64,000 bases of DNA. It comes from a virus. Its lineage: Duplodnaviria; Caudoviricetes. The translations under genes were made by a program, and so were the position numbers. The stretch is from IMG/VR virus record IMGVR_UViG_2596583697_000001, positions 32,001 to 96,000 of that record, one strand, 5' to 3'. This document shows positions 1-64,000 of this stretch, piece by piece (position 1 is the first letter of the stretch; every line of letters starts with the position of its first letter). The notes beneath the pieces are model-generated. The model worked only from the letters and a program-made list of their open reading frames with translations, had not been told where the DNA came from and ran no database searches.

Positions 1-1065
1 GATGGTGACAATATCAATGGAAACAATTTTTGTCTTATCCTTATTTCTTTTAACTTTAGCTACGCATACAGATGATTGATTATTATTTGTATTTTGAGAC
101 CTAGCTACGTCAACACCCAGATAAAATTCTTCATCAGATTTTGCGGCCTTTTGTGTTGTAGTTAAAGAACGACAACTCATTAGTTTATTAATATTTACAA
201 GAGCGTTATCTGAAGAGCCTACCCATTTTGATTCATAGTTTTGTGCAAAGGCAATCGGTGACATTTCCTTTTTCTTTTTTAAAATCTGACTTTTTGAACT
301 CCCTCGCCCATACCAACATGCTAAAAACCATGAAGAACCTAATACGATATCTCCTCCGAGGTTAGTCATATTTTCAACCATTTGAATACTTCGCTGAAAT
401 TCATCACTGCCTCTAAACCCCGAAGTGGTAAAAAAGTTTATTTGTTGATTTAACTCACAAGGATCTACGACTCCGAGTTTGCCAATAGTATATCTTGGAA
501 CTTCTACAATTGGTTTCAGCGCATCCTGAAAAGTAACATCATTCAGAAGAGCAGACTCCTCAATATTAATTCTTTTCCTTCTTTGTCCCTTTGAGGTTTG
601 GGCATTGGCAAGATTATCAATTCTTGAATCGGACTTGAATTTTACCTCAGCGTCACCCTTAGAAAATTTCTCTTTTCTTTCAAGTTCATTTTCCAACATG
701 GGAAAGTGGCGCATAATTTCATAATGCTTGTCTTTTAATAGTTCTGCGGCATTTTCCTTGGTTTGAGCTGTCATAGCTAAATCAATGCCAGGAAAAAATA
801 TTGATACCAAGTACATCGCCAATACTTCATCGTAAGTTTTTCCCCAACCTCTAGGAAACACACCATACATACTTACGAATCTCATAATGCATCGCAGATA
901 CGTTCTTTGGTCTGGGTGTAAATTTATTCCTCCAGAATCGGGCTTAATTAAGTCTAAAAAAAGATCAGGATACCACCTACACCAAGAACAGAACTCAACG
1001 TATTTGTATATATTCTTACCAAATATAGATTCATCTTGTAGATTAAGTATTTGCTCTTTGGTCAT
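1..1065 (-). CDS. Terminase large subunit (YonF-like), 5' part; runs off the left edge
   Basis: Not in ORF track. Manual translation from ATG 1065 (TAATG overlap with upstream stop): MTKEQILNLQ...FPRGWGKT (Walker A)...RINIEES (Walker B)...FTTSG (coupling motif)...YLGVDVAR (nuclease). Confidence 0.9.
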   Translation of the reverse strand, partial: MTKEQILNLQDESIFGKNIYKYVEFCSWCRWYPDLFLDLIKPDSGGINLHPDQRTYLRCIMRFVSMYGVFPRGWGKTYDEVLAMYLVSIFFPGIDLAMTAQTKENAAELLKDKHYEIMRHFPMLENELERKEKFSKGDAEVKFKSDSRIDNLANAQTSKGQRRKRINIEESALLNDVTFQDALKPIVEVPRYTIGKLGVVDPCELNQQINFFTTSGFRGSDEFQRSIQMVENMTNLGGDIVLGSSWFLACWYGRGSSKSQILKKKKEMSPIAFAQNYESKWVGSSDNALVNINKLMSCRSLTTTQKAAKSDEEFYLGVDVARSQNTNNNQSSVCVAKVKRNKDKTKIVSIDIVTI

Positions 1066-2198
1066 TACTCATCACCTTCCTCATAATCTTTGGGAAGAGT
1101 AATGAATTTCTTTATACTTTCTCTATTTTTTTCACTAGTATCTTCATCGAAAATTCCATATGGATCACCATATTGATCAAGATATTCCTGCTTTTTCTTG
1201 TCGTAAAATTTATATACATCTTCGTACTCACAAGATGGCAATCCCTGCAAATCTCTAATATAATTTACATAACACCAAATATTAAAATCTAATGCATCAT
1301 TTGGTCTGAACTTAAATTTGGGCAATATTGGAATTACCTCAACAGCCTGTTCAACAGCCTTAAATATTTCGGAAAAGCTATTTAAACCACCTTGTAAATC
1401 TGATTGAGTTAATTGTTTTGGTGTTAACTTTGCCGATTCGGCTGCACCCATGGCTGCGTCATACCATTTTTTTGCTGCTGTAACATCGCCTTCAGCGGTT
1501 GATATTTCTTCCTGTACTTTAAACCTGACATATGTAGCCAACGCTTCTTGATGCAAATTGGTTTGAAGAGAGTAATTGAGTTTCAATTTCTCATACTTTT
1601 CATACATCTTTTTGTAAATTAATGGATCTTCATATCCATCACCAAATAATTCAATCATTTCAGGAGTTGGTATAAACTCAATAATGTCTTTTTTTTTATT
1701 AGTTTTTATTTGTGTGTTTACATCGTTATAGTTTTTTTCAACGAATTCTTTTTCTTGTTTTATCCTATTGTTATTTTGGTGCATGAACCCATCTTTTTCA
1801 GAATCAGAGTACGACTTTGCTTTATCCTGTCTCATCGCAATGAGTGTAAAATATTTTTGTAATATTTCCATGCCATGAAGTTTTAATTCATCATCGCTAA
1901 TATAACTGTTTTCTTTTTTAACAGATCTCTCTGATGAAAAAATTAAATCTTTGTAGTATGGCTTATCAATGGATCGAAGTAATTCGTTCAATTTGATTTC
2001 ATTTACAGAACCATCATTGTTTAATGCCATTGATTTACAGCATTCCTTGCAAACAGGAACTCGTTTATCTATAGAATAAAGAGGACTATAACTGACATAA
2101 AAGTCCGTTAGCTTTTTCTCTTCATGACAACAAGTACATATCTTACTTCCTTTTTGTTTATTAGCTGGCACTTTGCCAGCAGTATTCGATTTTGGCAT
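1065..2198 (-). CDS. Zn-finger phage protein upstream of terminase, candidate small terminase/packaging factor
   Basis: N-terminal CTCC...CKEC; translationally coupled to terminase large subunit; AGGAGG RBS. Confidence 0.55.
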   Translation of the reverse strand: MPKSNTAGKVPANKQKGSKICTCCHEEKKLTDFYVSYSPLYSIDKRVPVCKECCKSMALNNDGSVNEIKLNELLRSIDKPYYKDLIFSSERSVKKENSYISDDELKLHGMEILQKYFTLIAMRQDKAKSYSDSEKDGFMHQNNNRIKQEKEFVEKNYNDVNTQIKTNKKKDIIEFIPTPEMIELFGDGYEDPLIYKKMYEKYEKLKLNYSLQTNLHQEALATYVRFKVQEEISTAEGDVTAAKKWYDAAMGAAESAKLTPKQLTQSDLQGGLNSFSEIFKAVEQAVEVIPILPKFKFRPNDALDFNIWCYVNYIRDLQGLPSCEYEDVYKFYDKKKQEYLDQYGDPYGIFDEDTSEKNRESIKKFITLPKDYEEGDE

Positions 2199-2314
2199 TA
2201 TGCCACCTCCCTTTTCACAATATAAAAAGAGCCTTCAATGGCTCCAAATTCTCAAGCAAATCGCTATTCAATACAAAAATAGAAGAGTAGATTGTTACAT
2301 CCACACTTCCTAAA

Positions 2315-2518
2315 TTACTGCTGAGCTTTTCTCTTAGTACACTCTTCTTTAAAAGAGGTTCCTGAGAAGGTCTTCCAACCACGAGCTGCACAATAAGCGC
2401 AGTCATCAGGATGTACTTTTCCGGTTCCGGGGCCATATTCTGCCATATGTGCCTTATAATCGGCTTCCTCTGCTGGGCTTTCAAATGTAATTACTTCTTT
2501 TTCGTAATCATAAATCAT
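2315..2518 (-). CDS. Small Cys-containing hypothetical protein
   Basis: AAGGAGTG RBS upstream; CAYC motif; co-oriented with late genes. Confidence 0.5.
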   Translation of the reverse strand: MIYDYEKEVITFESPAEEADYKAHMAEYGPGTGKVHPDDCAYCAARGWKTFSGTSFKEECTKRKAQQ

Positions 2519-2572
2519 GTGTATTCACTCCTTTATATGTTATATTTATACATAAAAATATGTATTTCGCAG

Positions 2573-2716
2573 TTAATCCAACTTCTCCAGAAGTCCTTCA
2601 ATGGTCATCGTTTCTCCAATAGATACACATGTATCCTGGCGAGTTTCAAGAACTTCTTTCAGAATTGAGATTTCGTCATCAGTAAGGTTGATTGTCTTCG
2701 TTATAATGTCAAACAC
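2573..2716 (-). CDS. Small hypothetical protein (47 aa, MFDIITKTINL...)
   Basis: Manual translation, GTG start after AGGGGTG RBS, directly downstream of HU. Confidence 0.5.
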   Translation of the reverse strand: MFDIITKTINLTDDEISILKEVLETRQDTCVSIGETMTIEGLLEKLD

Positions 2717-2728
2717 TCATATCACCCC

Positions 2729-3001
2729 TTACTTTACGGCTTCTTTTAACGCTTTACCGGCTTTGAATTTAGGCGTTTTTGTCGCTTCAATGTGAAGTGC
2801 TTCGCCCGTCTTGGGATTCCGACCTTCTCTGGCAGCTCTTTCGGCAACTTCAAATGTGCCAAAGCCAACTAACTGAACTTTCTCACCCTTTACCAATTCC
2901 TCAGCAACAACTTCTGTTAATGCCTTCACAAATATCTCTGTATCTTTTACCTGTAAACCTGTCTTGGTAACAATAGCGCTGATTAATTCTGGTTTGTTCA
3001 T
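2729..3001 (-). CDS. hup: HU family DNA-binding protein
   Basis: MNKPELI...VQLVGFGTFEV...RAAREGRNPKTGE...PKFKAGKALKEAVK; start moved to ATG 3001 after AAGGAG. Confidence 0.95.
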   Translation of the reverse strand: MNKPELISAIVTKTGLQVKDTEIFVKALTEVVAEELVKGEKVQLVGFGTFEVAERAAREGRNPKTGEALHIEATKTPKFKAGKALKEAVK

Positions 3002-3220
3002 ATATAAATCTCCTTGTATTTTAAAATAGTGGGAGAGGATAGCAACAACCTCTCTTTGCTTCATGTTATTACAGGGGTACTCCTCATCACCTGTTTATCT
3101 CCAAGCGCCCGGCTCACCGTATGTCTACGGATTCGTAGAGAACATCTTCTCTAACTAATTGCGCTATTTCCCTAATTTGACCGCACAGCAGTCATTCGCA
3201 ACTTTTTTAACCAACAAAAT

Positions 3221-3415
3221 CTAATACTTCTCTGCTACTGCAAGAATGGCATTTGCAATTCTAATTGCTTCACAATCTCCTAAATCATGAAGAATAGACT
3301 CTGAAACTTTTAATGGAAAATATTTTATATATTCTCTATCATCTTCTGACACAATATTTTTGCTGGCAATCTCCTGAAATTTTGTTAAAGTATCGATTGT
3401 TTTAAAGTCGTTCAT
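3221..3415 (-). CDS. Hypothetical protein
   Basis: GAGGTG RBS, 64 aa ORF. Confidence 0.55.
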   Translation of the reverse strand: MNDFKTIDTLTKFQEIASKNIVSEDDREYIKYFPLKVSESILHDLGDCEAIRIANAILAVAEKY

Positions 3416-3484
3416 AAATACACCTCTTCTCTGTTAAAGCAATAAAAAAGAACCGCCACAAGCGATTCGCAATCAAATGTATGT

Positions 3485-4462
3485 TTAATTTAGAACAACC
3501 AATTTAGTCTTGTCGTCGATTGTATTACCTTCATGATCTTGGCACATAAAAATAAACCCTTCCTTTTGACTATTGAAGAGTTTCCCATCAGAATAATTAT
3601 TCTTTTTTACGTCGCAAAAAGCACCTTGCTCATAAATAGTAGTGTTACCAATAGTGTATTGACCACTGCGATGAGTATGAGCCATTACAAGGCGCCTGAA
3701 ATCAAATCCCTCGTTCCTGAACCAAAGCATAGCCTTTTCCGCTGTTTTCAATATTCCAGATGAATATGCCATTGGGTGACAGAAAATAGTGTCATTAATT
3801 TGACAGTACCAATTATCCGTATATTCAATTTCGATATTTTCAAATACATTTTTTAGTGGTTTATATTCTATTTTAGTCCGTTCGCGTTTATCAAAATGTC
3901 TGAATCCATCTATGAAAATTAATTCAAGAGATGTTTTTGGCATCAGCTCTAATAAATCGCTATCCAAGTTTTTTGCCAAGTATGACTGAAAACGGATGTC
4001 ATGGTTGCCGTATGTAATAACTACCTTCTTTGGATTGATATATTCAATCAGTTCAATCAAATATTTTCTGGTCTCAATAATTTCTTCCATAGGGCTTACC
4101 CTATATGCTTTTGGGAAAGTTGAGATTGATTGCATATCTGATATATCCCCGTTAAGTTGCAAAATGTCTGTTCTGCCTACATAATCAGACAGTAATTCCT
4201 TTGGGAGCTGAAATGGTACATGCAAATCAGAAATGGATAGGATAGTAGTAGAAACGCTATTATACCCATGTATATAGCTATCATATTCTTCATATCCAAC
4301 GGCCTGTTTTCTTAACTGATCTGAAGTAATATCCAGTCCTAGCATATCTCGGATTTCTACCCAATCCATGTCAGTATTTCCACGCTTCTTTGCCAAGCAG
4401 CACCTAATCTTCCAGCCAGTTAAATCTTCGCCATCTTGTCTATATAAATTTATCTCATTCAC
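3485..4462 (-). CDS. Calcineurin-like metallophosphoesterase (SPbeta YonJ-like position)
   Basis: Motifs SDLH, NGDISD, YGNHD, CHP, AHTH; probable GTG start at 4462. Confidence 0.85.
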   Translation of the reverse strand: MNEINLYRQDGEDLTGWKIRCCLAKKRGNTDMDWVEIRDMLGLDITSDQLRKQAVGYEEYDSYIHGYNSVSTTILSISDLHVPFQLPKELLSDYVGRTDILQLNGDISDMQSISTFPKAYRVSPMEEIIETRKYLIELIEYINPKKVVITYGNHDIRFQSYLAKNLDSDLLELMPKTSLELIFIDGFRHFDKRERTKIEYKPLKNVFENIEIEYTDNWYCQINDTIFCHPMAYSSGILKTAEKAMLWFRNEGFDFRRLVMAHTHRSGQYTIGNTTIYEQGAFCDVKKNNYSDGKLFNSQKEGFIFMCQDHEGNTIDDKTKLVVLN

Positions 4463-4473
4463 CGCCTTACCAG

Positions 4474-4683
4474 TTATTCTGCATCGAACATTGTAGAAGA
4501 GAGTGGCAATGCTCCGCCGAGTTTGCAATCAACTAACTGATCCTTATATTCCATAAACATATCTTTTACGTTAATAGGTTCCCCAAACTCCTCGTGGCTC
4601 AAATACAGTTCACCATCAATTTCTTCAACCTTTGCTCCTACTATATTGTAGATACTTTGTTTTGTATTATCTAATTTTGCCAT
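4474..4683 (-). CDS. YonK-like small protein
   Basis: Size, sequence pattern and position just upstream of the phosphoesterase as in SPbeta. Confidence 0.55.
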   Translation of the reverse strand: MAKLDNTKQSIYNIVGAKVEEIDGELYLSHEEFGEPINVKDMFMEYKDQLVDCKLGGALPLSSTMFDAE

Positions 4684-4698
4684 AATTTTCCCTCCAAA

Positions 4699-4992
4699 TT
4701 AAAAAGACTTCTTATGTGGGTTGAAATATCTCTGTCGAGATTTATTCGCCCTTACATCAAGAAGTTGTTCTACTTTTTCTTTATATTTTTCATTTTTAGT
4801 CAGTCTTGAGATACATGATAAATAGTAATTACCTACTCTACGAGGTATTTTTTCATCTACCACATTGTCAATTAATTTTTTGGCGGCGTGATAGTTTTTG
4901 AAATGTATGTGAGCGTTATTGTTATCGCTTCTACACACTCTATAACCCGTTTCTGTACGTTGTATTATGAAACCATGGTATTCTTCACCCAT
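4699..4992 (-). CDS. Hypothetical basic phage protein
   Basis: 97 aa ORF in late operon. Confidence 0.6.
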   Translation of the reverse strand: MGEEYHGFIIQRTETGYRVCRSDNNNAHIHFKNYHAAKKLIDNVVDEKIPRRVGNYYLSCISRLTKNEKYKEKVEQLLDVRANKSRQRYFNPHKKSF

Positions 4993-4997
4993 AATAT

Positions 4998-5177
4998 TTA
5001 GTTGCCACGAATGGCTTTTAATGCCTTTAAAACAGCCACCTTTTCAGCGGCATAATACTTCCTGTGACGCTTGTTTGCAGAATGACATAGGTCTGCTTCA
5101 TAATAATTTTTGTGATCAGAATATCTGAAACCTTGAGATTCTAACAGCTTAGCTTCCTTCTTGCTTATTGATAAAAT
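4998..5177 (-). CDS. Small hypothetical protein with probable ATT start (ILSISKKEAKLLESQG...)
   Basis: 59-codon frame bounded upstream by in-frame TGA, preceded by GAAAGCGAGTG SD-like sequence; no ATG/GTG/TTG near the 5' end. Confidence 0.5.
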   Translation of the reverse strand: MLSISKKEAKLLESQGFRYSDHKNYYEADLCHSANKRHRKYYAAEKVAVLKALKAIRGN

Positions 5178-5225
5178 TTTATTTCACTCGCTTTCATTTT
5201 AAAATTTCTCCGGAGAGGAGAGTAG

Positions 5226-5309
5226 CACTAGAATGAGGTGTCGATCCCCATGCTGTTAAACACACACTGCTTTCAAGGCAGGTTACGGAGCCGTCCGGAT
5301 TATTCTAGC
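5226..5309 (-). tRNA. tRNA-Ser(TGA), atypical; no encoded CCA
   Basis: Acceptor GCTAGAA/TTCTAGT with G discriminator; anticodon arm CTGC-CTTGAAA-GCAG; long variable arm; T arm TGGGG-ATCGACA-CCTCA. Confidence 0.7.
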
Positions 5310-5318
5310 AAGATTTCA

Positions 5319-5715
5319 TTTGCAATTACTACAGCTCTGTACAAGCCATAGCGTCAATTACGCATCACGACTAAACTCAACCGGAGATTCTATCGAATTT
5401 TAGTGATTATATTTTAATTTTTACAAACAAAGAGGTTTGAAAATTAAACTTTGAAATTTAAGTGCTGAATATTGAATTTTTATTCAATTAGTATGGATAT
5501 TTAACGCATCTATGAGCGTATTATAATCTCCATTCAATAATTTAGATAATCATTCAAATGTCATCTACTATTTGAACATACCTTCTTCATATACTTAAAT
5601 ATGTATTTGATGTTATATAATAGTAAAAGTTAATTCCTCTTAGCATTAAATTTTACCTATGAATGTCCGCATAGGTGACGGAGCGTAAGTTTATGGTTTT
5701 CGTAATAATTGCAAA
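5319..5715 (-). ncRNA. Candidate ~400-nt structured RNA closed by a 14-bp terminal stem, with six tandem heptamers
   Basis: TTTGCAATTATTAC (5715-5702) pairs with GTAGTAATTGCAAA (5332-5319); the single mismatch is G-U on the minus strand; no ORF. Confidence 0.55.
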
Positions 5716-5723
5716 GGTTTAAA

Positions 5724-6356
5724 TTATGACTCTAATTCAATGAAATTTGTTGCGTTAGACAACACGAGAGCCGTGTTGACATTACTGTTAAAAGCATCGA
5801 TTTCCGCTTCCAATGCAATCATATTGTCAAAGATTCCAATCGGATCAATGAACTCAAACTCATTTTTGTCTCTATATGGTTTTTCGATGTTTTCCTGATC
5901 TTCCTTTGAAATCTTCTTATCAGAGTCCTTACCTACCAAAGTCTGTAATAATTCATCAACCTTGGAATCAACCTTTTTATTTTCCTTATTTACAGTATCG
6001 GTAGAAGTTGCATACTGACGTTTCATCTCTGTGAGAAAATCCACCTCATACTGAATTGAGTTCTTTCTTTCAATAGCTTCAGCGACGGTCATTTTCTTAC
6101 CGGAAATTACAACTTCTGTGGTAGCGTTTGACTTAACAATAGCTGACTTCAGAGCGTTTCTGTTTTCAATCAAATCGGTGATAGACTGATAGGACGCCTT
6201 AGACTTCTCAATAAAGGTCTCTTTGGTAACTACACCTACTTTATCAGAAGATTTCTTTGCTGCTCCAACGAGTTTCGCATTCCCAATTGCCTTAGAGATT
6301 TTGGAATCATAAAGTTTCAATTCATTAAGTGCCTCTGTAATACTAATTTCTCTCAT
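5724..6356 (-). CDS. Coiled-coil phage protein (ISITEAL / MTVAEAI repeats; resembles DIP1984-like proteins)
   Basis: 210 aa, helical, AGGAG RBS; family assignment from memory only. Confidence 0.6.
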   Translation of the reverse strand: MREISITEALNELKLYDSKISKAIGNAKLVGAAKKSSDKVGVVTKETFIEKSKASYQSITDLIENRNALKSAIVKSNATTEVVISGKKMTVAEAIERKNSIQYEVDFLTEMKRQYATSTDTVNKENKKVDSKVDELLQTLVGKDSDKKISKEDQENIEKPYRDKNEFEFIDPIGIFDNMIALEAEIDAFNSNVNTALVLSNATNFIELES

Positions 6357-6424
6357 TGAACAAATTTCTCCTTTAAATAATGAATTTTAATTGTCTAATT
6401 CTTCTTCGGTGGGATTTCACACCC

Positions 6425-6860
6425 TAAAATTGAATTTGTTTGAGCTGTCAGCTCAGTTCTTATTAATAATTTGGACTTACTCCAATTGTTAAATTCAAAC
6501 CGCTATTGTGCAGAGCGATGTACTTTTGACGAGTAATCACAACTCGTAGTTATCTCTATTAAAACAACATTTATTAATCGTATCTGTGAACGATGCACTC
6601 TGCTTGATTTAATATTTATACTGTTAGCCGGGAGGCGTATCCGACATCTCTTTAAGACCTTTTGAACGATAAGGCGTGATAGCTGCCCATTCTATCCTTA
6701 ACAGTATTTTTAATAACCGCATAAAACGGGTATTTTCTAAGTATTGGTTTAGGATTTTCCTTTCCGTTGGCATGGGCTTAAAGTCTCCATACCGACTTAT
6801 TTCGAGGAGGTGTCGTTAACCACTTACCGAGTGTAAGTCAATCAACGACTTTATGAGAAT
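6425..6860. ncRNA. Candidate large structured RNA or leader
   Basis: ORF-free region with nested stems 6430-37/6491-98, 6441-46/6450-55, 6471-75/6481-85, 6510-15/6598-603, 6529-34/6542-47, 6618-26/6699-707. Confidence 0.4.
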
Positions 6861-7037
6861 AAGTTGAATTATGAGCTATTCTTATGTATTTTTTGATTTT
6901 CTTTTCTCTCTTACCTAGGGCTCCCTTATAATTTTTCTTCGAAATTAATGGAAGTTTCCCATACCTCTTACGGAAGAGTTCCGCGAAAAAATGATAGGTT
7001 AAAATTGAAAAAAGTAACTTTTCATCTCAATAATGCC

Positions 7038-7340
7038 TTATCTACAAGCCTTTTGATACTTACATCCATTTTTAATTCTATTTTTAATTCCGGTTGCAAT
7101 TTTAAAAGTAGGATAAATACATTTTTCTAAATTTAATTCTGGATTTCCAAATAGATTTTTGCCCTGCATAGGTTTTCGTTCAACCAAAGTAAATCTTCCA
7201 AGCTTGGGAATTTCAACTTCTTCTCCGCAGATAAGTTTCTCTGCTGTCAAACTAGAAGAAGTATTAAAAACTTCTTCTACAGCATAATCAGATAACATGC
7301 ACCTCTTTGCAACTTCTTTCACAAATTCGCTTTTATTCAA
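7038..7340 (-). CDS. Divergent HU/IHF-like DNA-binding protein
   Basis: MNKSEFVKEVA...VEIPKLGRF...YPTFK pattern. Confidence 0.8.
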   Translation of the reverse strand: MNKSEFVKEVAKRCMLSDYAVEEVFNTSSSLTAEKLICGEEVEIPKLGRFTLVERKPMQGKNLFGNPELNLEKCIYPTFKIATGIKNRIKNGCKYQKACR

Positions 7341-10161
7341 ATAATTTACCTCCGTATCTTTTAAATTTTATATTAAAGATATCAATATCTCCCTCGTTTG
7401 ATTCTTCTATGTATGTGTTTGATGGTGTTAGTTCATACATTATTTCTGTCAAGACATCGTTCTCATAGTTAAATAGCGCATAAAATAATAACTTCGAAAT
7501 ATGTGAATATTTTTTCATGTCTACATATTCTATCAAGGATAGCATCGTATGTTTGTTAATTTTCAATTTACTGATATCGTATACTAATGATTCCCTGTAT
7601 CGATCAGTTAATAGAAACTTTTCAGATGGAGCATAGTATTCTTTCGACCATATAGCATTAATTGAAGAATTAGTAGACTCGCACATTTTCACAATTTTAT
7701 TGAGCTGTTTTTTGTTTACTGAATTTTGACTAAAATCACCAAACCTAAAACACGATGATAATGGAGTAAAATCACTTCCTTTTGTTTTATCCGATCGATA
7801 TCTATTAACTTCTCTTAATAAATAATCCATCGCTGTATGGTGATAGTTATATTTCTTCTTATCAGGGTTACGATATCCCTTGGTCTGAGCTATAAACCCT
7901 ATAAAAGCTGGTTTTATTGCTTTGTTATTAAATGTGCGTCTATCCCACTTGTCTTTTATCGTCTTAAGTTCTCTTACAGAAGAAATATCAAATTCCTTTT
8001 TCGCTTTATCAATTTCAATACACGATAATACGTTTAAAATACAAATATCGTGATAGATCCCTTCAATGTCTTTATAGCATTCGGCTAAAGATTTTCCGGA
8101 TCGATTTATGTAATCCCACATCAAAGTATTTAATTCCTGAGATAAATTGACTATCTCACCGATTTTGTTTTCGCTTGTTTTGTAATCCAAGTCCGCCTTA
8201 TCTGCATTTGTGTAGTGTCTTTGAGATTTCTTAGCGGAGACACGATTGGCTGGAACTTTGAAATACTCGTAGTTCTTTAATGCAGCGTCAATTAATATTT
8301 CATTGTCAGTTACTATCATTTGGTCTGAATCGAAGTCAGCTCCGCTTAATCGTTCTAAGATATTTTCTCCGATAGAGTTAATACAAACAATTTCATCTGT
8401 TAAATTAAAGTATTTATCAATTAGATCATGCTGCATGTTGGTTGATACCAAAATATTCGATGTTGATATATGTGGGCTACGGCAACCTAAGACTTTTTTA
8501 CCATACTTATATCGAGTAGTATGGATATGTCCAGATGGGAGAGAAGTAGTTCCGTCAAATTTCCCGATACTATGGAGTAACATTTCAAATGGATTTCCAA
8601 ATAATACAGAATAATTACCATCAATTAAAATGTGACCTTTTTTAATATTTTTCAAGTAAGCTTTGCATGTTTCCTTTTTAAAATCATAATAATATTTAGT
8701 GTCATAAAATGTATCTGAAAGATTCATCATCGTGTAAATAATATCATTTTTATCTTTAAATACATTGCTCAATTCTTCTCCATCGTCTACCGCACACTTA
8801 ACATGATATTTTAAAACATCACTATCTGTATTTAACAGATTTACATATTCAAGAGACGGCTTTAGCAACGTATGCACATCATCTGATGATAGCTGTAGTG
8901 TATTTAATAATTGGTAATGAGTTTGAACCATCCTGCCATCAAAGAAGTGTGTCTTTTTTTCATGTTTTACTATGCTAAATGTAGGGTCTATATTATTAAG
9001 CCATTGCTCGATAGGAGCAAATTTTATGTATTTTATGCTATTTGGAGTGGTAATAAGTTTTATATCACCAATATCTTTCGCAAGAGTAATATGATCTTTG
9101 TGAAGTTGCGAAATACTGGAGATGTTATTATCTTCAAACCATTTCTGTATATTTGTATTAAAACAGCATGATTTAAAAAATCTATTTCTCAAAAGAACCA
9201 TTCCATATTTTGAATAGTCACCAAGAAGACTGATGTCTATCAAAGATTGTCCATCAAATATTGAGTTGGATATCTCAGCAGTACCTTCTCGCACCGATAT
9301 CTTCTTTTCAGCGTCCATTTCTACGATAATAGAATCTTCAGAAAATGCACTATCGTAATCTGGGATTATTAATATATTTTTAGGATCTATCGTGAGTAAA
9401 TCTATAGCACTGCTGGTCGGCAATGAAATATAAGACTCGAAGGCTGCTAAATCAATCAAATCTCCCTCTTTAATATCAAGTCCACATAAATCCCATTCAT
9501 GAATGTCTGCGTATAATCTTTCGTCTACAAATAGACACTTTCCGACTCTCGATGATCCAGATGTCCTTTTTAAACGAATATAATGTGTGCCATTACAATT
9601 AAATCCACTTTTATATAGGTAATCTCTTAGTTCTTTTTTTGTATATGAGACTTGCACTGTTTTGACGGTATATACTTGATTTCCATACCTATCTTCTTCA
9701 AAATTAAAACCGTCTGGTAGCTCGAAACGGGTGATTTCTCTGGTGGGAGTGAGAGCTACAACTCCTACTATGACACCATCATCTAAGGCAATATTGTCTG
9801 TAAAATGAAGATCGTCAAGTAAGTATCCATCCATAACATATGTATTGGCTTTGACCTTATTAAAATCTTTGCTACTATACTTAAAAGTTACATTTATAAT
9901 TTTATCAGTAAATTCTTTCCCATTGTGTGTAAAAGTGAATGTATCGCTTTTATCGTAAATGCGACTTACAATCTCTCTTATTTTTTCACTATCAAGGCTA
10001 AAATCCAGTGAGTTAATAAACCGATTGAAATTCACATCGCCCTTCTTTGTCAATAATCTATAGCCTATTTTATTTTTCTTTTCGTCTAAAAAATTGTTTG
10101 CAAGGAACAAATCCTTCGCATCAACGCTTGGTATATAAATACAATTTCTTTTTGACTGCAA
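7333..10161 (-). CDS. YonO-like single-subunit RNA polymerase (double-psi beta-barrel, RdRP-like)
   Basis: 942 aa; RTSGSSRVGKCLF, IFDGQS, RSPH and catalytic loop GADFDSD (DxDxD); SPbeta synteny. Confidence 0.85.
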   Translation of the reverse strand: MQSKRNCIYIPSVDAKDLFLANNFLDEKKNKIGYRLLTKKGDVNFNRFINSLDFSLDSEKIREIVSRIYDKSDTFTFTHNGKEFTDKIINVTFKYSSKDFNKVKANTYVMDGYLLDDLHFTDNIALDDGVIVGVVALTPTREITRFELPDGFNFEEDRYGNQVYTVKTVQVSYTKKELRDYLYKSGFNCNGTHYIRLKRTSGSSRVGKCLFVDERLYADIHEWDLCGLDIKEGDLIDLAAFESYISLPTSSAIDLLTIDPKNILIIPDYDSAFSEDSIIVEMDAEKKISVREGTAEISNSIFDGQSLIDISLLGDYSKYGMVLLRNRFFKSCCFNTNIQKWFEDNNISSISQLHKDHITLAKDIGDIKLITTPNSIKYIKFAPIEQWLNNIDPTFSIVKHEKKTHFFDGRMVQTHYQLLNTLQLSSDDVHTLLKPSLEYVNLLNTDSDVLKYHVKCAVDDGEELSNVFKDKNDIIYTMMNLSDTFYDTKYYYDFKKETCKAYLKNIKKGHILIDGNYSVLFGNPFEMLLHSIGKFDGTTSLPSGHIHTTRYKYGKKVLGCRSPHISTSNILVSTNMQHDLIDKYFNLTDEIVCINSIGENILERLSGADFDSDQMIVTDNEILIDAALKNYEYFKVPANRVSAKKSQRHYTNADKADLDYKTSENKIGEIVNLSQELNTLMWDYINRSGKSLAECYKDIEGIYHDICILNVLSCIEIDKAKKEFDISSVRELKTIKDKWDRRTFNNKAIKPAFIGFIAQTKGYRNPDKKKYNYHHTAMDYLLREVNRYRSDKTKGSDFTPLSSCFRFGDFSQNSVNKKQLNKIVKMCESTNSSINAIWSKEYYAPSEKFLLTDRYRESLVYDISKLKINKHTMLSLIEYVDMKKYSHISKLLFYALFNYENDVLTEIMYELTPSNTYIEESNEGDIDIFNIKFKRYGGKLFE

Positions 10162-10163
10162 TA

Positions 10164-11975
10164 TTATTCCTCCATTAATCTAATGTCTCCATACTCACCA
10201 GATGCCAATTTCTTCATCGCTTCAAGCAATATACTTTTAAAATATTCTTCCCCTTCGTAGATTGACATGCTAATCGGGATGAAATTGACCCAACAATATG
10301 TGTCGAATAAAAACAAACGCTTATTAAAGTCACTATTGTTTTCAATTGCCCAATAATGATTGTTAGAAGAGTTAATCGAATCACATAAAGAGTCAATTAT
10401 GTTTTTAATGCGATAAATGTTCTTTATTTTATCTTCAAATCTTTTAAAAATAACCTCACCTAACGAATCAAAATTGTGATCCATGCAATATTCATACATA
10501 TCCAACTCTTTGTATCCACACATCAACCATAATCTTCTAAAATCAGATGATACTCTTAGTTCCAAGTTGCCAAAGCACATTGCGCTCAACCGTTCAATCG
10601 CCTCTTTATATTTTGAATTATTCATAAGTACAGTTTTTATTTGTTCATTTCTCAATTTATCAAGCGCAGAGTTTTTAAAGTCATTATAATACTTTTTTAA
10701 TTTTTCCAGCGAGATCTGATCATATAAACTTGGTTCATATTTTCCAATCTCTTCTTTTATATAAGAATTATGTATATGATCAAAAAAAGTAAAAGTGAAA
10801 TACAATTCACTAAAAGGATAATGAGTAGTAGCCCAATGACTTCTTGGAGTAACAGATTTTATATAATCCAAGCTGGAACACTCGTTAATTATTTCTAGTT
10901 TTTGATGAGCATCATTAACTCTATTCTTCAAGATACCTAATTCGCTGGATAGATCTACTTTAATCAACACCCCACCATATGCTCTAATTTTAACCGATAC
11001 CTTTTCATAACAATTATAATCTAAATATGGAATCCGACTAATCATTTCCACAACATATATTAAAGGAGAAACATGATTGCAATTAACTAGAAATCCTGGT
11101 ATGTCAGTATGCTCATCTTGCAAACACTTCAATGAATCAAAAAAAATTTTATTAATAATTTCTTTAAATTGCTCTTTAAAAGATGTGCATGTCTTATTTT
11201 TTATGTTTTTATAGCACCATACCTGATCATTGTAATCCATTGACTTGAAAGCTGATACTACATCGTCCTCAGCCACTTTGCCATTTTTATATTGACACAA
11301 CATGTTCCAAAACCAATCCAATTTTTCCCATTGTATTTTGTAATTGAGTTTATCCTGTCTTTTCCATTCTGATTTTCTTTTCCCGATAGTATCATCATAA
11401 TCACTTTTTGTATAACTTTTAATAAAGCATTCGCCATCTGAATAAATTACCTTAAATTCCGGGACATCATTATTATGTTTCTGATTTATAAATTCCCTTG
11501 CATTAATTTCAACCACATCGATTCCAAGTTCATCCCAAATAGGAATGTAATGTGCTGATTTCTTACTGGAATATGCAATTTCAAAGAAAAGAGTTTTACC
11601 ATCTTTAGTTTCCACTATAATATCTGGGCGGTAATCACCGAATGAAGTGTGTAATGTTTTTTCAGTCTCGACATTTAATACAGTATAGGTGTGACCATCA
11701 ACCATAAATATACTACCATTTTCAAACAGCCACGTTTTGCAAATATAATGTACGAAACTTTCTTCTGAACAGCCACAGGATTCATGATAGAAGTGTGGTT
11801 GCACCTGATAGTCATTCTCTTTTTTATATGCCCTTGGTTTTACAACACCTTTACAACAGGGGCAGTAGTAAATTACATCTTCTTTGACATCATTAATATG
11901 TATATAGTTTGCAGTATCATCTTTGCTATCTAAAGCAACGATAAGCTGTGGCAAATCGTCATAGTTATTTTTCAA
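10164..11975 (-). CDS. CoiA-like Zn-finger + PD-(D/E)xK nuclease domain protein
   Basis: YYCPCC...HFYH...EESFVH; YRPDIIV...FFEI. Confidence 0.65.
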   Translation of the reverse strand: MKNNYDDLPQLIVALDSKDDTANYIHINDVKEDVIYYCPCCKGVVKPRAYKKENDYQVQPHFYHESCGCSEESFVHYICKTWLFENGSIFMVDGHTYTVLNVETEKTLHTSFGDYRPDIIVETKDGKTLFFEIAYSSKKSAHYIPIWDELGIDVVEINAREFINQKHNNDVPEFKVIYSDGECFIKSYTKSDYDDTIGKRKSEWKRQDKLNYKIQWEKLDWFWNMLCQYKNGKVAEDDVVSAFKSMDYNDQVWCYKNIKNKTCTSFKEQFKEIINKIFFDSLKCLQDEHTDIPGFLVNCNHVSPLIYVVEMISRIPYLDYNCYEKVSVKIRAYGGVLIKVDLSSELGILKNRVNDAHQKLEIINECSSLDYIKSVTPRSHWATTHYPFSELYFTFTFFDHIHNSYIKEEIGKYEPSLYDQISLEKLKKYYNDFKNSALDKLRNEQIKTVLMNNSKYKEAIERLSAMCFGNLELRVSSDFRRLWLMCGYKELDMYEYCMDHNFDSLGEVIFKRFEDKIKNIYRIKNIIDSLCDSINSSNNHYWAIENNSDFNKRLFLFDTYCWVNFIPISMSIYEGEEYFKSILLEAMKKLASGEYGDIRLMEE

Positions 11976-11996
11976 ATAATCCCTCCCTTTGTAACT

Positions 11997-12344
11997 CTAC
12001 GCAATTTCTTTCATCCACTCGATTGTTAATGCAATGCCATTAGAAAAGTCTCTGATATGGGTATCAATAGTTTTCATCTCAATCATCACGCTGACAACTC
12101 TGGAGATATTGCTTTTAATTGTGGATTTAGTGCCACTAACATCTTGAGTATCAATTAGGTGTTTGAATTCCTGTTGTTTTTCATATGGAGTATCTATATA
12201 CTTGCGCAGCTCCAGCTTAACTGTAAATTTATCTCGGTCAGCACGAGATGGTAAAAAAGTTGCAATGATATCGCATACCGGCCTACCTAATGCGTCAGCA
12301 TAATCAAATCTAATAGTTTCTCCCTCGTTTTTGTATGTAAGCAT
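11997..12344 (-). CDS. Hypothetical protein
   Basis: AAGGAGG RBS, 115 aa. Confidence 0.65.
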   Translation of the reverse strand: MLTYKNEGETIRFDYADALGRPVCDIIATFLPSRADRDKFTVKLELRKYIDTPYEKQQEFKHLIDTQDVSGTKSTIKSNISRVVSVMIEMKTIDTHIRDFSNGIALTIEWMKEIA

Positions 12345-12477
12345 TTATAATCCTCCTTATTAGTTATATAGAATTTTCAATAGTGTTTTCGGCGTTTAGT
12401 GGTGCTGTCGATAATTTTACTGGCAAGTATGATTTGAGCCGAAATCAATACTGATTTTGTGAGCTGTATATTACAAA

Positions 12478-12765
12478 TTACATATTGTTTCTCATTTCTC
12501 TGGCACGTCTCATTCTTTCCGCACGTTCTTCTTTTTGCTCATCTGTTAAATTTACTGTTTTTGGTTTCGAAAATTTAATAGCATATTTCAGTGGCATTCT
12601 TACGTAAATAGTACCATCATCATTTTCAGCTATGATTTTTACATCATCTGGGCATTTCTCCGCCAGACTCTTGATTCTTGAAATATACTTTTGATGAGAT
12701 ATGGTGCAGCTACATTTGTCCTGTCCCGTGAGCCACTCGATGCAATTTTCTTTATTTTCTGCCAT
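12478..12765 (-). CDS. Hypothetical phage protein
   Basis: AAGGAG RBS, 95 aa, basic C-terminal helix. Confidence 0.65.
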   Translation of the reverse strand: MAENKENCIEWLTGQDKCSCTISHQKYISRIKSLAEKCPDDVKIIAENDDGTIYVRMPLKYAIKFSKPKTVNLTDEQKEERAERMRRAREMRNNM

Positions 12766-12955
12766 AATTCATAATCTCCTTGTAATATTTATTTTTGATT
12801 CTTATCTCTGCGGCCGTTCTCTCGACAATCCTATGTGGGTTAGGTTTCGATGTATCAAAGTCGCACTCCGAAATAATTCCTGCAAATTCTCTATGTAGTT
12901 CTGATCTTGGCGGCATAGTGTAGCCGCAAGTCGTCATGTTGTAAACTTTCTCCAA
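12752..12955 (-). CDS. Hypothetical protein
   Basis: AAGGAG RBS, overlaps the next gene. Confidence 0.5.
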   Translation of the reverse strand: MEKVYNMTTCGYTMPPRSELHREFAGIISECDFDTSKPNPHRIVERTAAEIRIKNKYYKEIMNYGRK

Positions 12956-13061
12956 TATTTATATCTCCTTTTAGTTTTGATAGAATTTTTTACTGCTGTA
13001 TTTACGTTCTTGCAAAAATTTAATTCCATATTGAATCTCCTTTTCGTAGTCGTAGTTATTA

Positions 13062-14072
13062 CTACACTGCTATTGGCTCCAACTTCTTGTTGGCAACAAC
13101 CATTGAGCACAAATAACCATCATTTTCATATAACTCTTTACATGAAAAGATATTTGAGCCATCTACAATGCCATGAATGTTATCGGATAATTCTTTTCTC
13201 TTTTTCTCAATGTTTCTTTCATTAAACAAAAGATATTCATTGCTGCTCCAGAAATCCTCTTTGGTAACAACGTCATAATCAAAACATAGTTGTTTCACCG
13301 AGAAACCTTCCTCTTTAATGAGTTCTATTGTGTTATGTTTAGCAATATCTTTTAATTCAAACGAAGGCGAATCATTACAAATTGAATCAGTATTAAAGAC
13401 TGGATTGTATTTTGCTATGTAATATAACTCATAAATATTTGTGTCTGCGTGAGTCGGCATTTCTAATAGCTCAATTTTATGAAATTTACCATCCACTCTT
13501 TGCCTAGCTGATGCAGAACATCTTTGTAGTAAATTGGAATTACTTTTACCAACATAAACAATTTTATCTGCCAAGTCATAATCATATATAAAATAGCAAC
13601 CATAGTTGTTAGTTAAATACTTTTTGGGATTTGAATAACAGTACACAGTTCCCGTAGAATTTCTAATTTTTGTCGATAAAACATTAAGCGTAAATGGATA
13701 ATAAATATCACCATTATTAGGCTTCATGCTCAAATATCCACTACGATAGTTCATATTTAAATCTAAACAAGGGAAGAGTTTGTCAAAAGAAACTTCTTTG
13801 TTTTTAAACTTATCAATAATAACAATTGCGTTTTTGACGATACTTACTAAATCTTTTACTTTTCCTTGTTGTGCAAGCGCAATCCAATTTGCAAACGAAT
13901 TATCATATGTTACAGGACATTCAACTATATCTATATATGCGTCGATGAATTCATAAACCTCTTTGAAGTGTCTTAAGTCGCTTACATGATCTGATGATAT
14001 TTCTGAATTTGTATTTTTTAAGATTTTTATTAAATAATTTGATAAATGTCTTCCGTTTTCAAATTTTAACAC
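13062..14072 (-). CDS. GIY-YIG nuclease domain protein
   Basis: GCYFIY...VYVGKS...LLQR...YELYYIAKYNPVFN. Confidence 0.7.
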   Translation of the reverse strand: MLKFENGRHLSNYLIKILKNTNSEISSDHVSDLRHFKEVYEFIDAYIDIVECPVTYDNSFANWIALAQQGKVKDLVSIVKNAIVIIDKFKNKEVSFDKLFPCLDLNMNYRSGYLSMKPNNGDIYYPFTLNVLSTKIRNSTGTVYCYSNPKKYLTNNYGCYFIYDYDLADKIVYVGKSNSNLLQRCSASARQRVDGKFHKIELLEMPTHADTNIYELYYIAKYNPVFNTDSICNDSPSFELKDIAKHNTIELIKEEGFSVKQLCFDYDVVTKEDFWSSNEYLLFNERNIEKKRKELSDNIHGIVDGSNIFSCKELYENDGYLCSMVVANKKLEPIAV

Positions 14073-14076
14073 TCAA

Positions 14077-14886
14077 TCATCCTTTCGCTTCTAAAAATTT
14101 TATTGTTCCTGGTACATTATCTTTTTTATATACCGTCCTTTTGTATATGCGTTCCAATTCAAATAAGCAAGAATCATCTGTTAAATCAGATTTTTTTAAC
14201 GCATAAACATTTCTGGTCGGAATGTATACCCCTTCTTCTTCCGAATCTTCAATAAACATATCGCCTCTTATGTAAATCATACCCATTTCACTTAATGTGT
14301 TTATGGCATTCTCAATAGTGGATACAGAAGATACGCCAACCCCACTCTTTATTTGCTGCTTTGAAGGATATGATATTTTTGAACAATCACTTGTTATGTA
14401 TGAATCTTCCGGTATATATTGCTTGATAAATAAATAAACGCCCACCAGTATTGATTTATTTAAACTAGAAGTGGAAGACGATATTTTTTCATACTCATCA
14501 ATTGTAAGCAGTACAAAATTATCTTTACTAAAAAATATTGGTTTGTCCCTTGATAGGGATATTGTAAAAATGGCAGATGGTGGAATCTTCATAACATCTT
14601 CATCAATCTTTCCAAAACCCTTACTTACAATTTCGTTTTTTATAATTGTTCTGAAATCCTTATATATTGATTGGTTATGGGACTTTGTGGAATATCCACA
14701 TTCGGTTAATAGCTTATTCAATGTTAGAGATATTTCCCCAAAAGTTTCCAGGTGCTTTCTTAAGTACATGATAACAAGATAATACTTCAGTCCAGATATT
14801 CCTTTATGGTGCTTTAATTCTTTTTTTGAAAATCCTACAGCGATATCGGCCTTATCCTCGTCTGATAAAAAAATACAATTCTCTAT
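14077..14886 (-). CDS. Winged-HTH protein, replication-initiator-like; probable ATA start at 14886
   Basis: SYPSKQQIKSGVGVSSVSTIENAINTL wHTH; frame open for 39 codons upstream of ATG 14769 to an ATA 8 nt after GAGGTGAG, with an in-frame TGA just upstream. Confidence 0.55.
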   Translation of the reverse strand: MENCIFLSDEDKADIAVGFSKKELKHHKGISGLKYYLVIMYLRKHLETFGEISLTLNKLLTECGYSTKSHNQSIYKDFRTIIKNEIVSKGFGKIDEDVMKIPPSAIFTISLSRDKPIFFSKDNFVLLTIDEYEKISSSTSSLNKSILVGVYLFIKQYIPEDSYITSDCSKISYPSKQQIKSGVGVSSVSTIENAINTLSEMGMIYIRGDMFIEDSEEEGVYIPTRNVYALKKSDLTDDSCLFELERIYKRTVYKKDNVPGTIKFLEAKG

Positions 14887-14922
14887 ATTTAAAACTCACC
14901 TCTTTTCTATTGTGTAATTACG

Positions 14923-15010
14923 ATGGGGACATTTCCCCATTAAATTCATTGTTCCTGTTAATACAGTGGGGGATTTTACCCATCGTTATTAAAATATAAT
15001 GGGGGAATAT
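14923..15010. repeat. Three ATGGGG-N6-CCCCAT type palindromes (iteron/operator-like)
   Basis: ATGGGG-ACATTT-CCCCAT 14923-40; GTGGGG-GATTTT-ACCCAT 14966-83; half-site ATGGGG at 14999. Confidence 0.55.
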
Positions 15011-15186
15011 GCGATTTTTTTGGGATAAAGTAAAAACTCTAATCATCCTATAAAAATTCTAATAATATAAAAAGATTAATTCATTTCGTTGGTAAACCAA
15101 CTCAATGAGGATTCTTTTTCTCTGGTATTATTTTCTAGTAAGTACCATCTCTACTGTAATAATTCTGCATATGTAAATGTATCCCC

Positions 15187-15474
15187 CTATATAAATTTCA
15201 CTTCTACAGTTTTATATCCCATCATTTTGGCAATCAGATATGTAATGTAGCCATCTGTTAGTGTATTCTTCTTATCAACTACGATGGGAGATAAGAAGTC
15301 ACCGGTACGAATGTAATATGTATACTTTGCTGCTAGGTTATCTACTCTAGGTGGGTGAGATAACATTTTTGGTGGTATAGTGATCTTGGATAGAGGTATT
15401 TCTTTTCTCTGTAAGGTCTGTAATTTCAAATTACTTCTGATATGTAACAGGTTAGTGAATCTAATAATCTTCAT
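15187..15474 (-). CDS. ParB/Srx-like N-terminal domain protein
   Basis: PIVVDKKNTLTDGY motif; AAGGAGG RBS. Confidence 0.6.
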   Translation of the reverse strand: MKIIRFTNLLHIRSNLKLQTLQRKEIPLSKITIPPKMLSHPPRVDNLAAKYTYYIRTGDFLSPIVVDKKNTLTDGYITYLIAKMMGYKTVEVKFI

Positions 15475-15501
15475 TTAAATCCTCCTTGTAGTGTGATTAT
15501 G

Positions 15502-15568
15502 GTTTTCTTTATTTGCTTGTATGAATCATAACACTTACGGATTATGATGTCAATAGTTTTCTTTATTT
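15502..15568 (-). promoter_or_regulatory. SigA promoter flanked by two AAATAAAGAAAAC operators
   Basis: Minus-strand TTGACA (15553-48), 17 nt, TATGAT (15530-25); motif at 15502-14 and 15556-68. Confidence 0.7.
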
Positions 15569-17049
15569 ATTTGTAATTATATTTTCAAACAATTGGTTAG
15601 GGAAATTATTAGTTGTGAAAATGGTGAGTTCGGTAGATATGATAATTTTTTACATTATATAGGAAGCGAATGCTTATCCTGTAATGGTTTGTTGGGTGTG
15701 AGAGTAGTAAGAGATATGTGATCGGAGATATGATTTTTATGAAAACAGAGGTGAGTTCGTAAAGATGCTTATTTTATAAGGGTTTGCTTGCTTCAGAGAG
15801 CGAAAAGTGTTGATTTTAAATTGTCTGTAAATTCAATTTGGCCTTATTTTATAAGTATTCCTTCGAACTCACTGACGAACTCATTTTATGTGATTTCGGA
15901 AATTGTATAGACAATTGGATTGTGTTTATGGCTGAAGTGAAGTTAAGATTTGAAATTTTGATGGTTTTATCGTGTTTGACAAATTGGTTAATTGTATATA
16001 CAATATTGGGTTAATTTTGCGATAAAAGAGGTTGAAATTTTAACTTGATGTGTGAGTAGAACAGATATGTGGTATTCCGACACGTAAAAACAGTCTCAAA
16101 ATGTAAATATACCCCGGTCATGGGTAGTGAAATAATATACAACAAATAGGCATGTCAACCTATGTGTAATAGGGCATAATTACATGTTCAATGTATGCCA
16201 CTTTATATGTCTGCGGTAAACTCTTGTTTAGTGCAATGATAGCAAAAATAGTGCACAGTTAGCAATGACTTAATTTGTGCATGGTGCACAAGTGTTTGAT
16301 GCGTTTGTGTAATTGTATTGAATTGTAGTGATACAATTGGATATTGTCGGATAATTATAATGACTTATGATGGTTAAATGTATCACTATATTAGGTAAAG
16401 GGGCAGTGATTACGATGCCTGACGTGATCTATCATTGAAAGCTTGATGTGGTATTGCAAGTAAGCTGGTAAGGTTCGTTTCAATCAAATACTACAAGTGT
16501 AGTATTAACAAAATATCATTTCATCTTATCACAAATATATGAAATTACTATGTCATACATTTCAGCACTCATATATGAAAATACATTCCATAATTACATA
16601 GTTCATGAAATATAATTACGCCATATACGATGTATGTTAATCGATGCACCTAATCAATTACAAACACCTCACACAATGTCCATATTGCCTATATACACCC
16701 TTCAAACATCATTACCTTAACAACTGTCCATCAATCATATAATATCCCATACAAGGCAAATCAAGCACATTCCATGTGGCAGCATACATTATATACAGTT
16801 ATATCAAATGGCAATGTCCAGACAATCATATCATCATATACCATACAACGCATTTAAACGTTCATATGACGGTTATAACCTCATACCCTAACAACTCTAC
16901 CATAATCCCATTAACCGTCCATATCAGCCGATTAGACGCTTTGTACAGTTATCACAGCGTCAGTCTATATCAATCCAAACACCCATACATTAATCATAGA
17001 AATAACACAACATATCTACAAAATATTTCAAGATTATCCAAAATTCCCC

Positions 17050-17106
17050 TTGACAGTTTCGAAAATACGTTCTATTATTGGATCATGAGTTTCGAACACA
17101 TGTATC
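17050..17106 (+). promoter_or_regulatory. SigA promoter with LexA/DinR-like boxes
   Basis: TTGACA 17050-55, 17 nt, TATTAT 17073-78; CGAAAATACGTTCT (17060-73) and CGAACACATGTATC (17093-106) resemble GAAC-N4-GTTC. Confidence 0.45.
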
Positions 17107-17187
17107 AGTATTGCCGAACATGCACATTATACTTACATAGACTAACCGATAGATTAATCATAATTACCAATACTTGGTGTCATAACG

Positions 17188-17415
17188 TCATTGATCACGT
17201 TTTATAAAGGTTATATCAACATCATAACCAATTGCATTGGCAATAGCTTGCAAAGTATCCAGGGTGATGTTATCACGCCTCATATTAAGTATGTTGCTAA
17301 CTGTAGCCTGAGTAAGTCCGGTTGCCTTTGCTATATCAATTTGTTTTATCTCATCGTCAAGCATTAAATGTTGTAAGTGGTTGATTACCTTATCTAAATT
17401 ATGGTTATATATCAA
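17188..17415 (-). CDS. XRE/Cro-CI family HTH regulator
   Basis: KQIDIAKATGLTQATVSNILN; GAGGAGG RBS. Confidence 0.85.
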   Translation of the reverse strand: MIYNHNLDKVINHLQHLMLDDEIKQIDIAKATGLTQATVSNILNMRRDNITLDTLQAIANAIGYDVDITFIKRDQ

Positions 17416-17546
17416 TTTATTTACCTCCTCAATGGGTAGTAGTATATGATATCACATTGCAATACTTATATGCAATTGTGCATAGTATATAAAATATCTT
17501 ATAATAGTTTGTGCATAAACACAATGATAACAATGCAATAAAACTA

Positions 17547-17575
17547 TTGCAATACTATAATTAGTATGCTATACT
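17547..17575 (+). promoter_or_regulatory. SigA promoter for rightward early transcription, divergent from the XRE gene
   Basis: TTGCAA, 17 nt, extended TGnTATACT; ATTGCAAT palindromes at 17456 and 17546. Confidence 0.55.
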
Positions 17576-17633
17576 TATATCAAGTTAATAAATACGAAAC
17601 ACACAAACAAGTATCACACAAGGAGGTCATACC

Positions 17634-17786
17634 ATGACAAACGAATTCAAACAAGAAATTACTTCTTACATTATATCTCTTGGCGGTAACAACGAGGATA
17701 TAGAGCAAATCATTGATGAGATAATTGAATCAGGCTATACCACAATGGTAGAGGTTAAAGTCCATATTGAAAATTACTACCAATAA
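17634..17786 (+). CDS. Small acidic hypothetical protein (50 aa)
   Basis: AAGGAGG RBS; MTNEFKQEITSYII... Confidence 0.6.
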   Translation: MTNEFKQEITSYIISLGGNNEDIEQIIDEIIESGYTTMVEVKVHIENYYQ

Positions 17787-18482
17787 ATACAATATAAAGC
17801 CTAAACGACAAGCGTTCTGTCGGGTGCAATTCCTGACTAGGCTCTCAACAAGTGGATCACTTGTTTCCATTATGAACGGACATAGGCTCATGAGTAGCAA
17901 CGCCTCATAGTTGTGCTACCAATGGTAGTTTGTACACCTACCATATAAAACAGATTGTACACGCAATGGAGCATCGAAAACGGCGTACACTTTTCAGAGG
18001 CCGTCAACCTACGTAGAACGGCAAGAAAATGCAGGTAGGGAGCGAACATAATGAATAAAACTAGGGAACACATCCTATTATAGGGTGCCTGATATTAAAA
18101 AGCCTAGATACTTCCTAAGTTGCCATAAAGGGTAACGAAAACAAATAAGCCGGAATGAGAGAGCCGGAGCAAGGGAGCACAATGACCCCATGAAAGTGCA
18201 ACTCTCATGGAATCAAAAATAAGCGTTGTAGCTTGTACATAAGCAAACGGAATAACCAAAAAGAGCCTGACTACTCGCAATAGTCAGACCCTTTGGGAAC
18301 ACATAGAAATGTGATCACTTTACTGATGATATATCATATCACACTTCTATGAAATATTCAAGTCAGAATATGCTTTCTATTGAATAGCACCTTGACAACT
18401 AAAGAAGTGGTTATAATAGAGTGTAGTAATAGTGTTACTTTTTTGATATAATAAGTACATTCTATAACAAGGTGGTGTAAGT

Positions 18483-18695
18483 ATGGCAATTAAATCCAAT
18501 GAAGAATTAACACAAGCTATTGAAAAAATTATTGAGGATAACGGCATAAAAAAAACATGGCTTTCCGAGAAAATGGGAATTGCCAATCAAAACGTTAATC
18601 GGCTAATCAATAAAAAAAGCATGTCACTTGATGATGCAAATAAGATATTAAAACAGCTTGGATACAGTGCTACAATATCAATCGAAAAAGATTGA
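18483..18695 (+). CDS. HTH (Cro/XRE-like) regulator
   Basis: GIKKTWLSEKMGIANQNVNRLIN. Confidence 0.8.
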   Translation: MAIKSNEELTQAIEKIIEDNGIKKTWLSEKMGIANQNVNRLINKKSMSLDDANKILKQLGYSATISIEKD

Positions 18696-18714
18696 AAAAA
18701 TAATCGAAAAACGA

Positions 18715-18743
18715 TTGACATTCTCCCTTGCCTGTGTTATACT
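18715..18743 (+). promoter_or_regulatory. Strong SigA promoter ahead of a ~900-nt stretch without a credible ORF
   Basis: TTGACA, 17 nt, extended TGnTATACT. Confidence 0.65.
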
Positions 18744-19683
18744 TAATACAAGTTAAGGGAAGTAAGTAAAATAAAAGACTGGCTGCACACTCCGCAAAAA
18801 GTTTCAGCCAGTCAAAGGATCAAAGCAATTTTACTTGCCATTGATACATTCTATTATAACCATTTCTTTGGTTCAAGTCAATGAAAAATCCCAAAACAAA
18901 AATGAACTATTAATGTATGGTCAAGTGGTGTGCTTACCATATAGCAACAAGGCAGATTAATACGGACTGCAAACGAGGTAAAAGAAATCTTAATTGGTTC
19001 ATTAACCAACCTCATGTTTGAGATCGTTAAAGGATAACAACGAAAAATAGTTATCATGGTTCCGGCCATCTGGCAACGTCCAGGAGAACAGACTAAACCT
19101 GTTTAGACGTTGTGGAATACCATCCAAACCGGAAAAGCAGAATATAAGCCTGAAAATATGGCTAGAGTTTGGCAAGTACTGAATCTGAACTTGTGACCTG
19201 TGGTGGTATGGTGCCAGTAGCGGGAGTGAGAGACTATAACTATCTTAATGGAAAAGTCATGTGATCTTTCAATTAACCGTATGGGGGTAGGAATACGGCG
19301 AAAAGTGACATATGAAAACCTTATTGATTGTTATTAGTAAACCACGGAGCAGGAAGGCAAGAATACGCACCTGATTATATATTTCCCAGAGGTAGAGACT
19401 GGACAAGCAGAGAACGGAATAACAGTAATTAATTTTAGTATCTATTATGCAGACGAAAACAGAAACAAACGTGAGACGTTATAAAAGAATCCTAACCACA
19501 GCCAAACGGGACATACGGCAAACTTTTATAATTAGTTATATCCCTTGAAAAATTCTATTCTCGCCTGTATAAGTACTTACTGAAGTGAGTAAATATACAA
19601 TTCGAAAGGAGAAACCCTAAAATATTAGTGATTATTCACTTTACAAAAGTTATCACATATGATAATATTAAGCAAAAGAGGAG

Positions 19684-20052
19684 GTGAATATAATTTTTGA
19701 ACTAGATTTTTACATGAAAGAAAACGGAAGTGTGCCAGTACAAGAATTTTTGTATTCACTTTCACCTAAGTTACGAGCAAAGGCATTCAGAGACATTGAA
19801 TTATTGCAAGAAATTGGAAACGAATTAAAAGAACCATATGTAAAACCCTTGAAAGGTAAAGATAATAAGGGATTGTATGAGTTGAGAATAAAATTTGCTT
19901 CTGACATAGCACGTATATTTTATTTTACATGTCATAATAATAAGTATATATTATTGCATGGATTTATAAAGAAATCAATAACAACACCGCCTGGAGAAAT
20001 TGACAAGGCTAGAAAATATATGGCTGATTATAAAAGGAGGTTAAGCATATGA
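19684..20052 (+). CDS. RelE/HigB-like toxin (Gp49/DUF891 type)
   Basis: LYELRIK...RIFYF...ILLHGFIKK; toxin-first, overlaps the antitoxin. Confidence 0.85.
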   Translation: MNIIFELDFYMKENGSVPVQEFLYSLSPKLRAKAFRDIELLQEIGNELKEPYVKPLKGKDNKGLYELRIKFASDIARIFYFTCHNNKYILLHGFIKKSITTPPGEIDKARKYMADYKRRLSI

Positions 20053-20333
20053 ATAAAGTAGGTATTTCTTTTGATAAAATGAAAGAAGATCTGTTGAAGG
20101 ATAGCGAGTTTAAGACAGAATACGACAAATTAGCACCAAGATACGAGGCTATTAAACAGATTATAACAGCAAGAAAAGAGCAAAATATCACACAAGAAGA
20201 ACTTGCTAAAAGGGTAGGGACTCAAAAAAGTAATATTTCAAGGCTTGAAAGTGGAAATTACAATCCTTCATTAGACTTTTTAACAAAAGTCGCTGCTTCT
20301 TTAGGAAAAAGTTTACAAGTGCAACTTAAGTAA
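20049..20333 (+). CDS. HigA-like HTH antitoxin
   Basis: ITQEELAKRVGTQKSNISRLESG; ATGA overlap with toxin. Confidence 0.85.
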   Translation: MNKVGISFDKMKEDLLKDSEFKTEYDKLAPRYEAIKQIITARKEQNITQEELAKRVGTQKSNISRLESGNYNPSLDFLTKVAASLGKSLQVQLK

Positions 20334-20437
20334 ACGAGGGAAGAAACATAATTTTAATAAGCTATAGTAATTTAAAGGGTATAGGCTAATCGCTTATATC
20401 CTTTTTATATTAAGAAAAATAGGAGGAAGGCAAAACA

Positions 20438-21328
20438 ATGAATGCAAATGAATTATTAGAAAGCAAGGAATTACGCGAAAAGTTAGTTGTAAAGGTAGAA
20501 ATTTTAGAGAAGGTTAAGAAATTGCTCCTTATTCCTGGCACTGAATTAGCAACGATTAAACAGGTTGCAGAATTTTATGAAGTAGAGGAAGACACGGTTA
20601 AAAAGTTGGTATTCCGGAATCTTGAAGAGTTAGAAGAAGATGGACTTATATCTTATTCTGGTAAAGAAACCAAGGAGTTTTTTGATAGAGACAATATGTC
20701 CCTTTCAAACTTAAGAGGTGGTTTTGAAGTAAATGGAATACGTTTTAGCAATAGGGGTAATAAATTATTCCCTCGTCGTGCAATTCTACGCATAGGAATG
20801 TTACTTAGAGATTCAGCCGTTGCAAAGGAGATCCGAACTCAACTACTTAATATAGAAGAAAAGGCAACTCCTGAAGTAAAAACCATGGATATCAACGAGG
20901 AACAATCCCTTGCCTTATCCGTTGGAATGGCATATGCAAGCGGAAACCCAGACGCTATTATGATAGCTACCACTAAAATGATGGACTTTAAGAACCGGCA
21001 CATTGCAAGGTTGAACGAGTCTAACAATGCTCTGGCAAATGGTATCCTGGCATGGGAAGACAGAAGCAGGATCAATTTTGCAGTCCGTAAGATGGCAGCT
21101 TATGCCCACATTACAGTGGGTAAAGCATGGAGCGAGTTGTACAAGCAGTTAAAGAATGGTTTCCATATTGATTTACAGAGCAGAGGAAAACAGCCATGGA
21201 TACAACACGTAGATGAAAAAGAATGGCAATGCGTGATTAAAGCATTTTCTGCCTTATGCAAGTATTACGAGTTGGAGCCTAGCGAAATGTTCCATGACTT
21301 AAAAATTGAAGAAGAAACGAAAGTTTGA
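20438..21328 (+). CDS. Phage antirepressor-like DNA-binding protein
   Basis: ATIKQVAEFYEV...FPRRAILRIGMLLRDSAVAKEIRTQLL; AGGAGG RBS. Confidence 0.6.
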   Translation: MNANELLESKELREKLVVKVEILEKVKKLLLIPGTELATIKQVAEFYEVEEDTVKKLVFRNLEELEEDGLISYSGKETKEFFDRDNMSLSNLRGGFEVNGIRFSNRGNKLFPRRAILRIGMLLRDSAVAKEIRTQLLNIEEKATPEVKTMDINEEQSLALSVGMAYASGNPDAIMIATTKMMDFKNRHIARLNESNNALANGILAWEDRSRINFAVRKMAAYAHITVGKAWSELYKQLKNGFHIDLQSRGKQPWIQHVDEKEWQCVIKAFSALCKYYELEPSEMFHDLKIEEETKV

Positions 21329-21394
21329 ACAAAGGATTTGTAACGGTCAAATGTTGCAGATCCATTTTTAATTAAATAAACAGGAGGTTTTACT

Positions 21395-21568
21395 ATGAAA
21401 AACAAATTTTTAGTAACTGCACTTATAATAAGTGCTTTTTTATTAGGCAGATTTACAAATATCAATACGGACACCATAGACATGAACAAAGTAGTCAATA
21501 TCCAGGCTAACGATTACGGCGCACAGATAACCCTTCTGGACGGCAATGGCTACTATTGGGAAAGGTAG
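21395..21568 (+). CDS. Small secreted or membrane-anchored protein (57 aa)
   Basis: Manual: AGGAGG RBS, MKNKFLVTALIISAFLLG signal-like N-terminus. Confidence 0.55.
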   Translation: MKNKFLVTALIISAFLLGRFTNINTDTIDMNKVVNIQANDYGAQITLLDGNGYYWER

Positions 21569-21575
21569 GGGGATT

Positions 21576-24500
21576 ATGAGAAAATACAACACATCTAATT
21601 GTCTGCCAAGTATAGCGAAAATGAAAAAGTCATTTCCTGAATTAGTAGAGAACAAAAAGGATTTTACTAACAACAAAAAATATCTGTACGATTTTTCAAT
21701 GCTTAATGGCAAAATTCCGACTGACATTATGGAATCGATTTACGACCAGGCCATGAAACAAACTGGCATTATAGATTGTTTTGCTGTATGTGACGCTGTA
21801 TCAAGCACAGAGGACAAGAAGTATTTTGTCTATCTGGACTTTATCCCATACAAGGTAATAAACAAAAATACAGGCAGAACAAGTTATTGTGTCATGGAAC
21901 TATCGGCTATACGAATATCAGTCTATGACATGAATGTATACGGCTATGCAGAGAATATCCAAGCGGATTATATAGAAGCTGGTCACTGGAAAGAGAGCAC
22001 TTTGACATATATCAACGATATAGAAGTGGCATAGATTATCCATTTCATAGGGAGGTAAGGATATGAAACCTGTTGATTATTTGATAACTGATTTACAGAG
22101 AATGAAGGATAAAAGAGAAAATATCTGTAAGGAACTTGGTAATGGATACGATTGGATGCTAGTTGAAAGTTTAATATCCATTGAAAATAAAATTAAACAG
22201 ACAGCCGAGAGGATCGACAAAATGCAAAACCTATAAAACGATTATTTCATGATAGGGAGATAAAAAGATATGAAAAGAAAATGGGAAATAGTACATGATT
22301 GCGATGGAGACAACGGAGAACCTACTTGCTGGGTTTTAGAAGTAAATCATAACGATTATGGAAAATTTATCTGGATAACGGATTCTGCGTTAGGGTTTGA
22401 TATTGAATACAAAAGTAAATACAGTAATGATATTACTCCTCTTATAACATGTAAAACCTTAACATCTGCAAAAAGATGGGTATCAATAAATATAAGATGA
22501 AAACCGAATTTTAAGGAGGAAGTTGTTATGCACGGATATGACGTTTATTTCAAAGGTGGAATGAGAGTTTTTGTATCATCTAGCACCCCCAAAGAGGCCA
22601 TTCAAAAGGCAAAAATTAAATTTCCCGGAATGGAGGTTATTGGACATAGTCTTAAATGTATAAAAACAAATATTGTTTAATGTAAATAATATCAGCAGAG
22701 TGGAACGGCTTACATAGCCGTTTTAATGCACATGGCAAAGCCATACGGTCACAAGTCCGTAAGCATTAAGGAATGGGGGATTAAACAATGAAAAATTACA
22801 AGGTAACTTTTGAGAGAAGCAATAAAACTATTGGATCAGATGTTTTTACAGCAAATTCCAGACAGGGAGCAGGACATGAATTTAAAGAATGTTATCGACA
22901 TGATGTGTATAAAATTTTATCAATAGAGGAAGTCGAGGAACAATAAAATTCTTATTTCAAATTGAAAGGATAAAGAAAAATGAACGATGTGGGATATGAT
23001 ACAAGTTTAAAATACAAGGGTTCATATGCTGAGATAAGCGTAAAAACTGCGACACAAGACGGATTAAAGAACTTAAAACCATACTATGAGGGGGCGATAG
23101 CCTATCATACAAAAGAAAATAACAAAAGTCAAATCGCCTTCTTTTCAGAGGGATTGAATCTTATTAATAAAAGACTAAATTAACAATGAATCTATTCATT
23201 CTTTTGAAAATATGGAGGCAAAAACATATGAGTTACGATATACAGTTGGTTAATAAAGAAGATGTAAGGATAGGTGACACAATTCTATGTAATGATGGAA
23301 ATATAAGAACAGTGTGCCGAAATAACATTACTAGCGGATTTATGGGGTCGTGTTTATTTGGCGAGTCCTATCGGTTAGGGCAAGAAAGAGTTAAAAAAAT
23401 AGTCAATCTGAAATATTAATAAATTTTATTTCCAGTCATAAGCCATTAGAGAATATAACTCTAGTGGCTTTTATAGTGGGTATAACACGAAGAAAAAACA
23501 TATGGAGGATATTATCATGAGAAAAGAATATACAGTAGAACAGATGGCAGGTGCAAGATGGTTTTATACATTCACAGAACCTAATGCAAAAGGTGAAAAG
23601 ATAGTGATGGAGCTAAGCAAATGTATTAATCCAGGTGGAAGTAATGCAATTCCTGTATTATGGAATAAACATGGATATATGGATAGGGTTCTGGAAACAT
23701 ATTGGAGTATTCAAACTTATGTGACAGATACAGAGGGATATTGTTATGGAATGTATAATCCTCAAGAGAAACCAGGAAGATATGAAATAAATTTCGATTG
23801 GATATTTGAAGCAACAGAAGAGAACAAAGAAAAGTTAATTGATGAAGTTTATAAATTGGCATCGTCAGCATATGGAGAAACAGCAACAGAGAGGAAGCAC
23901 AGAAAAATTAAAGAATTTGCAGCCAAGGAAAAAGTTGAACTTTTAACAGAGATTCCGGAAGGGTGGAAGAAATTAAAAGGATCGATGACTGCACCTTACG
24001 GATCTGTGTGGGTATCTAACAAGGAACCATTTAAAAGTGGAAACAGAAAAACAGCATTATTGTTAGTTTGTTAAACTATTTTAGAAAATAGAGGTATTAA
24101 AGATGAAAAAATATACGAGAAAAAATTTTTCTGCATATTTGTCTGATTGTGACTATAAAGGTTACAGAACATATGCATGGATTGAAAATTTAACTATAAA
24201 ATATTTTTATCTGCAAACAGTAGAGGACTACACAAAGACCTTTGAGACTCTTGCAGATTTGTATGATTATATTGATAACAAGTAAAAAGTATGGGAAGGC
24301 GGTAAAAAATATGAAAACTATAAAGGTGATTTTTGAAAAAGGTAACAGCTTCACAACAAGAATTAATGGGACAGAAGACGAAATAAAAGCTTATTATGTT
24401 GGGAAGGTCTTTAACTTGGGTTGTGTGGAAGACGATTTACAGAAAGTAATAGGGGTTGAATTTTTATGAATTGCGGATGAAAAGTAAGTTTCATTTAGAA

Positions 24501-27500
24501 TGGAGGATTAAAAATCATGACAAACGCATTATTTAATCGTGGGGAAAATGGTCATATGTCAATGCGTGATATGGATCTTGAATGGTTGCGTAAACAGGCA
24601 TATTTAAAATGTAGTTTTGAAAATGCTGATATTAAAAAGATTGATAAAATCGTCAACGGAATTAAGGCAGGTAAAATTAATAAAAGCAATTTATTTGACG
24701 AAGTGCGGAAGCTAACGAAGAATGTAACAAGTGATCATTCTATAGGAAGATGGCAGTGCATTACAGAGTGGTTCAATGATACGGAATGGTTTTGAAGGTA
24801 ATGTTTACGAATCAGAATAAAATGCACGTTTAATGGTGAGTAATCGGAGAATATATATCTGGTTGCTTTTTTTATGTTCAAAACCAGGAAGGGGATTGTA
24901 ATGGACGAAAACATAATCATATGCCCAAATTGTAGCCGAAAATTAAGTATCATCAGAAAAGATGGGAATATAAGGAAAGAAATTCATTGTAGATGCCGTG
25001 ATAAATATGGGCACACGATGATCCAATGGGTATCTGGAGCAGGCTATCATTACTTTAGCAATGAAATGGAATGGATTCCAGTTATACACGGGTAAATAAA
25101 ATACATGATTTATTAGGAGGTAAAAATATATGAGTTATTATAGGAATTGGAAATGCTACAGCTATGGCTTATGTGGAAGTGATAGAGAATATGATTATCA
25201 GGAGCTTAAAGAATACTTTGAAATTGATGGTAGTGACGTTGCATATTGTAAAACAAATATTTTGGAATATAAAGCTGGCAACTATTATAGCATTCTCGCC
25301 GGTGGACAACTCAATGGTAAAGAATACGGATTTGTTATACTGGAAAGATGAAAGGAAAATTTCAAGGGAGGATATATTTTGAATAGAAATAAAATTACTT
25401 TATTCGGTGAAAAGAGCAATGTAGTTATTAAAAAGACTGGCTTATTATCCTATGGAGTATATCAAAATGGAACGCTTCTTGCAAAGTCACGAAAATTCAA
25501 GGCATACCAAAATGATATTTTAAGGATTATGTATACTGGAATTGCTTTCGGAACAGGTGATTATATTCTTGAAGCAGAAAGTATGAGCGGGATAAAAGAA
25601 ATTTATAGATGGAAAGGTTAAGATAAAAGATTTTAATGGAGGTCTTATTATGAGTTTAATTGAATATAGGAGTAATGATATTGATATGAGCGCATTTAAA
25701 GAAGATTTAAAATATTGGAGTAATTGTTGTGGGGAATTACATCACCATGGAGAATATGATATAGAAGAATTTGATTTGCCACAAGAGTTAAAGCGGGCAT
25801 ATACAGACTTATGGACTGAAGGTGGTGGCTCTTTATGCTATCTTGTTGAATACAAAGGCTTATATGGAATTGCCTTAATTAATGAATTTGATGATTGGTT
25901 CGCAGAAGATGAGGGAGTGTCCATGGATTCTCTTTATGAACAAATGAAACAGAAGGCCAATTCTTTAATTGATAATGATTTATTTAAAGAATCTCAAATT
26001 ATATGTTCCGAATATGCTGGTTTCAATGAATGTCATGAATTAATAGTTATTCTGCCTACTTATATAGAAGAAGATATATTTAATAGAATCATGGATTATC
26101 TTGATAAAACAGTTTATGGATTGAAATTGTAATTTAATTAGAAAGGGTAAAGGCAAAAAGCATGATTAAAATGATTGTAAGATATAGAGTAATGAGCGAA
26201 GTCAGAAGATTAATTAATATTGCAAAAGAAAAGGTTACTAGTGGAGGAGATGAATACGAATGGTTTGATTATGTAAATAAGTACCTTGATTTTATCTGGA
26301 ATGCTAAATTAATCAATAAGAAAAATATAGATATTTTGTGGAGAGAATTGCAAGATGCAACAAATGAAAAATAGATTTTATAAGCATATAAAAATATGGA
26401 GGTAAAAGGGTGAGTGAAAATATGAAGTTTGGAGAGAACACATATAAACAAATGATATATTTATGCAGACAAGATAAATTAACACCTGATGGAAAAGTTA
26501 GATTCAACGTAGGGTTGAAATGGCAACCTATAAATGAAAATTGGAAACCTTATTGTATAAGTGACTTACCCAATACTGTTGATAATGGAGAGGATGCAAA
26601 ACAGTTTACAGGAAGACAAAGGAAAAATGCTATTATATATGCAAAAGAATTGAAGCAAAAATACAATTTAGAAATAGACGAATCTCTTATATAGAAAATA
26701 CAATAGAAAACAGGTTTCATAGGTAGCGAAAGGAGAATAGAGAATAAATGAAAAAGTCAAAATTAGTATTGGAACTTAGCTGTTGCGTTGGTTACGGTTA
26801 TATGGCATATATTGAGTTTGGGGCGAAGGAAGCAGTTGTAGACTTTCTGAAAAATTTCTGTATGTGGGGAGGAAGCACAAAAACATTTAAAAGCTATAAC
26901 ATGTACGAATTATCAGAGGATGTGATGAAATTTATGACTACTAGATCGTTTAAATCGTGGTTGCTAAAGAACAATGTTGAGTTGCTTACAAAATACGAAG
27001 TAGAATATGATAGAGTCTTAAACGAAGTATTTTTACAAGCGTGACAATAGAAAGCACATTTTATAAACAGAGGAGAGAAAAATATAATGAAAAACGTATT
27101 TACGATTTATTTGATTATTAGCATCATAGCATTAAATATACTATTACTAAACATTAAAAAAGACAATGCCAGGCTAAAGACAATACTCAAGGAAGCACAT
27201 TATGCAACGCTTGCAGTAATATCATTTACTCCAATTATACACTTAATTGTCGTTGCATTATCGATTTTTAATAAAGGATCTATTGATATTTATGAAATGA
27301 CTAAGACATGGAAAGAGAGGGAATCATGATAAGCACTGTCAAAGATTATAACAACTCATACAGTTATCAACGAATGCACAAGAGAAAACAACGTAGAAAT
27401 TTCATAATATTGAACCGAATTATAGGAAGCATTTTACCGATGCTTTCTATTTTTTCACTCTTTATGATGTCTGATCAGTGTGGAAACTGGACATTTGCAG

Positions 27501-28230
27501 CTTTACTGATTATTATAAGCATGGCTTTATTTATGCAAACAAAAGGAGAATATTAAAAATGAGCAATGTAAAATTTCACTATCAGAAGAATAAGGAAGGG
27601 AAAATCGAAATGTATGCAAATGGTATATACATATCTACATTTGATAACTTTACGGAGATTTTCGCCTTACATAGTCTTTTATCTTAATACATAGCCTTGT
27701 CGGTGATCCGGAAGGATAGGCCGTGCTGCAAAAGTAAACAAGGCATTCCCGGCAGTCTGAAAGTGATTGCTGCTTACCACAGGAGAATTAGTGGTTGATC
27801 TGGCATAGGTCACTAACCGCACATAATTAGCGGTAGATTATTAATAGGAGGTGTTTCGTATGGGGTATGGAGAATTAGAACAGTGTAAGGACTTTGGCAA
27901 GCTGAAGACGGTATTTGATAGTGATATGCTTGGATACTTTGAGAGGCAGCTAGAACGCTATTTAAATGGATCAGAAGATAGACCAGCGGTAGTATGTTGG
28001 TGGGAAGGTGTATTGAGTACAGAGGAATTTATAAGTCAATGTTCATAAATATTATAAGAAAATAGGAGGATTATCAAATGAGCTATGAAAAATTTAAACC
28101 AGAAGAAGTAATTGATATTTTAACACAGTTTCAAAAGTATTTGACGGAGGGTAAAGAACTTGAATGCAAACCTACAGAACTTCTTGGAGCCGTAGAATAT
28201 GCAAAAGAGACAGTAAAAATGCTAAAACAG
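21576..28230 (+). other. Array of about 20 small hypothetical early genes (e.g. 21576-22034, 22270-22500, 23517-24074, 24517-24795, 25650-26132, 26410-26694, 26748-27044)
   Basis: Co-oriented short ORFs, most with GGAGG-type RBS and separated by the palindromic sites. Confidence 0.7.
22693..22762 (+). ncRNA. Twister ribozyme candidate (circularly permuted, P5-type)
   Basis: GCAGAGUGG-[P1 AACGGCU/AGCCGUU]-UAAUGCAC-[P3 AUGGC/GCCAU]-ACGGUCACAAGUCCGU; pseudoknots UCAC/GUGG and AC/GU are complementary. Confidence 0.6.
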
Positions 28231-28298
28231 TAATAGAAGTGTGCTTTCATTTGGAGAATATTCTAGTGAAACTAGAAAACCAAATGAAAGGAGTTTAA

Positions 28299-28859
28299 AT
28301 GCCAAGAAAGAAGAAGGGCAATAATTACATAATTGATAAAGAGAACAATATTGCCAAAATAGAGTTGAGAAGAAGGGGTAAAGAAAATTTATGGACGGTT
28401 GTTGATATTGAAGATTTACGGCGAATATTAGGTTTTCCGTATAGTTGGTTTTCGAAATATGACCCACATATAAATGATTTTTATTCAGTTTCCACTGAAT
28501 ATTTATACTTTGATAATAAAAAGCCTATAAATAGACCGGTGTATTTACATCAATATATTATGAGGGCAGAAGGGAGGATAATTGATCATATAAATAACAA
28601 CACTTTAGATAATCGAAAAAGTAATCTGCGAATTGCGCCAGATGCGAATAACTCTAAAAATCGAAAGGGAAGAAATCGCAATAACAAATCGGGGTACAGA
28701 AATGTATCGAGATTTGATAATCAGTGGTATGTCCAGCTACAGGTTGATGGTAAAAATACATGTTTGGGAAAATTTCCTTTAGATAATCTTGATGATGCCG
28801 TAAAATTTGCAGAAGAAATGAGACAAAAATATTATGGCGAGTACGCTGGAAATGCGTAG
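28299..28859 (+). CDS. HNH endonuclease with C-terminal AP2 domain
   Basis: LHQYIM...IDHINNNTLDNRKSNLR; SGYRNVS...WYVQL...YYGEYA. Confidence 0.85.
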   Translation: MPRKKKGNNYIIDKENNIAKIELRRRGKENLWTVVDIEDLRRILGFPYSWFSKYDPHINDFYSVSTEYLYFDNKKPINRPVYLHQYIMRAEGRIIDHINNNTLDNRKSNLRIAPDANNSKNRKGRNRNNKSGYRNVSRFDNQWYVQLQVDGKNTCLGKFPLDNLDDAVKFAEEMRQKYYGEYAGNA

Positions 28860-29837
28860 CTGCCAACGAAAGAGATATTTTAACTATAAAAAGTAAAAGG
28901 AGAATGTGAAATGAAGTTAATAGAAAGAGTTTATGGTTTTGTTATCTATGAATTAGACGAAGTAATGATAAATAAATTTGGAGGAAAATACTTCCTGTCA
29001 CAAGCTGAAATATCTGAATATTGGTTGAAAAATCATTCGGTGGAAGAAACCATTTCCGAATTAAAATCATATAATTACGAGGGTATTTTTCAAACAAGGT
29101 TGGAGGCTTATTATCAAGCCAATTTAGTAGAAATGGAACATCAATATAATTTACTTAAAAATAGCATTAAGGAGACTTGTGAGAAAATGAATAATAGAAC
29201 TGACGTTAACTGGTATGAAATATCTGAATAAAAACAAGATTATATTGTGAAGATGGAGGTTGAGAAGATGAGAAGCGAAGACAGATTACAAAGTGTTTAT
29301 ATAGGAGTTGTTGCCGGGATTAAATGTTGTAAAGAAGGGGAAAGGTCAGATTATAACAAAGGGAAGATGGCAGCATATAGCGAGGTACTTAGCGCAATGG
29401 GTATAAATATTGAAGATGTATGCGTTTTGATGGCAAGTGTATGAGCCAATAAATCCACAATTTCAAGCAAGAAAAGGAGAGTAAACGTGAAAATTAAAGA
29501 GAATTTAACAGTAAGAGAAGCAGAGGACTATGCAAAAGAGAACGGATATAATAAGGTGGCATTTAGCCTTAAGATTAACGATAAATATGTCGTAAGTGGA
29601 AAATATTTAGACGCATACTATGATCTCATTGAGATCCCAGTTCTCGGAAGCGGATTTACAAGATTTGCCGATTTATGCAAAGAACATGGGGAGCGAAATT
29701 TATCTATTGATATTATAGACGAAGAAGAACTTAAAAATAGTATATCTTTTGATTTTATTATCAGGGGTAAATTTGACAGTATTCCAGAAGAATACAAAAT
29801 TGCTGAATAAAATCAGGATTTGAATGGAGGTAATATC

Positions 29838-30866
29838 ATGACATACCATGAACAAAATGATATCCAGAATATAAAAAAACTTAGAAGTATTATATCTGCA
29901 TTGCCAGCTTATTGCGAAGACTTCTTTCGGGGAATCGAGCCAAGGACTTCCTCGAAGACTAGGATTGCTTATGTGGCCGATCTGAAGCTATTTTTTGATT
30001 ATCTGATCAGAAGTGGTCAAGTAAAAGATATGGAGTCAATTACTCTTGATATGCTTTCAGGCTTGAAAATCATTGATTTTGAAAAGTATATGGAGTGGAT
30101 AAAATGTTGGACTGATGATTCAGGTAAAGAATATACCAACGGAGAAAAAGCTATTGCAAGAAAGTTGTCTACGTTGAAAGCCTTCTACAAGTATTTTCAG
30201 CAGAACGAAAGGATAGCCACTAATTCAGTATCACTTGTGCAACCACCGAAACTACGTGATAAGGAGATTATCAGGCTTGATAACGACGAAATGAAAGCAT
30301 TTATACAGGCGGTAGAAACTGGAGGTAATTTAGAAGGAAGGGAACGTGCCTTCTTTGAAATAACACAGAAGCGAGACTTTGCAATAATCATGTTGATTCT
30401 TACCACAGGAGTCCGTGTTTCTGAATGTGTTGGTTTGGATATTAATGACGTAGATTTCAAAAACAGTGGAATTAGAATCTATCGGAAAGGAGGAAAAGAA
30501 GAAACAGTATATTTCAGTGATGACACCAGAGAGGCGTTGGAACCTTATTTAGAAGAAAGAAAACAGACCGAGGCAATTAAAGGGCATGAGAATGCTCTGT
30601 TTTTATCTCTACAGAACAAACGAATATCAACCAGAAACGTAGAGGATTTGATTCCTAAGTACGCAAGGTTGGCAGGAATCCAGAAGAAGGTTACGCCTCA
30701 TACACTACGTAGAAGCTATGGAACGGCCTTATATAACGCTACAGGGGACATTTACCTAGTTGCTGGTACATTGGGCCATGCAGATGTGAACACTGCGAAA
30801 CGGCACTATGTGGCATTGGAAGACGAGAAAAAAAGAGAAAATAGAAATGCTGTTAGGCTGAGATGA
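29838..30866 (+). CDS. Tyrosine recombinase (XerC/XerS-like), catalytic residues intact
   Basis: TGVRVSE (R), RKGGK (K), PHTLRRS (HxxR), LGH (H), RHY (Y); ATG 29838 after GGAGG; flanked by palindromic sites at 29807 and 30890. Confidence 0.9.
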   Translation: MTYHEQNDIQNIKKLRSIISALPAYCEDFFRGIEPRTSSKTRIAYVADLKLFFDYLIRSGQVKDMESITLDMLSGLKIIDFEKYMEWIKCWTDDSGKEYTNGEKAIARKLSTLKAFYKYFQQNERIATNSVSLVQPPKLRDKEIIRLDNDEMKAFIQAVETGGNLEGRERAFFEITQKRDFAIIMLILTTGVRVSECVGLDINDVDFKNSGIRIYRKGGKEETVYFSDDTREALEPYLEERKQTEAIKGHENALFLSLQNKRISTRNVEDLIPKYARLAGIQKKVTPHTLRRSYGTALYNATGDIYLVAGTLGHADVNTAKRHYVALEDEKKRENRNAVRLR

Positions 30867-32371
30867 TGGAAGTGGGTGATTTGCTCCCAATAAAAGCAGT
30901 CTTTGATGAGAAAGAGAGGAAGACATTGTGAAGTATAAAATAAATTGTAAGTGGATACTCAGGCATATTCCGAATTTAATTATCAGAGTAATAACTTGTG
31001 ACAAATATTATATATGTGAAAAGTGTAATTCTATACATCGGAGAGATGGAAAAGAGCTTAGAATGGATATAGATCAGAAGCCGTCTCTATTATACAAAAG
31101 TGTAAGTTTTGAGTGCTATGTTAAACAGCAGCGGGAAGTGGGAGAACTGCTAAGGATGTCAATGTTTAAACAGTTACCATAAAACAACCTCTTAATAAGA
31201 ATGGAGAAAAAACAATATGAGTAAAGATAAGCAGCCGGTATTAAACCACGGAGACAAGATAATTTATAATGAAAACGATCCACATGTATGGTATGATAAC
31301 ATGAAAGAAGCACTTGAAAATGCAGGATTTACATTGTCTAAGGAGGTGGCGTAATGGCAGGACTAATTGTTATTATTTTAATAGTTGCATATTACAAGTA
31401 TGCAACTCGTAGGCCTAGATACGGTACCCAAGAGTATCTCGACTGGAAATATAAGAATTACCATGGCGGTGGCGAATATATGAAGTCATTAGAGAAGAAG
31501 AATATGACATGTTCATATAAAGATATCCCAATGACTCCTTCTGAAAAAGAAGCTTATAATAAGCATGAAAGAGAAAATGGAAGACCTGGAATTGAATAAT
31601 CTAAAATTGTAATCAAACCTAGATTTTGTAGAAAGTGGTGAGAACATGTGGAAATATTATATAGAAATTTTGACTGGTAGCTGTACAGGAGATTATGTTG
31701 AAGGAAAAGAGGTCCCAGGTGATGGTATTCCCGTTTGTGCCGATTTAGCAGTAGCTAAGTGGTTTGATTCACCAGATGAATTAAATAAGTGGGCAAAAGA
31801 AAATACATCGTTAAATCTTGAAGAGGGTGAGTATGCAATTTATGGAGTATATTATCCTGAACTAAAGGAGGAAGCGGTATGACAATTTGGGAAGCGGAAA
31901 AGGAAATTTTGAAAGCGCAAACACCACAGGAGATGGATGAAATTACAAATGGTTTTGATAAAAAGGACTTACAAAACATTGTTAAATTGCTTGTAGATAG
32001 AATGACTCCTGAGAATCTAAATAGAAATGAAACTATCAATGCGGATTTTGATGTCAATGATATCACTAAAGGAAAGAGTAAAGAATTTATAAGACAGTGG
32101 ATCGATAAACATTATAACTAAATCGACATTTGATCTTTATAGATATGGAGAGATACAAATGAATAAAATAATCGACTATACGATTACCGAATCGGATCTT
32201 GTAGGTATGGATGAAATATCTTTGGCCGATATGTTTCTATATGCTGATAGAGATAGAAAAGAATTTGAAGTTGCCGAAAAGATTTATTGGTGGTGTGTAA
32301 AAGAAATAAATAGAAGATTAGACGCAGGTGAGACTTCTATTTACCAAAATTAACTACAGATTATATTTATA

Positions 32372-32854
32372 GTGAGGTTAAAAATGAAAAACCCCTTTGC
32401 ACCAAATGGAATTACTTCATCAAAAATAATATATACACTAGCAAGGGAAGAATTTGGTGAATTAATTCAAAAAAGCAGAAGCTATGTTTCGTTAAAGCGT
32501 GATATTGTTAGAGCGTTAAGAAAAATGGAAACAGATGAGCGAGAAGAGAACCGGTTAAATACGTTGGTTGGAATTGAGCATTTAAAACAAAATGATTTTG
32601 GAAATTTTATATCTGTGCGTTTTGCGTATTGGGGAATGATGATTGCTATCGCCGTTATGGTTATAGGAGATGTACCAATTTATAGTTATTTCAATATGAG
32701 TAAGAGAAACTTTGGTAATGCTGTGATGACACTCTTGGGTGTTTTATTAATTGCAATGGCAAGAACCATACACACTCAACATGATCAGTTGGAATACTTA
32801 AATTTTAAATTAATATGTTTTGAAGAAATGCTCGGTAATCGAAAGAAAAATTAA
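32372..32854 (+). CDS. Two-TM membrane protein
   Basis: Two hydrophobic segments (WGMMIAIAVMVIG; VMTLLGVLLIAMA). Confidence 0.55.
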   Translation: MRLKMKNPFAPNGITSSKIIYTLAREEFGELIQKSRSYVSLKRDIVRALRKMETDEREENRLNTLVGIEHLKQNDFGNFISVRFAYWGMMIAIAVMVIGDVPIYSYFNMSKRNFGNAVMTLLGVLLIAMARTIHTQHDQLEYLNFKLICFEEMLGNRKKN

Positions 32855-32905
32855 ATAGTAATTGATAAAAGGATTGTTTCATTAGTAATAGAAAGAGAGG
32901 ATGTT

Positions 32906-33715
32906 ATGACAAGAAAGAAAAGTGAAAAGAAAGAATTAACAATAGAAGAAAGATTATTACAAGAAAAAGAAAATGGATTATTAATGGCTGAAAAAGAAAT
33001 TCCTTTTCTTAACACTCCAACATATTCGTTTAATATTGGAGATAAAGTGCGTTATGGTGCCTTAAAAGAAAGTGCCGTAGATGAAATATTTAATGATGGA
33101 AAAATATACGGATTGAAATGCATAGCTATTAATAGCAATTATGGAGACCCATATGAATATGAAACATATAGAGTAGCCACTTGGGTAGATATTAGGCCAA
33201 TGGAAAATGGAGAAACAGATTTTGCAAAGAATCAGAATATAAAACTATACTATAGTAACTCAGAATTACACAGTTTAATTCATAGTTGCTATTCTTTTGG
33301 AATTGATATGAATCCTGATTATCAGAGAGGATATGTGTGGGAGCAGGAAGATAAAGAATTGCTTATTGATAGTATCTTTAATAATATTGATGTCGGAAAA
33401 TTCGTACTCATCCATTTGTCTAATTCTGAATGGCACCAAAGAGGTTATTCCTACGAAATATTAGATGGGAAGCAGAGATTAAACACAATTATTGAATTCT
33501 ATGAAAATAGGATACAATATAAAGGGAAATTTTTTAATGAGCTAAGTTTGAAAGACCAAAGAACTTTTACTAATCATACGGTTGCGGTCGCGAATGTGGA
33601 TGAGTCGGATAAGAAGACGATTCTGAAATATTTCTTAATGCTTAATAGAACGGGTAAATCAATGGATAAAACTCAACTTGACAAAGTTGAGAAGATGTTG
33701 TGTGAAATTAAGTAG
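32906..33715 (+). CDS. DUF262 / GmrS-like ParB-superfamily protein
   Basis: PDYQRGYVW...LIDSI...EILDGKQR...FLMLN. Confidence 0.8.
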   Translation: MTRKKSEKKELTIEERLLQEKENGLLMAEKEIPFLNTPTYSFNIGDKVRYGALKESAVDEIFNDGKIYGLKCIAINSNYGDPYEYETYRVATWVDIRPMENGETDFAKNQNIKLYYSNSELHSLIHSCYSFGIDMNPDYQRGYVWEQEDKELLIDSIFNNIDVGKFVLIHLSNSEWHQRGYSYEILDGKQRLNTIIEFYENRIQYKGKFFNELSLKDQRTFTNHTVAVANVDESDKKTILKYFLMLNRTGKSMDKTQLDKVEKMLCEIK

Positions 33716-33749
33716 ATAAAATGATTATTTCATGAGTTAGGATAAATAC

Positions 33750-34415
33750 ATGAGGATTATACATTTTGGGATTCCGGTGCTAAGTGGAAAATACGGATTT
33801 AATATTTGTGCTGAAAACTATGCACTTAAAAGCAATAAATCATCATTTGACGGAAAAATGTCATGCGCTGAGTATACAGATAATGATTTTAAAATCTATA
33901 CGGATGATTTTGTCGAAAAATATTATGATGCTATTATGGAGAATTATTATTTGAATATGGAGTATTTTGCTAGACTAGATAAAGATAAGTTTCAACAAGA
34001 GGTTTTAAGTTTTGTGAATAAAAATAAATTTATTGAGGTCGAAGATTTAAATATCTATTCTGATTTTGAAGGATATTATATTATGGTTTTAGATGAATAC
34101 TCCCAAATATATATTGGAACGAGTGAAAAAGATATTGTAAAGAGAATTAGAATGCATTGGACAAACAGAAAATTATTTGATAGGCTATTGCTCCCGATGT
34201 GGGCAGTAAAAGGCTCTGTTATGAGCATTGACAGTTTTAGAGCACTAGACACTACTAGAATTTATATAAAGAAGGAAAAGGCTTTTACTAAAGAAAATTA
34301 TTATATAAATCAATTTTCCAAAGAATTTTGTATGAACAGAATAAACGGTGGAAGTCTTGAAACCATGAGAAATGAAGGAAAAGTCATGGAAGTTAAAACA
34401 CATGATTTAATCTAG
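33750..34415 (+). CDS. GIY-YIG nuclease-like protein
   Basis: GYYIMV...IYIGTS...KRIRMHW. Confidence 0.6.
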   Translation: MRIIHFGIPVLSGKYGFNICAENYALKSNKSSFDGKMSCAEYTDNDFKIYTDDFVEKYYDAIMENYYLNMEYFARLDKDKFQQEVLSFVNKNKFIEVEDLNIYSDFEGYYIMVLDEYSQIYIGTSEKDIVKRIRMHWTNRKLFDRLLLPMWAVKGSVMSIDSFRALDTTRIYIKKEKAFTKENYYINQFSKEFCMNRINGGSLETMRNEGKVMEVKTHDLI

Positions 34416-34473
34416 TACTTAAAAAAAGTAAATTAAATAATAGTTTTAAACGCTACCGAAGGGAGTATTTTAC

Positions 34474-34668
34474 ATGCATGATAATATAGTTACAAGGCTA
34501 TAAGGACCATTTCTTTTGACAGCAGAAGATGCAGAGCATAATAAAAGTTTAAATTGGTTAGAAACAGAAGAGGAGTTGTTACAATTTTCTGCTAAAATAA
34601 AAAAGGCTGATGGTAAAATAATTGGCGCAATAGGGTTTGGTGGAGCCTCTCCGGTATTTATTATATAA
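34474..34668 (+). pseudogene. Small ORF interrupted by an in-frame TAA at codon 10
   Basis: AAGGGAG RBS, ATG 34474, TAA 34501-03, frame then open to TAA 34668. Confidence 0.35.
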
Positions 34669-35663
34669 ATTTAGATTGCATGTGAAGGAGGAGAACGTGT
34701 ATTGGCGGTTGTCATTATGTTAATACAGGTGAGGGGTAGGACATAACGAAACAAAATCGGTTATCAGTGCAAAGGTGTTTTTATAAGATAAAATTTGAGT
34801 TTGATTGGGAGGAGAATAAATGGAACAACCTAACATGAAAAGAGTTAGTTGGATGGAAGTGCAAGAGCTACAAAACGGGACAAAGGTGTATGTTGAGTTA
34901 ATTGGTTCAGATTGGAGTCTTGATGAGAAGACTTCATGGAATATCAAACAGGAAGACGGATTGCATTATGAAATAGAAGATGAAAATAACTCAATTAGTT
35001 TTCCATTTGATTTTGATTATAATGGAAATAATATGAGTATTATTTGCTTCGTCAAAGAATATATTTGTGAATGTTGCAATGGTGATGAAGCCTTATATTG
35101 GAAAGATAATGAAAATAATGCTATTGTAAATAGTAAAGGAGAAATGCTTGTCACAGTTAAAGATAAAACGATGCGATATAAAGTGAAGTATTGTCCTAAC
35201 TGTGGTAATAAATTTAATCGATGAAATCTAAGGTTCATATGGAGAAGGGGCATAATATGTACATAATAAAAGATAGCAATGAGAGGTATTTTGTGAACTG
35301 GATCGGCAGCACTCCGGTGTTTAATGGGGATATATCTTCTGCAAAGGTACTTAATGAGAAGGATGCAAATAAGGCAATGAGATCGTTGAAAATGATAATT
35401 AAAGGTAATTACGAAAAAATATTGTGCGACGAGGAATTTATAAAAAGGCTGAATAGGGATAATCCTGAGTGGTATCGTCAGCAGATAGAAGAATTATTAA
35501 AGCAATATAAAGAGAAATCAAAAGAAACCCATGATTCAAATGAAGGAGCGTATTTGATATACAATCAGATTATTGACGATTTGGAAAAGATTTTATATGG
35601 ATATAAGTAGACTTTTAAATGTATTTATTGGGTAATTAGGGCACTGGTAAAGATTTTATAAAT

Positions 35664-35732
35664 AAATAAAGAAAACTGTTGACACGGTGAGAAATTAGTG
35701 ATATAGTTACGTCAGATGGAAATAAAGAAAAC
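35664..35732 (+). promoter_or_regulatory. SigA promoter flanked by two AAATAAAGAAAAC operators
   Basis: TTGACA 35679-84, 17 nt, TGnTATAGT 35702-07; motif at 35664-76 and 35720-32. Confidence 0.75.
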
Positions 35733-35771
35733 CAAAAAAACAGATTGGTATGAAAAGGAGGATATGTATAA

Positions 35772-36323
35772 GTGTCAATAGTAAAAGTGATTGGAAATAA
35801 TGTGTGTTTATTAAATAATGATAGGGTGGTTCACAGCAGGAGTATAGCGGAAACTATATATTGCGGAGAGGTGAGATATGCATATCTTCCAAAGATGCCT
35901 ACTGTTGAGGGATTAAAGTTCCATATTCAAGAGAAGGCAAGACCTGTTTTGATCGTATCAAACAATGCTAATAATAGGGCTGCTAACGGAAACGTCCAGA
36001 TTATTCCGTTTACATCAAAAGATAAGACCAGTTTACCAACTCATTTATCATTCAAGGCAGGAGAATTTGGGCTTGCAGAGGATTCAATTTTGATGGCTGA
36101 GTGTGAGACGCAGATTCCAGCTACGTTTGTTTTTGAAAAAATTGGTGAAGTAAATGATAATAAAATCATTGAAGATATCGTCCAAACGATAATTATTCAG
36201 CATGGGTTGTTTGCAAAACTTATGAAAAAGAGATATAATAAGTCGAATGTGAACCGATCAGTGTCTGATTATAAGGTTATCGAAGGGAGAAAACATAATG
36301 ACTTCGAAAGAAATATTGGATAA
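35772..36323 (+). CDS. PemK/MazF family protein
   Basis: GEVRYAYL...ARPVLIVSNNANN...IIPFTS...LPTH...EDSILMAE. Confidence 0.75.
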   Translation: MSIVKVIGNNVCLLNNDRVVHSRSIAETIYCGEVRYAYLPKMPTVEGLKFHIQEKARPVLIVSNNANNRAANGNVQIIPFTSKDKTSLPTHLSFKAGEFGLAEDSILMAECETQIPATFVFEKIGEVNDNKIIEDIVQTIIIQHGLFAKLMKKRYNKSNVNRSVSDYKVIEGRKHNDFERNIG

Positions 36324-37257
36324 TTTTTCGAAAATAGACTCAAAATCATTAACTGCGGCCAAATATATCAATGGACAGAATCCTTTTCAATATGAGGAAG
36401 AATTTGGAGCAGACTTTATTCACTTTACTGATAAGATGATATCAGATATGTTGCTTGAAAAGAAGAGGTATTATAGATTATTCTATTTATCGAAAGCAAT
36501 AACATATTACCGTCAATTCTACGACTACTGTATGAGTTGTGGATATATTAATTATAATCCTGTAAGCGATAATTCCATATATTTTACTTATTCCTATATG
36601 TTGCAAAAAATTGTTAAACTCGGAAACGTAGAATTATATTCAAGAAATTATATTACGAGTAAGTGTAATGGGTTTGATGAAAATACTCCATATTACAAGT
36701 CAATCGCCCTGTCCATCTATGAAGGTGTTAAAGACTATAACGCACTATCTAAGATAAGGTACAGTGATGTTGATTTTGAAAAAGGTACTATTAAAGTTGC
36801 CGATGATCATATTAAAATATCAGAAGAATTGCTTCAGACATATAAAGACATGTATGATATGAATTCCTTTAAGAATATGTCAAGACAAGAATACTTTTTA
36901 TTTGATGATTCTATTGATTCTTTAATAAGGCAGTTTCAGAAAAGAGGAGATGGAAAATCAAGCAATGACTTGGTTAGATTTGCAAGGTTTATGAGTTTGA
37001 AAATTGTTGAAACAGGACTGGACTGTAACTTTATTTATGACTCTGGGTTGATATTTAGGTTATCAGAAATTCTTGGAAAAGAAAGATTAGTAGAAATTCT
37101 TGAATATGATAGTGGCTTAAGTAAAAAAGAAAAAATCGAAAATAATAAAGCTATGCAAGCTGCCCTTATAAAAGCAGGAAGCAATCTTCTGTGCAAAAAC
37201 TTCTTGTTTGACTATAGAGTTTATGGCGTTTGTTTGAAAAATAATTTAATAAAGTAA
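36298..37257 (+). CDS. Integrase-fold repressor, SPbeta MrpR/YopR-like (catalytically degenerate)
   Basis: SAM-like N domain (YRQFYDYC...YNP), SIYEGV...SKIRYSDVDF, IYDSG; lacks the RHRY residues. Confidence 0.6.
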   Translation: MTSKEILDNFSKIDSKSLTAAKYINGQNPFQYEEEFGADFIHFTDKMISDMLLEKKRYYRLFYLSKAITYYRQFYDYCMSCGYINYNPVSDNSIYFTYSYMLQKIVKLGNVELYSRNYITSKCNGFDENTPYYKSIALSIYEGVKDYNALSKIRYSDVDFEKGTIKVADDHIKISEELLQTYKDMYDMNSFKNMSRQEYFLFDDSIDSLIRQFQKRGDGKSSNDLVRFARFMSLKIVETGLDCNFIYDSGLIFRLSEILGKERLVEILEYDSGLSKKEKIENNKAMQAALIKAGSNLLCKNFLFDYRVYGVCLKNNLIK

Positions 37258-38381
37258 TACTTGAGTTTAAACGTCTATTAATGACGTTTAAATTTAAGGA
37301 ACTGCAATAAATAAAGAAAACCATAATGGAGGAATATAATGGCTGAAATCGTTGAAGAGATTTTAAGCAATCAATCAAGAGGTTGCATAATTAGTATATT
37401 TACACCAACTGATAGTGATAAATACTTTATGAGAAAATATTGTGCAGCGATTAACAACAATGGTAAGAATATAATATTAATGGATGATAAAAATAAAGAT
37501 TTAAGTATCAGCATTTCTGTCGGCAATATTAAACTTCTGAATAAAGAGGAACTTTTTGATTCAATATTACTGGATTTTTTGACGGAAGATAATATTAGAT
37601 ATGAAATGTACATAGCCGATTCATTTTACTCAGCGGACATGCCTTTGGATCAAGTGCCATAATTGATGGTGCATTTTTTAAAAACATACACAAAAATAAA
37701 GAAAACCAAAAGCGAGGGTTAAATGATTTCTTTCAAAGAACTAATAATGTCAAATCAATTAAAGGACATAGTTATTCATGTGGATTATATGTCAGGTGAA
37801 TGTGTGGAAGTTGATATAAAAAAATATAAGCTTTTTAAATGCGAAGAACCAGGACAAGCACTGGTGGTGGGCGATACCCCGATTCCATCAATTAGAATAT
37901 TTACAGATAATGTGGAGCTGTTGAGTAATGAAGAAATGCTGGGAAAAGTAATTGCAATAGAAGCCAGGCACAAAGATACATATTATAACTTTTACATACA
38001 TAGTGGGCTTGACTTTACGAAAACAACAATTGAGGATGTTGCTTGAAAATGCGTATTTTATTAGAAAACAGGAGGAAAAAATAATGGGATATTACGGTAA
38101 TAATGTAGAGCCAGAAAAGAAAATAGTAAAAATCAAGGTTGAATTTGAAGCCATACCTATTAGACATATGGCTGTGCAATGCCCAGATTGCAAAAATTGG
38201 TTCCATGGGAATGATATTTATAAAGATGGCTGTAGCTGTAAGCACGATATTTTTTGGAACGAATGTGAATGTCCAAAATGCGGTAGCCGGTTCGTAGTAT
38301 CGGAGAACAGCGATATAGGTAGCGCTAATTTTCCTGAATTTTATAAAGAATGTCTTCAGAAGAAAGAGGTGTGGGAATAGG

Positions 38382-38873
38382 TTGATCAACTTAGCGGGAG
38401 TAAAAGATTGTGATAAGGACATTATCCAAGAATTAACCATTGCAAAAATACCGTATTTAAGAATAGGTAAGAGAAACAATGAAGTACCGAGCGAATACAT
38501 AGGAATTCTGAATGGCTTTGTTTTTGTACGTGCATGGTATTATTGGACAGTTAGTGGCTATATGCCATTGAAATATGCAGATGAGCTTTATGTTAAGTAC
38601 AAGGACTTGCAGATCAGAGCAGGAGGGCATGGTGGCAATGTGGCACCTTCCGAGCAGGTTACAAGCAGAGAACACAAGAAAAGATGTAGGGATTTATTTG
38701 ACTCAATGTCCTTTAAAGAATTGGTCGAATGGAAGAAGACGCATCCACTAAAAGTCGAAGAGTCTGATGAAAAATGCGTTGACCACTACCACATAGATAC
38801 GCAGCTTGGTTTGTGTAGATTTGCAGAAACAATAATTGAAAACAGTATTGTAACGGAATTTATAAACGATTAG
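38382..38873 (+). CDS. Hypothetical phage protein
   Basis: 163 aa ORF, FVRAWYYW motif. Confidence 0.6.
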   Translation: MINLAGVKDCDKDIIQELTIAKIPYLRIGKRNNEVPSEYIGILNGFVFVRAWYYWTVSGYMPLKYADELYVKYKDLQIRAGGHGGNVAPSEQVTSREHKKRCRDLFDSMSFKELVEWKKTHPLKVEESDEKCVDHYHIDTQLGLCRFAETIIENSIVTEFIND

Positions 38874-38913
38874 TTAAACAAACTCGTGTTTTGTTTAGAA
38901 AGTAGGTGATTAG

Positions 38914-40107
38914 ATGCCGGTCGAGGGCGAATGGGATTTTAACAGATTATATAATAGATGTTTTTATCAAGATCAAAAATTAGCTGGCATTAAAAAATAC
39001 ATAAAATCATGGAATTATATACCAAAAGAGTACATGTTTCATGAAGTTGCAGATGAAGATAGACTATATCTTGGCGTTGAATTAGAAATTGATAGTGGCG
39101 GAGAAGATGAGGATAAGGCGAGACATATTTGCAATGTCATGAATAGAGAAGGTGAAAATATTTATTGTAAGCATGATGGCAGTCTAAATGATGGATTTGA
39201 AATAGTGACCCACCCATGTACGCTCGATTATCACAAACAGTTAGATTATGAAGAAATGTTTGACTGGTTGGTAAAAAATAAATATCGTTCACATGATACT
39301 TCAACTTGCGGGCTGCATGTTCATATTAACAGGAGCTTTTTTGGGGAAGACAAGCTTACGAGAGATCTGTGTATTAGTAAATTACTGTATTTGTTCGAAA
39401 AGTACTGGGATAAAGTAGAGTTAATCGCCAGAAGATCCAGCAACAGATTTGCCAGGAGATTTTTACTTGAAGAAGATGACACTCCTATTGATTTATACGC
39501 TAAGTCCCAGGCATCAGATAAATATGGAGCAATTAATTTAAAACACAAAGACACCGTAGAGATTCGAATTTTCAAGGGGACTCTGAATTACAATACATAC
39601 ATTAGTACGTTGGAATTCGTTTGTGCAATGGTAAAAATTGCAAAAGAAACGGACATTTATGAAATTCAGTATGTAACATGGGATAAGATTAAAACTCAAT
39701 TTTCTGATGAGTTGAATGGATACATTTTTGAAAGAGAAGAGATAAAGATAAAAGATGAAGAATCTAAGCGTCTTCTTCGAATGAAATTTCAGTCTTTAGA
39801 AACTAATTTTAACGGAATGGGAGTCGAATTTAGTAGCAACACAAGAGTTTTGGGAGCTGATTTTTCAGATAGTTTTATGGCAGCATGGAGAAATCTTTCA
39901 ACTCAAGCTGGTATAATTAGCTCAAATCTAACTACGGCAGGTGTTGAGCAAGTGAGAGAAATAACACCAGAGGAACGCATTAGACGAGAGATAGTAGATT
40001 TGAGAAGTTGTGTAAGAAGATGCCGAAACGGTTTAGAAGAAGGTAATCTTAATAGACAGATTGCGAGACTGGAAGATGAACTACTAAGAATAAGAAGGGC
40101 TATTTAA
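38914..40107 (+). CDS. Putative amidoligase (COOH-NH2 ligase family)
   Basis: GVELE, HDGSL, GFEIVTHP, CGLHVHI, KYGAINL, TVEIRIFKGT. Confidence 0.8.
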   Translation: MPVEGEWDFNRLYNRCFYQDQKLAGIKKYIKSWNYIPKEYMFHEVADEDRLYLGVELEIDSGGEDEDKARHICNVMNREGENIYCKHDGSLNDGFEIVTHPCTLDYHKQLDYEEMFDWLVKNKYRSHDTSTCGLHVHINRSFFGEDKLTRDLCISKLLYLFEKYWDKVELIARRSSNRFARRFLLEEDDTPIDLYAKSQASDKYGAINLKHKDTVEIRIFKGTLNYNTYISTLEFVCAMVKIAKETDIYEIQYVTWDKIKTQFSDELNGYIFEREEIKIKDEESKRLLRMKFQSLETNFNGMGVEFSSNTRVLGADFSDSFMAAWRNLSTQAGIISSNLTTAGVEQVREITPEERIRREIVDLRSCVRRCRNGLEEGNLNRQIARLEDELLRIRRAI

Positions 40108-40117
40108 AATAAAATCT

Positions 40118-40909
40118 TTGTTCTATGAGAAAGGAGTGAGAAAAGTAAACACGTCGATTAAAGATTATAAAATATATAATTCTGGAATGAAAAAGTCTAT
40201 TAAAGACAAACTGTTTTTCGAGGGATTAATCGATGATTCAATAGATACATTTGTTGATTTTGGCTGTGCTGATGGACAAATTTTAGCGCAAGTACATAAC
40301 GATTTTCCAGAGTGGAAGCTAAAGGGAATAGACAATGATTATATGATGATAGAACTTGCTCAAGGAAATTGTAAGACTGCTGAATATTTTGAAAAAATAA
40401 CTGATATAACAAATAATGAAATGTCTATATTAAACTTAAGTAGCGTGATCCATGAAGTGTATTCTTATTCGTCTAGCGATACTATTGGAGAATTTTGGTC
40501 AAACGTATTTAACGGCGGATTCAAATATATTTCAATTAGAGATTTAATGGGTAGCTATGCAATTAATGCTGAAGCAGAAATTAATGATATATTAAAGTTA
40601 CAAAGGAAAACAAATAGTAAACAGTTAAATGACTTCATTTCCGTTTGGGGAAATATTTCTACTAGAAGAAATTTGGTTCATTATTTGCTTAAATATAGTT
40701 ATATAGAAAATTGGGAAAGAGAACTTAGAGAAAATTATCTTCCTATCACTGTAGAATGTTTTTTAAATATGATTCCCGATACTTATGAAATAATTTATTT
40801 TAATCATTATATTCTACCATTTACAAAAGATAGGATTAAGAAAGATTTTGATATCGAATTAAGAGACAATACACATGTAAAAATATTATTAAAGAAAAAA
40901 CAAATATGA
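40118..40909 (+). CDS. Class I SAM-dependent methyltransferase
   Basis: VDFGCADG, GID, SSVIHE; start codon uncertain. Confidence 0.7.
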   Translation: MFYEKGVRKVNTSIKDYKIYNSGMKKSIKDKLFFEGLIDDSIDTFVDFGCADGQILAQVHNDFPEWKLKGIDNDYMMIELAQGNCKTAEYFEKITDITNNEMSILNLSSVIHEVYSYSSSDTIGEFWSNVFNGGFKYISIRDLMGSYAINAEAEINDILKLQRKTNSKQLNDFISVWGNISTRRNLVHYLLKYSYIENWERELRENYLPITVECFLNMIPDTYEIIYFNHYILPFTKDRIKKDFDIELRDNTHVKILLKKKQI

Positions 40910-43001
40910 TAAAGAGCAAGTCAATGAATACGATTTCAAAAACATAGGAGTAAAAATTAAAACAAAATCATTATTTGGTGAGGAGAAAAAGAAAATGGGA
41001 AAAGAATTAACATATATAAATAATTACGGATTATGGAAAGTTACTACGGAAGGTGACTGTGAAGGTAAATCAACTAGAGATTTAGGAATACATAAAGGCT
41101 ATATTGACGAAATTGCTTTTGCTTTAGCAGATAAGTGTTTCTATTCTCTAAATTTTAAATATTTATTTGAATCAGAATACAACAAAATATCAACTCCAAA
41201 ACGTAGTGAGGTAAGCGTTACGTTAGATATTGACTCCGGAACGTGGGATTTATCAAGCGAAGAACGGGTAAAGTGGGCGAAAAAATTACTATCAGGAAGA
41301 GATGTTGATGTATCAAAAGGACAGTACTATGCAAGTTTTGTAATTAAAACGAGCAAAAAGACTGTAGAGGATATTAGAAGAGAGGCTTTCAATAAACTCA
41401 CAAAAGAAGAAATTGATGCATTGGGAATAAGATCAAAGGATAATTTGATAAGGAGAAAAATATGCTTAGTAAAGAAAATATAATGGAAATTATTGAAGAT
41501 CATCAGAAAGAAATTGATGAGTTGAAAACCGAATTAAAAAATACATCTAGTAAGATAGTCATCGGAGCCATTGAGAACAGGTTGTCATTCTTGTACGATA
41601 ACCAATATAGATACAAGATGCAAGCACGAGCGTGGGGATTGATTGAGCTAGATTAAATTAGGATTTCCCGGAACAGGAGGAACTATGAAGAAAGGAATCA
41701 AAGAAAGAGATATTAGGGATTTTGAAAAGCAATGCCTTAAGCTTAAGAACGTAATGGATAAGATAGTGGATTATGCTCCAGAAGCTAATTTATATGTAGA
41801 CGGTGCTGGCAGTATACATCTAATGTGTGATAGTAAGCATGAAGGATTTGGCGGAAGCCCTTCGCAAGATAGCATTGTCGCGAGTGTTTCAGTAGGATAC
41901 ATTGATTGTGGTGATTGGTGATTTAAACTGAAATTTGAACTTGATTAAAGGTGCATTTTATGAGGAAAGGAGAAAATTAAACAATGGAATTAAAAGAGTT
42001 TAAAGGTAGACATTTATTAAGTGGAGTGGAATATACTCAGCACCAAGAAAGAGAGGGTGAAGAGGATTGGGAAGATTACGGAAATGATTGTCTAATTTGT
42101 ATTGATGGAATTAATTATTTGATGATTGAAGACTTAAATGATGGGTATAGAAGCAGTATGTTAGATCCGGAAGTTACCGACAGAGAAATCAAGAATAGTT
42201 TTAAGGATCAGGAAGTGTTCATTAAACATCGGACTTATGGTTCTTACAGTGGGGAAGCTGCTGATGTAATGGAAATTTATTCGATGTCAGGTGATTTGAT
42301 TTTGGAGGTTGGAACCGAGAATATCGGAGATTATTATCCTGGAGCAATATTTGGCTATTATCCTGAAAATATGGACATCAATAAGATAGGATAAAATCGG
42401 AATTTTCTAAAGAAAGGAGCTGTGTTAATGGATGTTGTGGTTCAGTCAGATTATCAGGACATATATAGAATTACTGGCGGTGTCTTACTTGTAGTAAATA
42501 AGTTTAAACAAAAGGAAATTGATGGAGTGAAATATCCAAGAGTGAGTTACTGTAGAAGGAATAACTCAAGATTATATAAACAAGGCTGCCAGAATCATTT
42601 AAAGATATTGACAAAAGAATACATAAAAGAGGAATCCTGTTTCGGGCCAGCATGGAGTGTGCCATTAGGAACAGTATGCTATTGCGACATACCAATTGAA
42701 ATTGCACCTAAAGATGAATGGGAGTATCAGATCAAAACAAGTGGAGAGTCATTTTCCGGAAGAGATGAAAATATGATTGACTTTTTGAGAGAAATCGAAT
42801 CATTAATTAAAAAGACAGATAGAGGAAGTTTGGTCGCCGACTCTACCTGTCAGTAGGCAACACTCAGCGGATAGAATATAACATTTCTGTTGGCTTATTT
42901 CAAGCCAGTTATCCATGTATAAAATTATAATGAAACTCCGCTTTCTTCAGGTTTATAAAAACAAATAGTAGATACACACAATACGTTGAGGAGATGATTA
43001 A

Positions 43002-43961
43002 ATACTACAAATATTAGAATTATTCGGGGGAATTGGTTCTCCTAGAGTTGCGTTGAGAAACCTTGGTGTGCCAACAAAATCAATAGATTACGTAGAAATA
43101 GATGAAAAGGCAGTCAGAAGCTACAATGCAATGTTTGAAAATGAATTGAAGTATATAACTCAGTCTGTCGTTGGTTGGAATTTAAGGCCGGATATTTTGA
43201 TTCATGGCAGTCCATGTCAACAAGTCTCAATTTGTGGTTGGATAAGCCCAGTTGGAAGCCCAAAAGGAGCCGATGAGGGGTCAGGAACTGAATCTTCGCT
43301 TATGTGGGAAACAATACATATCATTCAGCAAATGGGTAAATGGAAGCCCAAAGTTGTTATTTGGGAAAATGTTAAAGGTGTTAGGTATAAGGGAATGAAA
43401 GATAATTTCCAAAGATACCTATACGAAATGGAACAGTTGGGATACACAAATAACCATAAATGTTTAGATGCAAGAGACTTTGGAATTCCACAAGCGAGAG
43501 AAAGAGTGTTTACGATCTCATGCTTAAATGGCGAAAAGTTTGATTTTGATAAATTAAAACATGTTCCAATGAGACCTTTGAGCGACTTTCTGCAAGAAAA
43601 AGTAAGCGATGCTTATAAAGTTACACAGCCAAGTATACTTAGTGCAATTGGTAGAACCAAAACAGCAAAACGTGCAACCGTTATTAGTGAATATGCATAC
43701 ACAATTACTGAGAGACAGGATAGGTGTCCTGCTCAAATAATTGATTGTGGTAATGGAGACTACCGATTTTTAACAGAACTGGAATGTTGGAGATTATTTG
43801 GATATTCTGATGAAGATTATTATGCAGCCGAAAGAGCTAATCCTAAAAAGAAATCAGCCATTGTAAACAGAGCCTTATATAAACAGTCGGGGAATAGCAT
43901 TGTGGTGCCTATTTTCGAAGAAATACTTAGAGTACTACTAAGAGATTACATGAAGTATTGA
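43002..43961 (+). CDS. DNA (cytosine-5) methyltransferase, probable ATA start
   Basis: Motif I LELFGGIG lies upstream of the track start; GSPCQ, WENV, QARERV, GNSI; TAA immediately before ATA 43002, GAGGAG 8 nt upstream. Confidence 0.88.
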   Translation: MLQILELFGGIGSPRVALRNLGVPTKSIDYVEIDEKAVRSYNAMFENELKYITQSVVGWNLRPDILIHGSPCQQVSICGWISPVGSPKGADEGSGTESSLMWETIHIIQQMGKWKPKVVIWENVKGVRYKGMKDNFQRYLYEMEQLGYTNNHKCLDARDFGIPQARERVFTISCLNGEKFDFDKLKHVPMRPLSDFLQEKVSDAYKVTQPSILSAIGRTKTAKRATVISEYAYTITERQDRCPAQIIDCGNGDYRFLTELECWRLFGYSDEDYYAAERANPKKKSAIVNRALYKQSGNSIVVPIFEEILRVLLRDYMKY

Positions 43962-44594
43962 AATTAAAGATTTATCAAGAAAGGAGAAATTGATTGAAAA
44001 CTGTAGCTAACTTTAGATGTAAGGAATGTGAAGATGTTTTTCGGGCAGAATCCGGAAAATTTACGAAGTGCAAATGTGGAAAGTGTGAAGTCGAACCAGG
44101 TGACATTGGTAGCACGGCATATAAAGGAAGCGTGTGTTTCGAGAGACTAAAAGATGGCGAAGATCACACATACTACGATGAAAATGATTTTTATATTATG
44201 GAAGGCGACGTTCTAGATTTATTTAACAAGACGAAGCTGATGTGTGAAGAACTAGATTTTCACATATACGAATCATTCAAGAAAGGTGAAGATGAGAGTG
44301 AATATTTGTCTTATCTGAACTACACAAAATCAGATCTAATTAACCATAATGAGATGAATGAAATTCAATTCTGTGTGAGATTTGATAAGTATTTTAATGA
44401 GAAGGATTACATTAGCCGCTTAGAATCATTTTATAACTTTCTTTTATATTTAAAAAGTAACCCAGAACTTTTAACCAAGAGAAAAGAATTGTTAAAATAT
44501 TCTGATGAAAAAGATGTTGAGTGGAGTAGAGAACAAGTAAAAGATTATGACTATAAGTTTTATTTTTAGAATAGAAACAGAGTTCAATTAAGAT

Positions 44595-45649
44595 ATGGAG
44601 GTAAAAATTATAGAGACAATATTACATACGAATAATGGAAAAATCATAAATGGAGATAATCTAGGCGTATTAGATGCATTAGAAACCAATTCAATTGATA
44701 GCTGCATTTCAGACTTTCCATATGACTTATCGTTTATGGGCAAGAAGTGGGACAACACTGGAAACTTCTATGAATGGAATAAGGAGAGAGCACTAAAGTT
44801 ACTTAAAGTGATGAAACCCGGAGGGTATGTGGCGATATTTGGACATCCAAAGACAAATCATAGAATGAAGTGTGCTTTTGAAGATTCAGGATTTAAGATT
44901 GTCGAAGAGATTGATTGGGTCTATCTGACTGGGATGCCAAAGAATCAAGATATAGGCAAGCTCTTTGATAAAGCTAATATAGTAGAATTAGCAAAGAAAT
45001 GGAGTGGCTGGAAGACTTCTGGCCTGAAGCCCACACATGAGCCTATCACAATATTCCAGAAACCATTAGAAGGTACATATGTCCAAAATATTAAAAAGTA
45101 CGACTGCGGTGGAATGAATATTGATGCTTGCAGAGTTCCTATATCTAAGGAAGACGTTGATATGCTAAATGCCAAAGCATCTAAAACACCAACCACTAAT
45201 TATTCAGATAGAGATGACCGTATCTACGGTAAGTATGCAGAAGATAAGGCCATGCCTCCTAACGAGTTGGGAAGGTTTCCGTCAAACATTGTTGTAGATG
45301 AGTTTGTCGCGGAATTGTTAGATGATCAGATAAAAGATGGAAGCAAATATTTTACTGTCATCAAATATGAACCAAAGATCTCGCCTTCAGAAAAAAACTC
45401 CCCAATGGTGAGCGCAATCCACATGTCACACCAAAACCTGTTGAGTTAATCAAATGGCTGATTAAATTACTTACTCCAATTAACGGTACAACCATTGATA
45501 TCACTGCGGGAAGCTGCACTCATGCTGTGGCTTGTGAAGAACTCAATAAAAATGATGGCTATAGATTGAGATACATAAATGTTGAATTGATGAATACTAA
45601 AGAAGAACCTTACTGTAGTGTAGGAGAAATGAGAGTAAAAGCAGTTTAG
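44595..45649 (+). pseudogene. Beta-class N6A/N4C DNA methyltransferase split by a -1 frameshift at an A7 run (45391-97)
   Basis: Frame 0 has SDFPY, KPGG, LKPTHEP; the -1 frame continues HVTPKPVEL...TIDITAGSCT (SAM-binding) to TAG 45649. Confidence 0.75.
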
Positions 45650-46170
45650 GATAAAATGAAAATTTCAAGAAATTAATTTAGGAGAGCAAAAATAAATGGA
45701 AAGAAATCATAGATTAACAGTTAAAGAAATGATAGAGGAATTATCTAAATGTAATCCTGACGCAGAGGTCATTGCAGAGAGTCCATATAGGGATCAATTT
45801 AGAATATATACCGTAACTGAAAGTGATTGCAAGTCAGTCATTTGGCTTGAGGCTTAGTAATTGAAGGTATGATTTTAAGGAGGGGTTATGGAGAAAGCAA
45901 AGGTTTTTAATACACCAAAAGAAATTGTTGAATACTATTTTTCTAATAGGATTAGTAATGCTTGTGGCGGAGGAGTTATCGGTTGCCCATATGAACAATG
46001 TTATTCCGGATATATAAATTTACTTGAAAATGAGTGCGCTAAGTATTGTAAGGGTTTTGAAGCTGGTAAGACTCCGGACGAGATATGTGGAGAATGTTGG
46101 AATCAGCAGCTAAAGTAACTTTAAATTGACGAATTCAAAGGAGGGATAATAGAGGAACAGTAATAATTTA

Positions 46171-46214
46171 ACCCACATAAATAGCGCTTATTAGAAAAAG
46201 GCATTTATGTGGGT
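46171..46214. terminator. Hairpin between convergent genes
   Basis: ACCCACATAAAT...ATTTATGTGGGT 12-bp stem. Confidence 0.6.
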
Positions 46215-46230
46215 CATACAATCCATTTTA

Positions 46231-46896
46231 TTAGTATTCTCCATCTGCAGCGATAACTGCTTCTAATGGTGGTGTATCTCCAACAAGACCAACCGCAAAA
46301 ATGCTATAAACTGCTCCGGGCATAAGATATACATCTGGTATTGTTAATACAACCTGATTGCTTCCAGTCGGTCTGACTTGAAGGGTATAAGTTCCTGGTT
46401 TTACAGCAATGTAGTCAGTAAATTGTGTATAGGATACATCTTCAAAGAGTTTCGTTCCGTTTGTCAGTGTAATGTCAACTGCGGGAGCGTTTGGAGACAG
46501 ATGCACAAACCGTACATATGAAGTATTTCTCATTCCCATTGGCATATTAGGCATAAACATTTCAGGGAAAGGCATTAAACTTATATTCGCTAATTCTCCA
46601 GCAGCCGCTATCGTAAATGCACTGTCTTGTGGAATGGTAACATTTGTATCAATGACAGCAGTTGTTTGATTTCCTGCTGGATACACCTGAATCTGATAAT
46701 TACCGGGCATAATTGGAATGTAATTAGTTAACTGTTTATAGGAAAGCCCTTCTGCTATTATATTATTATTTGCATATATGTCCACCGCTGGAGCATCAGG
46801 AGAGGCGTGAAGAATTCGTACGAAAGACATCTGACGTGCTTGCTGCATGGAATAGTAAGAGTTACCTTGATGGGTATACATATACATAATTCTCAA
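46231..46896 (-). CDS. DUF4397-domain protein (moron-like, opposite strand)
   Basis: Two repeats VRILHASPDAPAVDI / VRFVHLSPNAPAVDI. Confidence 0.85.
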   Translation of the reverse strand: MRIMYMYTHQGNSYYSMQQARQMSFVRILHASPDAPAVDIYANNNIIAEGLSYKQLTNYIPIMPGNYQIQVYPAGNQTTAVIDTNVTIPQDSAFTIAAAGELANISLMPFPEMFMPNMPMGMRNTSYVRFVHLSPNAPAVDITLTNGTKLFEDVSYTQFTDYIAVKPGTYTLQVRPTGSNQVVLTIPDVYLMPGAVYSIFAVGLVGDTPPLEAVIAADGEY

Positions 46897-47207
46897 CCTT
46901 AAGGGTTTTGATATATACTATGAAATGCGATTTGTATTGTTACTATTAATACAAAGTATTTTAAAATTTTTTTAACAGGCCGTCATGCGTTTATTATATA
47001 AGTTTGATGAAATATCAACTACGAGTGATTTAGCGGAATTTATTATTAATAAGTCATTTTAGAGAGTGTGATTAAAAATGAATCAAGCAACCATTATAAA
47101 AGAAACAGTTAAAAAGATGTTCTCAAAGAGTTAATTAAAGACCTACAAGAAGAACGTATTTATCTACTTGCCACGGTTACAGAAGGTTAGTTGATATATA
47201 GATGAAA

Positions 47208-47496
47208 GTAACGTTTCCAAGTCATTACTAATATTAATCCGGTAAAATTTATGTATATTGCCTTGTTTGTCAAAGCCTTTAATTATTTGTCTGTCTAACC
47301 AAAAATAACCCTCTTTTAATTCTGATAATTTTTCACCAGTGGTATCTCGTAGGAACGTGAGATATTCGTTAAATATTGGATTCACTCAATACCTGAGTGT
47401 AATGTACATTACTTTTTAACTAGTATTATCTTTCCCTTTCTTTATTTTTGACGTTTGCAACCGTCAGTTTATTTTATAAGTGGGATGAAACGTTAC
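47208..47496. mobile_element. 289-bp inverted segment carrying the leader and first 56 codons of the PAPS-reductase-like gene
   Basis: Inverted 10-bp repeats GTAACGTTTC (47208-17) and GAAACGTTAC (47487-96); both ORFs read ETL in frame across the repeat. Confidence 0.8.
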
Positions 47497-48620
47497 ATTT
47501 AAGTAAAGCAAAAGATTATCGGGATATTAACGATATTGAATTAGCAAGTTGGAATGACCTTATTGAGTTAAATAAGGAACACTTAGAAAACATAGAATCA
47601 GATTCTTTAAATTTAATCAAAGATAAAATGGAGAAATATAAAGGACATGATTCGCTAATTCCTGTGTCAATGGGAAAAGATTCTATGGTTGTATCTCATC
47701 TTGTAAGATCTTTATATCCCAACACTAAGGCAATTTTCAATAATACATCACTTGATTGTGCCGACACATATAAAATGGTTAAACATTTTCCTAGCTGTGA
47801 AATTATGAATCCCGACAAAGGATTCTATCAATATGTCGCATCAGACCATATGATACCAACAAGATTTTCGAGATTCTGTTGTAGAATTTTCAAAGTTGGG
47901 GTTATGGTTTCAAAATTAGGCCACGAACACCCATATCTCATGTGGATGGGCATGAGAAACGAAGAATCTGCTACAAGAAGTGGCTATACAGATGAATGGA
48001 TTAATGAATCAGAATGGGGGAATACGAAATGGCAAGGTATTCTTCCTATTAGAAAGTGGACAGAGTTAGACATTTGGCTATATACATTATGGAGAAATAT
48101 TGATATCAATCCTAAATATAAAAAGGGATATAGTAGATGTGGCTGCCATATAGCTTGCCCATATTATAACAAATCCACATGGACATTGGATAAGTATTGG
48201 TATTCAAAATCGTATGATAGATGGAGAAATATATTAGAGAAAGATTTTATTGAAAATAAGAAATGGATTGTGATGAATTGTACAATTAGTGAATATTTAA
48301 CACAAGCTTGGAATGGTGGAATTTATAGAGACGAACCCACAAAAGAAGTTATAGAAGAATTCGCTCAATATAACAATCTTCAATACGATATTGCCGAAAA
48401 GTATTTCAATAAATATTGTGAGAATGAATGTAAAACTCAATCTGGAAAAATCAAGAAAATTAAGGACAAACAGGTACTGGGAATGAACATGAAACTACAT
48501 GGGATAAATACTAATAAGTTTTATTGCAAATCGTGTTTAATGAAAATGCATTATATTGACAATGAACAATGGGATAAGTATATAGATGATTTTAAAAAAT
48601 CAGGATGTGACTTGTTCTAA
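47487..48620 (+). CDS. PAPS-reductase/DndC-like PP-loop protein, 3' part (5' part inverted at 47385-47217)
   Basis: VSMGKDS PP-loop, RFCC, GMRNEES, PIRKW, RCGCHIACP; Cys-rich C-terminus. Confidence 0.8.
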   Translation, partial: ETLHLSKAKDYRDINDIELASWNDLIELNKEHLENIESDSLNLIKDKMEKYKGHDSLIPVSMGKDSMVVSHLVRSLYPNTKAIFNNTSLDCADTYKMVKHFPSCEIMNPDKGFYQYVASDHMIPTRFSRFCCRIFKVGVMVSKLGHEHPYLMWMGMRNEESATRSGYTDEWINESEWGNTKWQGILPIRKWTELDIWLYTLWRNIDINPKYKKGYSRCGCHIACPYYNKSTWTLDKYWYSKSYDRWRNILEKDFIENKKWIVMNCTISEYLTQAWNGGIYRDEPTKEVIEEFAQYNNLQYDIAEKYFNKYCENECKTQSGKIKKIKDKQVLGMNMKLHGINTNKFYCKSCLMKMHYIDNEQWDKYIDDFKKSGCDLF

Positions 48621-51600
48621 TGAAATAATACTTTGATTGGAGAATAAAATGGCGACAGAAAAACAAGATATGTCTAATTGCTGTAAATGATGGGAGGAAA
48701 GATGGGTGATTTAGGCTGGGTTATAATAATTGCAATTGCTGCAGTTGTGGCAGTAATTGAAAAGATATGTGATACATACAAGGAAACTCATAAAAAGGAC
48801 AAAGATAAATAACATTAAAATCAACATTTAATGGGGAAATACGAAATTTTCAAAGAAGACTATATGAAAAATAGGAGGATTAAAAGATGAGATATATTTC
48901 AGATGATAACAAGGTATTTAATTCAGAACAGGAGTGTTTAAATCATGAAAAGGCTATTACTTCCGAAAGAGCAAAGCGTGAAAAATTACTTGCTGAAAAA
49001 AATAAGCGCAGTGATGAAGTAAGGAAAATAGGCAATGATTTTGTAAAACTACATAAGAAGTTCGTAGATGACTACGGTGAGGAGATTGCTTTTGATAACG
49101 ACTTGGAGTCACTGGCTTCCTGGTACAGTACGCTTCCATTTTTATTTAGGTCAGGTAGATTTGGTATATAAATACGGGATAAAAGAACAGTTTGATGGAA
49201 GGAGGGAATAAATTTGTTTAGCGGAATCTTAGGTGGGTTATTTTTTGCATTTATACTTGCATTTTTCGGTGCAGACAGTGCATTTTTGAAAGCAGTAGAG
49301 CCATTTATAAATGTAAAGTTAACCACTACTCATTGGTACATAATGTTTGCAATTATTGGTGGGATTGCAGGTTTATTTGGTAGAGACAACTAAAGATATA
49401 TTTTATGAGAAAAGAGGTGAATTTAACGAAAAGAATGTCAAGAGATTCGTGGGAGTGGAAGAAGATTCAATATTTTAAGAACTTGTCTATCAGAAAATTC
49501 TATCCAAGGTTTTTGTATTATAAGTGCGATAAATGCGAAGAAGAGTTCATAAAAGAAGCAATGTATGAGTGTGCGGAACCAAGTATTATTGGTTGTTCTT
49601 GGAATTACCACAAATATGGCTGTTCTCATTGCTTTGATAGCATCGATGGCTTTCAGAACTGGTTAATTAAAAGCGGCAAGATCCTTGTGGAAGATGACTT
49701 TAATGTCCGCGGAGATCTGAACAAAATGAGAAAATTGCTATTTAAAAAGAGGGAGGGGTTAAATGTGTTTGGCAGGTTAAGAAAACTACTTGGCGATTTG
49801 TTAGAACCAGAAATTGAAACATTCCAAAAGAAAGAAGTAATCTTTAAAACTACAGATTGTAAATTACATAAAAATTCCTCATATAAATGGTGTAGAATCT
49901 CTGGATTGATATCCCGAAATTTTGAAAAATACGCAATGATTGGAATTACTTCAGACGGCTACTTGAAAGATGACGATGGACTCCTATTTCCATTGAATAA
50001 TATCATTTCTATGCAGTGGAATTTAAGTGACGAAACGGAAAGAATTAGTAGATATAAAGATCAGTATAAAATTTGGTTCAGTGACAATGAATTAGCAGAA
50101 ATGGAATTACCATAAAACAGTACTTTTCTGAGAAAGGAAAATTTAATGAATGTAATGAAAAATATACGGTTTATTGTTACAAATGAGGAGATCTTAAGTG
50201 AAAGAAGGGTTAGTGTAGTATATAATTTCAATGAAAATGACTACTGCGTAACGTTTAAGCCAGAAGATTCAGATTTTTCTATGGGTAATAGCTTTGTTAA
50301 AGCATGGATTGAGGAGAAAAATCCGCATATCCTATATCTTGACGTAGAAGAGGAAGATAACTCTAAAATTAATATATCCTCATTTAAAATTAATTATTTA
50401 GAGAGAACGTATTCAATAACTAGAAATAGTGTTGAAAATGAATTGTGGAGGTCTAAATGAATAAAGAAGACGAATTAAAACTTGAAGCAGCCATTAAGGA
50501 AAACATGGACAAGGTAAGATTTGATGGATTATCTGCTGGAGCAAAAGGGATTTCCGGTGCTATCTTGGAAATTTGCAATGATAAGAATATTAAGAATGAT
50601 ACAGTCAGGATCAACAAGATTAGAGATTTCTGTATGACTGGACTTGGATTGAAGAAAGTGTAATGATATAAATAAGGACGGATTAAATGAAAAATGATTT
50701 AATTAGTGTATTGAAAAAAGAGGGGAAATATGTATTACTCGTAAAAGTACGTAAAGAATTTGATGGCATTGTAATGAGAAACGATATTATAGAATTAGAT
50801 AAAAATGATATTCTTGATGTCGATGTACAAAATCAAATAGATAAATATATGTCACAACATGATATTAGAAAAATTATATTAAATGATAATGTTGTTTGGG
50901 AAGCATCAAAGAGAACGGTTTTGGATATGACAGGGCAAAATGGACGAATGTATTAAACTTAATAGAAACATTCTTTTATAGTGAAAGGAGATGTATAAAG
51001 TGATTGATATTAAAAATTTAGGAAAACAAAAATATATTTATCGCATTTATGAAACAGAAGACGATGTTCTTCATCGTGAAAAATATCCGATAATCTATAT
51101 AAACAGCAAGGTTATATATTTTAAAGATGCCAGAAAGAAAGAATATTTAAACTATACTGTGACTTCAAATGTATTAAATAACTTTACTGAATTCTATAGA
51201 AAATCGTGGATTTTTAGTCCTGGTTGGAGTCCATGTTTTGATAAATATTTTTGGAATTGTGACCCAGACATCAAAGAAATCTATGCTGATTTGTTGGTAC
51301 AAAGGGATGTACTTAGAAAGAAAGATGCCGAAGAAAAAAGAAAGTTTCGTCTTGAAAAAGCAAAAAAGGAGTATGAAGCAGCATTAAAGGACGCATGTGT
51401 ATAATATATCAATTTGCCACGAAAGGAGAACGAATGCCAATAAGTTATTTACATAGTAATCCAGATATTAGAGGAGAGGTCTGTCCAATTTGCGGTAAGC
51501 GGTCATGGAGCATATATAAATGTGATGATTGTGGGAAGGTATTTTGTAAGTATTGTCGGCCAGATCTTGTAAATTTGCTTGATGACGACAGGTTTGGTGA

Positions 51601-51944
51601 TTTAGAAGTCAGTTGTGATTGTGGCAGCACAACATTATTTTTAGATGAATAGGAGAAGTTCAATATGAAACCATTAGTATATTTTGATTTTGAAGAGTAT
51701 GACGGCGACAATAATTTGGTATTAGTAGATAAGAAAAGGCTACAGGAGATTTTAGAGGAAGTATATAATGCCGGGTTTACTGACGGTAACAAATCAAGTC
51801 CGGTAACAGTGCCTACATATGGAAATTTGAGACATTCTTTTCGAGGTGACGAGGTGACATGCGGTGATATTAACACAAATACACCTGTCGCTAAAAGAGG
51901 AGTTGTAATTACCTGAGACGCTGAAACTAATAGTAAATCTTAAT

Positions 51945-52571
51945 TTAGTTCTTTTTAATGTATAAAAATGTGTAAAGAACCAAAGATTCAAAAACAATTG
52001 GTATCATCCCAATTAATACATTATTCCACTCGCCATTGATGAGATATATATAAATGGCCGAGACGCTATATATTAATAGTCCACAAATTATAAATATCGA
52101 AACATAGTAAAACCTGTCCATTTTATTTAATCGTTTGTAATTGTTTAATATAGAATTCGTTGGATAGCCCAATTCCAGTTTAAGCTTTTCGTAATCTCCT
52201 TCTATTTGATATATAAAAGCTGATATATGAAAATGGTTCGGGTTCTTTGCGGTAGCTTGTGTTTTAAAATTCTCATATAGGTTAATCGTTTTAGGATAAA
52301 CATATTGATAATTTTTATAGATGATTTTGTCTACCTTTTTGATAAATATTGGAACATTGTCTTTACTGCCTTCAATGTTGTATTGTATCATTAATAAATA
52401 CATGGGTAAATATACTAAATCGAATTGGGACTGTTTTATTTCTCGTTTTTTGGGAGCAGTTAGGTTTTTCGATGTGAAATAATATGTTAATAAACAAGGA
52501 ATAATTATTTTAAATATATCTAGTACAATGTTTGAATTGGCTCTATAAAAATCAATAATTAATTTTAACAT
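51945..52571 (-). CDS. Membrane protein (moron-like, opposite strand)
   Basis: N- and C-terminal hydrophobic segments; bounded by sites at 51932 and 52631. Confidence 0.6.
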   Translation of the reverse strand: MLKLIIDFYRANSNIVLDIFKIIIPCLLTYYFTSKNLTAPKKREIKQSQFDLVYLPMYLLMIQYNIEGSKDNVPIFIKKVDKIIYKNYQYVYPKTINLYENFKTQATAKNPNHFHISAFIYQIEGDYEKLKLELGYPTNSILNNYKRLNKMDRFYYVSIFIICGLLIYSVSAIYIYLINGEWNNVLIGMIPIVFESLVLYTFLYIKKN

Positions 52572-52660
52572 ATATTATTACCTCAAAGATTTGATATAAC
52601 ATAGTTTATCATAGAACCAATAAAACCACAATAGAAGTGTAGTTTTATAAACTTAGAAAT

Positions 52661-52732
52661 AAATAAAGAAAACTGTTGACAAGCACCGAGATAGGTGTTA
52701 TCATTATGAATGTACAGATAAATAAAGAAAAC
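52661..52732 (+). promoter_or_regulatory. SigA promoter for the replication block flanked by two AAATAAAGAAAAC operators
   Basis: TTGACA 52676-81, 17 nt, TGnTATCAT 52699-704; motif at 52661-73 and 52720-32. Confidence 0.75.
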
Positions 52733-53505
52733 CAAAAAAGGAGGCAACAAGATGAAAGGTAGTAAAACAGAGTATGCAAAATTCAAAAGTATCATGAGCA
52801 AGGTAAAGAAGAACAGGCCAGAGGTCGCAGCCAACGGAAAGGTTAAATGGGGAGCTGGTAAGTAGAGAGGGGTATTACATAATGATGATTAGTTTATTTG
52901 ATGGATTCTTTGCTTTTAACATTGATTGGAAGGCAGTGGTGGCAATGTCGGCAGCGTTAGTATTAATCAATGTGTTGAGCTAACCAAATTGTGAATTGGT
53001 AGGAAATATGGAGGTGGTTTAAAAAGTTGAAAGATGCGTTAATTGTGTTATTTATGGTTCTCTACGGCTTTGCAGTACTGTGTTTGACTTGCTACATGTC
53101 TGTTACATATGGTTGGCACTGGATTCTCCTATTAATGTTTATGGGGATTAGATACAAAAGCAGTGACAATAACAGCAACTCGAAAGAAGGTGAATCGTGA
53201 AAGAAGAAATGGAAGAAGAGTTTCAACAGTTTTTAATTGATATGGAAGAATCTGAAAATGCAATGGTATTCTCACGACGCATGGACGAAGGCGATTACGA
53301 AGACAACTATGGAAACAACGAAATTTATGAGTATCAGGAAAAGTTCGCTGAAAAGGTTGAGAATTGGTTAAGAGAAAACAAGTCTGGTCAGTACCTAGTA
53401 ACCCGTGGATATTATATTGGAATCATGACACCAGATGAAGCACGAAAACGCAGAATGTTAGAAAAGACAATTGAAGAATTAATTGTAAGATAAGGAGATT
53501 ATTAT

Positions 53506-53793
53506 TTGAAAAACAATACATTTGAAAATATTGGAATCGTAACTACGATAATTGGCGCTGTAACTGGAATTTTTGGATTACTCGTATTTGCACCTGTTTT
53601 AACATTTGGATTTGCATACCTTGGAGGAATGATTCTGAATTACTTTGTTGGCAATTCAGTCGTTAACGGTTTGAATCTTATATTTGATACAACAAGATTT
53701 ACAAGAGATTTAATTCCATTAACATGTGCCATCTTAGCGACAGTTGGTAAATATTTCAGAAGCTCGCAAACTGTCAATAATAAGAAAAATTAG
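53506..53793 (+). CDS. Small membrane protein
   Basis: Hydrophobic 95 aa ORF, AAGGAG RBS. Confidence 0.6.
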   Translation: MKNNTFENIGIVTTIIGAVTGIFGLLVFAPVLTFGFAYLGGMILNYFVGNSVVNGLNLIFDTTRFTRDLIPLTCAILATVGKYFRSSQTVNNKKN

Positions 53794-54020
53794 TACCCGT
53801 AAACAAGTCAACTTACATAATGGGGGAATTTAATAGCAACGCAAAAAGTATGGATAATACCGTTTTTGGTAGGGTATTTCGGATACCTTATTATTTTTGC
53901 ACCTTTTTAAGGTTTAATATAGATTTTCCATAAAGTGAGGATCGTGTTATCGCTGGTGAGAGCTGGTGTTTGCATAGAAAGCTAATAACAATTTTTATTT
54001 ATAGGAGGTACATAAAGTAC

Positions 54021-55232
54021 ATGAATTTTGAAATGGTAGGAAGAATTTCTTTATCAAAGGAAACAGATAAGTTTAAACCATGGAGTGAAAAACAGTATGA
54101 TTCTGGCTGGGTGAAAAGAAGAATTATGTTTAATGTCACATGCGGAGATGATAGGCACTTATTAACAGTTGATGCAGGAGCATTTGCCGATGGTCATGGA
54201 GATGTTTGGACATTTTCAAAAGGGTCTGTAGACGAAAATGGAAAAAGGGTGAAAGGAGAGTCCTTGAAAATTCCGTTTAAGGATAGGCTCACATCTAAGA
54301 AGCTAGCAGAGGTAGCCGAGTTCAAAAAGTTCATCTTTGATACAGAGAAGCCAGGCAGAAGATATAAGCTTGAAAAGGCTGCCGAAAAGGTTAAAGAGGG
54401 GGCATCACTTACAGATGAAGAATTACAGGATATTGAAATTGCAAGTGAATCTGAATTAGATGAGGCTCTTGCCAAGTCTAACAAGAAAAGACACGAATTT
54501 ATTTCTGAATGGGATTTTGCTGAATTTATCAAAAAGGTAATAGATAGTGGCAAATTCAAAGATAAAAAATTTCTGATTAGGGGAAACGGAAATTACTCAT
54601 ATTCGGAAAACAAAGAAAAGGTGTATGAAAATTATATCCCATCAAGAATCTACTTAGCAGCAGACGATTCAGAAGAGCATTCTACTGCAACTCTCAACAT
54701 TTTGTATAACAAAGACAGTTTTGACGACATGAGTGCTGATGAACTGGGAAAATATTATGTAAATGGTTTTATGATGGAATATGACAACAATAGAAAATCG
54801 AATATTCCATGTTCTGTTACTATCACAATTCCAACGTGTCCAGAAGGAGCATCAGAAAAAGATAAGAAAAAGACTGAATCTATCAAGAGGAAGTTTATGG
54901 TTAATGATGATTCATGGAAAGAGTATGGAGCTGTTGTTTCTATGTTAAATGGAGCACAAAAAACAGAAATTACAGAAGATATGCTCACTGATGATCAGAA
55001 AGAAGATCTTGAGTGTGGACTAATTACAATTGAAGATATTCGCGCAGAACTTGGTGGTAGCGTTTATGGAGATAGAATCCAGGAATATCAGTTTATTAAG
55101 CCAGCTAAAGGCTTTACCAAGGGAAGAAATGATACCGTGTACACAGATGATGATATGGTAATCAAATCTATTGAAAAAGAACTGCCTGAAGGAACTGAAG
55201 ACCTTTTTGAAGATGAAGACGATGATCTGTAA
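54021..55232 (+). CDS. Putative phage ssDNA-binding protein
   Basis: Acidic tail EDLFEDEDDDL; first gene of the replication cluster; ATG 54021 after AGGAGG. Confidence 0.55.
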   Translation: MNFEMVGRISLSKETDKFKPWSEKQYDSGWVKRRIMFNVTCGDDRHLLTVDAGAFADGHGDVWTFSKGSVDENGKRVKGESLKIPFKDRLTSKKLAEVAEFKKFIFDTEKPGRRYKLEKAAEKVKEGASLTDEELQDIEIASESELDEALAKSNKKRHEFISEWDFAEFIKKVIDSGKFKDKKFLIRGNGNYSYSENKEKVYENYIPSRIYLAADDSEEHSTATLNILYNKDSFDDMSADELGKYYVNGFMMEYDNNRKSNIPCSVTITIPTCPEGASEKDKKKTESIKRKFMVNDDSWKEYGAVVSMLNGAQKTEITEDMLTDDQKEDLECGLITIEDIRAELGGSVYGDRIQEYQFIKPAKGFTKGRNDTVYTDDDMVIKSIEKELPEGTEDLFEDEDDDL

Positions 55233-55279
55233 TTATCAAAACAAATAAACTTATTACTACATAAAAGGAGATATTGTTA

Positions 55280-56440
55280 ATGGCAAAGTTTGGAAAGAAA
55301 AATAAGGTTAGCACAAAATTAGAGGATTATAACATTTGTTTGCTTGGTGAGTCTGGAATTGGTAAAACCACATTGATGAAAGAAGTCTGCGAAGATTTGT
55401 TTGGTGGCGATGGATATATGATTTTTAACTGTGGTAAAGAAGACGGTGTAAGTTGTTTAAAAGATGCTTCATATGAGGATATTGATTCTTATAAAAAATT
55501 TGATGCAGTTACAAAAGATATTATTCAAAATAAAGAGACAGATTATCCGGAATTGAAAGTTATCGTAACCGATACATTAGACCAGTTATTTGAAATCGTA
55601 GAACCAGAAGCTGTGCGAAGATGGAATGCGGAGAATCAAGGAAAAAAAGATTTCATTTTAGCAAAAACACTCAATGCATCATGGGGTGGTTTTGGTAGAG
55701 GAGAAGAAAAAGTAATTGAAATTATTCTTGATAGAATGTGGGAATTAAAGAAAGTCGGAGTGGCGTTCTGGTCTTGTGGACATGTTAAGACACGTGAAAT
55801 TTTAGATCCTCTTACTGGGCAGACATATACAACCCTTAGTACTAACATGATGCAGAAATATTTCAATGGAATTAAGACAAAAATGCATGTGGTAGGTGTT
55901 GCTTGTATTGATAGAGAGATTATTAAGGAATCCACAGGAAGAAAGAACGTTGTAACTAAGAAGGAAATTACAAAGAATAAGGTGGTATCTGAAAGCAGAA
56001 AGATTATTTTCCGTGACGATGACTATGGTGTTGATTCTAAGAGCAGATTTGCCAATATTGTAGATGAAATTCCATTAGACAAAGATGAATTTATTAAAGC
56101 ATTGAAAGAAGCTGTTTTAAATGCTGGTGGAAAACCTGTAAAAAATAAGGAAAACATAAAGGCATCAATTCCAAAAGAGGAGAAACAACCGGAAGAAGAC
56201 GCTCCTTTTGAAGAAGAAAATTTAGAAATTGATGATGACATTGTGGAAGACGACACAGAACTTGTGGAGGAAGTTGAATCTGATTATCCAGAGGATCTAA
56301 TTGGAGTCATTAGAACGATGTTTAAAGAATGCTCCGACCCTAAGACAAAAGCAGAAGTAAAAGGTATGATTGCTGAGCATGGAAAACTCAACAATGTTCC
56401 AGAAATTGATTTAAAGAAAATTTATGATGTGTTGAAGTAG
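55280..56440 (+). CDS. AAA_24/Sak4-like ATPase (SPbeta YorG-like)
   Basis: GESGIGKT, VIVTDTLD, GGFGRG. Confidence 0.8.
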   Translation: MAKFGKKNKVSTKLEDYNICLLGESGIGKTTLMKEVCEDLFGGDGYMIFNCGKEDGVSCLKDASYEDIDSYKKFDAVTKDIIQNKETDYPELKVIVTDTLDQLFEIVEPEAVRRWNAENQGKKDFILAKTLNASWGGFGRGEEKVIEIILDRMWELKKVGVAFWSCGHVKTREILDPLTGQTYTTLSTNMMQKYFNGIKTKMHVVGVACIDREIIKESTGRKNVVTKKEITKNKVVSESRKIIFRDDDYGVDSKSRFANIVDEIPLDKDEFIKALKEAVLNAGGKPVKNKENIKASIPKEEKQPEEDAPFEEENLEIDDDIVEDDTELVEEVESDYPEDLIGVIRTMFKECSDPKTKAEVKGMIAEHGKLNNVPEIDLKKIYDVLK

Positions 56441-56489
56441 GTGAAAGAGAGGGATTCCCCCTCTCCCCCTATAAAAGAGAGGTAATCAC

Positions 56490-56975
56490 ATGTTGGTTAA
56501 GTGTCGTGTTTGTGGAAATAAAATTGAAAGAAATGCCGCATATAAGGTTAGAAATAAAAATGTAAATGAATACTATTGCAACCAAGAAGAATATTCGGAG
56601 AAACTTGAAAAAATTAAAATTAAAGATGATACATATGGAAAAATATTTGATATTTTTGGAAGAAGAATAACAAACACTGCGTTATTCAAAGAAATTTTAG
56701 AACTCGAAAGTGTGTATGGATATGAAAAAATTTACCAGTATTTGTGTGAAAATAAAAAAAAACTTACCAATATTCTTAGTAAAGATTTTAAAAATGAATA
56801 TGCTCAAATTAGATATTTCTCAGCTATTCTTAAAAATAATCTAGCAGATTTTAAAATTGAAAGCAGTCAACAGGAAAAGAAGATTGAAATAGATATGCCA
56901 ACCGTGAAATATGCTCAAAGAAAAAAACGTAAGTCATTGTTAGAAATCGAGCAGGAAGTGGAGGGAGAGAAATAG
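56490..56975 (+). CDS. Zn-ribbon protein upstream of the helicase (YorH-like)
   Basis: CRVC...YYC; IRYFSAILKNNL; synteny. Confidence 0.6.
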   Translation: MLVKCRVCGNKIERNAAYKVRNKNVNEYYCNQEEYSEKLEKIKIKDDTYGKIFDIFGRRITNTALFKEILELESVYGYEKIYQYLCENKKKLTNILSKDFKNEYAQIRYFSAILKNNLADFKIESSQQEKKIEIDMPTVKYAQRKKRKSLLEIEQEVEGEK

Positions 56976-58522
56976 GCGAGTTTATTACTGGAGTAAAAGA
57001 AAAATACCCGCAGCAGCTATTGAAGGGCAGGATTGAGGCAGAGGGAAACGTAGTGAGTTGCTTTTTCAAAGATATGTTGTTACTTGATGAAACTACTTTT
57101 GAGCAGAAGGATTTTATATCAAGTGACGGACTGTTTTACTTTTCATTGCTCAGGCAATTAAGGGCAAAAGGGTTCTATTCATTAGATGAAGTAACGATTC
57201 TTTCAAATTTGCAAGAAGATGTCATTGAAAGATATGATGCCATTGGAGGCTGGGATACAATACAGCACCAAATTGATATCATAAATCTACAGAATTTTGA
57301 TACATATATAGACATTTTATATCGAGAGAATATCTTGATTAATATGCACGACGATGGCTTTAATTTATTGAAAGAAATTGACCTAAATGGAAAGAATATT
57401 GTTCCATTGAAACTATTTCGCAAGATGAGCGCAGAGGAAGTAACCGACTGGTATGAAGCCAGAATCACTTCTTATGGCACAGGATATTCAAGCAAAGTTA
57501 TTGAAGAAGAGGAAATAGATTTTGATGACGAGTTTATTGAAAGCTGTAAAGAAGGTCTTGAAAATGGGATACCTTTTGATATTGCGGGATATGACATAAA
57601 TGGAAATGAAATTAATTGTTTTCCATTCCTTTCTAGACAAACAATGGGGCTATTGGAGGGGACTCTCACTATGCTTGGTGGATTCTCGTCGTCCGGGAAG
57701 AGCACATGGTGGATTACTGTAATTATGGCATTACTATATCATGACAGAAAAATACTAATTATATCAAACGAAGAGCGAATTAAAAAGTTCAAAACTAAAT
57801 TTATGGTTTGGTTGTTAGCAAAATATAGTCGCTACTTTAAATTAACAAAAGGAAAATTTACCGCAGGAGATATAGATACCGCAAGTCGCGAAGAACTAAA
57901 AAAAGTTCAAAAATTTTGGAAGGATAATTATAAAGGCAAGGTTAAGTTTGTAGCAATTAATGATGCAGACATGAGTATTGTAAAGAAAAAAATTAGAGAA
58001 AATGTATTGAGATATGGATATGATACAGTTCTTTACGATACTTTTAAGATTCAAGAATCAGATTTTAACGGTTCTCGTCAGGATTTATCCTTGGTCAAGG
58101 ATAGCAGAGATTTAGATAAGATGGGTAAAAAGTATAACATTATTATGTTAGCTTCAGTCCAATTAGCTGAATATATGAAAGGAAAATTATTCCTTGATAG
58201 TTCAGTTTTGTCTAACTCAAAACAAATTAAAGAAATATTAGAAGGTTTGTTCCTAATGCGGAATGTATTTGATGAAGAGCTAGATGAAAAAAGTAAATAT
58301 TACTGTAAGCCATTTAAAATCACGAGAGTAAATGATAAATGGATTGAAGAAGAATATAAGCCAGATAGAACCGCGGTATGGAGAATGTTGTTTGTTGAAA
58401 AAACTAGGAATGGTAGAAACTCATCAGATACAGGAATTGCATATCTATTAAAATTCGATGGAGATCATTGCATATTCAGAGAGACAGCTCAGTGTCGTCC
58501 AAAACATGGTGAAATAAAATAA
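56972..58522 (+). CDS. DnaB-like replicative helicase, probable ATA start
   Basis: GFSSSGKS, ISNEE, VLYDTFK, SVQL, EKTRNG; ATA 56972 after GGAGGGAG overlapping the upstream TAG. Confidence 0.85.
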   Translation: MGEFITGVKEKYPQQLLKGRIEAEGNVVSCFFKDMLLLDETTFEQKDFISSDGLFYFSLLRQLRAKGFYSLDEVTILSNLQEDVIERYDAIGGWDTIQHQIDIINLQNFDTYIDILYRENILINMHDDGFNLLKEIDLNGKNIVPLKLFRKMSAEEVTDWYEARITSYGTGYSSKVIEEEEIDFDDEFIESCKEGLENGIPFDIAGYDINGNEINCFPFLSRQTMGLLEGTLTMLGGFSSSGKSTWWITVIMALLYHDRKILIISNEERIKKFKTKFMVWLLAKYSRYFKLTKGKFTAGDIDTASREELKKVQKFWKDNYKGKVKFVAINDADMSIVKKKIRENVLRYGYDTVLYDTFKIQESDFNGSRQDLSLVKDSRDLDKMGKKYNIIMLASVQLAEYMKGKLFLDSSVLSNSKQIKEILEGLFLMRNVFDEELDEKSKYYCKPFKITRVNDKWIEEEYKPDRTAVWRMLFVEKTRNGRNSSDTGIAYLLKFDGDHCIFRETAQCRPKHGEIK

Positions 58523-58536
58523 TAGAGTGGTGATGT

Positions 58537-59562
58537 ATGCTAAATGACATTAAGAAAGAATTGATAAATCACCCAGACAAACTGAAAGATGTTCTTGAAC
58601 ACTTTGGTTATCACAATGTAGTGATAAGACCTAAATACTTACAATTTGGCAGAGCAATTGATGCGTCGAAAAAGTCTATAATAATCAAGCTTGAAAATAA
58701 TCAGTATCTGTATGTTCATGATTTTGCAAGGAATATAGAAAAAGATTTGTTTGGATATATAAGTGAACAAAGAAGAGTATGCTTTTCGGAAGTACTCTCT
58801 GTAACAAAAGATGTCTTGCATATAACAGATTACTATGACTTCTTCGATAATAAAGGAATTTTCGGAGGATTTTATGAAAGAGTAAGAAAGCGCAATACAA
58901 ACAAGATTACAACATATGAAAATTCAATATTATGTCACTACATAAAGTGTGGGAATTTACGATTTCTTAATGACAATATATCACTTGAGGCGCAGAGATT
59001 CTTCAATATCATGTATGATGTGGAATCACAAGGAATTGTAATTCCTATATACAATCAACTCGGACAGTTAATGGGTGTAAAGGTTAGATGTAATTATGAT
59101 GTTCCAGATGGTGAGATGAAGTATTATTACTTGGTTCCATGTGCAATGTCACAGACGTTATATGGGTATTCCCATAACTACAACTTTCTTGTTGACAATG
59201 TTGTATTGATTTTTGAAAGTGAGAAAAGCGTATTACAGTGCTATTCATATGGGATTAGGAATTGTGTGGCTATTGGTAGTGGCTCTATAAATCCAAAACA
59301 AATCCAAATGCTGTATGAATTAAATCCAAAAGCATTGATATTCATGCACGATGTAGGGTTTGAACTTGACAGCATAATGCGGAACATAAACATCTCAAAG
59401 TTATATTCAAGATTCTATGAAATAGATTTTGGTTATTGGGATTACTTCAACAAGAATTATAAGAACAAGTTTTCTCCGTCTGACTTAGGGAGAGATGAAC
59501 TTTTAAGAATATTGCACAGTGAAATAAAAATGATTGGAAGTGATGATGACGACGAATTATAA
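58537..59562 (+). CDS. DNA primase (TOPRIM)
   Basis: IVIPIYN...GVKVR...LYG...IFESEKSVLQ...FMHD. Confidence 0.8.
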   Translation: MLNDIKKELINHPDKLKDVLEHFGYHNVVIRPKYLQFGRAIDASKKSIIIKLENNQYLYVHDFARNIEKDLFGYISEQRRVCFSEVLSVTKDVLHITDYYDFFDNKGIFGGFYERVRKRNTNKITTYENSILCHYIKCGNLRFLNDNISLEAQRFFNIMYDVESQGIVIPIYNQLGQLMGVKVRCNYDVPDGEMKYYYLVPCAMSQTLYGYSHNYNFLVDNVVLIFESEKSVLQCYSYGIRNCVAIGSGSINPKQIQMLYELNPKALIFMHDVGFELDSIMRNINISKLYSRFYEIDFGYWDYFNKNYKNKFSPSDLGRDELLRILHSEIKMIGSDDDDEL

Positions 59563-61153
59563 CATTTTGAATGATTGTCGTGGAATGTATGAGGAAGAGA
59601 TTTTTGAAACAGTATTAGAATCAAGAGGAATAATCGATGCAGATAGATTTTTGTATCCAGATGAAGATGATTTATTACCATTAGATTCGCTAAAGAATAT
59701 AGATGAAGCGTTTAGTGAATTAAATACTGTACTAAGTAGTTCTGGAATAATTGGAATTCACTTTGACGTGGATTGTGATGGGATTGCATCGGGCACTATC
59801 ATGACAAGATACCTAAAAAATCATACTAAAAAAGAAAACGTAGAAACGTTTATCAATGATGGTAAAAAGCATGGATTGAAGTCTCAGGATCTTGATAAAT
59901 TTAATGGACTTGAATTATTGATTGTTGTAGATAGTTTGGACAGTGATATTAAACAATATAAAAGGTTAAAAGAAAAGGGAGTTAAAGTTATTGTTTTAGA
60001 CCACCATGCAGTAAAGAGCGAAATTCCATATGAAAAATATGTGACGCTTGTGTCGTCTCAAATGGATTATGAAAACAAAGCATTATCTGGTGCAGGTGTT
60101 GTGTGGAAGTTTTGTAAATACATAGATGAGCAATATGGAACCGACCATGCCGACTCCTTGATGGACTTAGCAGCGTGTGGAATTATTGCAGATATGATGG
60201 ATATGACAGTTATGGAAAACAGATACATAGTATCAAGGGGGCTTGACAAAATATATAATCCTGCAATTAAGAAAATTGTAGGTGGATTTGAGTTTAATAG
60301 TACAGCAATCTCATTTAGTGTAGCCCCTTTGATAAACGCAGCGAACAGAATGGGGCGGAATGAATCAGCTATGAATGCTTTTCTAGCTGATGATAACAAA
60401 GAAGTTTTAAAATATGTTAAGGAACTAAAGAAATGTAAGGAGCAACAGAACGAAGAAGTGAAACTTCTATTACCAGATATATTAGAACAATGTGAGAAAC
60501 AGATTGACAAAAAGATGCTTGTTTCATTGATAAATACTCCATATGGAATCAGTGGGTTAATAGCAAATAAATTACTTGAAAAATATCAGCGTCCGATATT
60601 GGTCATAAAAGATGGAAATGGTGTGTTTGCTGGATCTATGAGAGCGATTGGAGTTGATGACTTTAGAAAAATCTGCAATGAAAGTGGTTTGGCGAAAGCC
60701 GACGGTCATGAATTGGCGAGTGGTATAGAAATTGAGAAAGTTAATTACAACAAGTTTATTGAATATATAGAGATGAATTTACCACAGTTAAAAACAGACT
60801 TTTCAGTTGATGTTGACATCAGAATTAACGTTGATGATTTGACAAGAAAACTTGTAGACAGAATTAAAACTATCGACAGAGTGTCTGGTGAAGGATTTAA
60901 ACCAGTCAAGGTATTTATAGACGGTATTGATGAGTATGAAATTGGGCATATGAGTGATTATAAACACTTGGTAGTTAAACCAAATAATTACACCAATATC
61001 ATTAAGTGGAATTTTATGGGATCTTTTGATGACATGGAAGAATCTAGCATGATGAACGATGAATTAGAAATAGTGTGTAATCTCGATTCTGGGTTCTTAG
61101 GTAGAAACTTTGTATTAAAGGCGATATGCGATGAGATAAAGGTGGTGAATTAA
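59543..61153 (+). CDS. recJ: RecJ-like DHH exonuclease (YorK-like)
   Basis: FDVDCDG, VVDS, LDHH, LSGAGV, IADMM, PLINAANR, GSMR, GHELASG. Confidence 0.85.
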   Translation: MMTTNYNILNDCRGMYEEEIFETVLESRGIIDADRFLYPDEDDLLPLDSLKNIDEAFSELNTVLSSSGIIGIHFDVDCDGIASGTIMTRYLKNHTKKENVETFINDGKKHGLKSQDLDKFNGLELLIVVDSLDSDIKQYKRLKEKGVKVIVLDHHAVKSEIPYEKYVTLVSSQMDYENKALSGAGVVWKFCKYIDEQYGTDHADSLMDLAACGIIADMMDMTVMENRYIVSRGLDKIYNPAIKKIVGGFEFNSTAISFSVAPLINAANRMGRNESAMNAFLADDNKEVLKYVKELKKCKEQQNEEVKLLLPDILEQCEKQIDKKMLVSLINTPYGISGLIANKLLEKYQRPILVIKDGNGVFAGSMRAIGVDDFRKICNESGLAKADGHELASGIEIEKVNYNKFIEYIEMNLPQLKTDFSVDVDIRINVDDLTRKLVDRIKTIDRVSGEGFKPVKVFIDGIDEYEIGHMSDYKHLVVKPNNYTNIIKWNFMGSFDDMEESSMMNDELEIVCNLDSGFLGRNFVLKAICDEIKVVN

Positions 61154-64000
61154 ATATTTACACATTTACATGTTCATACGTTATATAGTTTATTGGACGC
61201 AAATATAAAGATTGATGAATTGTTTGAACGTATTCTGGAACTTGGCCAAAAGTCAATTGCAATAACAGATCATGGGAATATGTACGGTGCTGTTGAGTTT
61301 TATAAAAAAGCTAAAGAAAAAGGCGTTAAACCAATAATCGGATGTGAGTGTTATATCTGTTCGGACGTTACTGTTATGAGCAGAGAAAATACAATGTACC
61401 ATCTAATACTATTGGCAAAAGACGAAACTGGACGACAAAATCTACAGAAGTTAGTGAAAGAATCTACTAAGTATAAATTCAATAAGCGACCACGGATTGA
61501 TTTTAACATGTTGCAAAAATATCACAATGGACTAATATGTTTAAGCGCTTGTATGGCGGGCGAAGTATCGAGAGCGCTCACATCAGGAAATCTCGAAATG
61601 GCAGCAAATATCGCAAAAAAATATAAAGATTTGTTTGGTGATGATTATTACATAGAGTATCAAGCACATGAAGAATCTGCCCAGCAGGAGCTTAACAAAA
61701 AATTGGTAAGTTTGGCTAACATGCTTGATATCAAATACGTTGTAACGTGCGATTCTCATTATTTAACCGTAGAAGATCAAAAATATCATAGTATATTCGT
61801 AAAAATAGGGCAAACAAGAGAAGCCGGAGAAATATACAATGACTGTTATGTACAGTCTGAAGATGAAGTCAAAGAAAAATGCCAAAGCACATTCGAATAT
61901 AACTTGATTGCAATAGCAAATACACAAGAAATAGTAGATAAATGCAATGTAGATTATCCACTTTCTGCCCCAATTATACCACATACCGATATTCCGAAAT
62001 CTTATAAATCTGAAAAACAATATTTGAAGAGCCTGTGTAATACTGGTTTTAAAAATAAAGGTTTTTTTGATTGGAATTTAGAACAATGGAAACAGTATAT
62101 GACTCAAGTTGTATCTGACGAAATTGGTAATGAGACAAAAAAAGAATTTGTACACTTCGATACAGCAGAAGAGGTTGTTAAGATTTACAAAGATAGGGCT
62201 AAATATGAGATAGATGCTGTATTGAAAATGGGGTTTGAAGGTTATTATTTATTAGTTCACAGTTATATTGCATCTGCAAAACGGAGGGGAATAGCGAGGG
62301 GAAGTGCAGGTGGCTCTTTATTAGCATATCTCAGTGGCATAGTAGATATTGATCCCATTAAGTATGGATTATACTTTGAAAGATTTATTGACGTTGGAGC
62401 TTTGGATTTACTTGAATCAAATCAGATTACAAAGAATGAGTTAAAAATACCAGATGTAGACGCAGACTTTTCTCCTAAAGATAGAGACAAGGTAATGAAA
62501 TACATTATAGACACTTATGGTTGGGAGAACGTTGTATGCCTTGGGGTATTTCAATACATTTGGGCGAAAGGTGCAATTAAAGATATTGGCAAAGTCCTTG
62601 GTATACCATTTGAAATTACAAATGAAATGACAAAATTGCTTGATGACGAAACAATTGATGAAGCACTGGAGAATGGAGTACTGGACTCATATATAAACGA
62701 CTATCCAGAATTATTTGAATATGCCTCTAAGCTGTCTGGATTGCCTAAATCATTTGGTATGCACCCTTGTGGAAAGGTGATTTGTATGAAAAATGCAGAT
62801 TATTACAGCGCACTTGAGTATGTTCCAGATAAAGACGTTTGGGTTTTACAGGGGGATATGCACACAGCGGACGATTTAGGGCTTGTAAAGATAGATCTCC
62901 TTGGTTTACGTACATTAGATGTAATATATGATGTACTTGAAATGATTGGTAAGGATTATGAATTTATAGCCCCGCATAAAATCAATCTTTGTGACAAGAA
63001 GGTTTGGAATGAATTCATGAACGGAAATTCACTTTTAATATTCCAGTTCGAGTCACAGGGAATGAGACAAATGCTTTCAGATATGAAATGTAATAGTATT
63101 GAAAACTTGTCAGCAGCTAATGCGTTATATCGCCCAGGAGCAAAGGCGTATATTCCAAACTATATAGCAAGAAAAAATGGTTTGGAGCCGATTACATATT
63201 TACATGATGACTTGATACCGATATTGGAGAGTACATATGGAATTATAGTATATCAAGAACAGTTGATTGAAATTGGAAAACTTGCTGGATTAAGAAATCC
63301 AGACGAACTTAGGCAAGCCACTGCAAAGAAAAAACCTAAGTTAATGGCAAAGATTGAGCCAGAATTAAAGAGTGGATTAACAAATTCAAGATGGACTAAG
63401 GAACAAGTGGATACTTTGTGGGATGATATATTAGTCTTTGCAAAATACTCATTTAATAAATCGCACTCAGCAGCTTATGCATTAACTGCGTATATAACAA
63501 TGTATTTAAAGGTACATTATCCTACAGAGTTTATTACAGCATACATCAATTCATATGATGGTGATACAAATAAAATTGCCGAAGTATTAGATGAGGCAAA
63601 AAGAATCGGGGTGGTATTTAAGTTTGACGATTGGAAGATTATAAAAGGAAAAACAATGTGTGATGACGGAATTGTATATTTAGGAATCAATACATTAAAG
63701 GGGTTTGGAGAAAATGTATCAAACGGGTTGCAAGAAATAGGAAGACAGTCATACAGCACATTTGTGGATCTTATTAAATTATTTGAGACGCATCCAGATG
63801 TTGATAAATCACAATTTGAGGTAATGATTAAACTCAATTTCTTCCGCGAATATGGAAAGCCAGGTAAATTGTTAAAAATTTATAAGTTGTATAGCGACAT
63901 ATACAATGCAAAAGTCTTTAATAAAGCAAAACTTCCAATTGATGAAAATATCATCAGAAAATATGCAAGAGAGACTGCAAAACAATTTCGAGACATAGAC
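61154..64000 (+). CDS. dnaE: DNA polymerase III alpha subunit (DnaE/YorL-like), ATA start, runs off the right edge
   Basis: Not in ORF track. (I)FTHLHVHTLYSLLD, AITDHG, IIGCE, DSHY, RGSAGGS, FERF, PDVDADF, MHPCG, KIDLLG, YQEQ, FNKSHS. Confidence 0.95.
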   Translation, partial: MFTHLHVHTLYSLLDANIKIDELFERILELGQKSIAITDHGNMYGAVEFYKKAKEKGVKPIIGCECYICSDVTVMSRENTMYHLILLAKDETGRQNLQKLVKESTKYKFNKRPRIDFNMLQKYHNGLICLSACMAGEVSRALTSGNLEMAANIAKKYKDLFGDDYYIEYQAHEESAQQELNKKLVSLANMLDIKYVVTCDSHYLTVEDQKYHSIFVKIGQTREAGEIYNDCYVQSEDEVKEKCQSTFEYNLIAIANTQEIVDKCNVDYPLSAPIIPHTDIPKSYKSEKQYLKSLCNTGFKNKGFFDWNLEQWKQYMTQVVSDEIGNETKKEFVHFDTAEEVVKIYKDRAKYEIDAVLKMGFEGYYLLVHSYIASAKRRGIARGSAGGSLLAYLSGIVDIDPIKYGLYFERFIDVGALDLLESNQITKNELKIPDVDADFSPKDRDKVMKYIIDTYGWENVVCLGVFQYIWAKGAIKDIGKVLGIPFEITNEMTKLLDDETIDEALENGVLDSYINDYPELFEYASKLSGLPKSFGMHPCGKVICMKNADYYSALEYVPDKDVWVLQGDMHTADDLGLVKIDLLGLRTLDVIYDVLEMIGKDYEFIAPHKINLCDKKVWNEFMNGNSLLIFQFESQGMRQMLSDMKCNSIENLSAANALYRPGAKAYIPNYIARKNGLEPITYLHDDLIPILESTYGIIVYQEQLIEIGKLAGLRNPDELRQATAKKKPKLMAKIEPELKSGLTNSRWTKEQVDTLWDDILVFAKYSFNKSHSAAYALTAYITMYLKVHYPTEFITAYINSYDGDTNKIAEVLDEAKRIGVVFKFDDWKIIKGKTMCDDGIVYLGINTLKGFGENVSNGLQEIGRQSYSTFVDLIKLFETHPDVDKSQFEVMIKLNFFREYGKPGKLLKIYKLYSDIYNAKVFNKAKLPIDENIIRKYARETAKQFRDID

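What the first reader, a model, noticed from the sequence alone, without database searches (positions are those of the whole stretch)
20341..52648. Integron/pdif-like cassette array: a 6-6-6 palindrome marks most gene junctions of the accessory region, which encodes its own tyrosine recombinase
Seen: about 45 sites (counted by eye) with 6-bp arms around a variable 6-bp spacer. Examples are ATGAAA-AGTAAG-TTTCAT (24477), ATAAAA-CGATTA-TTTCAT (22233), ATAGAA-GTGTGC-TTTCAT (28233), ATAAAA-GGATTG-TTTCAT (32865), ATCAAA-GGATAA-TTTGAT (41432) and ATAGAA-GTGTAG-TTTTAT (52631). They lie at or just after a stop codon, which is often inside the left arm, and just before the next RBS. They also bracket the opposite-strand morons and the recombinase gene (29807, 30890). 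Two occur back to back at 41922/41944, like an empty cassette. I did not notice them at junctions in the replication block. Established: inverted arms around a 6-bp spacer is the layout of tyrosine-recombinase core sites such as Xer/dif. Inference: the phage gains, loses and reorders single-gene cassettes through these sites using the recombinase at 29838-30866. The inversion at 47208-47496 looks like a footprint of that activity. Alternatives are repressor operators (a repeated element bound by MrpR is known in SPbeta) or RNA-processing signals.
Basis: partly seen in the sequence, partly recalled or inferred. Interest (0 to 1): 0.93.

Follow-up and report, generated by a model that had tools for sequence, protein, structure and literature searches.

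The report
Address-tagged recombination sites between phage genes
A large prophage-like phage genome carries dozens of 18-bp sites between its accessory genes, each with its own 6-bp "address" that related phages keep in the same order while the genes between them differ, which looks like a natural cassette-exchange system run by a Xer-like recombinase.

Summary
The motif is real. ATNRAA-N6-TTYNAW occurs 41 times in the 114-kb genome, against 7-19 at other spacings. 27 of the 41 are intergenic, and 25-26 lie in the finding's region. The sites sit at or after a stop codon and just 5' of the next RBS. They bracket a catalytically intact Xer-like tyrosine recombinase and are nearly absent from the replication block.

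The new result is comparative. Three related proviruses and one MAG contig carry the same motif. Their 6-bp spacers match the window's exactly and in the same order, yet the DNA and proteins on both sides are usually unrelated. Spacers are either identical or unrelated. They are unique within a genome, and each arm travels with its adjacent gene. Contigs from four metagenome runs break homology at the same sites. One site also serves as an arm of a 289-bp invertible segment that switches a PAPS-reductase gene. That segment is found ON in 22 and OFF in 9 of 31 loci, with covarying spacers.

Best reading: heterospecific recombination sites that allow ordered cassette exchange. It is not an integron. 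The order of addresses is fixed, so reordering is not supported. The enzyme assignment is inferred. Other first-stage notes flagged the same stretch of this genome; none concerned other DNA.

The parts
22031..22048 (+). junction site, spacer TATCCA (1 arm mismatch)
   Evidence: same spacer at sites in G001, G002, G003
22233..22250 (+). junction site ATAAAA-CGATTA-TTTCAT
   Evidence: strict match; spacer shared with G002, G003
22497..22514 (+). junction site, spacer ACCGAA
   Evidence: strict; shared with G001, G002
22943..22960 (+). junction site, spacer TTCTTA
   Evidence: strict; shared with G001
24477..24494 (+). junction site, spacer AGTAAG
   Evidence: strict; shared with G001, G002, G003, L056 while flanks differ
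24817..24834 (+). junction site, spacer TGCACG
   Evidence: strict; shared with G001, G002, G003, L056
25348..25365 (+). junction site, spacer GGAAAA
   Evidence: strict; shared with L056
26121..26138 (+). junction site, spacer TTGTAA (1 mismatch)
   Evidence: shared with G001, G002, L056
26364..26381 (+). junction site, spacer AATAGA
   Evidence: strict; shared with G001, G002, G003, L056
26703..26720 (+). junction site, spacer AACAGG
   Evidence: strict; no exact counterpart
27047..27064 (+). junction site, spacer AGCACA
   Evidence: strict; shared with G001, G003, L056
28233..28250 (+). junction site, spacer GTGTGC
   Evidence: strict; shared with G001
29228..29245 (+). junction site, spacer ACAAGA (1 mismatch)
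   Evidence: shared with G001, G002
29449..29466 (+). junction site, spacer CCACAA (1 mismatch)
   Evidence: shared with G001, G002
29807..29824 (+). junction site upstream of the recombinase, spacer TCAGGA
   Evidence: strict; shared with G001, G002
29838..30866 (+). Xer-like tyrosine recombinase, 342 aa
   Evidence: PF00589 7e-37 and PF02899; best PDB relatives XerA, XerD; XerS/XerA/XerC/XerD models all below cut-off; top PF00589 hit in each of G000-G003
30890..30907 (+). junction site downstream of the recombinase, spacer GCAGTC
   Evidence: strict; relatives carry GACATG at this junction
32865..32882 (+). junction site, spacer GGATTG
   Evidence: strict; shared with G001, G002
33716..33733 (+). 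junction site, spacer TGATTA
   Evidence: strict; shared with G001, G002, G003
34432..34449 (+). junction site, spacer TAATAG
   Evidence: strict; shared with G001, G002
34788..34805 (+). junction site, spacer TTTGAG
   Evidence: strict; shared with G001, G002, G003
40109..40126 (+). junction site, spacer TCTTTG
   Evidence: strict; shared with G002, G003
41432..41449 (+). junction site, spacer GGATAA
   Evidence: strict; shared with G002, G003
41944..41961 (+). junction site, spacer GGTGCA
   Evidence: strict; shared with G001-G003; metagenome contigs break here
42391..42408 (+). junction site, spacer TCGGAA (1 mismatch)
   Evidence: shared with G001, G002; X1 and X2 contigs start identity at 42391
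42930..42947 (+). junction site, spacer CTCCGC (1 mismatch)
   Evidence: shared with G001, G002; X1 and X2 contigs diverge at 42944
44571..44588 (+). junction site, spacer ACAGAG
   Evidence: strict; shared with G002, G003; X2 contig replaces 44589-46127 by 682 other letters
45651..45668 (+). junction site, spacer TGAAAA
   Evidence: strict, 28 nt before a start; no exact counterpart
46108..46125 (+). degenerate junction site AGCTAA-AGTAAC-TTTAAA (2 mismatches)
   Evidence: X1, X2, X3 contigs all begin homology at 46127
47202..47219 (+). left end of the invertible segment: hybrid site ATGAAA-GTAACG-TTTCCA
   Evidence: spacer shared with G001, G002; X1 and X3 contigs carry another cassette after this spacer
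47208..47496 (-). invertible segment, here in the OFF state: about 115-nt leader, RBS and first ~59 codons of the PAPS-reductase gene
   Evidence: in-silico flip gives one 433-codon frame; 433-aa homologues carry this N-terminus; 22 loci ON and 9 OFF of 31
47485..47502 (+). right end of the invertible segment: hybrid site ATGAAA-CGTTAC-ATTTAA, spacer reverse-complementary to the left one
47497..48620 (+). body of the PAPS-reductase-like gene, cut off from its start
   Evidence: PF01507 3.8e-23; phrog_424
48620..48637 (+). junction site, spacer TAATAC
   Evidence: strict; shared with G001
48815..48832 (+). junction site, spacer TCAACA (1 mismatch)
   Evidence: shared with G001; X1, X2, X3 contigs diverge at 48829/48830
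49179..49196 (+). junction site, spacer GAACAG
   Evidence: strict; shared with G001, G003; X4 contig breaks at 49193
49389..49406 (+). junction site, spacer GATATA (1 mismatch)
   Evidence: shared with G001
50112..50129 (+). junction site, spacer CAGTAC (1 mismatch)
   Evidence: shared with G001, G002, G003
50962..50979 (+). junction site, spacer ACATTC
   Evidence: strict; shared with G002, G003; X1 and X2 contigs end identity exactly at 50979
52631..52648 (+). junction site, spacer GTGTAG
   Evidence: strict; shared with G001-G003; X4 contig joins at 52635

Best explanation
The accessory arm of this roughly 114-kb temperate phage is tiled with 18-bp duplex recombination sites. Its host is probably Acetobacterium, judged from the title of the closest genome contig.

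Site structure. Each site has two loosely conserved inverted 6-bp arms, A(T/G)NRAA and TTYNAT, around a 6-bp asymmetric spacer. The spacer is different at every junction. The arms are the common recognition element. The spacer acts as a position-specific address.

Mechanism. Tyrosine recombinases exchange strands at the edges of the central region and need the two partners' central regions to match. A site should therefore recombine productively only with the site of the same address in another phage or prophage of the family. A crossover at one address swaps everything to one side of it. Two crossovers replace the cassette between two addresses. Unrelated genes can thus be exchanged slot by slot with no flanking homology, while gene order is kept and no deletions arise within a genome. 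This resembles recombinase-mediated cassette exchange with heterospecific lox sites.

Enzyme. The most likely enzyme is the Xer-like tyrosine recombinase encoded inside the array at 29838-30866.

Inversion switch. One address (GTAACG) has also recombined with an inverted look-alike inside the next gene. This forms a reversible 289-bp inversion that disconnects the PAPS-reductase gene from its leader and first ~59 codons. In this window the switch is in the OFF state.

Shown: the motif, its placement, address conservation with unrelated flanks, breakpoints at the sites, and the inversion polymorphism. Inferred: site-specific catalysis, the spacer-matching rule, and which enzyme acts.
For: (1) The motif is specific to 6-bp spacing and to intergenic junctions of the + arm. 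It is also enriched in three relatives: 41/46, 28/27 and 17/21 forward/reverse hits, against 6/4, 7/6 and 1/1 for the reversed-pattern control.

(2) 50 of 6191 inter-genome site pairs share the exact spacer, against 4-12 at offsets outside the motif and 21-22 at the two offsets just 3' of it. Around these pairs, identity is about 0.35 (background) from the first base outside the 18 bp.

(3) Of 38 such pairs that lie between called genes, 30 have no blastp-detectable homology (E < 1e-3) in either flanking protein.

(4) Spacers are all-or-none. There are 50 pairs at 0 mismatches and 36 at 1 mismatch; controls give 4-11 and 56-101. Meanwhile the degenerate arm positions agree in only 52-82% of the same pairs.

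(5) Orientation and order are fixed. No pair has reverse-complementary spacers. Shared addresses are monotonic in 11 of 11 (G002), 8 of 8 (G003) and 13 of 14 (G001) cases.

(6) Addresses are unique within genomes: 0/820, 1/990, 0/378 and 0/136 duplicate pairs.

(7) Each arm co-segregates only with its adjacent flank. The right arm is identical in 13/18 pairs with a homologous right flank against 54/146 without (Fisher p = 0.005). The left arm gives 7/14 against 38/150 (p = 0.06). The cross-comparisons are flat, at 5/18 vs 40/146 and 6/14 vs 61/150. This places the exchange between the arms.

(8) Contigs from 4 metagenome runs stop matching, or jump, at 10 sites.

(9) The inversion. Flipping 47208-47496 in silico restores a canonical site and a single 433-codon frame. 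174 longer proteins, most about 433 aa with PF01507, carry the inverted piece as their N-terminus. 22 loci are ON and 9 OFF of 31. The upstream and in-gene spacers covary in four classes. At least 4 state changes are needed on the gene tree, and one OFF row has a gene body identical to two ON rows.

(10) The recombinase has all seven catalytic residues: R193, E196, K217, H288, R291, H314, Y324, read from the alignments. It is the best PF00589 hit in all 4 genomes that carry the array. No serine recombinase is present. A 6-bp central region with strand exchange at its edges is the XerCD/dif layout (PMC2965235, passages read).
Against: - No biochemical or read-level evidence shows that any recombinase acts here.
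- The arms carry information over only about 6 bp. That is shorter than the 11-13-bp arms of dif, lox or FRT.
- Genomes with the array and the recombinase are close relatives, so their co-occurrence is not independent: 4 phage records plus one contig with an 89% identical recombinase.
- 79 loci around more distant homologues (47-59% identity) and 2 phage records (47-49%) show no such motif.
- The inversion also occurs in phages that lack a close homologue of this recombinase. In 27 records the best hit is 35% identical over part of the protein, and the motif is only weakly enriched, 200 against 110. The 5 of these that I checked each encode 2-4 other tyrosine recombinases.
- The recombinase gene lies 17 kb from the invertible segment.
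- The breakpoints cannot be resolved within the conserved AAA-N6-TTT core. Short-homology recombination inside identical 12-18-bp cores would leave the same footprint.
- Gene calls came from a simple script of my own.
Confidence: 0.58

Rival explanations
1. Short-homology recombination at conserved junction elements, as with PeSLs. On this reading the 18-bp elements exist for another reason, such as protein binding or regulation. They are then simply the only shared sequence at which host RecA or a phage annealing protein can cross over between diverged phages. No site-specific strand exchange is involved.
For: Recombination between small conserved intergenic cassettes drives modular shuffling in T4-type phages (PMC2839356, abstract read). 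Here identity between mosaic relatives is confined to the 18 bp. Breakpoints cannot be placed more finely than the AAA-N6-TTT core. The inversion ends share a 10-bp inverted repeat that could support illegitimate recombination.
Against: - 12-18 bp is a very short substrate for homologous recombination.
- No RecT, ERF or Rad52-type annealing protein was found in any of the 4 records, which are 47-78% complete.
- It does not explain why spacers are perfectly kept while the degenerate arm positions vary.
- It does not explain why the inverton's two spacers covary in four lineages, or why ON and OFF alternate between identical gene bodies.
- The elements have no stable hairpin, unlike PeSLs.
Confidence: 0.2
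2. The sites are real site-specific recombination sites, but the enzyme is not the embedded recombinase. It could be a host Xer or invertase-type recombinase, or one of the phage's other tyrosine recombinases.
For: The PAPS-reductase inverton, with the same kind of arm, occurs in phages that have no close homologue of the embedded recombinase. The window's genome has two further PF00589 genes. The embedded gene is itself bracketed by sites like any other cassette.
Against: The embedded recombinase is present at about 83% nucleotide identity in all four array-bearing genomes, although the region around it is highly mosaic. It is Xer-like, the class that uses 6-bp central regions.
Confidence: 0.2
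3. The sites are operators for a DNA-binding regulator, such as a recombinase-fold repressor like MrpR on SPBRE or a stoperator-type repressor. They would control expression of each early gene. The mosaic breakpoints would then be incidental.
For: MrpR of SPbeta has a tyrosine-recombinase fold and binds a repeated intergenic element (PMC10516654, abstract and passages read). The sites lie directly 5' of ribosome-binding sites in one transcription direction.
Against: - A dimeric binder that reads the arms should leave the spacer free to drift. Instead the spacer is the best-conserved part, it is junction-specific, and the arms vary.
- MrpR has lost 4 of 7 catalytic residues. This protein keeps all 7.
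- Regulation alone does not explain the inversion or the breakpoints.
Confidence: 0.1
4. The motif is an RNA-level signal in the polycistronic early transcripts: a hairpin, a processing site or a translational operator.
For: Placement upstream of each RBS and one consistent orientation with transcription.
Against: The degenerate arm positions do not covary: positions 3 and 16 pair in 46% of 123 distinct sites, against 40% expected. The mean folding energy of the 18-mers is -0.33 kcal/mol, against -0.13 for shuffles. An RNA signal would also not explain address conservation, DNA breakpoints or the inversion.
Confidence: 0.03

Closest known systems
Recombinase-mediated cassette exchange with heterospecific lox/FRT sites (engineered; recalled knowledge)
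   Same: Common arms with different spacers. Only sites with matching spacers recombine, so a cassette flanked by two different sites is exchanged in place and is not excised.
   Different: RMCE is a laboratory design with 2-4 site variants and 13-bp arms. Here there is a natural array of at least 35 distinct spacers in one genome, with 6-bp arms, and the rule is inferred from comparative data only.
Integrons (IntI, attI, attC cassette arrays), including those reported in phages (PMC9892861, abstract read)
   Same: A tyrosine recombinase gene beside a one-directional array of mostly promoterless small genes separated by recombination sites.
   Different: The sites are 18-bp duplex core sites, not 55-140-bp folded attC. 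No attI or Pc layout is seen. The integron-integrase models score far below cut-off (74.6 vs 265 bits and 45 vs 435 bits). Order is fixed and spacers are unique, so there is no free excision or reinsertion.
Xer/dif and the pdif (dif) modules of Acinetobacter plasmids (PMC6449649, PMC13141974 and others, seen in the search listing only; XerCD/dif layout from PMC2965235, passages)
   Same: A Xer-like enzyme, a 6-bp central region between inverted arms, and accessory genes bounded by such sites in mosaic replicons.
   Different: dif arms are 11 bp and differ for XerC and XerD. From recall, dif modules are bounded by sites in alternating orientation and can move between plasmids. Here the arms are about 6 bp and alike, all sites point the same way, and each has a position-specific spacer.
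PeSL regulatory cassettes of T4-type phages (PMC2839356, abstract; PMC4122927, listing)
   Same: Small conserved elements at the junctions of accessory genes in hyperplastic regions, at which modular exchange between related phages occurs.
   Different: PeSLs are promoter-plus-terminator hairpins used by homologous recombination between like copies, and they can form mini-circles. The present sites have no hairpin, differ from each other in the spacer, and sit beside a tyrosine recombinase gene.
DNA invertons and shufflons driven by tyrosine recombinases, including intragenic invertons (10.1101/2023.03.11.532203, listing and start of abstract)
   Same: The 289-bp segment is bounded by inverted repeats, exists in both orientations in nature, and has one repeat inside the coding sequence.
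   Different: Here the repeat is one member of a genome-wide family of junction sites, and the candidate invertase lies 17 kb away rather than next to the switch.
MrpR/SPBRE of phage SPbeta (PMC10516654) and the stoperators of mycobacteriophage L5 (recalled)
   Same: Many copies of a short element in the intergenic regions of one phage. In SPbeta the element is bound by a protein with a tyrosine-recombinase fold.
   Different: Those elements are repressor sites and the protein is catalytically dead. Here the catalytic residues are intact, and the comparative signal lies in the spacer and the breakpoints.

Membership tests
Tyrosine recombinase superfamily (Pfam PF00589) | C-terminal catalytic domain above the Pfam cut-off | tested here: met
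   127.2 bits against a cut-off of 27.1, plus the N-terminal SAM-like domain PF02899 at 30.6 bits against 22.3
Tyrosine recombinase superfamily (Pfam PF00589) | Catalytic R, D/E, K, H, R, H/W, Y | tested here: met
   R193, E196, K217, H288, R291, H314, Y324, read from the alignments to XerA and XerD. The list of defining residues is as given in PMC10516654
XerC / XerD / XerS / XerA equivalogs (NCBIfam) | Score above the curated equivalog cut-off | tested here: not met
   XerS 199.7 vs 267; XerA 180.2 vs 220; XerC 167.5 vs 335; XerD 158.1 vs 330. The protein is Xer-like but belongs to none of these
Xer/dif-type core site | 6-bp central region between inverted binding arms | tested here: met
   Only the 6-bp spacing is enriched
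Xer/dif-type core site | Binding arms of about 11 bp | tested here: not met
   The position weight matrix carries information only in the 6 bp on each side, about 13 bits in all
pdif/dif modules | Modules bounded by sites of alternating orientation; the same module found in different contexts (recalled definition) | tested here: not met
   All shared spacers have the same orientation, with 0 reverse-complement matches. Their order is collinear
Integron | Integron-type integrase | tested here: not met
   TIGR02249 74.6 vs 265 bits; NF011946 45 vs 435 bits
Integron | attC sites (long imperfect palindromes that fold as single strands) | tested here: not met
   The sites are 18 bp with mean folding energy -0.33 kcal/mol
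Integron | Cassettes excised as circles and reinserted at attI | not testable with these tools
   Only assembled contigs of public runs were available. Unique spacers argue against excision
DNA inverton (phase-variable invertible segment) | Inverted repeats at both ends | tested here: met
   Spacers GTAACG and CGTTAC with a shared 10-bp inverted repeat; 11-14-bp repeats in relatives
DNA inverton (phase-variable invertible segment) | Both orientations occur in natural populations | tested here: met
   22 ON and 9 OFF of 31 loci; at least 4 changes on the gene tree, with identical gene bodies in both states
DNA inverton (phase-variable invertible segment) | Both orientations within one clonal population | not testable with these tools
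   No raw reads of a holder were on offer
PeSL-type regulatory cassette | Stable terminator stem-loop | tested here: not met
   No stable fold and no arm covariation
MrpR/SPBRE-type repressor system | Recombinase-fold protein that has lost its catalytic residues | tested here: not met
   All seven are present, against three of seven in MrpR

The most novel reading that the evidence does not exclude
This is a natural counterpart of recombinase-mediated cassette exchange. A phage-encoded Xer-like recombinase, together with several dozen heterospecific 6-bp-spacer sites, turns the accessory genome into numbered slots. Diverged phages and prophages of the family could then swap unrelated genes one slot at a time, without flanking homology and without losing gene order. 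The same enzyme-site pair would be co-opted as an ON/OFF inversion switch for a DNA-modification-type gene.
Probability: 0.45. Interest if true: 0.92.

Novelty: new variant of a known kind. Interest (0 to 1): 0.86.

Why it matters
Phage genomes are mosaics with breakpoints at gene boundaries. Whether this comes from random illegitimate recombination followed by selection, or from dedicated junction sequences, is an old open question; the linker idea of the modular theory is recalled here from memory. This family offers a concrete and testable case for a dedicated mechanism. It has a defined 18-bp site, a candidate enzyme, a simple rule (same spacer recombines, different spacer does not), and natural genomes in which at least 27 of 35 strict sites keep their address while the neighbouring genes change.

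If the rule holds, it would explain how anti-defence, methylase, nuclease and toxin-type cassettes turn over so fast in these phages. It would add a third architecture, beside integrons and dif modules, for recombinase-based gene capture. It would also supply a ready-made set of dozens of mutually orthogonal recombination sites for one small recombinase, which would be useful for genome engineering. Separately, the PAPS-reductase switch is a clear example of a partly intragenic inverton in phages.

Tried and rejected
RNA hairpin or processing signal. Rejected: no covariation and no stable fold.

'Empty cassette' at 41922/41944. The first element has two arm mismatches, and no relative has its spacer. 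Not supported.

Nearest public phages.
- Megablast of window 28000-34000 against the phage collection found nothing.
- The recombinase finds only hits at 49% identity or less there.
- The two best records (L054, L055) show no motif: 3 and 1 hits at N6, no more than at other spacings.

Distant recombinase homologues in genomes. Across 80 loci the N6 count is 72, against 43-84 at other spacings. Only L056 (8 vs 1.4) stands out, and perhaps L065 (6 vs 1.9).

Generic palindrome scans.
- A scan for perfect 6-mer arms was too insensitive even for the window's own genome.
- A 4- and 5-mer arm scan found only conserved coding palindromes and a dif-like palindrome unrelated to this motif.

tblastn of the 73-aa inverted piece against the phage collection gave no match. 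The PAPS-reductase body finds only hits below 60% identity that cover at most 65% of the query.

HSP-end analysis. 43 of 568 ends of blastn matches fall within -10..+28 of a strict site, while such intervals cover about 1% of each genome. I give this little weight, because gene junctions in general were not used as the control.

The N7 spacing control is not independent of N6 at one mismatch. I dropped it from the comparison and say so.

Co-occurrence of the inverton with a particular recombinase clade in 27 distant phages. No clean pattern emerged, so this is left open.

Annealing proteins RecT, ERF and Rad52. None found in 4 incomplete records. This is weak negative evidence only.

Public runs. 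No RNA holder was listed. Only assembled contigs of partial holders (share 0.29 or less) could be laid, so stretches of 40000-53000 without cover, and the absence of circles or of mixed orientations, say nothing.

Literature. None listed a paper describing junction sites with position-specific spacers in a phage. This holds only for that open-access library. Supplementary files were not opened.

As a result, the DNA context of the two closest intact PAPS-reductase proteins (P0001, P0002) was not seen.

Full report
WHAT THE WINDOW IS

The window is bases 32001-96000 of a single 114,483-bp virus record classed as a provirus. Structural genes run on the minus strand up to about 50 kb of the genome. 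From 51.6 kb onward nearly all genes run on the plus strand. G+C is 31-37%. The finding's range, window 20341-52648, is the first block of small plus-strand genes. A replication block follows at about window 53000-72000, and a second block of small genes lies beyond the window.

Cassette products with a Pfam hit:
- an HNH nuclease and a GIY-YIG nuclease;
- a GmrSD-N domain protein;
- a PemK/MazF-like protein;
- an amidoligase;
- C5 and N6/N4 DNA methylases;
- a DUF4397 protein on the minus strand;
- a PAPS-reductase-like protein.

I used the degenerate pattern ATNRAA-N(s)-TTYNAW and varied only the spacer length. The genome gives 41 hits at s = 6 and 7-19 at every other s from 0 to 12. With the centre outside called genes, it gives 27 at s = 6 against 1-7 elsewhere. 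35 of the 41 are in the plus-strand arm. The 6 in the structural arm are what the other spacings predict.

The sites end 13-29 nt before the next start codon, directly 5' of the Shine-Dalgarno sequence. The upstream stop codon lies in the left arm or a few bases before it. In the finding's range there are 25-26 strict sites. There is also an excess of one-mismatch intergenic sites: 34 at N6 against 10-19 at N3, N4, N5, N8 and N9.

By my own crude gene calls, 32 of 65 plus-strand starts in the range have a site with at most one mismatch within 65 nt upstream. In the replication block the figure is 2 of 23. So 'about 45' is plausible, and 'most junctions' is about half. The planned Markov-chain shuffles were not run, because timed out. 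The spacing series and the reversed-pattern control serve as the chance controls.

NOT AN RNA HAIRPIN

Among 123 distinct strict sites from four genomes, the degenerate arm positions 3 and 16 can pair in 46%, against 40% expected from their base frequencies. The 18-mers fold at -0.33 kcal/mol on average, against -0.13 for shuffles. No spacer is palindromic (0 of 123), so every site has a direction.

RELATIVES

The recombinase found three IMG/VR proviruses with 85% identical proteins. I fetched their whole contigs: G001 135,533 bp, G002 116,195 bp and G003 69,849 bp. They are syntenic with the window's genome but extremely mosaic: 38-41 kb of 114 kb aligns to G001 or G002, in 42-46 pieces. All three are enriched for the motif, with 41/46, 28/27 and 17/21 hits on the two strands against 6/4, 7/6 and 1/1 for the pattern read backwards.

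One genome contig, whose title names an Acetobacterium wieringae MAG, encodes an 89% identical recombinase. It has 8 motif hits in 11.9 kb against a mean of 1.4 at other spacings. This is my only basis for naming a likely host.

THE KEY RESULT: THE SPACER IS A CONSERVED, POSITION-SPECIFIC ADDRESS

Between the four genomes, 50 of 6191 site pairs have identical 6-bp spacers. The same count for 6-mers at fifteen offsets outside the motif is 4-12, and 21-22 at the two offsets just 3' of it, where RBS-like sequence begins.

Mismatch distribution. There are 50 pairs at 0 mismatches and 36 at 1 mismatch, where the controls give 4-11 and 56-101. Matching spacers are therefore either identical or unrelated, with no intermediates. 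No pair matches in reverse complement.

Order. Shared spacers are monotonic in 11 of 11 cases with G002, 8 of 8 with G003 and 13 of 14 with G001 (listing). The one exception lies in a second, partial array at one end of G001.

Uniqueness. Within a genome spacers are essentially never repeated: 0 of 820, 1 of 990, 0 of 378 and 0 of 136 site pairs.

Coverage. Of the 35 strict sites in the plus arm of the window's genome, 27 have the same spacer at a site (at most one arm mismatch) in at least one of the four relatives. The controls give 8-14.

FLANKS ARE UNRELATED

Around the spacer-matched pairs, per-base identity is at background (about 0.35) from the first base outside the 18 bp on either side. 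Local alignment of the 200 nt on each side gives noise-level scores for most pairs.

Of 50 pairs examined at the protein level, 12 touch a called gene and were set aside. Of the other 38:
- 30 have no blastp hit (E < 1e-3) between the upstream proteins or between the downstream proteins, and the lengths often differ greatly;
- 3 share only the upstream gene;
- 3 share only the downstream gene;
- 2 share both.

One further pair at a contig end was dropped. The same address thus persists while the genes on both sides are replaced.

WHERE THE EXCHANGE HAPPENS

Within the matched pairs, the degenerate arm positions agree far less than the spacer: position 3 in 52%, position 4 in 82%, position 16 in 68%.

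I then used a looser set of 164 spacer-matched pairs, which includes chance pairs. The right arm is identical in 13 of 18 pairs whose right flank is homologous, against 54 of 146 otherwise (Fisher p = 0.005). The left arm is identical in 7 of 14 against 38 of 150 (p = 0.06). The opposite-side comparisons show nothing: 5/18 vs 40/146 and 6/14 vs 61/150. Each arm therefore travels with its own cassette, and the exchange point lies between the arms. This is what strand exchange at a central region predicts.

INDEPENDENT DATA

I laid Logan contigs of four metagenome runs on window 40000-53000. These runs hold at most 29% of the sampled words. The contigs match in blocks, several at 100% identity. 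They stop or jump at 41946, 42391, 42944, 44589, 46127, 47216, 48829/48830, 49193, 50979 and 52635. Each of these positions lies inside, or within a base or two of the edge of, a site with 0-2 arm mismatches.

Other break positions in that table have no good site nearby: 43001, 43447, 48300, 48606, 49042 and 52872 (3 mismatches or more). Some of these are contig ends or divergence within genes.

At 47216 two runs carry the spacer GTAACG, followed by a canonical right arm, an RBS and a different gene (loose-end consensus).

THE INVERSION

An earlier first-stage note gave the lead. The left end of the segment reads ATGAAA-GTAACG-TTTCCA (47202-47219). The right end reads ATGAAA-CGTTAC-ATTTAA (47485-47502). 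The two spacers are reverse complements.

Flipping 47208-47496 in a script gives a canonical site, ATGAAA-GTAACG-TTTCAT. It also gives one open frame of 433 codons that joins the minus-strand ORF to the PAPS-reductase frame. The 73-aa minus-strand ORF matches 174 longer proteins. Most of the 120 listed are about 433 aa with PF01507, and the best two are 97-98% identical and exactly 433 aa.

In IMG/VR, 33 loci encode relatives. In 31 of them the N-terminal piece could be located:
- in 22 it is in line with the gene;
- in 9 it is inverted just upstream, as in the window.

The repeats consist of the spacer plus the TTTCA(T) arm. The spacer differs between lineages but always matches its inverted partner: GTAACG here, CCAATC in most loci, CGAAAC in L037 and CAACGC in L035. 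Four loci without such a repeat at the leader are all ON.

I built a tree of the gene body with 29 rows. Left out were L027, L045, L050, L052 and L053, which are truncated or partial. The tree needs at least 4 changes of state. One OFF row is identical over the aligned body to two ON rows, and another OFF row differs from an ON row by 0.001. This is a reversible, programmed inversion. Its upstream arm is an ordinary member of the junction-site family.

THE ENZYME

The ORF at 29838-30866 has the phage-integrase catalytic domain (7e-37) and the N-terminal SAM-like domain. Its closest solved relatives are XerA, XerD, a XerD fusion, IntI4 and a XerC-like protein. The best NCBIfam models are XerS, XerA, XerC and XerD, all below their cut-offs. 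The integron-integrase and invertase models score far lower.

From the printed alignments I read R193, E196, K217, H288, R291, H314 and Y324, which is the full catalytic set. It is the best PF00589 hit in each of the four array-bearing records. None of these records has a serine recombinase. The gene is about 83% identical in nucleotides in all relatives, in the middle of a very mosaic region, and it is bracketed by sites.

Limits of this link:
- The array-bearing genomes are close kin.
- Loci around homologues of 47-59% identity show no such motif.
- The 27 more distant phages that carry the inverton have no close homologue. 17 of the 27 have any hit at E <= 1e-5, and the best is 35% identical over part of the protein. 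Their motif enrichment is only slight, 200 against 110.
- All 5 of those that I checked do encode 2-4 tyrosine recombinases and no serine recombinase.

HOW IT MOST LIKELY WORKS

Tyrosine recombinases of the Xer type bind inverted arms and exchange strands at the edges of a 6-bp central region (PMC2965235). From recalled, established knowledge of Cre and Flp, productive exchange needs matching central regions. This is why lox variants with different spacers do not cross-react.

Applied here, every junction would be a site that recombines only with the same-address junction of another family member. That accounts for five observations:
- perfect and all-or-none spacer conservation;
- fixed order and orientation;
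- uniqueness within a genome, so that no deletions arise;
- arms that follow their cassettes;
- flanks that can be wholly unrelated.

The inversion fits as an occasional, then co-opted, reaction with an inverted pseudo-site of matching spacer inside the gene.

COMPARISON WITH KNOWN SYSTEMS

- Not an integron: there are no attC sites and no IntI, and cassettes are not reordered.
- Not a dif-module system: the arms are about 6 bp, all sites have one orientation, and the addresses are position-specific.
- Not a PeSL: there is no hairpin.
- Not an MrpR/SPBRE system: the catalytic residues are intact, and the conserved part is the spacer.
- The closest functional analogue is engineered cassette exchange with heterospecific sites.
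- Nine literature searches in the open-access library listed no description of such an array in a phage.

CONFIDENCE

- The motif and its placement are secure.
- That the sites are the mosaic junctions and carry conserved addresses is well supported in four genomes, one extra contig and four metagenome runs.
- Site-specific catalysis, the spacer-matching rule and the identity of the enzyme are inferences. I put the full model at about 0.58.
- The main rival is short-homology recombination at these same elements.

Noticed in passing
window 15497-15581 and 52646-52737: An ~85-bp element occurs as an inverted pair, one copy near the divergent-arm junction and one just after the last site of the finding's range. 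Each copy holds two boxes close to TTTTCTTTATTTATTTGTAA. It may be an operator or promoter element that frames the early region.
   Followed up: partly
G001 (reverse-complemented contig) 1-15 kb versus 89-107 kb: G001 holds a second, partial array. Its spacers ACAAGA, CCACAA, TCAGGA, TAAGTG, CTCCGC and TGACGA repeat addresses of its main array or of G002. This could be a second related prophage remnant or a duplication.
   Followed up: no
L060, L061, L063, L076, L078 and others (22 places in 79 loci): Long palindromes of the form AGTTTACATAA-N5-TTATGTAAACT, often extended into longer hairpins, occur near distant homologues of the recombinase in Lachnospiraceae-type contigs. They look dif-like from recall, and their positions relative to the gene vary.
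   Followed up: partly
G022 about 73.7-77.4 kb: A distant phage with the inverton has a small cluster of canonical sites next to its own ~340-aa recombinase (34% identical). One of them has the spacer TGACGA, which is also used in G001 and G002.
   Followed up: no
window 32906-33715, 35772-36323, 28299-28859, 33750-34415, 43053-43961, 44595-45449: Cassette cargo includes a GmrSD-N domain protein, a PemK/MazF-like protein, HNH and GIY-YIG nucleases, and C5 and N6/N4 methylases. This is a defence and counter-defence flavoured gene set.
   Followed up: partly
L021, L022, L030, L049: A lineage of the PAPS-reductase gene lacks the ~115-nt leader and the 11-bp repeat. It has only an 8-bp inverted match at -68 and is ON in all four loci.
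   Followed up: no
left arms of the sites, window-wide: The common left arms ATAAAA, ATGAAA and ATAGAA each contain a stop codon (TAA, TGA, TAG) at positions 2-4. By symmetry the right arms contain one on the other strand. In the window that stop is the actual stop of the upstream gene at only 5 of the 41 strict hits.
   Followed up: partly

What the first reader, a model, noticed from the sequence alone, without database searches (positions are those of the whole stretch)
47202..47502. 5' end of the PAPS-reductase-like gene is inverted between spacer-matched sites: phase switch or recombinase footprint
Seen: the minus ORF from 47385 (MNPIFNEY...NISNDL-ETL-LSS) and the plus ORF (...KWD-ETL-HLSKAKDY...) share GAAACGTTAC in the same frame at 47217-08 and 47487-96. 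Flipping the 289-bp segment makes one continuous gene (...SNDLETLHLSKAK...) with its leader correctly oriented. It also restores a perfect intergenic palindrome GATGAAA-GTAACG-TTTCATC, a member of the dispersed site family. Both present junctions are hybrids (ATGAAA-GTAACG-TTTCCA and ATGAAA-CGTTAC-ATTTAA). Inference: a canonical site recombined with a cryptic intragenic site that had an identical inverted spacer, leaving a probable DNA-modification gene OFF. It may be reversible.
Basis: partly seen in the sequence, partly recalled or inferred. Interest (0 to 1): 0.88.

Follow-up and report, generated by a model that had tools for sequence, protein, structure and literature searches.

The report
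Flip switch on phage DNA-modification gene
A 289-base piece of this gut-bacterium prophage, holding the leader and first 59 codons of a PAPS-reductase-like (probably DNA-modifying) gene, lies backwards between two short inverted repeats, and related phages carry it either way round, so it is a recurrent on/off DNA switch, here set to off.

Summary
The 10-mer GTAACGTTTC occurs only twice in the 64-kb window, inverted, at 47208-17 and 47487-96. Flipping 47208-47496 in silico gives an open 433-aa frame that differs at 2 of 433 residues from the natural protein P0001.

This is a conserved switch, not a one-off accident. Of the best 120 database homologues, 67 have the MNPI... N-terminus, 37 have an unrelated extension replacing it at residue ~55, and 16 are ambiguous. 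Of 59 related loci, 45 are ON, 11 OFF and 3 unscorable. Every OFF locus has inverted repeats about 270-284 nt apart; loci without them are 30 of 30 ON. A tree of gene bodies needs at least 5 flips, and identical bodies occur in both states. The 6-nt spacer differs between lineages but matches between the two sites of each locus.

The core looks like TGAAA-N6-TTTCA, which fits a Xer-type tyrosine recombinase. The enzyme is not identified, and within-clone switching could not be tested.

The protein has a PAPS-reductase fold and is BrxP-like. This scan found equivalent switches before on other genomes (e1-5936566, e1-5865808, e1-5865790, e1-5961302, e1-5947966). My paper searches found no published description.

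The parts
47203..47218 (.). Left recombination site, present as a hybrid (TGAAA-GTAACG-TTTCC). The outer half is intergenic and the inner half now comes from inside the gene.
   Evidence: The ON relative L002 has the symmetric form upstream of its leader. Contigs of runs X1 and X3 are 100% identical up to 47216 and then continue with other DNA.
47208..47496 (.). Invertible segment of 289 bp, counted from core to core. It is in the OFF orientation here.
   Evidence: In-silico inversion gives a 433-aa open frame with 2 differences from P0001. An isolate contig in run X4 (about 95% relative) joins 47208 to 47497 on opposite strands, with 10 shared letters.
47164..47385 (-). Detached 5' end of the gene: GTG start, 59 genuine N-terminal codons (MNPIFNEY...NDLETL), then a 14-codon out-of-context tail.
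   Evidence: The fragment is 100% or 97% identical to the N-termini of P0001 and L002. The AlphaFold model folds residues 1-62 as a confident small domain (pLDDT blocks 87-96).
47386..47486 (-). Conserved leader carried inside the segment. It has three hairpins: CACTCA/TGAGTG at 47383-47399, which holds the start codon; the palindrome GTAATGTACATTAC at 47399-47412; and a TTGCAA-centred hairpin at 47449-47466.
   Evidence: The alignment of 22 leaders has 89% mean column identity. Compensatory changes occur at 3 pairs of the TTGCAA hairpin and at 1 pair of the palindrome. Fold z-score is -2.4. There is no Rfam match.
47448..47477 (+). Terminator-like hairpin plus T-run. In the OFF orientation it reads on the + strand just ahead of the truncated gene body.
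   Evidence: a pattern match only. In the commonest lineage the hairpin pairs better on the other strand, so the terminator role is an inference.
47486..47501 (.). Right recombination site, present as a hybrid (TGAAA-CGTTAC-ATTTA). In the ON state it lies at codons 56-60 of the gene.
47497..48620 (+). Body of the PAPS-reductase-like gene (codons 60-433). At present it is fused to 16 unrelated codons that start at the TTG at 47448.
   Evidence: PF01507 E 3.8e-23; PADLOC BrxP E 1.6e-33; phrog_424; best structural matches are PAPS/APS reductases.
48621..48636 (.). Family site directly after the stop codon (TGAAA-TAATAC-TTTGA). It marks the downstream end of the gene module.
   Evidence: DNA similarity between the window and L002 runs only from 47205 to 48634, that is from site to site.
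29820..30866 (+). Xer-like tyrosine recombinase, a candidate invertase that is not shown to act here.
   Evidence: PF00589 E 7e-37. The best NCBIfam hits are XerS, XerA, XerC and XerD, all below their cut-offs. It is one of three tyrosine recombinases in the 114-kb record.

Best explanation
This is a programmed site-specific inversion switch, a 'partial intergenic inverton', on an accessory gene of a large prophage of gut Lachnospiraceae-type bacteria.

The module runs from 47203 to 48636. It holds a conserved leader of about 100 nt and a 433-codon gene for a PAPS-reductase-fold, BrxP-like enzyme with a likely iron-sulfur cluster. That enzyme probably modifies DNA or nucleotides.

One recombination site lies upstream of the leader. 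A second site, inverted and with the same 6-nt spacer, lies in a variable loop at codons 56-60. Recombination between them, with the crossover inside the shared 10 nt GTAACGTTTC, flips the leader, ribosome-binding site, start codon and N-terminal domain away from the rest of the gene (OFF, as in this window) or back again (ON).

Shown here: the anatomy; the intact gene in near-identical relatives; both orientations in many lineages; repeated independent flips; and the crossover confined to 10-11 nt.

Inferred: the enzyme is a tyrosine recombinase of Xer type, because the core is TGAAA-N6-TTTCA with a spacer that must match, and the record holds three tyrosine recombinases but no serine or IS110-type recombinase. 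Also inferred: switching is reversible within a clone; OFF means no active enzyme; and the pay-off is bet-hedging over a DNA modification.
For: Anatomy and chance:
- The 10-mer occurs only twice in the window, inverted.
- The 13-nt arms lie 269 nt apart.
- The flipped frame is open and differs at 2 of 433 residues from P0001.

Recurrence:
- Of the best 120 of 954 homologous protein clusters, 67 are ON, 37 OFF-type and 16 ambiguous short forms (P0041 was re-classed by eye as ON).
- OFF-type junctions occur in at least six sequence lineages (ETLHLSK, ERLDCTK, ESTNCSK, ERMDCSV, LETVNCS, KLSIN).
- Of 59 loci other than the window (4 from species-representative genomes, 55 viral contigs), 45 are ON, 11 OFF and 3 lack the 5' end. 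Some OFF loci are duplicates of one another (L003=L009, L004=L017, L012=L013=L014 by gene body).

Link to the repeats:
- Of 57 scorable sources, 27 have inverted repeats about 270-284 nt apart (13 OFF, 14 ON; this counts the window and its copy L001).
- The other 30 have no such repeat and all 30 are ON.

Recent and repeated flips:
- L019 (ON) and L020 (OFF) are identical over 3000 of 3000 nt to the right, and 99.4% identical in the flipped segment.
- L027 (OFF) and L055 (ON) are 99.7% identical in the segment.
- The tree of 52 gene bodies needs at least 5 changes of state, and one set of identical rows holds both states.

Site structure:
- The spacers differ by lineage (GTAACG, CGAAAC, CCAATC, CAACGC) but match between the two sites of each locus, while the flanking GAAA/TTTC is constant.
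- Positions that differ just outside the core stay with the outer flanks in both states (L019 against L020). This confines the crossover to 10-11 nt.

Recombinases:
- The record has 3 tyrosine recombinases, 0 resolvase-type and 0 IS110-type.
- The one in the window is Xer-like.

Module:
- Window and L002 share DNA only from site to site.
- X1 and X3 contigs break away exactly at the left site.
Against: - No read-level data were available. The public runs were only on hand as assembled contigs, so coexistence of both orientations in one clone, and therefore true reversibility, is not shown.
- No recombinase gene lies within 7 kb of the switch, and no neighbouring gene is conserved there.
- The mid-genome recombinases of switch-bearing phages fall into at least three separate clades. 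Phages with the same repeat sequence carry different clades, and phages without the repeats carry them too. A phage-encoded invertase is thus not identified, and a host enzyme is equally possible.
- The repeats are short (10-15 nt).
- A promoter inside the segment is not established. The sigma-70 scan found fewer hits than in shuffles (11 against 15.8).
- The enzyme's substrate is unknown. The BrxP match covers only the PAPS-reductase part, and no BrxC-like partner was seen among the neighbours tested.
- Counts across metagenomic contigs are not independent samples.
Confidence: 0.85

Rival explanations
1. One-off accident. A cassette-type site once recombined with a chance look-alike inside the gene. 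The gene is now dead and the arrangement is a fossil that will not flip back.
For: The repeats are short. The intragenic site is a poor match to the site family (2 mismatches in the ON form; pattern applied to the output). No invertase gene is adjacent. No within-clone heterogeneity was shown.
Against: The same inversion is seen in several lineages with different, pairwise-matching spacers. At least 5 independent changes are needed on the tree, and identical gene bodies occur in both states. The detached N-terminal fragment is an intact ORF in all 13 OFF sources. The nearest relatives of this window (P0001, with 2 aa differences, and L002) are ON.
Confidence: 0.05
2. Assembly artefact. The segment was placed backwards by the assembler.
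For: Inverted repeats can confuse assemblers, and raw reads of the source were not available.
Against: The repeats are only 10-13 nt, far below assembler word sizes. The OFF form occurs in independent assemblies, including two isolate genomes (L003, L004), 9 further viral contigs and 37 protein clusters from several sources. The junctions fall exactly in the shared core every time.
Confidence: 0.02
3. A two-output switch rather than a plain on/off switch. In the OFF orientation the leader drives something leftward (the 73-aa N-terminal peptide, or neighbouring genes such as the minus-strand DUF4397 gene at 46231-46896). Alternatively the body is still made with a different, hydrophobic N-terminus.
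For: The leader and N-terminal domain stay intact and point at the DUF4397 gene here. OFF-type proteins in the commonest lineage share a conserved hydrophobic extension, MYITFYLGLSLPFF...MAFATTIYVVI.
Against: The left flank is mosaic and no gene is conserved there across loci. The conserved extension is simply the antisense of the conserved leader, and no ribosome-binding site precedes it. DUF4397 has its own promoter-like site, 11 of 12 matches.
Confidence: 0.1

Closest known systems
Partial intergenic invertons / gene-altering programmed inversions of bacteria (Milman et al. 2023, PMC9881135; Chanin et al., bioRxiv 10.1101/2023.03.11.532203; I read matched passages only)
   Same: A short segment lies between inverted repeats, one outside and one inside a coding sequence. 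Flipping it changes what the gene encodes, and both orientations occur in nature.
   Different: This one sits in a phage genome and acts as a plain on/off switch that detaches leader, start codon and N-terminal domain, rather than swapping alternative gene ends. The target family is not mentioned in either paper ('PAPS' and 'phosphoadenosine' have 0 occurrences in the main texts; supplements were closed). The repeats are very short (10-15 nt) and have a Xer-like core.
Clostridioides difficile RecV-type switches (flgB, cwpV, cmrRST) and E. coli fimS
   Same: These are tyrosine-recombinase inversions of a leader or promoter segment of a few hundred bp that give ON/OFF phase variation. The invertase need not be adjacent and can serve several switches.
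   Different: Those switches lie in the 5' untranslated region or promoter and do not cut the coding sequence. They are chromosomal and control surface or motility traits. No RecV-like assignment was tested here.
Phage Mu G segment (Gin) and P1 C segment (Cin) (recalled; Mu is cited in PMC12823448, passage seen)
   Same: A phage-borne invertible DNA segment that alters a phage gene product and generates mixed progeny.
   Different: Those use serine invertases with an enhancer and swap tail-fibre C-termini to change host range. Here no serine recombinase is present in the record, and the target is an enzyme gene that is switched on or off.
Xer/dif-type sites and pdif-like modules; integron cassettes (recalled; also proposed in earlier notes e1-6234629 and e1-6234637)
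   Same: Core sites have inverted arms around a 6-nt spacer that must match for exchange. The sites mark the borders of exchangeable gene modules. The window's recombinase scores best against XerS, XerA, XerC and XerD.
   Different: The arms conserved here are only about 5-6 nt. All Xer hits are below the curated cut-offs. Use of such a site with an intragenic partner as a gene switch is not, to my knowledge, described; my searches found nothing.
BrxP of BREX type 4 / DndC / SspD phosphorothioation enzymes (PMC12914056, matched passages seen)
   Same: A PAPS-reductase domain; PADLOC BrxP E 1.6e-33. The paired cysteines and the CxxxC are invariant in 43 homologues (C187, C188, C276, C280). That this pattern matches the iron-sulfur site of APS reductase and DndC is my recollection.
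   Different: The protein is 433 aa and matches only positions 74-360 of the 779-position BrxP profile. It has no DUF4007 part, and no BrxC/Z/L-like genes were seen among the neighbours tested. It carries its own N-terminal domain and a C-terminal four-cysteine region. Its substrate is unknown.

Membership tests
Partial intergenic inverton (programmed gene-altering inversion) | Inverted repeats flank the segment, one intergenic and one inside the coding sequence | tested here: met
   Arms lie at 47205-17 and 47487-99. The exact 10-mer is unique to these two places in the window. In the ON form one site lies upstream of the leader and one at codons 56-60.
Partial intergenic inverton (programmed gene-altering inversion) | Both orientations exist in natural populations of close relatives | tested here: met
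   45 ON and 11 OFF among 59 other loci. Identical gene bodies occur in both states, and at least 5 changes are needed on the tree.
Partial intergenic inverton (programmed gene-altering inversion) | Both orientations coexist within one clonal population (reads) | not testable with these tools
   Only Logan contigs were served for the 6 runs listed. No run held the window's own arrangement across the junctions.
Partial intergenic inverton (programmed gene-altering inversion) | A dedicated site-specific recombinase acts on the repeats | tested here: inconclusive
   The record has three tyrosine recombinases, none within 7 kb of the switch. No recombinase clade tracks the switch.
Tyrosine-recombinase (Xer-type) core site | Inverted arms around a 6-8-nt overlap region that is identical in the two partner sites | tested here: met
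   The form is TGAAA-N6-TTTCA. The spacers GTAACG, CGAAAC, CCAATC and CAACGC each match within a locus and differ between lineages. The crossover is confined to the spacer plus one arm.
Tyrosine-recombinase (Xer-type) core site | Binding and cleavage by a Xer-family enzyme | not testable with these tools
   Only similarity is available: the window's recombinase scores 199.5 bits against XerS (cut-off 267) and lower against XerA, XerC and XerD.
Serine-invertase systems (Hin/Gin/Cin) | A resolvase-family invertase gene in the element | tested here: not met
   PF00239 has 0 matches in the 114-kb record, while the control genomes ring. The record is estimated to be 69% complete.
PAPS reductase / PP-loop family (PF01507) | Domain match above the curated threshold, and the matching fold | tested here: met
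   82.8 bits against a cut-off of 22.5. The AlphaFold model has mean pLDDT 84.3. The top Foldseek hits are PAPS/APS reductases, E 8e-8 and probability 1.00.
BrxP (BREX type 4 phosphorothioation) | PAPS-reductase domain fused to a DUF4007/SspB-like part, encoded next to brxC, brxZ and brxL | tested here: not met
   The hit covers profile positions 74-360 of 779 only. The protein is 433 aa. Ten neighbouring ORFs gave no such families in Pfam, and 4 gave none in PADLOC other than methylases.

The most novel reading that the evidence does not exclude
Large gut phages hedge their bets on a DNA modification. A phage-borne, BrxP/DndC-like enzyme, possibly one that makes a sulfur or other backbone or base modification, is phase-varied by inversion. 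One lysogen or burst then yields progeny both with and without the mark, which would be useful when some host defences spare modified DNA and others attack it.

The switch is built from the same Xer-like site and recombinase system that delimits and exchanges the phage's accessory gene modules. A cassette-border site has thus been co-opted, together with a maintained intragenic partner, as a gene regulator.
Probability: 0.25. Interest if true: 0.85.

Novelty: new variant of a known kind. Interest (0 to 1): 0.62.

Why it matters
Inversion switches are a classic way for bacteria to keep mixed populations. In phages they are known almost only for tail fibres.

Here a whole family of large gut phages keeps such a switch on an enzyme gene of the DNA-modification type. 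About half of the switch-bearing copies sampled are off.

If the enzyme marks phage DNA, this would be a phage counterpart of bacterial phase-variable modification systems. It would bear on how phages cope with defences that read DNA marks.

It also gives direct natural evidence that the short TGAAA-N6-TTTCA sites at gene borders in these phages really recombine. That makes the proposed module exchange testable.

A practical point: gene callers annotate the OFF form as a 390-410-aa protein with a spurious N-terminus (37 of the best 120 clusters), so databases hold many mis-modelled copies.

Tried and rejected
- **Phage collection.** blastn of 46200-48900 found no match.
- **The look-up of encoding contigs.** I used the search for related loci instead.
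- **Sequencing runs.** Six were listed, all kept as Logan contigs, with no RNA holder listed. Four were laid. None covers the window's own junctions at 99%+, so orientation ratios within a sample could not be measured.
- **Third continuation.** The sequence that follows the left site in X1 and X3 was sought in the window, the whole record, all loci and viral contigs. Nothing was found.
- **Metagenome scan.** I spent the single scan on a 16-mer of the left site. The pattern was too unspecific and the scan was wasted.
- **Rfam** on 46000-49000 at E up to 1: no match.
- **Promoters.** The sigma-70 scan gave no excess of hits (11 against 15.8 in shuffles), so I make no promoter claim.
- **Families for the 73-aa fragment.** Pfam and PHROGs gave none.
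- **Conserved neighbour that could be the invertase.** ORFs within 7 kb of 39 loci were clustered. Only the gene itself is shared by all.
- **Co-occurrence of recombinases with the switch.**
  - The window's recombinase has only weak or no matches in several complete switch-bearing records.
  - The second recombinase type occurs with and without the switch.
  - A syntenic mid-genome recombinase, 17-34 kb upstream on the same strand, is present in 10 of 12 switch-bearing records and in G000. It splits into at least three clades and is also present in most records without the repeats. A few ORFs in that tree were picked automatically and may be wrong, for example G000_B.
  - Homologues 48-55% identical to the window's recombinase exist in the three isolate genomes, but on contigs other than the gene's.
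- **Other recombinase types.** Serine-type and IS110-type: none in the record.
- **A second switch on the two methylase genes**, as earlier notes describe for other phages: no comparable inverted repeat in 42300-45600.
- **Stop-codon explanation for the site family, rejected.** Only 4 of 70 ORF stops coincide with the left arm.
Full report
**Observation.** The window is part of a 114,483-base provirus record. At 47164-47385 a minus-strand ORF begins at a GTG and reads MNPIFNEY...NISNDLETL, then a 14-residue tail. At 47448-48620 a plus-strand ORF reads MTFATVSLFYKWDETLHLSKAK... and carries a PAPS_reduct domain (PF01507, E 3.8e-23). The two share GAAACGTTAC in frame. The repeat finder reports arms at 47205-17 and 47487-99, 12 of 13 complementary and 269 nt apart. 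The exact 10-mer GTAACGTTTC occurs twice in 64 kb, at exactly these places, against 0.09 expected; 0 of 100 shuffles reach 2. A script that inverted 47208-47496 obtained one open 433-codon frame.

**Are homologues single proteins with this N-terminus?** Yes. A search with the 390-aa ORF returned 954 proteins at E <= 0.001, of which the best 120 were listed. P0001 (433 aa) differs from the in-silico flipped product at 2 of 433 residues. P0002 (433 aa, 95% identical) reads the same through the junction. I classified the 120 N-termini:
- 66 carry the N-terminal domain by motif, plus P0041, which I re-classed by eye, giving 67 ON.
- 37 have an unrelated extension that replaces the domain at about residue 55-57 of their nearest ON relative.
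- 16 start inside the aligned part and are ambiguous.

OFF-type junctions occur in at least six sequence lineages.

**DNA of relatives.** One scan of species-representative genomes gave 4 loci and one scan of viral contigs gave 55. tblastn with N-terminal and body queries gave 45 ON, 11 OFF and 3 without a 5' end among these 59, plus the window and its copy L001, both OFF. The OFF loci include two isolate genomes, a Lactonifactor and a Eubacterium segne, by their record titles. In every OFF locus the N-terminal fragment is intact on the opposite strand directly upstream.

An inverted-repeat search around the junctions found 9-15-nt repeats, 269-284 nt apart, in 27 of 57 scorable sources (13 OFF, 14 ON). 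The other 30 have only chance-level repeats at other spacings, and all 30 are ON. L022 lies too near a contig end to score. These counts are not independent: several loci are duplicates or near-copies.

**Recency and number of flips.**
- L019 (ON) and L020 (OFF) are identical over 3000 of 3000 nt to the right of the switch. They are 99.4% identical in the segment once one is turned round.
- L027 (OFF) and L055 (ON) are 99.7% identical in the segment.
- A maximum-likelihood tree of 52 gene bodies needs at least 5 changes of state, a number also forced by well-supported branches. One set of identical rows holds both states. Rows with a body shorter than 1000 nt or without an N-terminus were left out.

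This rules out a single ancestral accident. With intact fragments in all OFF copies, it argues for ongoing switching. True reversibility in one clone is not shown.

**The sites.** The upstream site of the ON relative L002 has symmetric arms ATGAAA/TTTCAT around GTAACG. Its intragenic site reads TTGGAAA-CGTTAC-ATTTAAG. Other lineages have the same GAAA...TTTC frame with other spacers: CGAAAC (L003), CCAATC (the commonest class) and CAACGC (L046). In each case the two sites of a locus share the spacer in inverted orientation.

In L019 and L020 the base just outside the shared 11 nt differs between the two sites and stays with the outer flank in both states. The inner flanks travel with the segment. 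The exchange therefore happens inside the spacer plus one arm. A spacer that must match, flanked by short inverted arms, is the hallmark of tyrosine-recombinase core sites; that is established knowledge of the family, not tested here.

The intragenic site sits in the most variable stretch of the protein (alignment consensus ...DDLxxxxxxxxKxY...), in a stretch without regular structure between strand 44-52 and strand 59-62 of a confidently modelled N-terminal domain.

**The module and the site family.** After six tool calls I looked up earlier notes of this scan. Several first-reader notes on this genome propose that TRAAA-N6-TTTYA sites delimit accessory gene cassettes. I tested this in part.
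- The pattern with up to one mismatch occurs 87 times against 54.2 +/- 7.7 in shuffles.
- 37 of 62 sites in 20-53 kb lie within -16 to +25 nt of a + strand ORF end, against 8.6 +/- 2.6 for random positions.
- This is not because the left arm is itself the stop codon, which is true for only 4 of 70 ORF ends.
- One such site follows the stop codon of this gene at 48621-36.
- DNA similarity between the window and L002 runs only from 47205 to 48634, from site to site.
- Contigs of two runs (X1, X3) match the window at 100% up to 47216 and then continue with unrelated DNA.
- Left flanks of otherwise near-identical loci are mosaic.

So the left site is a real recombination breakpoint between phage variants as well as one end of the switch. 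The site family is abundant near some loci (L002 9 sites, L003 6, L005 11) but absent near the commonest switch class (0 exact sites in most of their 21-kb loci). The link between switch and cassette sites therefore holds for this window's lineage and not for all.

**The leader.** The roughly 100 nt between the start codon and the site are more conserved than the protein, with 89% mean column identity over 22 loci. RNAalifold predicts three hairpins:
- A TTGCAA-centred stem with compensatory changes at three pairs.
- The palindrome GTAATGTACATTAC, which reads GTTATGTACATAAC in the commonest class (one covarying pair).
- A stem that holds the GTG start codon, with an AGG in its loop.

Fold energies are modestly better than shuffles, with z about -2.4. 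In this window's orientation the first hairpin plus a T-run scores as a terminator on the + strand just before the truncated body. That would block read-through in the OFF state. In the commonest class, however, that stem pairs better on the other strand, so I hold this only as a hypothesis. Other lineages have a different leader with a TTG start, and at least one OFF-type protein (P0092) seems to come from such a lineage.

**The recombinase.** The record has three tyrosine recombinases and no resolvase-type or IS110-type enzyme; the record is estimated to be 69% complete. None lies within 7 kb, and no neighbour is conserved across 39 loci.

A recombinase of 330-357 aa lies 17-34 kb upstream on the same strand in G000 and in 10 of 12 switch-bearing records (all but G002 and G005; my reading of coordinates). 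These enzymes form at least three clades. Phages with the same repeat carry different clades, and most phages without the repeats have one too. Only the L036 class (G019, G020) lacks it.

Homologues of the window's enzyme in the three isolate genomes lie on contigs other than the gene's. The invertase is therefore unidentified, and a host Xer-type enzyme is as likely as a phage one.

**The protein.**
- The fold is that of PAPS/APS reductases.
- The best defence-library match is BrxP, over the PAPS-reductase part only.
- C187, C188, C276 and C280 are invariant in 43 homologues, as are four C-terminal cysteines.
- BrxP together with BrxC makes phosphorothioate DNA in gut bacteria (PMC12914056, matched passages). 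No BrxC-like partner was seen near this gene.
- Two DNA methylase genes lie 2-4 kb upstream.

A DNA-modifying role is plausible but unproven.

**Comparison with what is known.** The design belongs with partial intergenic invertons. I found no paper that links PAPS-reductase genes or phage accessory enzymes to such switches. The searches were made; I read matched passages only, and supplements were closed, so lists of invertons in the supplements of the PhaVa and Milman papers may hold examples I could not see. Earlier reports of this scan describe equivalent switches in other phage genomes. I did not test those, and they are not independent support.

**Verdict.** This is a real, recurrent inversion switch, here in the OFF state. 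The mechanism class is well supported. The enzyme, within-clone reversibility and biological pay-off remain open.

Noticed in passing
window 42985-43100: The cytosine-5 methylase gene (ORF 43053-43961) has its AdoMet motif (ILELFGGIGS) in frame upstream of the called TTG start, but no in-frame start codon after a TAA. The good ribosome-binding site and ATG at 42994 are in another frame and stop after 7 codons. This looks like a frameshift near a short A-run, so this modification gene may be off as well, by a different route, or it may be an assembly error.
   Followed up: partly
window 47216/47217: Contigs of two public runs (X1, X3) are 100% identical to the window from 46700 (X1) or from 47049 (X3) up to 47216. 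They then continue with unrelated DNA that completes a canonical family site and carries a ribosome-binding site. This is a third natural junction at the same site. The continuation was not found in the record, the loci or viral contigs.
   Followed up: partly
window 46989-47012 and 47467-47490: A 24-nt direct repeat (21 of 24 identical) ends in the GATGAAA half-site. The upstream copy looks like a relic of the end of a leader plus half a site. The similarity fades beyond about 35 nt. It is unexplained.
   Followed up: partly
window 20000-53000: TRAAA-N6-TTTYA sites sit at the ends of many small + strand genes (37 of 62 sites against 8.6 expected), usually about 10 nt ahead of the next ribosome-binding site. 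Two of them flank the Xer-like recombinase gene, at 29808 and 30891.
   Followed up: partly
L006, L010, L024, L045 and others, about 150 nt upstream of the gene: Many related phages have a second, unrelated conserved leader with a TTG start codon, and some have an 8-nt inverted repeat (GTTTCTAA/TTAGAAAC) at the equivalent places. One OFF-type protein (P0092, junction LETV) seems to belong to such a lineage, so the switch may exist with two different leaders.
   Followed up: partly
L005 (MAG labelled Paludibacteraceae): A Bacteroidota-labelled contig carries the gene (62% identical) with an ordinary ribosome-binding site, no leader and no repeats, yet has 11 exact family sites in 13 kb.
   Followed up: no
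window 44184-44199 and 44632-44647: A 16-nt inverted repeat (88% complementary, 432 nt apart) spans the end of the 191-aa ORF and the start of the N6/N4 methylase gene. It is probably chance.
   Followed up: no
G009:C1:57118-58121: The second-type tyrosine recombinase of this complete phage record is split into frames of 271 and 105 aa, a possible frameshift.
   Followed up: no
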